Assembly: GCA_030524605.1 (NCBI GenBank)
Contig: JAUNGH010000001.1
Span: 2,242 to 39,582 of the forward strand
Direction: 5' to 3'
Source: Oscillospiraceae bacterium
GTDB taxonomy: Bacteria > Bacillota > Clostridia > Oscillospirales > Oscillospiraceae
DNA: 37,341 nucleotides
Shown: piece by piece, positions 1 through 37,341 of the stretch
How the letters are laid out: the number at the start of each line of letters is the position of its first letter
How positions within the stretch are numbered: the first letter of the stretch is position 1
The notes under the pieces: generated by a model
Told to the model about the DNA's origin: nothing
The model's database searches: none
The model's input: the letters and a program-made list of their open reading frames with translations, nothing else
Made by a program: the position numbers and the translations under genes

Positions 1-1082
1 TGGGCAACGACCTGAACGCCTACATCGCCGCCGGGGTTTACTCCGACCACGAGTGCCACGACCTGAACGACGCTATCGCCAAGCTGGAGCGGGGCCAGTT
101 CATCATGATCCGGGAGGGCACCGCCGCCCGGAACCTGGAGGCCCTGGCCCCCCTGCTGTGCGACAAATACAGCGAGCGGTGCATGTTCTGCACCGACGAC
201 AAGCACCCCAACGACCTGCTGGAAAAGGGCCACATCGACTACATCGTGAAACGCGCCATCTCCCTGGGTACGGACCCCATCACCGCCGTGAAGGTGGCCT
301 GCCACAATGCCGCCCGGTACTTCCTGCTGAACAACCGGGGCGCCATCGCGCCGGGGTATCTGGGGGACTTCGTCATCATCGACAATTTCCAGGACTTCAA
401 CATCGAAAAGGTCTTTAAAAAGGGCGAGCTGATGGTGGAGAACGGCGTGGTGAAGGACTTCCCCGAGCCGGAGATCGAGCAGTACCTGGTGGACCGGGCC
501 CACAGCACCTTCCACGTGGGGACGCTGACGGCGGAGGACTTCATCGACCACCGCCCCCGGGGCATTATCGGCATGGTGGACGGCGAGATCACCACCGTGG
601 ACGCCGGGTACTCCGACCGCATCGACGTGGAGTACGACGTGCTGAAGGTAGCCGTGGTGGAGCGCCACAAGAACACCCACCACATCGGCGTCGGCTTCCT
701 CCAGGGCTACGGGCTGAAATCCGGCGCGGTGGCAACCTCCGTCTCCCACGACTCCCACAACATCATTGTCGTGGGCACCAATGAGGCCGATATGGCCGCT
801 GCAGTGAACCGGGTGGTGGAACTGAACGGCGGCATCGTGGTGTGGGACGGCGGCAAGCCTGCGGCGGAGGTGCCTCTGGCCATCGCGGGCATCATGAGCG
901 ACGAGCCGCTGGTAGAGGTCAATGAAAAGCTGGAGCGGGCCAAGGAGGTGGCCCACGGCCTGGGCGTGGGCCGGGGCATCGACCCGTTCATGACATTGAG
1001 CTTCATGGCCCTGCCGGTGATCCCCTCCCTGCGCATCACCACAAGAGGCGTGTTTGATGTGACCAGCCAGAGCTATGTGTAA
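1..1082 (+). CDS. ade: Adenine deaminase, 5'-truncated by the window edge
   Basis: The frame is open from base 3 (GNDLNAYIAAGVYSDHEC...MIREG). Motifs CTDDKHP, SVSHDSHN and DPFMTLSFMALPVIP are typical of AdeC. Confidence 0.95.
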   Translation, partial: GNDLNAYIAAGVYSDHECHDLNDAIAKLERGQFIMIREGTAARNLEALAPLLCDKYSERCMFCTDDKHPNDLLEKGHIDYIVKRAISLGTDPITAVKVACHNAARYFLLNNRGAIAPGYLGDFVIIDNFQDFNIEKVFKKGELMVENGVVKDFPEPEIEQYLVDRAHSTFHVGTLTAEDFIDHRPRGIIGMVDGEITTVDAGYSDRIDVEYDVLKVAVVERHKNTHHIGVGFLQGYGLKSGAVATSVSHDSHNIIVVGTNEADMAAAVNRVVELNGGIVVWDGGKPAAEVPLAIAGIMSDEPLVEVNEKLERAKEVAHGLGVGRGIDPFMTLSFMALPVIPSLRITTRGVFDVTSQSYV

Positions 1083-1091
1083 AGCTTCATA

Positions 1092-1126
1092 AAAAAGCCC
1101 GGAGGCCATGGGTCTCCGGGCTTTTT
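1092..1126. terminator. Bidirectional intrinsic terminator
   Basis: AAAAAGCCCGGAG...CTCCGGGCTTTTT lies between convergent genes. Confidence 0.9.
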
Positions 1127-1130
1127 CCGT

Positions 1131-1946
1131 TTATTCCGCGGGGCTTGCGACAAGGAAGAGCATGTCGCTGCCGCCCTCTTCCTCGGGGAAGGCATTGTAC
1201 ATAGTGAAGTTGTACATCAGGCGCTCGGCGGGATAGACGCCGTAGCCGTCCTGGTTGTGGTCGGTGGTGTCGTAGGGGTCCGCCACCAGGAACACGTCGT
1301 CCTGTTCCGTCTCGGTTCCCATGGTGTCATAGCCGATGATGACCTGCCAGTGGCCGCCCCAGTCGTTCCAGCAGATCATGACGGGCTTGCCCTCAGACAG
1401 CCAGCCCCGGATGTCGTCCATCCAGATGCCGTCCGGATAGTCGTAGGTCGTGACCATATCAAAACCGCCTACGCCCTCGAAGATGTCCATCGCCTGGTTC
1501 AGCGTGGTCCCGGGATAGCCCTCCAGCTCCGTGCCGTCCAGAGAGTGGCGCAGGGCGGCCAGGGTCTCCTCGTTCCAGTCCCCCAGCTTGCCGTACCACT
1601 CCAGCACCATCAGGGCGGAGGTCACGCCGCAGGCCCACTCGCTGGTCTGCTGCTGGGTCTTGAAGTTGTGAAGGACCGTCAGGGTGTCTGTGGACTCCAG
1701 ATTATAGACGTCGGGATGGGCGAAGTAGGGGGAGTTCTCATGGTCTCCGTCCCGCTCCACGGAATCCGCGCCGTCCTCCGGGGACAGGTCCACTGCGTAG
1801 GGGATTTTCATTTCATCAGAAAAGTTTTCCGCCGCTGCGGAGGTTGCTGCGGTCTCGGCGTTGTCAGCCGGTGTGTCATTGGCGCATCCGCTCAAAATTC
1901 CCAATACCATTGCAAGGGTCAGCGCCAGGGTGACTGTTTTTTTCAT
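1131..1946 (-). CDS. Lipoprotein with a papain-like/peptidase C39-like domain (271 aa)
   Basis: RBS AAAGGAG before ATG 1946; signal peptide MKKTVTLALTLAMVLGILSG-C (lipobox); Q..C (QQQTSEWACG), H (GGHWQVIIGYD) and D (VADP) triad pattern. Confidence 0.8.
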   Translation of the reverse strand: MKKTVTLALTLAMVLGILSGCANDTPADNAETAATSAAAENFSDEMKIPYAVDLSPEDGADSVERDGDHENSPYFAHPDVYNLESTDTLTVLHNFKTQQQTSEWACGVTSALMVLEWYGKLGDWNEETLAALRHSLDGTELEGYPGTTLNQAMDIFEGVGGFDMVTTYDYPDGIWMDDIRGWLSEGKPVMICWNDWGGHWQVIIGYDTMGTETEQDDVFLVADPYDTTDHNQDGYGVYPAERLMYNFTMYNAFPEEEGGSDMLFLVASPAE

Positions 1947-2012
1947 TGTCGATCTCCTTTTCGGGGAATGTCCCCGTATCCGATTTCGTATGCAGCCGCA
2001 CACGATGGGACT

Positions 2013-2041
2013 ATTATAGGTGCACACCCCCACTCCTTCAA
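2013..2041 (-). promoter_or_regulatory. sigmaA-type promoter of the C39-like lipoprotein gene
   Basis: TTGAAG-N17-TATAAT on the minus strand. Confidence 0.7.
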
Positions 2042-2054
2042 TGCATAAATCTGT

Positions 2055-2085
2055 AAAAAAAGCAGGGCCGACGCCCTGCTTTTTT
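2055..2085. terminator. Intrinsic terminator
   Basis: AAAAAAAGCAGGGC-CGAC-GCCCTGCTTTTTT. Confidence 0.85.
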
Positions 2086-2262
2086 GGAGTTTTAGGATAG
2101 GTCTCCCAAATGGAACAGCCTCTCCGCCGCCCGGGCTGTCACCCATCCGGCTCCAACGGCAGATGGGAAACGGCGGCAAGCCTGCGGCGGATGCCCAAAG
2201 CCTAGATGCAGGCAGCCAAAGCCGCATATAGAAATGAGAAAAAGTCCGGCGCTCAGCACTCC

Positions 2263-2457
2263 TTACAAATAATACCATATCGGCAGCGCGCACGCGCCCA
2301 CAATCACCAGCAGGCTCACAGCGGCGCCCATGCCCCTTCCGATCTCATTTCCCTCTCCGGTCACCGCTGCTTTCACAGCGGAGATCAGACAGAAGACAAA
2401 TGTGAACACAGCAAAGGGCCACAGGTAAGCGCACAATTCCATGAGAAATTGTATCAT
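2263..2457 (-). CDS. Small hypothetical membrane protein (~64 aa, two hydrophobic segments)
   Basis: RBS AGGAG 10 nt before ATG 2457; hydrophobic stretches LWPFAVFTFVFCLISAV and MGAAVSLLVIVGACALPIWYYL. Confidence 0.6.
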   Translation of the reverse strand: MIQFLMELCAYLWPFAVFTFVFCLISAVKAAVTGEGNEIGRGMGAAVSLLVIVGACALPIWYYL

Positions 2458-2565
2458 CGTATTCACACTCCTGAATGTTCTTTCTCAGCAAGCCCGAAGA
2501 GCCCTTTCCTCTTCCAGCCGGGCATTGTTCCTATCGCAAACCACAGCACCCAGGAAAAAGAGGCG

Positions 2566-3102
2566 TTACGCCATGTTCTCCACCGTGATCTGGCACACCT
2601 GCATGGCAGCCAGGGCGTTCCGGTGGCTCTCCGGCGTCACCCCCGCGCAGCAGCCCGCGTCCACCGCGATCTCCGCCTCCGGCAAAAACGCCTTGATGAG
2701 CAGGGCGTTGGAGATGACGCAGATGTCCGTGCACAGGCCGATGAGGGTGACCTTCTCCACAGGCTCTTTTTCCTGTAGCGCCGCCAGGGCCTCCCCCAGC
2801 CGTCTGCTGCCGAAGGTCGGCTTGTCCAGCACCTGCCGCCCCACGGTATACTCCCGCAGCTGCTCCACGATCTCCCAGCCCTCCGTCCCCCGGATGCAGT
2901 GGGGCACCGGCAGCTTCTTCCCCTCCTGGGTGCCCAGGTAGTCCGGCGTATGGGTGTCCCGGGTAAACAAAATCTCCTCTCCCCGGTTGACGCCGTCCAC
3001 CACCCGGCCCACCACATAGGGCACGATGGCCCGGGCCTCCGCCGTACCCAGCGCGCCGCTGACAAAGTCGTTCTGCATGTCCACGACCACCAAAACGTCC
3101 AT
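2566..3102 (-). CDS. Isochorismatase-family cysteine hydrolase, nicotinamidase/PncA-like (178 aa)
   Basis: RBS GGAGGT before ATG 3102; VVDMQNDF, DTH...HC, DKPTFG and TDICV give the Asp-Lys-Cys triad plus metal ligands. Confidence 0.88.
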   Translation of the reverse strand: MDVLVVVDMQNDFVSGALGTAEARAIVPYVVGRVVDGVNRGEEILFTRDTHTPDYLGTQEGKKLPVPHCIRGTEGWEIVEQLREYTVGRQVLDKPTFGSRRLGEALAALQEKEPVEKVTLIGLCTDICVISNALLIKAFLPEAEIAVDAGCCAGVTPESHRNALAAMQVCQITVENMA

Positions 3103-3132
3103 ATCCGCATACCTCCCGCATGTTTTTCCCCG

Positions 3133-3141
3133 ATTATAGCA
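3133..3141 (-). promoter_or_regulatory. Extended -10 promoter for the cysteine hydrolase gene
   Basis: TGcTATAAT on the minus strand; the -35 is weak. Confidence 0.55.
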
Positions 3142-3191
3142 GAGCCGCCCTGTAAAATCCACCGAAACTTTCACTTTCTCCCGTGAAAGTA

Positions 3192-3220
3192 TTGACTTTC
3201 ACGCGGCAGTCCGTTACCAT
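3192..3220 (+). promoter_or_regulatory. sigmaA-type promoter of the NSS transporter, overlapped by an inverted repeat
   Basis: TTGACT-N17-TACCAT; CGTGAAAGT-ATTG-ACTTTCACG (3182-3203) overlaps the -35. Confidence 0.7.
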
Positions 3221-3312
3221 AGAACTGTCCCGGGGACGGGGATTCGGAACGGCGCTGCACCGTTCCCTTTTTTCGCCCCCGGGCCGCCTGAGAACGAAAA
3301 GGAGACCATTGC

Positions 3313-4671
3313 ATGAAACGTGAGAGCTTCCAATCCCGCCTGGGCTTTTTGCTGGTGAGCGCGGGCTGCGCCATCGGCATCGGAAACGTCTGGAAATTCC
3401 CCTACGTCACCGGAGAGAACGGCGGCGGCGTGTTCGTCCTGTTCTACCTGCTGTTCCTGATCGTCATGGGTGTGCCCGTGCTGACCATGGAGCTGGCGGT
3501 GGGCCGCGCCAGCCGCAAAAGCGCCGTTCTGGCCTACCGGGCTCTGGAGCCCAGGGGCAGCAAATGGCACATCCACGGCTGGTTCTGCGTGGCGGGCTGC
3601 TATCTGCTGATGATGTACTACACCACCGTGTCCGGCTGGATGCTGGGGTACTTTTTCAAATTCGCCGCAGGCTCCTTCACCGGGCTTGCGGGGGACGCCG
3701 TTGACGGCGTGTTCTCCGCCATGCTGGCAGATCCCGGCGAGATGGCGGTCTGGATGGCCGTCACCGTGCTGGCGGGCTTTCTGGTGTGCAGCTTCGGCCT
3801 GCAAAACGGCCTGGAGCGCATCACCAAGGTGATGATGCTGGGCCTGCTGGGCCTGATCGTGGTGCTGGCGGTCCACAGCCTGCTGCTGCCCGGCGCGGCG
3901 GAGGGCGTGAAATTCTATCTGCTGCCGGACTTCGCCCGGGCCGCCGAAATGGGCCTGGGCCGGGTCGTCACCGCCGCAATGAACCAGGCGTTTTTCACCC
4001 TGAGCCTGGGCATCGCCGCCATGGAGATCTTCGGCAGCTATATGTCCAGGGACAACACCCTCACCGGCGAGGCCGTCCGCATCTGCTCCCTGGACACCTT
4101 CGTGGCCCTGATGAGCGGCCTCATCATCTTCCCCGCCTGCTTCTCCTTCGGCGTTCAGCCGGACGCCGGCCCCTCCCTGATCTTCATGACGCTGCCCAAG
4201 GTATTCGTCAGCATGGCGGGCGGCCGCCTGTGGGGCGCGCTGTTCTTCCTGTTCATGACCTTCGCCAGCTTCTCCACCGTCATCGCCGTGTTCGAAAACC
4301 TGCTGTCCAGCTGCATCGACAACTTCGGCTGGTCCCGGAAAAAGGCGTCCGCCGTCAACTGCGTGTTCATCCTGCTGGCCAGCCTGCCCTGCGTGCTGGG
4401 CTATAACCTCTGGTACTTCGAGGCATCCCTGCCCGGCGGCGTGGGCCAGGTGCTGGACATCGAGGACTTTCTGGTCAGCAACCTGCTGCTCCCCCTGGGC
4501 TCCCTGGTGTACCTGCTGTTCTGCGTGACCCGCTGGGGCTGGGGCTTCGACAAATACCTGGAGGAAGCCAACACCGGCGCGGGCCTGAAAATGCCCCGCT
4601 GGCTGAAGCCCTATTTCCAGTTCGCGCTCCCCATCCTGATCCTGGTCATTCTGATCCAGGGCCTGATCTGA
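3313..4671 (+). CDS. Sodium-dependent transporter, NSS/SNF family
   Basis: RESFQSRLGFLLVSAGCAIGIGNVWKFPY, GGGVF and QAFFTLSLG signatures; many TM helices; RBS AAAGGAG. Confidence 0.93.
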   Translation: MKRESFQSRLGFLLVSAGCAIGIGNVWKFPYVTGENGGGVFVLFYLLFLIVMGVPVLTMELAVGRASRKSAVLAYRALEPRGSKWHIHGWFCVAGCYLLMMYYTTVSGWMLGYFFKFAAGSFTGLAGDAVDGVFSAMLADPGEMAVWMAVTVLAGFLVCSFGLQNGLERITKVMMLGLLGLIVVLAVHSLLLPGAAEGVKFYLLPDFARAAEMGLGRVVTAAMNQAFFTLSLGIAAMEIFGSYMSRDNTLTGEAVRICSLDTFVALMSGLIIFPACFSFGVQPDAGPSLIFMTLPKVFVSMAGGRLWGALFFLFMTFASFSTVIAVFENLLSSCIDNFGWSRKKASAVNCVFILLASLPCVLGYNLWYFEASLPGGVGQVLDIEDFLVSNLLLPLGSLVYLLFCVTRWGWGFDKYLEEANTGAGLKMPRWLKPYFQFALPILILVILIQGLI

Positions 4672-4674
4672 ATC

Positions 4675-4705
4675 AAGCGGACAGCCGAAAGGCTGTCCGC
4701 TTTTT
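4675..4705 (+). terminator. Intrinsic terminator
   Basis: AAGCGGACAGCC-GAAA-GGCTGTCCGCTT followed by a T tract. Confidence 0.9.
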
Positions 4706-4781
4706 CTCGTGCGGTTGAAGATATTTTACAAGCCTTCTGTCCCGCGCTGTGGTATCATAGCGCCATCAAGGAGGTATCCCC

Positions 4782-5633
4782 ATGGAAAAGCCCGCTAAAA
4801 CCGTGGCCGCGGACCGCGCCCTGCAAATCGAAGCCTATCGCTTTCAGGGGCTGGCCCGGCCCTTCCCCCTGCACTTCCACCCCCACTATGTGCTGGGGCT
4901 GGTGGAACAGGGCGTCCGGCGTCTCACCTGCAAGGGACGGGAATACGCTCTTGGGCCGGGGCAGCTGTTTCTGCTGAACCCCGGCGACAGCCATGCCTGC
5001 ACCCAGTGCGGCGTGGAGCCGCTGGATTACCGCAGCGTCACCGTCCCCATCGAGACGATGCTGGACCTGGCGGAGGATCTGGCCGGGGTCAGGCGGCTGC
5101 CGGTGTTCCCCGCCCCCGTTATCGACGACCCGGAGACCGCCTGCCAGCTCCGCGTCCTCCACGGGCTGCTGTTCACAGACAGCGGCAGGTTCGCCAGGGA
5201 GGAGGCCCTGCTTCTGCTGACAGCGGGCCTGCTGGAACGGCACAGCCCCCTCCCGCCCCCCGCGTGTCCGGCGTGCCGGGCGGAGGTAGACCGGGCCTGC
5301 GCGTACATGGAGGAGCATTTCCCGGAGCGGATCGGCCTGGAGCAGCTGTGCCGCCATGTGGGCCTGAGCAGGTCCACGCTGCTGCGGGCCTTCACCCAGG
5401 CCCGGGGGCTGACGCCCTACCGCTACCTTGAGACCGTCCGGGTCAACGCGGCGAAGCGGCTGCTGGAGCAGGGGGCCTCGCCCCTGGACGCCGCCCTGCA
5501 GACGGGCTTTTCCGACCAGAGCCACTTCACCAACTACTTCACCAGTTTCATCGGCGTCTCCCCCGGGACATACCGGGACATTCTCCGGGGCCGGCGGGGT
5601 ACAAAGGAGGAACCGCATGGACCATCAGAATGA
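4782..5633 (+). CDS. AraC-family transcriptional regulator
   Basis: Cupin FPLHFHPHY and C-terminal double HTH (GFSDQSHFTNYF...GVSPGTYR); RBS AAGGAGG. Confidence 0.93.
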   Translation: MEKPAKTVAADRALQIEAYRFQGLARPFPLHFHPHYVLGLVEQGVRRLTCKGREYALGPGQLFLLNPGDSHACTQCGVEPLDYRSVTVPIETMLDLAEDLAGVRRLPVFPAPVIDDPETACQLRVLHGLLFTDSGRFAREEALLLLTAGLLERHSPLPPPACPACRAEVDRACAYMEEHFPERIGLEQLCRHVGLSRSTLLRAFTQARGLTPYRYLETVRVNAAKRLLEQGASPLDAALQTGFSDQSHFTNYFTSFIGVSPGTYRDILRGRRGTKEEPHGPSE

Positions 5634-6039
5634 AAAATGCGTCATGATTATCGACGGAGCCCTCCCGCCCGGCGTGGCCGCCAACACGGCGGCGATCCTG
5701 GGCATCACCCTGGGAAAGCAGGCGCCCCAGGCCGTGGGGGAGGACGTTCTGGACAGCGCAGGCAGGCGGCATCCGGGCATCATCGCCTTTCCTGTGCCCA
5801 TCCTGCGCGGGGACGGCGAGAGCATCCGGGCCCTGCGGGAAAAGCTGTATGAGCCGCAGTACGCCGCCCTGACGGTGGCGGATTTCTCAGACTTCGCCCA
5901 GGGCTGCCGGACCTATGCGGAGTATATGGACGGCCTGCGGGCCGTGCCGGAGGAGGGCCTCCGCTATCTGGGGATCGCCATCTGCGGGGAGAAAAGGCTG
6001 GTCAGCAAGCTGACGGGCAGCCTGCCGCTGCTGCGATAA
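5617..6039 (+). CDS. DUF2000-family protein (140 aa)
   Basis: RBS AAAGGAGG before ATG 5617, overlapping the AraC end; KCVMIID..LP.GVAANTAAILG...HPG...PVPIL...KLTGSLPLLR pattern. Confidence 0.85.
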   Translation: MDHQNEKCVMIIDGALPPGVAANTAAILGITLGKQAPQAVGEDVLDSAGRRHPGIIAFPVPILRGDGESIRALREKLYEPQYAALTVADFSDFAQGCRTYAEYMDGLRAVPEEGLRYLGIAICGEKRLVSKLTGSLPLLR

Positions 6040-6046
6040 CGGGCAA

Positions 6047-6083
6047 ACAAGCCGCCGAATGACTTCGGCGGCTTGTCCTTTTT
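6047..6083. terminator. Intrinsic terminator between convergent genes
   Basis: ACAAGCCGCCGAA-TGAC-TTCGGCGGCTTGT followed by a T tract. Confidence 0.85.
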
Positions 6084-6085
6084 CC

Positions 6086-6673
6086 CTACAGCTTCATCTC
6101 AAACAGCCCGTCCCGGGAGCAGCAGAGATACAGCCTCCCGCCGCCCCGCAGCTGGGGGATACGGAACTCGCCGCCCTGCTCCGGGTACAGCCGCACCAGC
6201 AGCACCCGCTCCGTGGCAACATACGCGGCGAAGCGGAAAAAGTGGTTCTTCTCCATGGGGTGGCGGAAGGTGACGTACCAGTCCTCCTCCACCTCCTGCA
6301 CCGCCACGGCGTGGGCCTCGTCCACAGGGCGGGCCGCCAGGGGCTCCAATCTCCGGCCGCAGCAGTTCACCTCCCCGCCGCCGGTGGCGGTCAGGATGTT
6401 GCCGCAGTCCGGACATACATAGAATTTCAGTCTCTTCATATTTCCTCCGTCGTTTTTCTCCCGGGCCAGCTCCCCGGCCAGAAGCCCCTCCACACTGACG
6501 CCGAACATGGCGGACAGCGCCGGCAGCAGACTCACGTCCGGGCAGCCCAGGCACCGCTCCCACTTGCTGACGGCCTGGGCGCTGACGTGCAGCCCCTCCG
6601 CCACCTGGCGCTGGGTCAGCCCCCGCTCCTTCCGCAGCCGGGCCAGCAGGGCGCCGGTCTCTCTTGCGTCCAT
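6086..6673 (-). CDS. XRE-family HTH protein fused to a desulfoferrodoxin/superoxide-reductase-like domain (195 aa)
   Basis: RBS AGGAGG 8 nt before ATG 6673; LRKERGLTQRQVA...VSAQAVSKWE HTH, then FYVCPDCGN...CCG (desulforedoxin-like) and HPMEKNH (SOR-like). Confidence 0.85.
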   Translation of the reverse strand: MDARETGALLARLRKERGLTQRQVAEGLHVSAQAVSKWERCLGCPDVSLLPALSAMFGVSVEGLLAGELAREKNDGGNMKRLKFYVCPDCGNILTATGGGEVNCCGRRLEPLAARPVDEAHAVAVQEVEEDWYVTFRHPMEKNHFFRFAAYVATERVLLVRLYPEQGGEFRIPQLRGGGRLYLCCSRDGLFEMKL

Positions 6674-6691
6674 CTCCATCACCTCCTGCTC

Positions 6692-6734
6692 AGGATACCC
6701 GATGCGCCGCAATTTTGCAAGCAACGCTCCGTTG
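6692..6734 (-). promoter_or_regulatory. Promoter and adjacent palindrome for the HTH-desulfoferrodoxin gene
   Basis: TTGCAA-N17-TATCCT (6720-6692); CAACG-CTC-CGTTG palindrome at 6722-6734 immediately upstream. Confidence 0.55.
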
Positions 6735-6833
6735 ATATGACAGCGGATGTGCAAAAACCTGCTGTTTTTCCGGTCCGCTTCTTGTTCAGTCCGCCAAATC
6801 TGCAAGTTTTGACATCTTTTCTTGCAAAATTGC

Positions 6834-6862
6834 TTTTCAAGGATTTCCCTTTGTGCTATATT
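6834..6862 (+). promoter_or_regulatory. Promoter of the hydratase-icd operon
   Basis: TTTTCA-N17-TATATT with a TG extended -10. Confidence 0.55.
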
Positions 6863-6911
6863 AAGGGGCAAGAATCGCGGGGTCGCCCCGCGCTGCACAG
6901 GAGGTCCAACT

Positions 6912-9149
6912 ATGATATCGCTTCATGATCACGGCGTATTTCTGGCGGACGGCGCTCTCCGCGCCGAGGCGCCCCTCTCCCCGGAGGAGGGCCGCAGGCA
7001 GACGATGGCCTGGAGCATCCTCCAGGCCCACAACACCAGCGGCGACCCGGCCCGCTTGAAGATCCGGTTCGACGCCATGCTGTCCCACGACATCACCTAT
7101 GTGGGCATCATCCAGCAGGCCCGGGCCTCCGGCATGAAGGAGTTTCCCATCCCCTACGCCCTGACCAACTGCCACAACAGCCTGTGCGCCGTGGGCGGCA
7201 CCATCAACGAGGACGACCACGTCTTCGGCCTGTCCGCCGCCAGGAAGTACGGCGGCATCTACGTCCCCGCCAACCAGAGCGTCATCCACTCCTACGCCCG
7301 GGAGCAGATGGCCAAGGGCGGCGCCATGATCCTGGGCTCCGACTCCCACACCCGGTACGGGGCGCTGGGCACCATGGCCGTGGGCGAGGGCGGCCCGGAG
7401 CTTGCCAAGCAGCTTTTGAAAAACACCTGGGACATCAGCTATCCCAAGGTGGTGCTGGTATATCTCACCGGCGCGCCGAAACGGGGCGTCGGTCCCCACG
7501 ACGTGGCCATCGCCCTGGTGAAGGCCACCTTTGCCAGCGGCTTTGTGAATAACTGCGTGCTGGAGTTCGCCGGCCCCGGCATCGCGGGCCTGCCCATCGA
7601 CTTCCGCAACGGCATCGACGTGATGACCACGGAGACCACCTGCCTCTCCTCCATCTGGGAGACCGACGCGGTGACGGAGGGCTTCTACAAAGCCCACCAG
7701 CGGCCGGAGGACTACAGGGAACTGCATCCCGGCCGGTACGCATACTACGATAAGTACATTGAAATCGACCTCAGCAGGGTTGAACCCATGATCGCCCTGC
7801 CCTTCCACCCCTCCAACGCCTGGACCATCCACGAGTTTTTGGAGAACGCGGAGGAGATCCTCGCCCAAGTGGAGGCCGACGCCCAGGCCCGGTATCCCAA
7901 GGCCCGCGTCAAACTGACGGACAAGATCCACGACGGCGGCGTGTGGGCCGACCAGGGCGTCATCGCCGGATGCGCCGGCGGATTGTTCGACAACATCGAC
8001 GAGGCGGCGGACATCCTGCGCCACGGCAGCTGCGGCAACGGCTACTTCACCCTGGACGTGTACCCCACCAGCGTGCCTGTCAGCCTGGAGCTGACCAAAA
8101 CCGGCGCCACGGCGGATCTGCTGCAAAGCGGCGCGGTCATCAAGCCCAGCTTCTGCGGCCCCTGTTTCGGCGCGGGGGACGTGCCCGCCAACAACGGCCT
8201 GAGCCTGCGGCACACTACCCGCAACTTCCCCAACCGGGAGGGTTCCAAGCCCGCCGAGGGCCAGTTCGCAGGCGTGTGCCTGATGGACGCCCGGTCCATC
8301 GCCGCCACGGCCCTGAACGGCGGCAGGATCACCGCCGCCACGGACATCGACTACACCCCCGTCCATCACGAATACCACTTCGACAAAGGCGTGTACGACC
8401 GGCGGCTGTACTACGGCTTCGGCAAGGCGGATCCCAGCGTGGAGCTGATCATGGGCCCCAACATCACCGACTGGCCGAAGATGCAGCCCCTGGCGGAGAA
8501 CCTGCTGGTGGAGCTGGCGGCGGTGCTCCACGACCCCGTCACCACCACCGACGAGCTGATCCCCTCCGGCGAGACGTCCTCCTACCGCTCCAACCCCCTG
8601 CGGCTGGCGGAGTTCACCCTGTCCCGCCGGGAGCCCGCCTATGTGGGCCGGGCCAAGGCCGTGGCCGAAGTGGAGGCGGAGCGGCTTGCGGGCAAGGCCC
8701 CGGAAAAGCTGAAAACCATTCTGGACAAGGTGGGCGGCGCGGACGCCCTGCTGGGCGCCACCCAGTTCGGCTCCTGCGTGTTCGCCAACAAGCCCGGCGA
8801 CGGCTCCGCCCGGGAACAGGCGGCGTCGTGCCAGAAGGTGCTGGGCGGCTTTGCCAACATCTGCTACGAATTCGCCACCAAGCGTTACCGTTCCAACTGC
8901 ATCAACTGGGGCATCCTGCCCTTCACCCTCGACCGGGAGACCGCCTTTGACTATCAGCCCGGCGACTGCGTGTTCGTCCCCGGCATCCGGCAGGCCATTG
9001 AAAACGGCGTGGAGGACATCCCCGCCAAGGTCATCAAAGCCGGCGGCGGCGTGGAGAACATCCTGCTCCACGTCAGGGGTCTGACGGCGGATGAGAAGGA
9101 GATCATCCTGGACGGCTGTTTGATGAACTACTACGCCAAACGGGCATAA
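6912..9149 (+). CDS. Aconitase-family hydratase, YbhJ-like (745 aa)
   Basis: RBS AGGAGGT before ATG 6912; TNCHNSLCAVGGTINEDDH, GSDSHTRYG, IAGCAGG, FCGPCFG, TTRNFPNREG and GDGSAREQA match the YbhJ clade. Confidence 0.9.
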   Translation: MISLHDHGVFLADGALRAEAPLSPEEGRRQTMAWSILQAHNTSGDPARLKIRFDAMLSHDITYVGIIQQARASGMKEFPIPYALTNCHNSLCAVGGTINEDDHVFGLSAARKYGGIYVPANQSVIHSYAREQMAKGGAMILGSDSHTRYGALGTMAVGEGGPELAKQLLKNTWDISYPKVVLVYLTGAPKRGVGPHDVAIALVKATFASGFVNNCVLEFAGPGIAGLPIDFRNGIDVMTTETTCLSSIWETDAVTEGFYKAHQRPEDYRELHPGRYAYYDKYIEIDLSRVEPMIALPFHPSNAWTIHEFLENAEEILAQVEADAQARYPKARVKLTDKIHDGGVWADQGVIAGCAGGLFDNIDEAADILRHGSCGNGYFTLDVYPTSVPVSLELTKTGATADLLQSGAVIKPSFCGPCFGAGDVPANNGLSLRHTTRNFPNREGSKPAEGQFAGVCLMDARSIAATALNGGRITAATDIDYTPVHHEYHFDKGVYDRRLYYGFGKADPSVELIMGPNITDWPKMQPLAENLLVELAAVLHDPVTTTDELIPSGETSSYRSNPLRLAEFTLSRREPAYVGRAKAVAEVEAERLAGKAPEKLKTILDKVGGADALLGATQFGSCVFANKPGDGSAREQAASCQKVLGGFANICYEFATKRYRSNCINWGILPFTLDRETAFDYQPGDCVFVPGIRQAIENGVEDIPAKVIKAGGGVENILLHVRGLTADEKEIILDGCLMNYYAKRA

Positions 9150-9150
9150 A

Positions 9151-9273
9151 AAAGATTGAAGATTGGAGAGTGAAGAGTTGAGATATGGTGTTTCGCCTCC
9201 GGCGGAACAGATTTAAGATCGTCCGGCTGCGCCGGACACCGAATCTCTACTCTCAACTCTCCACTCTTCACTC
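9151..9273. repeat. Inverted heptamer-repeat stem-loop element, copy 1
   Basis: Left arm AAAGATT GAAGATT GGAGAGT GAAGAGT TGAGAT; right arm ATCTCT ACTCTCA ACTCTCC ACTCTTC ACTC; two internal hairpins. Confidence 0.8.
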
Positions 9274-9290
9274 CGGAAGTGAGGTATGTT

Positions 9291-10508
9291 ATGGATAAAA
9301 TTCGCATGACCACGCCGCTGGTGGAGATGGACGGCGACGAGATGACCCGCATCCTGTGGGGCATGATCAAGGAAAAGCTCATCCTCCCCTTCGTGGACCT
9401 GAAAACCGAGTATTACGACCTGGGGCTGCTGCACCGCAACGCGACGAAGGACCAGGTGACCATTGACGCCGCCAATGCCGCCAAGCGGCTGGGCGTGGCT
9501 GTCAAGTGCGCCACCATCACCCCCAACCGCCAGCGGATGGAGGAGTACCCGGAGCTGACGGAGATGTGGAAGTCCCCCAACGGCACCATCCGGGCCATTC
9601 TGGACGGCACCGCCTTCCGGGCGCCCATCGTCCTGCCCTGCATCCACCCCGTGGTGAAGAACTGGGAGGCCCCCATCACTATCGCCCGCCATGCCTACGG
9701 CGACATGTACAAAGCCGTAGACATGGTGACGGACGAGCCGGGCACCACCACGCTGACGTTCAAGGGCGAGAGCGGCGCAGAAAAGACCCTGACCGTCCAG
9801 ACCGTGGACGGCCCCGCCGTGTGGCAGGGCCAGCACAACAAGGAGGCCAGCATCCGGGCCTTTGCCCAGTCCTGTTTCCAGTACGCCATCGCCCAAAAGC
9901 AGGACCTGTGGTTCTCCACCAAGGACACCATCTCCAAGGTCTATGACGGCGAGTTCAAGCGGATCTTTGAAGAAGAATACGAGAACACCTATCAGGCGGA
10001 GTTTGAAAAGCTGGGCCTGACCTATTTCTACACCCTGATCGACGACGCGGTGGCACGGGTCATCCACTCCAAAGGCGGGTTCATCTGGGCGCTGAAAAAC
10101 TACGACGGCGACGTTATGAGCGACATGGTGGCCACGGCCTTCGGCAGCCTTGCCATGATGACCTCCGTGCTGGTTTCCCCCGACGGCACCATGGAGTTCG
10201 AGGCCAGCCACGGCACCGTCACCCGGCACTATTACAAATACCTGAAGGGCGAAAAGACCTCCACCAATCCCATCGCCACCATCTTCGCCTGGAGCGGCGC
10301 CTTCAAGCGCCGGGGCGAGTTGGACGGCCTGCCGGATCTGGTGAAGTTCGGCGAGGCCATGGAGGCCGCGTCCCTGGAGACCCTGGAGAGCGGCGTCATG
10401 ACGAAGGACCTGACCGGCCTGGTGGACGAGGGCTTCCCCGTGACCGCCGTCAACAGCGAGGAGTTTCTGGACGCCGTCGCGGCACGGCTGGCGGAAAAGC
10501 TGGCTTAA
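9291..10508 (+). CDS. icd: NADP-dependent isocitrate dehydrogenase (405 aa)
   Basis: VEMDGDEMTR, VKCATITP, WKSPNGTIR, NYDGDVMSD, EASHGTVTRH and TNPIA motifs; RBS GAGGT before ATG 9291. Confidence 0.96.
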   Translation: MDKIRMTTPLVEMDGDEMTRILWGMIKEKLILPFVDLKTEYYDLGLLHRNATKDQVTIDAANAAKRLGVAVKCATITPNRQRMEEYPELTEMWKSPNGTIRAILDGTAFRAPIVLPCIHPVVKNWEAPITIARHAYGDMYKAVDMVTDEPGTTTLTFKGESGAEKTLTVQTVDGPAVWQGQHNKEASIRAFAQSCFQYAIAQKQDLWFSTKDTISKVYDGEFKRIFEEEYENTYQAEFEKLGLTYFYTLIDDAVARVIHSKGGFIWALKNYDGDVMSDMVATAFGSLAMMTSVLVSPDGTMEFEASHGTVTRHYYKYLKGEKTSTNPIATIFAWSGAFKRRGELDGLPDLVKFGEAMEAASLETLESGVMTKDLTGLVDEGFPVTAVNSEEFLDAVAARLAEKLA

Positions 10509-10525
10509 GATTTGAAAACCTGAAG

Positions 10526-10560
10526 AAAAATGAGCTGTCGGAACCGACAGCTCATTTTTT
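10526..10560. terminator. Bidirectional intrinsic terminator
   Basis: AAAAATGAGCTGTCG-GAAC-CGACAGCTCATTTTTT. Confidence 0.92.
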
Positions 10561-10584
10561 GATATCCAAACGCGGCCTCCCCAT

Positions 10585-10782
10585 TCACCGCAGGCCGGAC
10601 AGGTCCGCCAGCTCCTGGGTGCTGCTGCTCTGGCTCAGATTCTGGAGACCGGCCAGCGTCGCCATGCTGGTGCTCAGCTGGGTAAGCAGCAGGGCCGCGT
10701 GGGTCAGTTCCTCCGTGCTCATGCTCTTCGCCAGTGCCACGGCCAGCGCATAGACGCTGGCGCTCTGCTCGAAAGCGTCCAT
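10585..10782 (-). CDS. Small helical protein, DUF6774-like (65 aa)
   Basis: Purine-rich RBS GGAGGGAGAGG; ALAVALAK...EEL...LLLTQL...AT pattern resembles that clostridial family. Confidence 0.6.
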   Translation of the reverse strand: MDAFEQSASVYALAVALAKSMSTEELTHAALLLTQLSTSMATLAGLQNLSQSSSTQELADLSGLR

Positions 10783-10878
10783 GTTCCTCTCCCTCCCCCC
10801 TACAGCCTATGCGGGCGGCGGCGCCTCAGATACCGGGGAGGACGGGGCTGCCCTGCGGCAGGAAGGCCGCTTCGGACT

Positions 10879-12009
10879 CTACGGCTGTTCCCCGCCTATG
10901 TTCGCCATCAGGGCGGCAAGGCCGTCAAAACGGGCGTTCAAATCTGTGGGGAAGTTCACGGACAGTGTGCAGACCACATTCTCCCGCCGGGCCAGAAGGA
11001 TCTGGGTCTCCCCGTCCGTCAGCAGCACGGCCTCGTCAAAGCGGCCATCCTCCACCGTTGTTTCCGTCAGGCCGGGAAAGTCCTGCCGGAAGCCCGCCAA
11101 CTTCTCCCGGTACAGGGGGGCGGAGAGGAAGTCAAAGCGCAGGCGGTCGCCTGTGTTCCCGATCCGCCGCTGCTCCTGATCGTACAGCTCCACCGTCTGA
11201 TGGGCGGGCCGCAGGAAGCCGCTTCTCCGGCTGTAGGTCTCAAAATCCAGGTCCCAGTCCTCCAGGCGGCTGTCCGGGGCCAGGCCGGACACCCCCATGA
11301 TGGGAAGGCTTCCGGCGTCCGGCCGCAGCAGCATCACCGTAAGGGCCCTCCCCGGTATGACCATCAGCCAGACAATGGCCAGCGCCGCGGCAAAAAGGAT
11401 CTGCCAGCGGCGGCTTCTCCGCCAGTCCCCCCTGCATTGCGGGATCAGGCCGGCCGACACCGCCCGGCGGGCCCGCCCCACCGCCAGCAGCGCCCGCGTG
11501 CCATACGCCGCCGCCAGCAGCAGCCCGCACGGATATGCGATCAGTGCCAGCAGTGGCATATCCAGCAGATTTTCCAGCGGCGTCCCGCCCAAGAGGAGGG
11601 GCAGCAGCAACAGCAGTGCCGCCAGCATCAGAAACAGCCATCCCTCCCACCATGCGCGCCGCAGGGGCTTCTCCCAGGCCCAGCCCCAGACCACCGGGTC
11701 TGTCTGAAGCTCCGGAGCGGCGGGGTCGTCACAGTAGAACACCTCAAAATCCGAGGTGATGGTGGACGCGAAGACCCAGCCCATGGCCTCGCAGGCCGCG
11801 AACCGCGCCTGCCACGCCTCCCTCGTCTCCGGTCCGCAGGGCTGGACGCGGACGCGGCAGGCAGTGCTCTCCCGCCGCTCGAACTTTGCCAGCCGCGGCC
11901 CGCAGTCCGTCAGCCGCCAGCCGCGGGCGGCCTCGTCCTCCAGCCACCGTTCAATGGCGTCGGGCGCCCACAGTTCCATGGGACGCAGGACGTATTTTTT
12001 CTTTCTCAC
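10879..12009 (-). CDS. DUF2812-domain membrane protein (376 aa)
   Basis: GTG start at 12009 with RBS GGAGG; IERWLEDEAARGWRL...GWVF...ELQTDP pattern followed by TM helices. Confidence 0.82.
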   Translation of the reverse strand: MRKKKYVLRPMELWAPDAIERWLEDEAARGWRLTDCGPRLAKFERRESTACRVRVQPCGPETREAWQARFAACEAMGWVFASTITSDFEVFYCDDPAAPELQTDPVVWGWAWEKPLRRAWWEGWLFLMLAALLLLLPLLLGGTPLENLLDMPLLALIAYPCGLLLAAAYGTRALLAVGRARRAVSAGLIPQCRGDWRRSRRWQILFAAALAIVWLMVIPGRALTVMLLRPDAGSLPIMGVSGLAPDSRLEDWDLDFETYSRRSGFLRPAHQTVELYDQEQRRIGNTGDRLRFDFLSAPLYREKLAGFRQDFPGLTETTVEDGRFDEAVLLTDGETQILLARRENVVCTLSVNFPTDLNARFDGLAALMANIGGEQP

Positions 12010-12022
12010 ACCGCGCCTCCTC

Positions 12023-13237
12023 TCATTCCGCCAGAAGCTCCGCGAAATACCCTCCGGCGGTCCGCAGGTCTGTGGGCCCCGCATACTGCAGGTACAGGAC
12101 ATTCCTCCCCCGGGATGCCACCACGGTCTGCCAGCTGCCTGCGGAGCGCCACCAAAAGCTATCCAGTTCGCCGGGCCCCTGGGCTGTCATCGGCGTTTCC
12201 ACATCCAGCTTTGACATGCCGGTCCGTGTGGTCCGCGCCAGCAGGTCCTTCTCCAAAACAGGGGCCAGGGCGGGAAACAGCAAACGGTAGTAAGCAGTGC
12301 TGGCATAGCTGTCGGCATATCCCACTCTCCCCGTGCCGTCCGGATTCTCCACAAACTGCCTGCACCAGTACATCCGTGGCGCCAGCTCGTGTATCTTTGT
12401 CTTGATCCCGGAATAGTTCACACTGTCCTCCGGCACGCCGTCCAGCGCCCGCAGATCCACATAGACGACACCGGGCTTCGGCACATCCCCCTCGCCGGCG
12501 TCCCAGGCGTAGGATGGGGGAAAATTGCCGGAGCGAAAGAGCGGAACGACAAAGAACACGCACCACCAGACCACCAGAATGGCCCTGGTGATCCGCCTCC
12601 GCCAACTCCTGCGGTATGCCTTGGGCCGCTCCAGCGGGATGCCTGCGCGCAGGGAGCAGATCAGGCGGCACATGCTTCGGATCTCCAGACATTCCAGAAA
12701 TACCGCCGCAAGCAGCGTTAGCCAATACAGCGGCATCTGCAGGGGCACGTCCTGCTCCAGCGCCGTCCACAGCGGCGTTTCGCCGGTCAGACACGACCAC
12801 GCTGCAAAGCCCGCCAGCACCAGGATCACCAGCAGGTGGAGCCCCGCCTGCCGGGCCATGTGATGTCTCAGGTAAGCGAAATCCTCCCCCTGGACCACCG
12901 GGTCGGTGTCCAGCTCCCGGGCGGCGGGGTCGTCGCTGCGCCAGATGTGGTACACGCCCTTCAGCGTGCCGACATATTCCCAGCCCAGTTCCCGGCAGGT
13001 CTCCACCCACGCCGGGTCCGGGGCGCTCTCCCGCTTCAGCAGGGGCTTCAGGCGGTAGCGGCACGCCTGGGCGCCCACCCGGTCGAAATGCCCCTTTCCC
13101 CGCCGGAAGCCCACCAGGCGGTATCCCGCCCGGGCGCTGTCCTCCAGCCAGGTCTCGATGGCCGCCACGTCGTAAATGCTGACGGGGTACCGCTCCTCAT
13201 ACGCAGCGTCCTTCGTGGGGTCCTTTCCAAATCTCAT
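12023..13237 (-). CDS. DUF2812-domain membrane protein (404 aa)
   Basis: ATG 13237 overlaps the PadR stop (ATGA); IETWLEDSARAGYRL...GWEYV...ELDTDP. Confidence 0.82.
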   Translation of the reverse strand: MRFGKDPTKDAAYEERYPVSIYDVAAIETWLEDSARAGYRLVGFRRGKGHFDRVGAQACRYRLKPLLKRESAPDPAWVETCRELGWEYVGTLKGVYHIWRSDDPAARELDTDPVVQGEDFAYLRHHMARQAGLHLLVILVLAGFAAWSCLTGETPLWTALEQDVPLQMPLYWLTLLAAVFLECLEIRSMCRLICSLRAGIPLERPKAYRRSWRRRITRAILVVWWCVFFVVPLFRSGNFPPSYAWDAGEGDVPKPGVVYVDLRALDGVPEDSVNYSGIKTKIHELAPRMYWCRQFVENPDGTGRVGYADSYASTAYYRLLFPALAPVLEKDLLARTTRTGMSKLDVETPMTAQGPGELDSFWWRSAGSWQTVVASRGRNVLYLQYAGPTDLRTAGGYFAELLAE

Positions 13238-13551
13238 GGCTTTCCCTCCTCCCTCTCGCCGTCGGCGATGCACAGCTTCAAGCGGCTCAGTTCCTGGCGG
13301 AACAACCCCCGGCCCCGGTCCGTGATGGCGTAGGTCCGCCTGCGGCCCTCCACCGCCGTCTCCCGGATCAGGCCCTCCTCTGAAAATTTTGCCAGGATGG
13401 TGTACAGCGTCCCCGGCCCCAGGGGGACCCGGCCCGCCGTCATGCCGTCCACGAACTCCACGATCTCCGTACCGCACCGCTCCTGCCGCAACAGGCTGAG
13501 CAGAACGTAAAACATGCTCTCCGTCAATACTTTCAGCGGTTCCTTCGCCAT
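13234..13551 (-). CDS. PadR-family transcriptional regulator (105 aa)
   Basis: LTESMFYVLLSL, LGPGTLYTIL and RRRTYAITDRG motifs; RBS GGAGG before ATG 13551. Confidence 0.93.
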   Translation of the reverse strand: MAKEPLKVLTESMFYVLLSLLRQERCGTEIVEFVDGMTAGRVPLGPGTLYTILAKFSEEGLIRETAVEGRRRTYAITDRGRGLFRQELSRLKLCIADGEREEGKP

Positions 13552-13563
13552 GGGCCATCCCTC

Positions 13564-13622
13564 CAATATCGAAAGACGATATTTCCTGTCTACAGTGTAA
13601 TATCGTCTTTCGATATTGTCAA
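13564..13622 (-). promoter_or_regulatory. padR promoter with two palindromic operators
   Basis: TTGACA (13622-13617)-N17-TACACT; AATATCG-N5-CGATATT at 13565-13583 and 13599-13617. Confidence 0.85.
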
Positions 13623-13741
13623 TAGTTTTTCGCATATCTGCGCGATTTTCTTCCAAAGCTGCCAGGTTTTGAGGGTTGCTTCCACTGTTGGCTTTCCTGT
13701 ATCATTTTTTGAGGAATTCACCACAGAAAGGAAGAACCCCC

Positions 13742-14581
13742 ATGAAACGACCTACAAAACGGCCGCGGCACGGCAGCTTCCGCGTATTCCGGAGAGCCAC
13801 CGGAAAGGCCGCCCTGTGCGGCCTGCTGGCCGCCGTCTCCCTCTCCATGTCCGCCCAGGCGGCCAGAACGGTGCCCGTCCAGGTGGACGGCAAGACGCTG
13901 TCCGGCACCTCCTACCTGGAACAGGGCGTTACATATGTGCCCCTGCGGTACCTGCTGGACGCCCTGGGCGGCTGGGAGATCCGCTGGGACAGCACGGCCC
14001 GGGCGGCGGTGGCCGTCTCCGGCTCCGCCCGTCTGACGGCAAGCCCCACCGAAAACACCGTGACGGTGGACGGCAAGACCTTCTCCGGCCATGTCACGGT
14101 ATCCAACGGGCGGACCTACGTCCCCCTGCGGCTGGTGGCGGAGGCCCTGGGCGGCAGGGCGGCGTGGGACCCATACCTGGGCGGCGCGGCTGTGACCTCC
14201 GCCGGGGCGGACTATGACGCCATGGACCTGTACTGGCTCTCCCGCATCATCAGCGCCGAGAGCGGCGGCGAGCCGCTGCGGGGCCAGATCGCCGTGGGCA
14301 ACGTGGTTTTGAACCGCGTGGCCAGCCGGGAATTCCCCAACACCATTCCGGAGGTCATCTTCGACCGGGTGGACGCCGTGCAGTTCGAGCCGGTGGAAAA
14401 CGGGACGGTGTACCGGACGCCAACGGCCCAATCGGTGGAGGCCGCCCAGCGGGTCCTGGACGGCGAGAACGTCATCGGCTCCGCCATGTACTTCTACGCC
14501 CCGGCCCTGTCTCAGGGCGTTTGGATCAACGCCAACCGGACCTACTTCCAGACGATAGGGTGCCACAGATTCTATCTGTAA
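13742..14581 (+). CDS. Secreted SleB-like cell wall hydrolase (Hydrolase_2) with an N-terminal copper-amine-oxidase-N1-like domain
   Basis: Signal peptide; two TYVPLR repeats; LSRIISAESGGE...AVGNVVLNRV...FPNTI.EVI...QFEPV...IGCHRF. Confidence 0.9.
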   Translation: MKRPTKRPRHGSFRVFRRATGKAALCGLLAAVSLSMSAQAARTVPVQVDGKTLSGTSYLEQGVTYVPLRYLLDALGGWEIRWDSTARAAVAVSGSARLTASPTENTVTVDGKTFSGHVTVSNGRTYVPLRLVAEALGGRAAWDPYLGGAAVTSAGADYDAMDLYWLSRIISAESGGEPLRGQIAVGNVVLNRVASREFPNTIPEVIFDRVDAVQFEPVENGTVYRTPTAQSVEAAQRVLDGENVIGSAMYFYAPALSQGVWINANRTYFQTIGCHRFYL

Positions 14582-14653
14582 AAGATTGAAGAGTTAAGAG
14601 TGAAGAGCGGAGATGAAGGACTTCCTAATCTCCACTCTTCAATCTTCACTCTC
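14581..14653. repeat. Inverted heptamer-repeat stem-loop element, copy 2
   Basis: AAAGATT GAAGAGT TAAGAGT GAAGAGC GGAGAT, 13-nt loop, ATCTCC ACTCTTC AATCTTC ACTCTC. Confidence 0.8.
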
Positions 14654-14662
14654 GCGCAGCCG

Positions 14663-14691
14663 TTGACTTTTCGCCCTCCTGCGTCTAAAAT
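14663..14691 (+). promoter_or_regulatory. sigmaA-type promoter
   Basis: TTGACT-N17-TAAAAT. Confidence 0.8.
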
Positions 14692-14723
14692 AGGGACATC
14701 TGAATTTGCAAAGGAGCATTTTT

Positions 14724-15533
14724 ATGCTGTTTTCTGATCGTCCCAGGACCCATTACCAGAACGCCCCGGCTCATGAGGTCATCTGCCAGCTCCGCTTCCC
14801 CACCATCCTCACCATCAACAACGTGGAGCCCGCCGACTTTCAGGAGTCCATCCGGGACGAGTTCCCCCAGTACGCCCGGCGGCAGGACACTGCCGCGCCC
14901 AAGCTCTCCGGCCTGGGCGGCCCTAACGTCCGGGTGGAGCAGCAGCCGCCCGTCACCAATTACCATTTTCTCTCCGCCGACGGCAGTTGGAAGCTGAACC
15001 TGACGAAGGACTTCATCGCTCTGTCCACCCTCCGCTACCCCGGCTGGGAGACGTTCGCCCGCCATCTGGACAAGCCTTTGGCGTCCTTCATCAAGCTGTA
15101 CAAGCCCGCTTACTTCCAGCGGGTGGGCCTGCGTTATGTAAACGTCATCTCCCGGACCCGCCTGGGCCTGGAGGGAACGCCCTGGACGGAACTGCTGGCC
15201 CCGGCCTACACCGGCCCCCTCCAGGAGGAGGACGTGCGGGAGGACCAGGTGCTGAACTGCGGCTGCGATCTGCTGCTGAAGCTGGACTCCAGCTGCCAGG
15301 CCAAGGTCCACGCCGGACCCGGCCGCATCAAAAACAACGCCCCCGGTGCAGTGCAGGATCCCGAGGTCAAATTCATCTTTGACCTGGACCTGTCCATGAC
15401 CGGCAATACCCCCTGTACTCTGGCCGCCGCCGCGCTGGAGACCCTCCACGGCCATAGCACACGGATCTTCGAGGGCGCCGTCACCGACTGTCTGCGGGAG
15501 GCCATGGAGCCGTCTCAGGGGCAGCAAAGGTAG
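14724..15533 (+). CDS. TIGR04255-family protein, uncharacterised (269 aa)
   Basis: RBS AAAGGAG before ATG 14724; YQNAP..EVICQLRF, Y.GWE.F, RVGLRYVN and FDLD...H...FE motifs. Confidence 0.8.
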   Translation: MLFSDRPRTHYQNAPAHEVICQLRFPTILTINNVEPADFQESIRDEFPQYARRQDTAAPKLSGLGGPNVRVEQQPPVTNYHFLSADGSWKLNLTKDFIALSTLRYPGWETFARHLDKPLASFIKLYKPAYFQRVGLRYVNVISRTRLGLEGTPWTELLAPAYTGPLQEEDVREDQVLNCGCDLLLKLDSSCQAKVHAGPGRIKNNAPGAVQDPEVKFIFDLDLSMTGNTPCTLAAAALETLHGHSTRIFEGAVTDCLREAMEPSQGQQR

Positions 15534-15549
15534 TATCTCTCTCAAAAAC

Positions 15550-15596
15550 AAAAATCAGCGCCTTTGTCCGCCCGTGGAAAAGGTGCTGATTTTTTT
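15550..15596 (+). terminator. Intrinsic terminator
   Basis: AAAAATCAGCGCCTTT...AAAGGTGCTGATTTTTTT. Confidence 0.85.
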
Positions 15597-15732
15597 GTAA
15601 AAATTGCAGGAAACCGATTGCTCATAGCGATTATATTTTAGGGAATTTCTATCTTGTGTAAAAACCACAGTTTCCTTTATTCTATACGTGGGAAATTTAT
15701 CACATTAAACACACAAAGAAAAAGGGGCATAA

Positions 15733-17085
<1,353 letters not shown>

Positions 17086-17119
17086 ATTCAGGTGAGCAGG
17101 CTCCCTTTGGACGCCAAAG

Positions 17120-17153
17120 AAAAACGGGAGCGGAGCCATTTGGCTCCGCTCCC
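17120..17153. terminator. Terminator hairpin, stronger T tract on the minus strand
   Basis: GGGAGCGGAGCCA-TT-TGGCTCCGCTCCC preceded by an A run. Confidence 0.75.
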
Positions 17154-17182
17154 TGCTTTAAGACATTCGGCGGAAATCCGGA

Positions 17183-17233
17183 ATCCCGGCGGATCGTGCT
17201 TCGGCAGAATCCGCCGGGATCCTCTTTGCTTTT
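17183..17233 (+). terminator. Second hairpin with a cUUCGg loop
   Basis: ATCCCGGCGGAT..TGC-TTCG-GCA..ATCCGCCGGGAT followed by CTCTTTGCTTTT. Confidence 0.65.
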
Positions 17234-17298
17234 CATGCTGTCAAGCCCGATACAAAAAGGACGAACTTATCAGACCTTTTTCAGCCCCGGCGGCCTTG

Positions 17299-18441
17299 TC
17301 AATGGGTCGGGGCCGCTGAGACGGCACACACAAGACGCAGAATGTCCTCCAGCGTCCGGCGGTAATTGGCGGCGCTCAGAGGCGCGCTTTCCGCGAAGCC
17401 CATGGCCTTACGGTTGATGCTGAACATGGCCGTTACCCCCAGGTCATAGGCCTGGGCAGCGCTCTCATCAATGGCTCCCACGATAGCCACTAGCGGGATA
17501 CCCCGGGGCTTCGTCCGCTCCGCAATCCCCGAGATGACCTTACCGCGGACGCTTTGGGAATCGATGCGGCCCTCTCCGGTGATCACTAGGTCCGCCTCCT
17601 CCACTAAGGCGTCAAAGCCTACGGTATCTAACACGGTCGTGATGCCAGGCTTCAGCTCCGCCCCCAAAAACGCCACACAGCCGGCCCCCATCCCTCCGGC
17701 CGCACCGGCGCCGGGGAGCTCTGCGACACACAGGCTCAGATCCTTGCGGATGGCCCTGTCAAGCATCCGCAATCCACCGTCCAGCCGGTCCACCATAAGC
17801 GGGTCCGCCCCCTTCTGCGGGGCAAAAACATACGCCGCTCCGGCCGGCCCGAACAGCGGATTGTCAATATCGCACATTGCGGTGATATGAACATGCTTCA
17901 AGAGCGTTTCCGTCCCGGCGGTATCAATCCGGTGGATGCGGCTTAGACTGGCGCCTGCCGGGACAAAGCTCTGCCCCTGGCTGTCCATGAACCGCGTGCC
18001 AAGCGCCGCGGCGCAGCCGCAGCCGCCGTCATTGGTAGCGCTCCCGCCCAGGCCCAGGATGACCTCTCTGGCCCCATGCTCCACAGCATGGCGGATCAGC
18101 TCGCCCACGCCATAGGTGGTGGCCAGCTCCGGATCTGCCTGCCTGCCGGCCAGGGGTAGCCCCGCCGCAGCCGCCATCTCAACCACCGCCAGCGGACCTT
18201 TTCTAGCGTAAACCGCTTCCACCGGGTCCCCCAGCGGCCCCCGCACGGTCACGGTCACAGCTTCCGCGCCGATGGCATCCACAAAGCAGTCCACCGTGCC
18301 CTCGCCGCCGTCCGCCACAGGAACCGTTACGACCTCACACGCCGGGAATACCGAGGGGATCACCTCCCTGGCGATGGCGCAGATCTCCCTGCTGGAGAGC
18401 GTCCCCTTAAAGGAGTCGGAAACAACAATACACTTTCTCAT
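17299..18441 (-). CDS. glxK: Glycerate kinase, GlxK/GarK family
   Basis: DSFKGTLS, PVADGGEGT, GLGGSATNDGG, GAGAAGG and TGEGRIDSQS..GK motifs. Confidence 0.93.
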   Translation of the reverse strand: MRKCIVVSDSFKGTLSSREICAIAREVIPSVFPACEVVTVPVADGGEGTVDCFVDAIGAEAVTVTVRGPLGDPVEAVYARKGPLAVVEMAAAAGLPLAGRQADPELATTYGVGELIRHAVEHGAREVILGLGGSATNDGGCGCAAALGTRFMDSQGQSFVPAGASLSRIHRIDTAGTETLLKHVHITAMCDIDNPLFGPAGAAYVFAPQKGADPLMVDRLDGGLRMLDRAIRKDLSLCVAELPGAGAAGGMGAGCVAFLGAELKPGITTVLDTVGFDALVEEADLVITGEGRIDSQSVRGKVISGIAERTKPRGIPLVAIVGAIDESAAQAYDLGVTAMFSINRKAMGFAESAPLSAANYRRTLEDILRLVCAVSAAPTH

Positions 18442-18447
18442 AGAGCG

Positions 18448-19410
18448 TCAGTTCACAACGTTGACCGGGCTGCCGTCCAAATACGCCTTGACGTTTTCCT
18501 CGGTGCAGTCCATGATGCGCTGGCGGCTCTCTCTGGCACCCCAGGACATGTGGGGCGTGATCAGGCAGTTTTTCGCCCGCAGCAGGGGATTGTCGCCGCG
18601 AATAGGCTCTGTGGACACCACATCCAGGCCCGCCGCAGCAACCTTACCGGCGTTCAGCGCATCCGCGAGATCCTGCTCCACCACCATCTGACCGCGGCTG
18701 TTGTTAATGATGATGACACCGTCCTTCATTTTTGCGATATTCTCCCGGTTGATAAGACCCGTGTTGAAGGGCAGCAGCGGCATATGCAGCACGATCACAT
18801 CGGACTGGGCGAACAGCGTGTCCAGCTCCACATACTCCGCCACAGCGCGTCCCGCGTCATTCTGCCAGGCGTCATAGGCAATGACCTTCATGCCCAGGGC
18901 GCCCGCAATTTGGGCGGTATGACGGCCGATATTGCCCAGGCCAATGAGTCCCATGGTCTTGCCCTCCAGCTCGATGAGGGGATAATCCCAATAGCACCAG
19001 TCCGGGCAGCTCTCCCACCGGCCCGCCTTCACCGTCTGGTCGTGGTGGCCGATGTGGTGGCAGACCTCCAACAGCAGGGCGATGGCAAACTGGCTGACGG
19101 AATAGGTGCCGTATACAGGGACATTGGACACTGCGATCCCTTTTTCTCTGGCGCAGGCAACATCCACCACATTGTATCCCGTGGCCAGTACCGCGATAAA
19201 TTTGACGTTGGGACACGCGTCCAGTACCCGCCGGCTGACCGGCGTTTTGTTGGTCAGCACGATATCTGCGCCGCCGATGCGCCGGATCACCTCCTGCTCA
19301 TCGGTCAGGGAGGTGCGGTCATAAACCGTCAGTTCTCCGAGGCTTCCCAGCCCCTCCCAGCTCAGGTCGCCGGGGTTTTCCGTATACCCATCCAAAACTA
19401 CAATTTTCAT
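18448..19410 (-). CDS. D-2-hydroxyacid dehydrogenase, glycerate dehydrogenase/hydroxypyruvate reductase-like
   Basis: MKIVVLDG..NPGDLSW, LATGYNVVD, GLGNIG, NNSRG, DVVSTEP and TPHMSW (Arg-Glu-His triad); RBS GAGGAG. Confidence 0.9.
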   Translation of the reverse strand: MKIVVLDGYTENPGDLSWEGLGSLGELTVYDRTSLTDEQEVIRRIGGADIVLTNKTPVSRRVLDACPNVKFIAVLATGYNVVDVACAREKGIAVSNVPVYGTYSVSQFAIALLLEVCHHIGHHDQTVKAGRWESCPDWCYWDYPLIELEGKTMGLIGLGNIGRHTAQIAGALGMKVIAYDAWQNDAGRAVAEYVELDTLFAQSDVIVLHMPLLPFNTGLINRENIAKMKDGVIIINNSRGQMVVEQDLADALNAGKVAAAGLDVVSTEPIRGDNPLLRAKNCLITPHMSWGARESRQRIMDCTEENVKAYLDGSPVNVVN

Positions 19411-19593
19411 AAAAATCTCCTCTCTGTAATTGTCCAGCCGTACAGCCGGTATTGTCGGCGGTCCGGGTGTGTCTCCACATGCTCTGGGCAGCCGGAGCGG
19501 GACGCCCTTTGAAAAGATCCGCTCCGCCTGGGGACGCTGTTTTCCGCACTTTACACCTCCCTTGTGCCTGCCCGCTGGTCAGGCACCGTTCCG

Positions 19594-21021
19594 CTAAGAC
19601 TTCCGCGGAGGGCCGGGAGTCTTATTCTGTAGTTTATGGTAAAACATGGATCGGGAGAGCTGGATCCTCTTTGCCGCTTCCGTCACGTTTCCACCACTCC
19701 GCTCCAGAGCCCTGGCCAGATACAGTCTCTCAAACTCCCGCATGGCTTCCCGGTATTTTTTTTGATACAGCCCCTCCCACGGGAGATCGGCAGGAGGTGC
19801 TTCCCGCTCCTCCTGCCGCGCTTCCTCAGAGGGGCCGTTTTGCAGCAGGACCTGGGGGATGTCACTGGCTGTAATGCTTTCAAATGGGGTGATCACAAAC
19901 AATCTTTCGATCACGTTCCGAACCTCCCGCACATTGCCAGGCCAGGGATATCCCTCCAGCAACTGCCGGACGGATCCGTCCAGCTGTTTCCGCTTGCCAT
20001 ATTTAGCATTCAGTTCGTTCAGGAAATGGCAGCACAGCGGAAAAATATCCTCCCGCCGCTCCCGCAGCGGCGGAAGCGATACCGGGATCACATTCAGGCG
20101 GTAATAGAGATCCTCACGAAACTGGTTTTTCTTGACCATATCCAGTAGGTTCCGGTTTGTGGCGGCAATGATGCGGGCGTCGATGGCCTTGATGGTACTG
20201 CCGCCGATTTTTCGTATTTCCCCGTTTTCCAAAACCCGCAGGAGCTTGGACTGCACGGAGAGCGGAAGCTCGCCGATCTCATCCAGAAAAAGGGTGCCGC
20301 CGTTAGCCAGCTCAAAAAGACCCGTTTTTCCCTCCCGGCTGGCGCCTGTGAAGGCCCCCCTCTCATATCCGAAGAGCTCCGCCTCGATCAGCTCCGGCGG
20401 AAACACGGCGCAGTTGATGGGCAGAAACAGACGATCCCTGCGGCTGCTGTTTTTGTGGATATAGCGGGCCACCACCTCCTTGCCTGTTCCGCTCTCCCCC
20501 AGAATCAGGATCGTGCTGCTGGAATAGGACACCGTTTTCAAAATGGAAAACAGTTCCTTCATCGCCCGGGACTCCGCGACGATCTGACCGTTTCCGCTGA
20601 GGGTGTTGGTAAAGCTGATGATGTTGTCAAGGCGGTTCCGCTCCTCACTGAGCTTTCGAAGCATGTCGTCCACATAGTTCATGCCCTGACTGTATGCGAT
20701 CACATACTCCAGAGCGCCGCTGCCGTCGTAAACCGGAATGGACGTGGTCATCAGAGGATGGCGCACATTTCCCTCCAGATATTCCGTCACCGGCTTTCCC
20801 AACCGCAGGGCTCGCAGGCTGGGGGAGTGCTGCCAGAAACCCCGGCGCACCAGATCCTCCATATTGCTGTTCAGCAGCTCCTGGTAGGTGATGCCCTTGG
20901 TGTTTTGCACAACATTTTCATTGGCATATACCACTTTTCCCTTTTTGTCAAGTACCAGAATCGTCCCATAATAGTTTTCGATGATCTTTTCATACAGCGC
21001 CATCAAATCCTTCTGCTCCAT
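19594..21021 (-). CDS. sigma54-dependent enhancer-binding protein (PAS-AAA+-Fis HTH)
   Basis: GESGTGKE, intact GAFTGA, LFLDEIGEL, FREDLYYRL, WPGNVRE and C-terminal GNVTEAA HTH; RBS GAGGAGG. Confidence 0.95.
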   Translation of the reverse strand: MEQKDLMALYEKIIENYYGTILVLDKKGKVVYANENVVQNTKGITYQELLNSNMEDLVRRGFWQHSPSLRALRLGKPVTEYLEGNVRHPLMTTSIPVYDGSGALEYVIAYSQGMNYVDDMLRKLSEERNRLDNIISFTNTLSGNGQIVAESRAMKELFSILKTVSYSSSTILILGESGTGKEVVARYIHKNSSRRDRLFLPINCAVFPPELIEAELFGYERGAFTGASREGKTGLFELANGGTLFLDEIGELPLSVQSKLLRVLENGEIRKIGGSTIKAIDARIIAATNRNLLDMVKKNQFREDLYYRLNVIPVSLPPLRERREDIFPLCCHFLNELNAKYGKRKQLDGSVRQLLEGYPWPGNVREVRNVIERLFVITPFESITASDIPQVLLQNGPSEEARQEEREAPPADLPWEGLYQKKYREAMREFERLYLARALERSGGNVTEAAKRIQLSRSMFYHKLQNKTPGPPRKS

Positions 21022-21054
21022 TGGGAACCTCCTCTGGTTTTGATCAGACCCGGC

Positions 21055-21819
21055 TCACTCGCAGAGCCACCCCCCGTCCGCCGCGATGACCGCACCTGTC
21101 ACATAATTGGCCGCGTCAGAGGCCAGGAAGACAGCGCTGCCGATGATGTCCTCCACAGTGCCCAGCCGCCGCATGGGGATTTTGCGGATAATACTCTTGT
21201 AGACTCTCTCATCCTGGAAATCCTTTTCATTGAGCGACGTGACGATATAGCCCGGCACCAGCGCGTTCACATTGATGTTATACCGTGCCCACTCCATGGC
21301 AAGCCCCTTTGTCACCTGGGCCAGTCCGCCTTTAGCTGCCAGGTAGGGCAGCACCAGCTTTCCCCCTACATAGCCGTAGACGGAGACGGTGTTTATGATG
21401 CGCCCCTTGTTCTGGCGGATCATGATTCTGCCCACCGCCTGCGCCGCCATGAAGGCACCCCGCAAATCCACGTCCAGCACCCGGTCCCAGTCGTCCATCG
21501 TCAGGTCCTCCGCCTTTTTGGTGATCGCGGTGCCGGCGTTGTTCATCAGGATGTCGATGTGCCCGAAGGCCGCTGCGGCAGCTTCCGCCATCTTCTCTAC
21601 GGCGGCCTGGTCGGTGATGTCCGTGGGCAAGGGCAGGGCTCTGCGGCCCATTGCCCGGATCTCCTCCGCGGTTGAAAGGCAATCCCGCTCGTTTCTTCCG
21701 ACCACCACCACGTCGGCGCCGGCATTAGCAAGGCCCAGGGCTAGGGCGTGGCCGATATTCCGGGTGGCGCCGGTGACCAGCGCCACCTCTCCGGTCAGGT
21801 CAAATGTGGGAAATTTCAT
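21055..21819 (-). CDS. SDR oxidoreductase, gluconate-5-dehydrogenase/KduD-like
   Basis: TGATRNIG (variant Gly motif), NNAG, YLAAK and DGG; ATGA overlap with the upstream CoA-transferase B gene. Confidence 0.9.
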   Translation of the reverse strand: MKFPTFDLTGEVALVTGATRNIGHALALGLANAGADVVVVGRNERDCLSTAEEIRAMGRRALPLPTDITDQAAVEKMAEAAAAAFGHIDILMNNAGTAITKKAEDLTMDDWDRVLDVDLRGAFMAAQAVGRIMIRQNKGRIINTVSVYGYVGGKLVLPYLAAKGGLAQVTKGLAMEWARYNINVNALVPGYIVTSLNEKDFQDERVYKSIIRKIPMRRLGTVEDIIGSAVFLASDAANYVTGAVIAADGGWLCE

Positions 21820-22691
21820 AAAAACAGCTCCTTTTTTACACCGGACATCCGCTCCAGCGAACGCTCCAGCATGGCAATATATTTTTCAAAGGTCAGGTCC
21901 TTCAGCCCATCGCCGGTGAAAATCTGTTCCGGGTCCAGGGTCCGGATGATCCGCACCTCCTCCCCGGTGGGGGCAGCGGTCTCGGTCACATGCTCCGCTG
22001 TCAAAAGCTCCCACGGGATCTGTTCCTGCACCTCGTCCACCGTAACCCCGGGGTGAACGCTGGCGAGCATCAGCTCCCTTGTCACGGGATGGAAGCGGAA
22101 GACGCATTTGTCCGTGATGACGGCGGCGGAACCGCCCTGCCGCAGCCCGGTCCTCTCCCGGGAGTCTCCGCCTTCAAGGTAGCCGGGCGAGGTGATATAG
22201 TCCACCCGCTCCAGAAAGCGCCGCCGCTGAAGTGGGATGGAGATCACCGTGCGCAGGGCGCTGCTGGCGATGTCATTGGCGCCGCCGCTGCCGGGCAGGC
22301 GAGAAGCCGGCGTCTCATAGCTCCCGCTTCCAAAAATTGCTGTGCTGTTCAGATTTCCATAGCGGTCCACCTGGGCGCCACCTACCATGCCGATATCCAC
22401 AAATCCCCTCTGCTGGTCGGAGAACAGCCGCCACAGCGGCTCCACGCAGAGGGCGTTTTCGCTGCACGCACAGTCGCCGATTCCCAGAATGAGCCGCTTG
22501 GGTCTCGGACCCACCGCGCCGCTCTCGGTGGCGATCACCGCGTTTGGAGCATGGGTCCGCTGCGCCAGAAGTGCACCTAGCAGCGGATTGCCCACGCCCG
22601 CGAACACCACCTCTCCATCCCGGATCTCCCGCGCGGAGGCAACAATCATCAATTCGCTCAGCGTGTATCCCGTATATCGTTCCGTATTCAT
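21816..22691 (-). CDS. Family I CoA-transferase subunit B, GctB/CatJ-like (291 aa)
   Basis: RBS GAGGAGG before ATG 22691; catalytic Glu in TESG, GAQVDRYGNLNST, LPGSGGANDI and VDYITSPG. Confidence 0.9.
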   Translation of the reverse strand: MNTERYTGYTLSELMIVASAREIRDGEVVFAGVGNPLLGALLAQRTHAPNAVIATESGAVGPRPKRLILGIGDCACSENALCVEPLWRLFSDQQRGFVDIGMVGGAQVDRYGNLNSTAIFGSGSYETPASRLPGSGGANDIASSALRTVISIPLQRRRFLERVDYITSPGYLEGGDSRERTGLRQGGSAAVITDKCVFRFHPVTRELMLASVHPGVTVDEVQEQIPWELLTAEHVTETAAPTGEEVRIIRTLDPEQIFTGDGLKDLTFEKYIAMLERSLERMSGVKKELFL

Positions 22692-22707
22692 TGATTCCAC
22701 CTCCTCA

Positions 22708-23634
22708 TTACACGCCCGGATCAAACCGCTGCTCCGCCTGCCGGAGCTTCATCAGCCGTTCGTAGCCCACCCGGCGCAGATAGCCCTCCCAGCTGCCCGC
22801 CGCGTCGCAGTAATCGTCCATCCACGCCAGAAAGCCCTCCCGCGTCCTGAATGCCTTCACCTGTTCCGTGTGAAACGGCAGGTCATAGGCGTATTCATAG
22901 GCCATGTTCCACGGGTGGCAGGCAAAGGGGACCTCGCAGACGGCGTCCACCGTGTAGCCGGGGATCAGCGTCAGGTTGGGGGTCCTGCGGATCAAATCTT
23001 CATCTACGAGCTTCTCACAGGTCAGGATTGTATGCCGGGCGGCTCGGGCAATATTTTCAGCGCTGGCGGAGATACCGAAATACTGACCATTGCCGGATCG
23101 GTCCGCCCGGGAACAATGGATCAGCGCTACATCCGGCCGCGCCGCCGGCACCAGGACCACCCGCTCTCCGGTGTAGGGATCGTCCATGGTTTTCAGCTGC
23201 CGGTTATAGGTCAGAAAATCCGAGCCCAAAAACGACTTTGTCGGCATGAACGGCACACCCATTGCGCCTGCCAGGAACCGAAGCGACATGCCGTAGTTGG
23301 AATACTCCTCCAGCTCTATGCGGCGGGGCACCTTATTCTCCACGCAGCGGCGGTAGTTATAGCTCAGCCCCGCCACGGCGTAGGCGATCCACGCCACCTC
23401 GGCCCGCCTAACCAGTCCCATGCCGATCAAAAGATCCGCCGGCTCCGCCGGACTTTCACAAAGCAGCGTCAGATCCCCGATCCGCTGTCTGGCGATCTCG
23501 TATGCATGGGCCACACACTGCGTCCCTCCCATGCCGCCAAAGGCCACGGAAACGCCCGGCTTGACGAACGTCCCCACAGCCTCTGACAGCGGCATCCTCT
23601 TGTCCTGCTTTTTCCGGTAAGTATTAGTTTCCAA
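22708..23634 (-). CDS. Family I CoA-transferase subunit A, GctA/CatI-like
   Basis: TTG start with RBS GGGAG; LRFLAGAMGVPFMP...GSD, DPYTGE.V.LVPA..PDVALIH...AD..GN and VDAV.EVPF..HP. Confidence 0.88.
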   Translation of the reverse strand: METNTYRKKQDKRMPLSEAVGTFVKPGVSVAFGGMGGTQCVAHAYEIARQRIGDLTLLCESPAEPADLLIGMGLVRRAEVAWIAYAVAGLSYNYRRCVENKVPRRIELEEYSNYGMSLRFLAGAMGVPFMPTKSFLGSDFLTYNRQLKTMDDPYTGERVVLVPAARPDVALIHCSRADRSGNGQYFGISASAENIARAARHTILTCEKLVDEDLIRRTPNLTLIPGYTVDAVCEVPFACHPWNMAYEYAYDLPFHTEQVKAFRTREGFLAWMDDYCDAAGSWEGYLRRVGYERLMKLRQAEQRFDPGV

Positions 23635-23694
23635 GACAGTTGCTCCCTTCCTTATAGATCATCAGGGCAAACCATTCCCCGTTATATGGATATA

Positions 23695-23710
23695 AGCAAA
23701 AATAATGCCA
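23695..23710 (-). promoter_or_regulatory. sigma54 -24/-12 promoter of the CoA-transferase operon
   Basis: TGGCAT-TATTT-TTGCT on the minus strand, about 60 bp before the start codon. Confidence 0.88.
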
Positions 23711-23760
23711 TCTTTGTCCTGCGCTCCGGCGGTATAAACGATGCCGTTTGCGGTTTCCGG

Positions 23761-23817
23761 TGTCCAATATCCCGCACATATGCGTCCGGTTTTTCGGACT
23801 GTCCAAAAAACCGGACA
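23761..23817. promoter_or_regulatory. Three putative enhancer (UAS) sites, TGTCC-N8-GGACA
   Basis: TGTCCAATATCCCGCACA (23761-78), cGTCCGGTTTTTCGGACt (23783-800) and TGTCCAAAAAACCGGACA (23800-17), between two sigma54 promoters. Confidence 0.75.
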
Positions 23818-23859
23818 ATTGGATTCCCCTCTATATGCGGCCCTGGCGCTGTTTTTATT

Positions 23860-23875
23860 TGGCACACGTTTTGCT
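23860..23875 (+). promoter_or_regulatory. sigma54 -24/-12 promoter of the abfD-like operon
   Basis: TGGCAC-ACGTT-TTGCT matches the consensus. Confidence 0.92.
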
Positions 23876-23928
23876 ACATATTCCGGATGACCGCGTCACA
23901 AACGTTTTGCTTTGAAGGAGGACTCACT

Positions 23929-25377
23929 ATGCGCACATTTCAGGAATACCGGCAAAAGCTATACTCCATGCGGAAAAATGTCTATATCAACGGCAAGCTG
24001 GTGGAACGGGACGACCCACGCCTGCTTGGCGGGCAGAACATCATCGGCATCACCTTTGACGCCGCCATGTCGGACGATCCCAAGCTCCGCGAGCTGGCCA
24101 CCGCCGTCTCGCACCTGACCGGGCACACCATCAACCGCTTCGCCCATATTTACCAGTCGCCGGACGATCTGCTGAAAAAGCAGCAGATGATCCGGGAGCT
24201 GGGCCATATCGCCGGCGGCTGTATTCAGCGCTGTATGGGCTGCGACGCCATCAATGCCCTGTATGTCTCCACCTATGAGATCGACCAGCAATACGGCACG
24301 GATTACCACGCCCGCTTTCAAAAATACCTGGCCTGGTACCAGGACAACGACCTGGTGGGCAACGCCGGCCAGACCGACGTAAAGGGAGACCGTTCCAAGC
24401 GGCCGTCCGAACAGGCCGATCCCGACCTGTACATGCACATTCTGGAAAAGCGGGAGGACGGCATTATCGTGTCCGGCTGCAAAGCCCACAACACGATTGC
24501 CCCCTACGCGGATGAGATCCTGGTCCTCCCCACCCGGGCCATGCGGGACTCTGATGCCGACTGGGCCGTGGCCTTTGCCGTCCCCGCCGACGCAGAGGGC
24601 GTCACCCTGATCTCCCGCCCCGTATCTCCCAACCCGCGTCTGGAACTGAAAGCGCCCTATAACACCTATGGCATCTGCGACACTATGACGGTGCTGGACC
24701 ATGTGTTTATCCCCAACGAGCGCATTTTTATGTGCGGCGAGGCGGATTTCGGCGGGCGTCTGGCGCTGTCCTTCGCCAACAACCACCGTTTCAGCTACTG
24801 CGGCTGCAAACCTGCCATCACCGATGTGTTCATCGGCGCCACGGCGCTGGTCGCCGAATACAACGGCGTGCCCAAGGCCCCCCACATCCAGGACGAGCTG
24901 GCGGAGCTGGAGGCCACCGCGGAGCTAGTCTATGCTGCCGGCATCGCCGCATCCACCATGTCCAAGGTCACGCCGTCCGGCGCCAGAGAGCCGAACTTTC
25001 TCTACACCAACTGTGGCCGCTATCACGCCGGGAAAAACATCATGCATGAGTATGACATCCTGATCTCCACCGCCGGAGGCATGGCCGCCACGCTGCCTTT
25101 TGAGGGCGACTGGCTCAATCCCGAGACCCGGCCCTATCTGGAAAAGTACATCATGCGCAATCCTGGGATCAGCCCGGAAAACCAGCACCGGCTCTTCCGC
25201 TTTCTGGACGATTTCACCGTCTCCGCCTGGTGCGGTATGGAACAGGCGGCCGGCATCCACGGCGGCGGCTCCCCCATCATGGAGAAAATCGGCATCCGCA
25301 CCAGCTATGATGTGGAGGGCAAGAAGAACATCGTCAAGCGGCTGGCCGGGATCGACGATTCCAAAAATCAGAAGTGA
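23929..25377 (+). CDS. 4-hydroxybutyryl-CoA dehydratase (AbfD)-like FAD/[4Fe-4S] protein (482 aa)
   Basis: RBS AAGGAGG before ATG 23929; CIQRCMG and HRFSYCGCK supply 3 Cys + His cluster ligands; TDVKGDRS..P.EQ.DPDLY and HGGGSP. Confidence 0.88.
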   Translation: MRTFQEYRQKLYSMRKNVYINGKLVERDDPRLLGGQNIIGITFDAAMSDDPKLRELATAVSHLTGHTINRFAHIYQSPDDLLKKQQMIRELGHIAGGCIQRCMGCDAINALYVSTYEIDQQYGTDYHARFQKYLAWYQDNDLVGNAGQTDVKGDRSKRPSEQADPDLYMHILEKREDGIIVSGCKAHNTIAPYADEILVLPTRAMRDSDADWAVAFAVPADAEGVTLISRPVSPNPRLELKAPYNTYGICDTMTVLDHVFIPNERIFMCGEADFGGRLALSFANNHRFSYCGCKPAITDVFIGATALVAEYNGVPKAPHIQDELAELEATAELVYAAGIAASTMSKVTPSGAREPNFLYTNCGRYHAGKNIMHEYDILISTAGGMAATLPFEGDWLNPETRPYLEKYIMRNPGISPENQHRLFRFLDDFTVSAWCGMEQAAGIHGGGSPIMEKIGIRTSYDVEGKKNIVKRLAGIDDSKNQK

Positions 25378-25391
25378 TGGGAGGGGACGTT

Positions 25392-26249
25392 ATGGATATC
25401 AGGCATGTGACTGTTTCCGGTGCCGGACTGATGGGTACGCAGATCGCCATGCAGGCCGCTATACACGGCTATGAGGTTGTCTGCTATGACATCAGTGGTG
25501 CCCAGCTGGAAAAAGCCCGCGCCTTCTCCGAGGAGTGGTTTGTAAAGCGGGTAGCCGCGGGCAAAATGACGGCGGAGGCTGCGGATGAGAGCCAGGGGCG
25601 GCTAACCTTTTCCTCCGCCCTGCAAGCGTCTGCAGAACGGGCCGACCTCATCATTGACGCCGTGCCGGATATTCTGTCGATCAAGCGCAACTCCCTGGCC
25701 GCCCTTGACCAATACGCGCCGGCCCGCTGTATTTACGCCAGCAACAGCTCTTATATTGTCAGCTCCCGCTTCTGCGACGCTGTCAGAGATCCCTCCAAGG
25801 TACTGAACGTCCACTTTTTCAATCCCGCTCTGGTAATGAAGATCGTAGAGGTGGTCAGGGGCCCTCACGTCTCCCAGGAAACCTTTGACACCGCGTTTGC
25901 CTTCGTCAAGTCCATCGGCAAAACGCCGGTCGCCATCGAAAAAGAGATCTACGGTTTCTGCGTCAACCGCATTTTCAGCGCGCTGACCCGGGAGGCCTGC
26001 TACTTGGTGGACGCCGGCGTCGCCTCTCCTGAGGATATCGACACTGCGGTGAAGGGCGCCCTGGGACATGCAATGGGGCCTTTGGAAACGCTGGATATGA
26101 CGGGTCTCGACCTGGAATACGCCGTATACATGGAGCGCTTCCGCGCATCCGGCAATATCGCGGATCTGCCGGCGGCGTGCCTGACAGAGCACTATGCGCG
26201 AGGCGAGTACGGCAGGAAAAGCGGCAAGGGCTTTTACAACTACAAATAG
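25392..26249 (+). CDS. 3-hydroxyacyl-CoA dehydrogenase, Hbd-like (285 aa)
   Basis: GAGLMG, HFFNP...VEVV, GF.VNR, DID.A...LGH.MGP and G..GRKSGKGFY; RBS GGAGG before ATG 25392. Confidence 0.92.
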   Translation: MDIRHVTVSGAGLMGTQIAMQAAIHGYEVVCYDISGAQLEKARAFSEEWFVKRVAAGKMTAEAADESQGRLTFSSALQASAERADLIIDAVPDILSIKRNSLAALDQYAPARCIYASNSSYIVSSRFCDAVRDPSKVLNVHFFNPALVMKIVEVVRGPHVSQETFDTAFAFVKSIGKTPVAIEKEIYGFCVNRIFSALTREACYLVDAGVASPEDIDTAVKGALGHAMGPLETLDMTGLDLEYAVYMERFRASGNIADLPAACLTEHYARGEYGRKSGKGFYNYK

Positions 26250-26266
26250 TATAAGGAGGGACCATT

Positions 26267-27034
26267 ATGGGTCATATCAAGGTCACACAGTCCGGCCCTG
26301 CGGCCGTTTTATCCATTGACCGGCCCGAGGCGCTGAACGCCCTGAGCCGCGCCCTAGTGGACGAGCTGGATGAGATGTTAGAGCAGCTGGCCGCTTCCAA
26401 CGAGATCAAGGCCCTGATCCTGTACGGCCCCCGAAACTTTGCCGCCGGGGCCGACATCCGCGACATGGCCGGCTGCACGCCGGAGCAGGCCTCCACCTTC
26501 TCTTTCACCCCCACCTTCAACCGATTGGGAGAGTTCCCGGTCCCGACCATTGCCGCCATGGAGGGCTATGCCCTGGGCGGCGGGTTGGAACTGGCGCTGG
26601 CCTGTGATCTGCGCATCGCCGGGGAGTCCTGTAAAATGGGCTTTCCGGAGATTACGCTGGGCATTATGCCGGGAGGTGGCGGCACTGCCCGCGCCCCCCG
26701 GCTTGTCGGCACCGCCAAGGCCATGGAGCTGATCTTTACCGGCAGCGTCATCTCCGCGCCGGAGGCGCTGCGCATTGGTCTTGTCAATCAGACAGTGCCC
26801 GATGGTGAGGTGCTTCCCCAGGCGCAAAAGCTCGCCGGACGCATCTCCGCGTTCAGCCGGACCGCGCTGGAAACCGCCAAGCAGACGATCTTAGAGGGGG
26901 CGCGCCATCCCTCCGTCCTCTCGGCGGCTGCCGTAGAGTATAGAAACTGGCCGTCCCTGTTTGCCACGCAGGACCAGAAGGAAGGGATGCGCGCCTTCCT
27001 GGAAAAACGGAAGCCGGTCTTTACGGACCGCTGA
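26267..27034 (+). CDS. Enoyl-CoA hydratase (crotonase family)
   Basis: RPEALNAL, FAAGADI, ALGGGLELALACD and PEITLGIMPGGGGT (both catalytic Glu present). Confidence 0.93.
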   Translation: MGHIKVTQSGPAAVLSIDRPEALNALSRALVDELDEMLEQLAASNEIKALILYGPRNFAAGADIRDMAGCTPEQASTFSFTPTFNRLGEFPVPTIAAMEGYALGGGLELALACDLRIAGESCKMGFPEITLGIMPGGGGTARAPRLVGTAKAMELIFTGSVISAPEALRIGLVNQTVPDGEVLPQAQKLAGRISAFSRTALETAKQTILEGARHPSVLSAAAVEYRNWPSLFATQDQKEGMRAFLEKRKPVFTDR

Positions 27035-27058
27035 CCGGATACGGAAAGAAGGATATCT

Positions 27059-28243
27059 ATGAAAAAGGAAGTCATGATTACCGCCGGGTGCCGCACGCCT
27101 ATCGGCGCCATCGGCGGACAGTTTAAAGCGTTGACCGCCCTGGATCTCTCCGTGCCTGTAATGCAGGCGCTGATCGAGCGCTCCGGTGCCGATCCCGCCG
27201 GAGTCGGCGATGTGATCTGGGGCTGCAACTATCAGCGCACCTATCTGGAAAACAATCTGGCGCGGGTGGCACTGGTCAAGGCCGGGCTTCCCGTCAGCGT
27301 TCCCGGCATCACTGTGCACCGCAACTGCACGTCGTCCATGTCCGCTGTGCAGATGGGCTATTATCAGATCCTGGCTGGAGAGGCATCTTGCATTCTGGCC
27401 GGCGGCGCCGACAGCATGAGTACGGCGCCCCACATGGTGTTCAACGCCCGGTACGGGCAGAAATTCGGCCATATGGAGCTACGGGACTCCATGTGGGACT
27501 CCCTGACGAATCTGGGCATCGGCCCCAGCATGGGAATCACCGCAGAAAATGTGGCGGAGCGCTTTGGCGTCACCCGGCAGGATATGGACGCTTACGCGCT
27601 CCTCTCCCAGCAGCGGGCGGCGGCAGCCATGGACGCAGGCCGCTTTCGTGATGAGATCATCCCGGTCAGCGTTCCCTCCAAAAAGGGTGCTCTTGTCTGC
27701 GCCGCAGATGAATATCCCCGCAGGGACGTGACGGCGGACGCCCTTGCCCGGCTGAAGCCGGCCTTCCTGGAAAACGGCGCCGTTACCGCAGGAAATGCCT
27801 CGGGCATGAATGACGCGGCAGCCGGCATTATGCTGATGGAGGGTTCCGCCGCCAAGCGCGCGGGCGCCAATCCCCTGGCGCGGATCGTCTCCACCGCCAC
27901 CACCGGCGTGGAGCCGGAGGTCATGGGCATCGCCCCCATCAGCGCTTCCCGGAGAGCCCTGGAAAAAGCGGGCCTGACCATCGGCGACATGGACCTCTTT
28001 GAGATCAACGAGGCCTTTGCCGCCCAGTGCCTGGCCTGCCAGCGTGAACTGGGCATTCCACCGGAAAAGCTGAACGTCAACGGCGGCGGCATCTCTCTGG
28101 GCCATCCGGTGGGCGCCACCGGGGTCCGCATCATTGTCACATTGATGTACGAGCTGCGCCGGCGGAGGCAGCGTTATGGACTGGCCACGCTGTGTGCCGG
28201 CGGCGGCATGGGAACGGCGGTCATTATCGAAAATCTGTTTTAA
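27059..28243 (+). CDS. Thiolase (acetyl-CoA C-acyltransferase)
   Basis: RTPIG, nucleophile in HRNCTSS, VTAGNAS..ND.A, EINEAF, GHPVGATG and LCAGGG. Confidence 0.94.
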   Translation: MKKEVMITAGCRTPIGAIGGQFKALTALDLSVPVMQALIERSGADPAGVGDVIWGCNYQRTYLENNLARVALVKAGLPVSVPGITVHRNCTSSMSAVQMGYYQILAGEASCILAGGADSMSTAPHMVFNARYGQKFGHMELRDSMWDSLTNLGIGPSMGITAENVAERFGVTRQDMDAYALLSQQRAAAAMDAGRFRDEIIPVSVPSKKGALVCAADEYPRRDVTADALARLKPAFLENGAVTAGNASGMNDAAAGIMLMEGSAAKRAGANPLARIVSTATTGVEPEVMGIAPISASRRALEKAGLTIGDMDLFEINEAFAAQCLACQRELGIPPEKLNVNGGGISLGHPVGATGVRIIVTLMYELRRRRQRYGLATLCAGGGMGTAVIIENLF

Positions 28244-28255
28244 AAAAACCGTCTC

Positions 28256-28302
28256 AAGCCTGCGGGAACCCTGTGGTCTCCGCAGGCTTTCCCTTCTTTT
28301 TT
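28256..28302 (+). terminator. Terminator of the abfD-like operon
   Basis: AAGCCTGCGG...CCGCAGGCTT followed by a pyrimidine/T tract. Confidence 0.75.
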
Positions 28303-28309
28303 CACCGGG

Positions 28310-28350
28310 AAAGCAAATCGTGACCGCCGGGATCGGAGGTCACGATTTGC
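28310..28350 (-). terminator. Terminator hairpin of the leuCD-TRAP-lyase operon
   Basis: GCAAATCGTGACC...GGTCACGATTTGC, a 13-bp stem 20 bp past the lyase stop. Confidence 0.7.
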
Positions 28351-28369
28351 TCTGTGCCAGTTCAGGGTG

Positions 28370-29245
28370 TCAAGTGGCGGGGATGTACTTTTTCTCCCGC
28401 TCCTGGATGGAGGGCATGCCCAGCAGGCTGACCAGCTCATTGTGATCGGCTTTTTCAAGGGGCATACCGGCCTGCTCGTGATGCTCGCCTACAAATTGAA
28501 TGGCCTTTTTCAGCGCGGGATACATATAGTTGATGGGGACCAGCGCGAAGTGGGCGATCTTGGGCTTGATGTACTCCAGATCCTTTCTGGTCAGGCTGTC
28601 CAGCCCACCGCAGACCACCAGGGAGACTCTTCCGTCCATAGCGTCCACGAACCGCTTGATCTCCTCCGGATTGCCATGGAAGGACTTGCTGATGCCCTGG
28701 ACCAAGTCGGCGCCGGCATCCAGATACATCCTGGCCCGCCGGTACTGCTCCTCCTGATCGGTGATATCCGTGCGGGCGATGATCACCGTCTCGGGATAAA
28801 GGCGGTTCTCCGCAGCGGCGCGGATCTTTCCGGCGGCCTCCTCGGCGGAGATGGTGGTATTCAGATCCGTCACGCAGATGGGGCAGCGCTTGGGGCTGAT
28901 TTGATCTTCAATGATTACACCGGAGACGCCGGCGCGCTCAAAGTCGTTCACGGTCTTGATGGTCGTGACGGCGTTGCCGTAAGCGGTGTCGATATCGGCA
29001 ATCAGGGGAACGTCGATGACATAGCACATGTTGGACACCGCATAGACATTGTCCGAACGGGTGTAAAGCTCGGCGTCGGGAAGGCCCATGGCCTGGGCCG
29101 CCAGCGTGAAGCCGCTGGACAAAATCGCGTCGACGCCTGGGGTCCGGCTGGCGATCTTGGCGGACAGCGCATCGCCCACGCCGATGGTATAAAGAGTCTC
29201 CTTCTCCGCCATCAAACGGCGAAGCGTACCTCGGTCAGTCATCAT
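28370..29245 (-). CDS. Isocitrate lyase/PEP mutase superfamily enzyme, PrpB/2,3-dimethylmalate-lyase-like, with an atypical loop
   Basis: DALSAK, SSGF, GLPD, PLIADIDTAYG, IIEDQ.SPKRC, IIARTD and YLDAGAD. Confidence 0.88.
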   Translation of the reverse strand: MMTDRGTLRRLMAEKETLYTIGVGDALSAKIASRTPGVDAILSSGFTLAAQAMGLPDAELYTRSDNVYAVSNMCYVIDVPLIADIDTAYGNAVTTIKTVNDFERAGVSGVIIEDQISPKRCPICVTDLNTTISAEEAAGKIRAAAENRLYPETVIIARTDITDQEEQYRRARMYLDAGADLVQGISKSFHGNPEEIKRFVDAMDGRVSLVVCGGLDSLTRKDLEYIKPKIAHFALVPINYMYPALKKAIQFVGEHHEQAGMPLEKADHNELVSLLGMPSIQEREKKYIPAT

Positions 29246-29295
29246 AACAAAACATCACCTTTCTAAAATTTTGATTTTTCAGCGGAAACGCGGGG

Positions 29296-29847
29296 TCAGA
29301 TACTTGCGTTCTCCTCGTCCGGATCCTTTCCTTGGTAGAGGATGGTGGTATTGTCAGTCAGGATATTTTTCAGTAAGACGAACAGGCTTTCCACCGTCAT
29401 CATGACATACGCCAAAGGCGGCAGGTAATACATGAACCAGACCGGAAGCGAAGTCGTGCCGGCGACAAAGGACAGGTTGTCCTGGGTGGCGGAGATGGCA
29501 TATTTCATGGAAAAAAGGAACATCAAAATATACGCAGCCATCTCCAGAACCGGCAGAATGATCACATTGACGCGCTGCGCCTTGTGGGGCAGGCGGTTGG
29601 TCATGGCCACGATGCGCGGCATCACGCCGGAGGCCAGGGCCAGGCACATGGAGGGCAGGATCGTCAGCGGCATGATATAATAGGACACGATTTCAAACGT
29701 TCCGACCAGCGCGGTGGAGGACAGGTTGCGGACCAGCACGTCCACGGTGATATAGAGCATCATGATGAACACACCAGCGCCGCCCAACGCGAGCATGCAG
29801 TTTTTGATCTTGCTGTGGATACCATACAGTTTATCAACGGTTTTCAT
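29296..29847 (-). CDS. TRAP transporter small permease, DctQ-like
   Basis: Four TM helices; DVLVRN...GTFEI and P.W..Y..P motifs; adjacent to DctM. Confidence 0.85.
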   Translation of the reverse strand: MKTVDKLYGIHSKIKNCMLALGGAGVFIMMLYITVDVLVRNLSSTALVGTFEIVSYYIMPLTILPSMCLALASGVMPRIVAMTNRLPHKAQRVNVIILPVLEMAAYILMFLFSMKYAISATQDNLSFVAGTTSLPVWFMYYLPPLAYVMMTVESLFVLLKNILTDNTTILYQGKDPDEENASI

Positions 29848-29863
29848 CGTACAGTCTCCCTTC

Positions 29864-31171
29864 TTACAGCATCAGGCTCGGCAGGAACGTCACGATCTGC
29901 GGGAAGAGGACCATCAGTCCGCCGACAATGACCGTCGCGGCCAGCGCAAAGACCATAGACCGCTTAAAGGGCCCCTCCACCGGGATCCCGGCGGTGCCGC
30001 ACACGGAGTAGACGCAGACGCCCACGGGAGGCGTCAGCTGGCCGATGACGCAGCAGAAGCAGACAACGATGCCGAACCACAGCATGTCAACACCCAGCTC
30101 CTGCATAACGGGGAGCAGCACAGGGGTGGTCATCACGATGACGGCCGTGCCCTCCATCAGCATGAACAGGACAAAGTACACGATGATGCAGATGACCAGG
30201 ATAATCCGTGGATGGGACATCAGGGGGCCCAGCAGCTCCACAAAGGCGTCGGAGACCTTGCTCAAAGACATGAACCGGCCGAAGATCTTGGCGCCGATCA
30301 TGATCAGCATGACCATGGCGGTGATGTTCACAGTGCTCTTGGCTGCCCGGACCAGGAATTCTTTGGTAACTTTCCCCAGGCACAGCGCGCAGATCAGGGC
30401 CACCGTGGCGGACACCGCGCCGGCCTCCGTGGCGGTCATAAAGCCGGAGTAAATGCCGCCGAAGATCGTAACCGCGATGATGCAGGCGACGGTGATGGAG
30501 ACAATGGCGTTACGCTTGTCAACGTGGACTGGCGTAAACGCGGACACCGCGCCGGACGCCTTGCTCTCCCCCCGCAGGAAAAACAGGGTGCAGCCGATGA
30601 ACACCAGCGTTGTCAAAACGCCGGGGATCACGGACGCCACAAACAGCCGTCCAATCGGCGTCTCCGTGGTGATGCCGTAGACGATGATGGTGATGCTGGG
30701 CGGGATGATCCCGGCCAGGGACCCGGCGGAAGCGGAGACCGCCGCCGCCAGGTCGGAACTGTATCCGCGTTTGACCAGCTGGGGATAGGCAGCCTGGCCA
30801 AGCGCGGCGGAGGTCGCCGTGCCGGAGCCGCAGACCGCGCCCAGAAACGCGCCCAGAATGGAACAGAACGCACCCAGGACACCCTTCCGGCCATGGGAGA
30901 TGTTGTACAGGATGTTGAACAGGTCTTCGACGACGCCCGCCTCCAGGATCAGCTGTGCGCAAAGCACATACAGCGGGATAGTCGTCATGGAATAGGTTGC
31001 GACAGTCGTGAAGGTCGTGTAGCTCAGAAGGCCGGGGAGCAGAGCGGTTTTTCCCAATGCGGCGATACCAACGATACCCACCGCCAGCAGCATGGAGTGG
31101 ATATACAAGCCGCCCAGCAGCAGGACGATCAGCGTGACCGCAGCAACTAAAATTGCGGCGCCAGTTGACAT
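29864..31171 (-). CDS. TRAP transporter large permease, DctM-like
   Basis: IPLYVL, GSGTAT, GIIPPSI..IVYG, TATEAG and GQLTPPVG. Confidence 0.93.
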   Translation of the reverse strand: MSTGAAILVAAVTLIVLLLGGLYIHSMLLAVGIVGIAALGKTALLPGLLSYTTFTTVATYSMTTIPLYVLCAQLILEAGVVEDLFNILYNISHGRKGVLGAFCSILGAFLGAVCGSGTATSAALGQAAYPQLVKRGYSSDLAAAVSASAGSLAGIIPPSITIIVYGITTETPIGRLFVASVIPGVLTTLVFIGCTLFFLRGESKASGAVSAFTPVHVDKRNAIVSITVACIIAVTIFGGIYSGFMTATEAGAVSATVALICALCLGKVTKEFLVRAAKSTVNITAMVMLIMIGAKIFGRFMSLSKVSDAFVELLGPLMSHPRIILVICIIVYFVLFMLMEGTAVIVMTTPVLLPVMQELGVDMLWFGIVVCFCCVIGQLTPPVGVCVYSVCGTAGIPVEGPFKRSMVFALAATVIVGGLMVLFPQIVTFLPSLML

Positions 31172-31215
31172 AATTTACCTCCTAATATACATTCCAAGCA
31201 AAACGGGGGCGCAAA

Positions 31216-32427
31216 TCAGCCGGCATACTCCGCCAGCAGAGTCTCCAGAGCCTCATCGACGCCATCAATCATCTCCGCGCCGTTGTCAACCATGCAGTCC
31301 CTCCACAGCTTGCAGATCTTCGCACCGGGAACGCCGCTCTCCTCCAGCATCTCCACATAGTCGATCCAGGTCTGTACACAGGCGGAATTGACCTTGTCCT
31401 GCAGATCCTGAGGCAGATCGGTGTACTGCACAAACTTGCCGCCATTGCCCTCGACAGTCGCCTTGACCTCCTCGGTCTTGGCATCCCAGTACTCGCAGCC
31501 GGCAGGCAGAAGCTCCGCGGCGGCGTCCGTGATAATCTGCTGGTAGACCTCGGGCATGGAATCCCAGAAGTCCTTGCTCCAGCCCATGCCGGCGGTAAAG
31601 TGGCCGAAGCTCAAGCCTTCGATGGCATACTTATAGAGCTCGTCCAGGCCATAGGAAGCCCAGTCAGGGATCTGCTGGAAGCCGCCGTCAGCGGTGCCGC
31701 GGGACAGGGTATCGTACAGGTCATAAGCGGTGACATTCAGCGGCGTGATGCCCAGCTCATCAGCCAGGAACTGCTGGGGACGGCTGGAGGTGCGGATGAT
31801 CAGGCCGGACCAGTCGGTCATGGTGGTGATATCCTTGGTGGTCGTGGAGATCGCGTTACCGGGAGGGTTGTTGTGGGCGATGAAATGCACGCCGTTATCC
31901 TCAAAATACAACTCATTGAAGGTCTTGCCGTCGGCAATGATCTCATCGCTGTTCAACAGGTCCACATAGGCGTTGGAGCAGATCTCGGCGGTGGAGATCT
32001 TGATGGGCAGCTGCGGGACGTCACCGGCGGGGAAACGGGAGGTGTCATAGATGGGAGTCAGGGGCATGGCCACGTCGGCAACGCCATCGCGGAGAGCGTC
32101 GTATTCCTTGCCGCCGTCCACCAGCTCGCCGGACAGATAGGTCTCCCAGGTGATCAGGCCATCGGATAGCTCGGTGACCCGATCCATGAAGGGCTCATAG
32201 AAGCCGGCATAGCAGCAATGGGTGTTGTTCAGGGCAGAGGTCATCACGATCTCAAGGGGCTCCGCTCCAGTCAGATCGTAGCCGTAGGCATTGACGCCGG
32301 AGGTGGACTGGGCAGCATCGCCGTCATTCGTGTCTGCCGGCGTCTCATCGCCGCCTCCGCAGGCAGCCAGGGACAAAACCAGGGTTGCGCTCAGCAGGAG
32401 TGCCAGAAACTTCTTTGCCTTTTTCAT
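31216..32427 (-). CDS. TRAP substrate-binding lipoprotein, DctP-like (403 aa)
   Basis: RBS AAAGGA before ATG 32427; lipobox LAAC; SGEL...DALRDGVAD, D.SGL.IR and YDTLSRGTADG. Confidence 0.9.
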   Translation of the reverse strand: MKKAKKFLALLLSATLVLSLAACGGGDETPADTNDGDAAQSTSGVNAYGYDLTGAEPLEIVMTSALNNTHCCYAGFYEPFMDRVTELSDGLITWETYLSGELVDGGKEYDALRDGVADVAMPLTPIYDTSRFPAGDVPQLPIKISTAEICSNAYVDLLNSDEIIADGKTFNELYFEDNGVHFIAHNNPPGNAISTTTKDITTMTDWSGLIIRTSSRPQQFLADELGITPLNVTAYDLYDTLSRGTADGGFQQIPDWASYGLDELYKYAIEGLSFGHFTAGMGWSKDFWDSMPEVYQQIITDAAAELLPAGCEYWDAKTEEVKATVEGNGGKFVQYTDLPQDLQDKVNSACVQTWIDYVEMLEESGVPGAKICKLWRDCMVDNGAEMIDGVDEALETLLAEYAG

Positions 32428-32485
32428 GTAAGTCTTCCTTTCTGTTTCAATAATGGGACTATCTTTCACTGGCCGTGCCAGCAGG

Positions 32486-32986
32486 TCACATTCTCTTTTC
32501 GCGGATATAATTGATCAGGCTTCCGCATTCCACAATATCCTTGGTGCGCTGGGGAACCGGATTGCACGTCAGGACTCTCTGCCCGTTGATCACAACCCGG
32601 TTGGCCTCCCAGTCCAGTTCCACAGTGTCCCAGCGCTTTACGGCGTCCAGGATCCCGGGGACTTCAATTAGGGCCACGCCGTTGGCAACCTCCCCCTTAT
32701 AAAAGCTGGGGTTGAAGCTCTCGGCAAAAACGGTGCGGATCCCCAGCGCCCGCAGGGCCTTGAAAGCCACATAGTGCGGGTGGCCGTAACCAAAGTTTTC
32801 GGCGCCCACCAGAACGTCTCCATCCTGCACGACCTGCGCAAAATCAGGATCATAGTCAGACATACAGACCTTTTTCATCTGCTCGATGTCACTGAGCTTA
32901 ATGTTTGCAACACCCACGATATTATCAATGTCATAGTTGGGCTCTTCAAAAACCCAGGCAATCCTGCCTTTCACCTTGGGAAGCAT
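32486..32986 (-). CDS. Aconitase-family small (swivel) subunit, LeuD-like, atypical active site (166 aa)
   Basis: RBS AAAGGAG before ATG 32986; DPDFA..V..GDVLV...NFG.G, ALGI..V.AESF and IVECGSL.NY; GHPHY replaces GSSRE. Confidence 0.88.
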   Translation of the reverse strand: MLPKVKGRIAWVFEEPNYDIDNIVGVANIKLSDIEQMKKVCMSDYDPDFAQVVQDGDVLVGAENFGYGHPHYVAFKALRALGIRTVFAESFNPSFYKGEVANGVALIEVPGILDAVKRWDTVELDWEANRVVINGQRVLTCNPVPQRTKDIVECGSLINYIREKRM

Positions 32987-33000
32987 AAGCGGCTCCTTTC

Positions 33001-34251
33001 TTACAACACTTTTCTGGGATCGGTGACCTTGCCATAGAGCAGGGACGCGGCGATCGTATAGGGGCTGGCGGTGTAGATATCTGCCTTGGTGCAGCCCATG
33101 CGGCCGGGAATATTCAGCGTGCCGGTGGACAGCGCCACCTCGCCGGCGGTCATTGTGCCCAGCATGCCATAGCAGAAATCGCAACTGGGATAGTAAACGC
33201 ACGCGCCCGTGTCGATCAGCCTGCCCATCATGCCGTTTGCGGCCAGCTCCTTTTGCAGCTTCACAGAGGCAGGGACCGCGTACATATGGGTGCCAGCGGC
33301 GATATGCTTGCCCTCCAGGATCTCCAGGACCTGCCGGAAATCGGAAACGCGTCCGCTGGCGCAAGAACCCACATAGCCGATGTCCACCTTCATCCCCTCA
33401 TAATCCGCGATATCGACCGTGTTTGCGGAAGAGGGCGGCGCCACCAGGACGGGAGCCACCGTACTCAGGTCCAGCGTGTATTCCTTGGCATAGACGGCGT
33501 CCTTGTCAGGCGTCACATGGGTATATTCCCTTCTGGCGGTTCCGGCCAGGAAGGCGTCCGTTTTGTCATCCTGCTCGCAGACAGCGGTGACTGCGGAGAG
33601 GAACATGGCCTGGTTGCACATGGTAATGCGGTCATCCATGCTCAGCTCCCGCAGCCCTTCCCCGCCGAATTCGATGCACAGCGAGCAGCCGCCGGAGGGG
33701 CCCAGCCGCCGGACCAGCGTGTGGAAGACATCCCGGGCGGTGACGCCCTTTTCCAATTTGCCGGTCAGGTTGACGCGGAGGGTGCCGGGCACCACAATGG
33801 ATACCTTGTTGGTGGCCAGCGCCTCAATCACCGCGTTGCGGACGCTGATCGCGCCGGCGCCCAGGGCGCCCAGCGTGCTGACATGGCCGTCAAAGTGAAT
33901 CACCATCATGCCCGGAACGATGTAGCCCTCTTCCATAATGACCTGATGTCCGATCCCCACATCCTCGTAAAGCCGGATGTTGCAGCGCTTTGCAAAGCTG
34001 CGGGTCTTTACGTGGACCTCCCGGTACTTGGTGTCGCCGGCGGGGTTGAAATGATCAATGAAAAACATAAATTTCTCCGGCTTATTCACCGTGAGGCATT
34101 TCAGTTCCTCCAGTTGCCGCTCATAGGAATCAATGTATCCCGGATAGTCATACGCGATCGTCAAATCAGGCTCAAACAGGGCTTCATCCCCCGCCCGCAC
34201 CGTTCTGCCCAGGTTTTGGGACAGAATTTTTTCAATAATCGTTTGGCCCAT
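33001..34251 (-). CDS. Aconitase-family large subunit, LeuC/HacA-like [4Fe-4S] protein, atypical (416 aa)
   Basis: RBS GGAGGAG before ATG 34251; MGQTIIEKIL, IDH, GIGHQV, GSCASGR, PSCDFCYG (three cluster Cys), GRMG and YTASP. Confidence 0.92.
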   Translation of the reverse strand: MGQTIIEKILSQNLGRTVRAGDEALFEPDLTIAYDYPGYIDSYERQLEELKCLTVNKPEKFMFFIDHFNPAGDTKYREVHVKTRSFAKRCNIRLYEDVGIGHQVIMEEGYIVPGMMVIHFDGHVSTLGALGAGAISVRNAVIEALATNKVSIVVPGTLRVNLTGKLEKGVTARDVFHTLVRRLGPSGGCSLCIEFGGEGLRELSMDDRITMCNQAMFLSAVTAVCEQDDKTDAFLAGTARREYTHVTPDKDAVYAKEYTLDLSTVAPVLVAPPSSANTVDIADYEGMKVDIGYVGSCASGRVSDFRQVLEILEGKHIAAGTHMYAVPASVKLQKELAANGMMGRLIDTGACVYYPSCDFCYGMLGTMTAGEVALSTGTLNIPGRMGCTKADIYTASPYTIAASLLYGKVTDPRKVL

Positions 34252-34283
34252 GTTGCGTCTCCTCCCATCATTACCGAACTGCA

Positions 34284-34305
34284 TTCATCGAATTTATTCG
34301 ATGAA
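34284..34305. promoter_or_regulatory. Palindromic operator, probable TetR site
   Basis: TTCATCGAAT-TT-ATTCGATGAA directly downstream of the -10 of the leuC-like promoter. Confidence 0.75.
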
Positions 34306-34314
34306 CTTGTTTTA

Positions 34315-34343
34315 ATAATATCATCGTTTATCTGTTTTGTCAA
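34315..34343 (-). promoter_or_regulatory. Strong sigmaA promoter of the leuCD-TRAP-lyase operon
   Basis: TTGACA-N17-TATTAT with a TG extension. Confidence 0.85.
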
Positions 34344-34487
34344 TTTTTTTCTTATTATCCTCTCTTTTTTTATCAAAAAACGTCAAAACTAACAAATGCC
34401 TTTTTTGTTTTCATAAATTCTGCTCTATGACTGTCCTGAAAATTGGACACATTTTCATTCATTCGTCGAATCTACTTTAAAAAAGAA

Positions 34488-34516
34488 TTGATTATTTCTT
34501 CCAAATCATTTATGAT
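34488..34516 (+). promoter_or_regulatory. sigmaA-type promoter of the TetR gene
   Basis: TTGATT-N17-TATGAT. Confidence 0.65.
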
Positions 34517-34562
34517 AATATAAATATTTCAGGCGTATTTCAGGGAAATTGGAGGAACTGTT

Positions 34563-35219
34563 TTGGAAGAGAAGAAATTGACCAGACGGCGGCAGCAGGC
34601 AATTGATACCAAAAACAGGATCTTTGAGGTCACCATGCAGCTTGGCTCGGAGATCGGCTACGAGTCCTTGGATATCAGCAGCATCTGCAAGGCGGCGAAC
34701 ATCTCCGTCGGGACCTTTTATCACTACTTCCGCTCGCTGGACGCGGTTTTTCAGGAGCAATATTATCAATATGACAGCTTTATTGCGAAGTCTATCCAGG
34801 ACTCTCCGCTCTTGGGGTCCGCCACCGAACGGCTCTGGCAGCTGTTCTCTTTGAAATACAGGTATGTGGTGGCCCACGGCGTTCAGTCCATCGTCCGCCA
34901 GTACCGAGGCCAATTCGCACAGGTCGATTCTGAAAACAGCATATTTTATTCCGAGGAGCGCATCACCGTCAAAGCGCTGATTTCTATTCTGGAGGAGGGC
35001 ATCGCAAACGGCGAATTTGTTATGGGTGATTCCCCCAAATTTGTCGCCAATGTCCTGCTGGTATTTTCCCGCGGGATCCTGGTGGACTGGGCGCTGAAAA
35101 ACGGCAGTTATGATTTGGAGAAAGTTGCTCTGCAAAACCTGAACCTGATCATGCGTCAGTATATCGTTGACCCCGGCTCGTCTGGGACGCCTCTTTCCCA
35201 GCAGCCGCGCCCTTCCTAA
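34563..35219 (+). CDS. TetR/AcrR-family transcriptional regulator
   Basis: TTG start with RBS GGAGGA; TKNRI...GYE...IS.ICKAANISVGTFYHYF.S HTH. Confidence 0.92.
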   Translation: MEEKKLTRRRQQAIDTKNRIFEVTMQLGSEIGYESLDISSICKAANISVGTFYHYFRSLDAVFQEQYYQYDSFIAKSIQDSPLLGSATERLWQLFSLKYRYVVAHGVQSIVRQYRGQFAQVDSENSIFYSEERITVKALISILEEGIANGEFVMGDSPKFVANVLLVFSRGILVDWALKNGSYDLEKVALQNLNLIMRQYIVDPGSSGTPLSQQPRPS

Positions 35220-35346
35220 GCGCACTGTTTTCCGCGCATACGGAAAGCAAATTTTGCGTCTTTTCCCGGTATGCACCCCGGCGGAGCTGCGGCTTCAGGA
35301 TCCTGCCGGAAACGACCGAGACGCCATCCGAAGGAGCCAAACGCAT

Positions 35347-35394
35347 AAAACGCCTCCGCCCCAGCCGGACTGCCGGATGGGGCGGAGGCGTTTT
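35347..35394. terminator. Bidirectional intrinsic terminator
   Basis: AAAACGCCTCCGCCCCA...TGGGGCGGAGGCGTTTT. Confidence 0.88.
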
Positions 35395-35506
35395 CGATCC
35401 TCCGGATCATTTGTGCGTGTATATTCTTTGATTTGCCGGGGACAGACCAGCCGGAAAACCGCAGTTTTTTCCTAGCCCTTTTCTTGCGCTGCGGGTGCCA
35501 GACCCT

Positions 35507-36361
35507 TTACTCAACAGGGACTTCCACGATGCCCGCCGCGCCGGCGGCGATGGCATACTTGGGGAAGGTCAGCACAACAGCGCCGTCCTCCCGGATATAG
35601 AAGGTGGTGGTCTCGTCCACGGTGGTAAATCCGCCTTCGTCGGGTCCGAAGAAGTAAGAGAACCCGTCGGCATCCGTTTGGCCAGCGATATAGGTCTTCA
35701 CAGCGTCATTGCAGCGTGCCGTCCAATCGTCGCCCAGCAGATCCCGGAGGGTGAGATCCCGGTCCTCCGCCAGATCCAGGTTGTAATAGTACTGCTCCTG
35801 CATGGAGGCCACCCAGCCCTCCGCCAGTGTCACCACGAAGGAGACCTGGGTATCCGTCCGGCGCTTGACCTCATAGTCCACGATCACGTCCATCTCACGG
35901 CCGCCCCACTCCTCCTCGGTGCCGCCGGTGGCGAAGAATGCCTCACGATACTCCTCCCAATCCCGCCGGGCCTTTTCCAGGTGGGCGTCCACCCGCGCCT
36001 GGATGGCGGCGTTCACTTGGTCCGCCAGGGCGCTGTCGTTCTCCACCTCCGGGACGGTGACCTGATAGTTGACGCCATCCTCCGCCGTCTCGTAATGGCG
36101 GACGGTCAGCACCTGGAACAAGCCGCCCAGCACCGGCACATCCGCTGCGGCGGCCGCCGCGGTGGCGGACAGGTTCAGCGTCCCCACCAGCACCACGAAG
36201 CAGGCGGCAGCGGCGCTCAGGCTCCGCCACAGGCTTCTGCGCCGCCGCGCGGCGCGGTATTCCCTCTTTCCCTGCCGGATGCCGGCCTGCACACGATCCG
36301 CCAGCTCCTCCGGGATGGGGGTGGCCATATAGTACTCTCTCGCCTCATGAAAATCTTTCAT
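35507..36361 (-). CDS. rsiV: Anti-sigma factor, RsiV-like (DUF3298-type C terminus)
   Basis: ATGA overlap with the ECF sigma gene; Y...PIPEEL, one TM helix, A.A..DVP.LG cleavage-type region, YYNLDL...LTL.DL and FYI...G..V..FPKY.IA.G..G. Confidence 0.82.
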   Translation of the reverse strand: MKDFHEAREYYMATPIPEELADRVQAGIRQGKREYRAARRRRSLWRSLSAAAACFVVLVGTLNLSATAAAAAADVPVLGGLFQVLTVRHYETAEDGVNYQVTVPEVENDSALADQVNAAIQARVDAHLEKARRDWEEYREAFFATGGTEEEWGGREMDVIVDYEVKRRTDTQVSFVVTLAEGWVASMQEQYYYNLDLAEDRDLTLRDLLGDDWTARCNDAVKTYIAGQTDADGFSYFFGPDEGGFTTVDETTTFYIREDGAVVLTFPKYAIAAGAAGIVEVPVE

Positions 36362-36855
36362 TCGATGTTCGCTCCTTCCAACGATATCCGCAGTTTCTTC
36401 AGCCCGGTGTACAGACGCGTCTTCACGGTGCTGAGATTCAGCCCCGTCACGGCGCTGATCTCCTTCAGGGAAAGCTCCTCATAAAACCGCAGCCGGATGA
36501 TGCTCCCCACCTCCGCAGGCAGGGCGTCCACCCGCTCCGCCAGGGTCCCGTCGGCAGGCAGGGGGTCCTCGTAGCTGCCGGTGTCCAAGGCCTCGGGGTC
36601 CACAAAGGCCACCCGCTTCCGCTGCCGGAGCTGATCTGTACACACATTGACCAGGATATGATAAAACCAGGTGCGCATAGCCGTCTGCTCCCGCAGGCTA
36701 TCCTGCTTTTCCAGTGCCCTGCAGACGGCGGTCTGCACCGCGTCCAGGGCCTCTTCCCTGTTTTTCAGATAGCTGTAAGCCAAACGGTAAAACCGCGCCT
36801 GTTCCCCCACAAGGAATGTGGTCAATTGCTCTTCACGATTCACTGACACAAGCAT
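36358..36855 (-). CDS. sigV: ECF RNA polymerase sigma factor, SigV-like
   Basis: FYRLAYSY.KN.E.ALDAVQ, TWFY.ILVN and LRFYEELSLKEIS......STVKTRLY; coupled to the RsiV-like gene. Confidence 0.85.
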   Translation of the reverse strand: MLVSVNREEQLTTFLVGEQARFYRLAYSYLKNREEALDAVQTAVCRALEKQDSLREQTAMRTWFYHILVNVCTDQLRQRKRVAFVDPEALDTGSYEDPLPADGTLAERVDALPAEVGSIIRLRFYEELSLKEISAVTGLNLSTVKTRLYTGLKKLRISLEGANIE

Positions 36856-36883
36856 GGTCCTTTCTGTTTTGTTCTGACTGATA

Positions 36884-36909
36884 GACGGACAGAGCGCGGA
36901 AAAAGTTTG
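36884..36909 (-). promoter_or_regulatory. ECF (sigmaV-type) autoregulatory promoter
   Basis: CAAAC-N17-CGTC on the minus strand just upstream of sigV. Confidence 0.7.
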
Positions 36910-36917
36910 GGATATTT

Positions 36918-36952
36918 AAAAAAATTTCCGGTGAGGATTCACCGGAAATTTT
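36918..36952 (-). terminator. Intrinsic terminator of the ABC permease gene
   Basis: AAAATTTCCGGTGA-GGAT-TCACCGGAAATTTT with a minus-strand T tract. Confidence 0.88.
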
Positions 36953-36954
36953 GA

Positions 36955-37341
36955 TCAGTCATACCGCAGGGCGTCGATGGGGTTCAGCTTTGCCGCCTTG
37001 TTGGCCGGGAGATACCCGAACAGCACGCCGATGCCCACGCTGACGCCGAAGCTCACCAGGATGGCCCCCAGGGTGGGGGTGGCATTGAAGGTGATGCCGG
37101 TGGCCCCCAGGCTCTGCACCAGCATGCCGCCGAAGATCGTGCCGATGCCCACGGCCAGCAGGCAGCCGAAGGCAATGCCCAGCAGCCCGCCGATGGCGGA
37201 GGTGGTTCCGGCTTCGATGATGAACTGCCGCCGGATGTCCCGCCGCTTGGCTCCCAGGGACTTGCGGATGCCGATCTCCCGGGTGCGCTCCGTGACGGAG
37301 ACCAGCATGATGTTCATGATGCCGATGCCGCCCACCAGCAG
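36955..37341 (-). CDS. MacB/FtsX-like ABC transporter permease, C-terminal part (5'-truncated)
   Basis: LLVGGIGIMNIMLVSVTERTREIGIRKSLGA...FGYLPA.KAA.LNPIDALRYD. Confidence 0.93.
   Translation of the reverse strand: MLVGGIGIMNIMLVSVTERTREIGIRKSLGAKRRDIRRQFIIEAGTTSAIGGLLGIAFGCLLAVGIGTIFGGMLVQSLGATGITFNATPTLGAILVSFGVSVGIGVLFGYLPANKAAKLNPIDALRYD

Follow-up and report, generated by a model that had tools for sequence, protein, structure and literature searches.

A gut bacterial gene cluster that may encode a new fermentation based on three divergent enzyme subfamilies

Seventeen genes of an Oscillospiraceae bacterium (assembly GCA_030524605.1, contig JAUNGH010000001.1), lying within an analyzed stretch of 37,341 nucleotides (hereafter the window), may encode a new gut fermentation that degrades a dietary or host compound of unknown microbial fate. 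In this reading, to which we give a probability of roughly 0.55, the pathway would be built on three uncharacterized subfamilies: a His-based hydro-lyase of the aconitase family, a KRCP-loop enzyme of the ICL fold that cleaves a C-C bond, and a clade of AbfD enzymes without Glu455, common across anaerobes, whose substrates would be hydroxyacyl-CoAs that are longer or carry substituents.

We infer every reaction, the substrate, the fragment split and the redox balance of the following route, in which one imported organic acid is split and both parts are fermented, and whose chances as a whole we put slightly below even. The TRAP system would import the acid, the remodeled LeuCD would hydrate it to a 2-hydroxy acid, and retro-aldol cleavage by the KRCP enzyme would release hydroxypyruvate and an oxo-acid of five carbons or longer. 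Hydroxypyruvate would pass through HprA and glycerate kinase to phosphoglycerate. For the oxo-acid, which may resemble levulinate or be a 5-oxo acid, the SDR would carry out a reduction and GctAB the activation with CoA; the Glu455-less AbfD would then form an enoyl-CoA, and Crt, Hbd, and thiolase would break this down to acetyl-CoA and a shorter acyl-CoA. Two reducing equivalents would be spent by HprA and the SDR and two regained through Hbd and housekeeping pyruvate oxidation, so that Bcd/Etf would be unnecessary. Other candidate substrates were considered and set aside as leaving modules unexplained, namely hydroxycitrate, tartrate, aldarates, itatartarate/aconate, chelidonate, homoisocitrate/glutarate, phenyl-valerolactones, and 2-deoxyribonate-type thiolysis to glyceryl-CoA.

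Gene Content of the Cluster

A first-pass annotation had described 17 genes of named families at 17299..35219, and domain and family profile searches agreed with it for every open reading frame and its family. The left edge of the cluster is marked by a terminator-like hairpin between glxK and gdhA (17126..17153, minus strand). The lower module begins on the minus strand with a class I glycerate kinase of the GlxK/GarK type (17299..18441; Pfam PF02595, TIGR00045 above cut-off) and an HprA-type D-2-hydroxyacid dehydrogenase (18448..19410), likely a hydroxypyruvate/glyoxylate reductase, with no second close copy elsewhere in the host genome. These are followed by a PAS-domain sigma54 enhancer-binding protein (19594..21021), a classical SDR with YxxxK that is likely an oxo-acid reductase (21055..21819), and the GctB-like beta (21816..22691) and GctA-like alpha (22708..23634) subunits of a CoA-transferase, all on the same strand. 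The best PDB match of GctB/GctA is 1poi, and the alpha/beta pair, with Glu54 kept in beta, is of the glutaconate CoA-transferase type (family I), in whose beta-subunit numbering we take Glu54 to be catalytic. The SDR gene adjoins the CoA-transferase in the host (G000) and in G801, G802, and G1016. On the plus strand lie the AbfD-like [4Fe-4S]/FAD enzyme (23929..25377), a 3-hydroxyacyl-CoA dehydrogenase (Hbd, 25392..26249), an enoyl-CoA hydratase with both catalytic Glu motifs (Crt, 26267..27034), and a thiolase with its Cys/His/Cys motifs (27059..28243).

The upper module, on the minus strand, comprises the KRCPIC-type ICL/PEP-mutase-fold enzyme (28370..29245), TRAP DctQ (29296..29847), DctM (29864..31171), and the substrate-binding lipoprotein DctP (31216..32427), together with LeuD-like small (32486..32986) and LeuC-like large (33001..34251) subunits, and is bordered by a TetR regulator gene on the plus strand (34563..35219). 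As had been claimed, the lower module is devoid of a transporter and the cluster of an acyl-CoA dehydrogenase and Etf; Bcd homologs are encoded elsewhere in the host genome, and a DASS transporter is added in the Dysosmobacter segnis and G801 versions of the cluster.

Divergent Enzymes of the Upper Module

In alignment, the LeuC-like subunit still has the three cluster Cys, the DH, and another two His, but DGH and TGTLN replace DSH and TSNRN, which contain substrate-binding residues of the family. In LeuD, GYGHPHY stands where 3vba, 2pkp, and 1v7l have G(C/I)GSSRE (GCGSSRE in its Cys form), a motif that presumably supplies the catalytic Ser and Arg, and G(Y/F)GH is found in 119 of 120 LeuD homologs. 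Scores of LeuCD fall short of the NCBIfam cut-offs (345 vs 385 and 101 vs 109 bits), and a search of the ESM Atlas returned LeuD-type names only. Judged by these motifs, LeuCD is a divergent subfamily.

The loop of the ICL-like enzyme reads KRCPIC rather than KRCGH, and KRCPIC is seen in 93 of 120 homologs. Its relatives include Bacillales and Marinobacter lyases at 52-58%. A single-sequence fold gave a pLDDT of 39.5, and the model built from an alignment reached 94, with TM scores of 0.84-0.90 to MICL/PEPM/PPH. The ICL/PEP mutase superfamily fold, metal-binding acidic residues, and Arg are all present, with D57, D84, D86, E113, and R158 invariant among aligned relatives. The enzyme falls outside the MICL/Dml/OAH lyase branch (KRCGH lost; PrpB 127 vs 354 bits) and also outside PEP mutase/phosphonopyruvate hydrolase (no Cys-less K(V/D)(N/T)S loop; 109 vs 320 and 104 vs 374 bits). 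In lyases of the MICL/Dml/OAH branch, Tyr, Glu, and Asn act as partners of the KRCGH loop; opposite a KRCGH protein, the KRCPIC enzyme has L in place of this Y, I/Q in place of E, and V in place of N. The Tyr, His, Glu, and Asn of canonical lyases are all missing from it, and retro-aldol chemistry is therefore not assured.

This leaves room for a single pathway with other upper chemistry, which we consider unlikely. LeuCD could hydrate an acylacrylate or dehydrate a diol, and a 2-hydroxyacid dehydrogenase could form an acylpyruvate (a 2,4-dioxo acid) or a beta-keto acid, from which the KRCP enzyme, as a hydrolase or decarboxylase, could free (hydroxy)pyruvate and an acid for activation by GctAB. 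The top sequence matches of the lyase, phosphonopyruvate hydrolase, PEP mutase, and PA4872 oxaloacetate decarboxylase, point this way, as does a Polaromonas plasmid locus in which an FAH-family protein, together with an FAD D-2-hydroxyacid dehydrogenase, takes the place of the lyase beside the same LeuCD type, a neighborhood that suits 2,4-dioxo acid hydrolysis. Azospirillum and Variovorax clusters contain FAD oxidoreductases, and that of G1535 has a CoA ligase, of the AMP-forming type and directly after the lyase, without an aldehyde dehydrogenase. However, no dehydrogenase accompanies the KRCP-type enzyme in the clusters of G1535, G800, G071, Comamonas, and Rhodococcus, and the loop Cys is invariant in all 59 aligned sequences, matching expectation for a proton donor.

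The Glu455-Less AbfD Clade

The AbfD-like protein is homologous to 1u8v over its full length (E 1e-105). Its [4Fe-4S] ligands C99, C103, H292, and C299 are kept (CIQRC, HRFSYCGCK), and both ligand motifs occur in 109 of its 120 top homologs. Also kept, in alignment to 1u8v, are T190 (HNT) and Y296 (SY), which a preprint describes as important in AbfD, along with a role for E455 in the canonical enzyme (DeMirci bioRxiv). E455 is replaced by A and E257 by D, and no Glu stands at 455 in any of 119 motif-bearing homologs among the top 120. In a midpoint-rooted tree of hand-picked rows, 22 Glu455-less rows split from eight Glu455 rows with 100/100 support, the variant standing apart from canonical AbfD. 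A canonical AbfD (C223, ESMHG) is encoded elsewhere in the host genome, and in L014 and G1016 one adjoins the variant; the Glu455-less enzyme therefore probably acts on a different substrate.

Alternatively, the variant could be a gamma-eliminating C4-X lyase that converts a 4-substituted butyryl-CoA to crotonyl-CoA, the bulky leaving group being glycerate (from an ether) or an amine, so that glycerate would come from the lower module; we regard this as rather doubtful. It would account for hprA and the kinase lying within the lower transcription unit in the host and G801, for a G801 cluster without hbd, crt, and thl, as if housekeeping enzymes took the crotonyl-CoA, and for variants with an aminotransferase, ProC, and 2-oxoacid:ferredoxin oxidoreductase in L014 and G995. 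A precedent for amine elimination at C4 is BbuA, an acyl-CoA-dehydrogenase-like flavoenzyme with ~10% identity to 4HBD (bioRxiv 2021.01.25.428109). Nonetheless, the [4Fe-4S] Lewis-acid site is kept, suiting an oxygen leaving group, and dedicated Crt/Hbd/thiolase paralogs in G000, G802, G1016, and L014 suggest a product other than crotonyl-CoA. We also know of no natural glycerate-ether substrate, which counts against this lyase.

Regulation and Linkage of the Two Modules

The upper module had been placed under TetR and sigmaA and the lower under sigma54 and a PAS-type activator, and the promoter motifs agree. The gctA-abfD gap contains two exact sigma54 -24/-12 motifs pointing outward, one for gctA (23695..23710, minus strand) and one for abfD (23860..23875, plus strand), and only nine exact motifs occur in the whole 2.34 Mb genome; at one mismatch the window has three vs 2.8 expected, which is chance level. 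TGTCC-N8-GGACA palindromes, one exact and one with a mismatch (23761..23817), are candidate activator sites, and a second exact copy upstream of tetR (34432..34449) is a possible cross-talk site; shuffle tests for this motif were modest (7/500 and 87/2000). A sigmaA-type promoter with 11/12 matches precedes leuC (34315..34343, minus strand), and just downstream of its -10 lies a perfect palindrome (34284..34305; core TCGAAT-NN-ATTCGA), likely the TetR operator, which is the sole exact copy in the host genome and is conserved in D. segnis and G801.

Two other gut anaerobes carry both modules together. In D. segnis, they form one co-oriented operon with 13 matching genes (63-91% identity), followed by the DASS transporter and tetR. 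In G801, an Anaerovoracaceae genome, they are rearranged around tetR, and the same TetR-type palindrome stands before both operons, at leuC with 0 and 1 mismatch and at abfD with 1 and 2 mismatches. That the modules are functionally linked, as proposed when they were first said to converge in one pathway, is well supported by this single operon and shared box. Thus far three differing arrangements have been seen, with the modules adjacent in each, although G000 and D. segnis appear to be of the same genus, so that just two independent lineages carry both.

The proposed glycerate branch is probably real and moderately supported, because the G801 lower operon includes hprA and a non-homologous MOFRL glycerate kinase after the lower genes; such a pair comes after the SDR in both the host and the distant G801, the kinases being of different classes. 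Against this branch, hprA/kinase pairs, which are common cassettes, lie outside the cluster in D. segnis, elsewhere in its genome.

Separate occurrence of the modules had been named as a sign against one pathway. Each is indeed also found alone, the upper in G071, G800, G1535, and proteobacterial plasmids and the lower in G1016 and L014, yet the pattern fits a shared intermediate and not unrelated pathways. Since each module has other partners when alone, we read the arrangement as a plug-in one, with an acid intermediate as the common point. Counting against the proposed route, G071 (96% complete) has LeuCD and the lyase without a close AbfD or GctA. In its favor, a CoA-activating enzyme accompanies the upper module elsewhere, namely the G1535 ligase and, nearby in Burkholderia and Variovorax, a CaiB transferase. 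In G1016, the lower module is preceded by an HpcH aldolase cluster, whose C-C cleavage likewise releases a carbonyl. In two metagenome loci, GctAB orthologs (52-59%) and AbfD-type genes adjoin hemB; levulinate inhibits HemB.

Two unrelated pathways and a hitch-hiking hprA-glxK pair, joined on mobile DNA and responding to different compounds, could also produce modules that occur alone and have separate regulators in the window. Consistent with this, GC3 is 0.67-0.83 in 17/17 cluster genes, below the genome median of 0.86, and integrase and NikA-like genes lie beside the D. segnis cluster. The D. segnis operon, the TetR box before both G801 operons, and the adjacency of the modules through three arrangements make this quite improbable. 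In a search for aerobic contexts, a close lyase turned up in one of 391 order-level genomes and in none of 61 family-level, 221 class-level (best E 1e-38), or 400 other phylum-level genomes. An insertion-site comparison covering five genomes recovered no copy of the flanking anti-sigma gene.

Significance

The cluster, of which we found no published description in the literature, offers a compact and testable way into what would be a new pathway of gut catabolism, as D. segnis is culturable and has the full set in one operon; its AbfD-like protein is on 769 public contigs. Such a pathway would also reveal what is done by three subfamilies that currently carry the annotations LeuD, methylisocitrate lyase, or 4-hydroxybutyryl-CoA dehydratase. 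Additionally, the Glu455-less clade reaches sulfate reducers, Carboxydothermus, and probably archaea, so it may be a mistake to take such genes as a marker for 4-hydroxybutyrate metabolism.

Comparison with Known Systems

Eubacterium barkeri reportedly ferments nicotinate through DmdAB (dimethylmaleate hydratase) and Dml (2,3-dimethylmalate lyase), the analogy drawn in the first-pass annotation. It holds insofar as a LeuC/LeuD-type Fe-S hydro-lyase is again paired with an ICL-fold enzyme, but the catalytic motif of LeuD, the Arg/Ser of LeuC, and the KRCGH loop of the lyase have each given way to other residues, and the cluster adds a TRAP system and a CoA module. None of the E. barkeri nicotinate genes, of which we take the upstream ones to be a dehydrogenase, reductase, mutase, and isomerase, is among the 17, whose families are all otherwise assigned. 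A true route of this type, in which a substituted maleate/malate (a dicarboxylate) is hydrated and then split so as to yield 4-hydroxybutyrate, or something closely similar, along with a 2-oxo acid, is very improbable: the presumed sharing of enzyme families and gene order and the lactonases of two folds (MBL, SMP-30) in aerobic versions speak for it, but LeuCD no longer has GCGSSRE or the first TSNRN Arg, the lyase has no KRCGH, and AbfD has no Glu455.

The likeness to 4-hydroxybutyryl-CoA dehydratase AbfD of C. aminobutyricum (PDB 1U8V) is likewise partial: the Fe-S ligands, T190, and Y296 are shared and hbd/crt/thl follow, whereas E455 and E257 are lost, the clade is separate, and GctAB and the SDR replace a Cat2-type transferase. 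On present sequence evidence, both systems are analogies only, and with defining residues lost in LeuCD, lyase, and dehydratase, neither a dimethylmaleate-type dicarboxylate nor plain 4-hydroxybutyryl-CoA is a likely substrate.

The KRCPIC enzyme shares with MICL, OAH, PEP mutase, and phosphonopyruvate hydrolase the fold, SSG oxyanion segment, DID and EDQ acidic residues, and ARTD Arg, but differs in its loop, its 23-28% identity to any solved member, and its scores below NCBIfam cut-offs. Lastly, the bbu gamma-butyrobetaine pathway of Emergencia timonensis resembles the cluster in belonging to a gut anaerobe and in combining a CoA transferase with C4 elimination to an enoyl-CoA, but, as described, it differs in having no LeuCD, ICL-like enzyme, or glycerate branch (bioRxiv 2021.01.25.428109).

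The cluster and its genomic setting

We conclude that the cluster (window 17299-35219) is a real, linked and modular pathway without prior characterization, which includes three divergent enzyme subfamilies and whose reactions we infer. All 17 of its genes are intact, and the gene families named for them in the first-pass annotation were confirmed, as was the absence of acyl-CoA dehydrogenase (Bcd) and Etf within the cluster; Bcd homologs are encoded elsewhere in the genome (C191, C45). The window sits in contig C258 of a genome that is 84% complete and apparently of one genus with Dysosmobacter segnis (the two genus samples overlap). GC3 is 0.67-0.83 in 17/17 cluster genes, all below the genome median of 0.86, which suggests acquisition. 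To the left are genes for a YbhJ-type aconitase, NADP isocitrate dehydrogenase and glutamate dehydrogenase (window 6912-10508 and 15736-17085) and two membrane-protein genes that overlap each other, of which the second matches DUF2812 (10879-13558), while an ECF sigma factor and an anti-sigma-like partner (DUF4179/DUF3298) lie at the right edge (35507-36855).

Joint and separate occurrence of the modules

The proposed linkage of the two modules is well supported, as they are joined in D. segnis and in an Anaerovoracaceae genome (G801), with a shared box in the latter, but each is also found alone. In D. segnis, leuC, leuD, dctP, dctM, dctQ, icl, abfD, hbd, crt, thl, gctA, gctB and the SDR gene share one orientation, their proteins are 63-91% identical to the window counterparts, and a DASS transporter and tetR come next. 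Three metagenome contigs repeat this arrangement near-identically and are not independent. G801 has a third gene order, abfD-gctA-gctB-SDR-DASS-kinase-hprA on one strand, tetR, then leuC-leuD-dctP-dctM, with dctM-dctQ-icl continuing on the next contig; the kinase encoded there belongs to the MOFRL class and is unrelated to the class I kinase of the window. Integrase and NikA-like mobilization genes lie immediately upstream of the D. segnis operon (L007:369-2948). Split matches suggest frameshifts (assembly error or decay) in an SDR gene (L012), a gctB (L013), and both Polaromonas leuC copies and a Comamonas binding protein (L065, L032).

The upper module stands alone in G071, a 96% complete genome with LeuCD and the lyase and no close AbfD or GctA, where a sodium:solute symporter and a URO-D/MtaA-family gene face the LeuCD-lyase trio (L003:1-2491). 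It is also alone in a small genome of 1.3 Mb (G800) and in a low-GC, Bacilli-type genome (G1535), where tetR, leuC, leuD, TRAP and lyase are ordered as in the window and an acyl-CoA ligase follows the lyase. The same LeuCD type (40-48%) occurs on Proteobacterial and Rhodococcus plasmids, where its neighbors are a transporter, IclR or LysR, and either an ICL-like or an FAH-family enzyme; a lactonase-like protein or FAD oxidoreductase is often present as well. The lower module stands alone in genome G1016 (HpcH aldolase cluster, PAS activator, CaiB, SDR, an 82% AbfD variant, hbd, crt, thl and canonical abfD; lyase unmatched) and at locus L014, where ProC, an Ord-like dehydrogenase, 2-oxoacid:ferredoxin oxidoreductase and an aminotransferase precede a 90% AbfD variant. 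This joint and separate occurrence reads as a plug-in architecture centered on one acid intermediate. The system is rare, with the lyase in 1/400 family, 1/391 order and 0/400 other phylum genomes, and a close AbfD variant in 2/251 genomes of G801's family, G801 included, and 1/71 of a genus sample (G802 itself).

Promoters and operators

The suggested division of control, sigma54 for the lower module and sigmaA for the upper, agrees with predicted motifs. The gctA-abfD gap carries divergent exact sigma54 motifs, of which the whole genome has only 9, and rpoN, recognized by its N-terminal sequence, is apparently on contig C223; at leuC, a perfect palindrome lies immediately downstream of a sigmaA promoter. 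TCGAAT-NN-ATTCGA has its single exact genomic copy ahead of leuC. Matches to it also precede leuC in D. segnis (1 mismatch) and in G801 (0 and 1 mismatches), where others (1 and 2 mismatches) precede abfD; none was found upstream of leuC in G800, G071 or G1535. A spaced palindrome, TGTCC-N8-GGACA, is common to the window's two control regions, and is modest evidence because 7/500 and 87/2000 shuffles also gave a shared palindrome of such a type and 26 exact copies exist across the genome.

Divergent enzymes

LeuCD, the lyase and the AbfD-like protein depart in sequence from textbook enzymes. LeuD has GYGHPHY at the site of GCGSSRE in solved LeuD/HacB, and G(Y/F)GH is common to 119/120 homologs among the matches listed. 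LeuC keeps its three Cys and DH/His residues, with DSH changed to DGH and TSNRN to TGTLN. In aconitase numbering, these changes presumably eliminate the Ser base along with two Arg that bind carboxylate, which suggests a putative substrate with a single carboxylate and a more acidic proton. The lyase model has the ICL/PEPM fold (pLDDT 94, TM 0.84-0.90, 23-28% identity to solved members); its loop Cys-Pro is invariant in 59/59 sequences, and KRCPIC occurs in 93/120 homologs among the matches listed. Lyase homologs with a named source include those of Neobacillus, Sporosarcina, Marinobacter and Azospirillum. DctP has weak best PDB matches (E 5e-16), several of which we take to be aromatic monocarboxylate binders (a lead only).

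The AbfD-like protein retains C99/C103/H292/C299, T190 and Y296, with Ala at position 455 and Asp at 257; bioRxiv 2020.02.05.935528 gives T190, E257, Y296 and E455 as residues that matter for dehydration. Glu455 occurs in 0/119 motif-bearing homologs (120 matches listed), and in a tree of 30 rows chosen by hand the Glu455-less rows separate from canonical AbfD with support 100/100. Canonical AbfD is also encoded, on C223, beside crt, a CoA-transferase-like gene, a sigma54 activator and probable rpoN, a block that D. segnis shares with bcd/etf added (L039); a housekeeping 4-hydroxybutyrate route coexists with the variant. GctB retains Glu54, and the motifs of Crt, Hbd, thiolase and the SDR are all preserved.

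Elsewhere, a 50%-identity Glu455-less AbfD has an acyl-CoA dehydrogenase immediately after it at L111-L113 (G1776, G1807, G1805), with a divergent IclR-like regulator and, in G1807, Etf; these loci are possibly a reductive route. Glu455-less AbfD accompanies 2-oxoacid:ferredoxin oxidoreductase in L014, L078 (G995) and L076 (G814); DUF362 is also present in L014 and G814, and the set in L014 and G995 is extended by ProC, an aminotransferase, an SNF-type transporter and a Ppnp-like cupin. This looks like a separate amino-acid fermentation (proline/pipecolate-like), not yet described.

Proposed pathway and comparison with known systems

We propose that an imported acid would be hydrated and cleaved to hydroxypyruvate and an oxo-acid of C5 or longer, both fragments being fermented. 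Hydroxypyruvate would yield phosphoglycerate, and the oxo-acid would be reduced, activated with CoA, dehydrated by the AbfD variant, in which Glu455 loss would give space for substrates beyond C4, and thiolysed. Two reducing equivalents would be spent at the HprA and SDR steps and two regained through Hbd and pyruvate oxidation, a balance that would account for the absence of Bcd/Etf; 2-oxoacid oxidoreductase homologs are encoded in the genome. We place the whole scheme at 0.45, and four rivals (a hydrolase, a C4-X lyase, separate pathways and a Dml-type route) jointly hold the remainder. The D. segnis hprA-kinase pairs lie elsewhere in its genome, away from the cluster, which counts against the glycerate branch. 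At two metagenome loci, hemB adjoins GctAB/thiolase/AbfD-type clusters on opposite sides (L021:6231-7250, L022:3-899); its position beside GctAB orthologs hints at a levulinate-like acid, and these loci may mark levulinate or 5-aminolevulinate catabolism. ProC/aminotransferase/oxidoreductase neighbors hint at a 5-hydroxyacyl route.

Full-text searches of literature with few subscription papers turned up no description of the cluster or its motifs, whether in PMC13599835, bioRxiv 2021.01.25.428109, PMC13288912, bioRxiv 2026.02.13.705874 and bioRxiv 2020.02.05.935528 or elsewhere. The analogies first drawn survive as a likeness in overall working, which would resemble DmdAB/Dml coupled to AbfD beta-oxidation; however, with the residue changes in LeuCD, the lyase and AbfD, the cluster enzymes fall outside both the DmdAB/Dml and the AbfD types.
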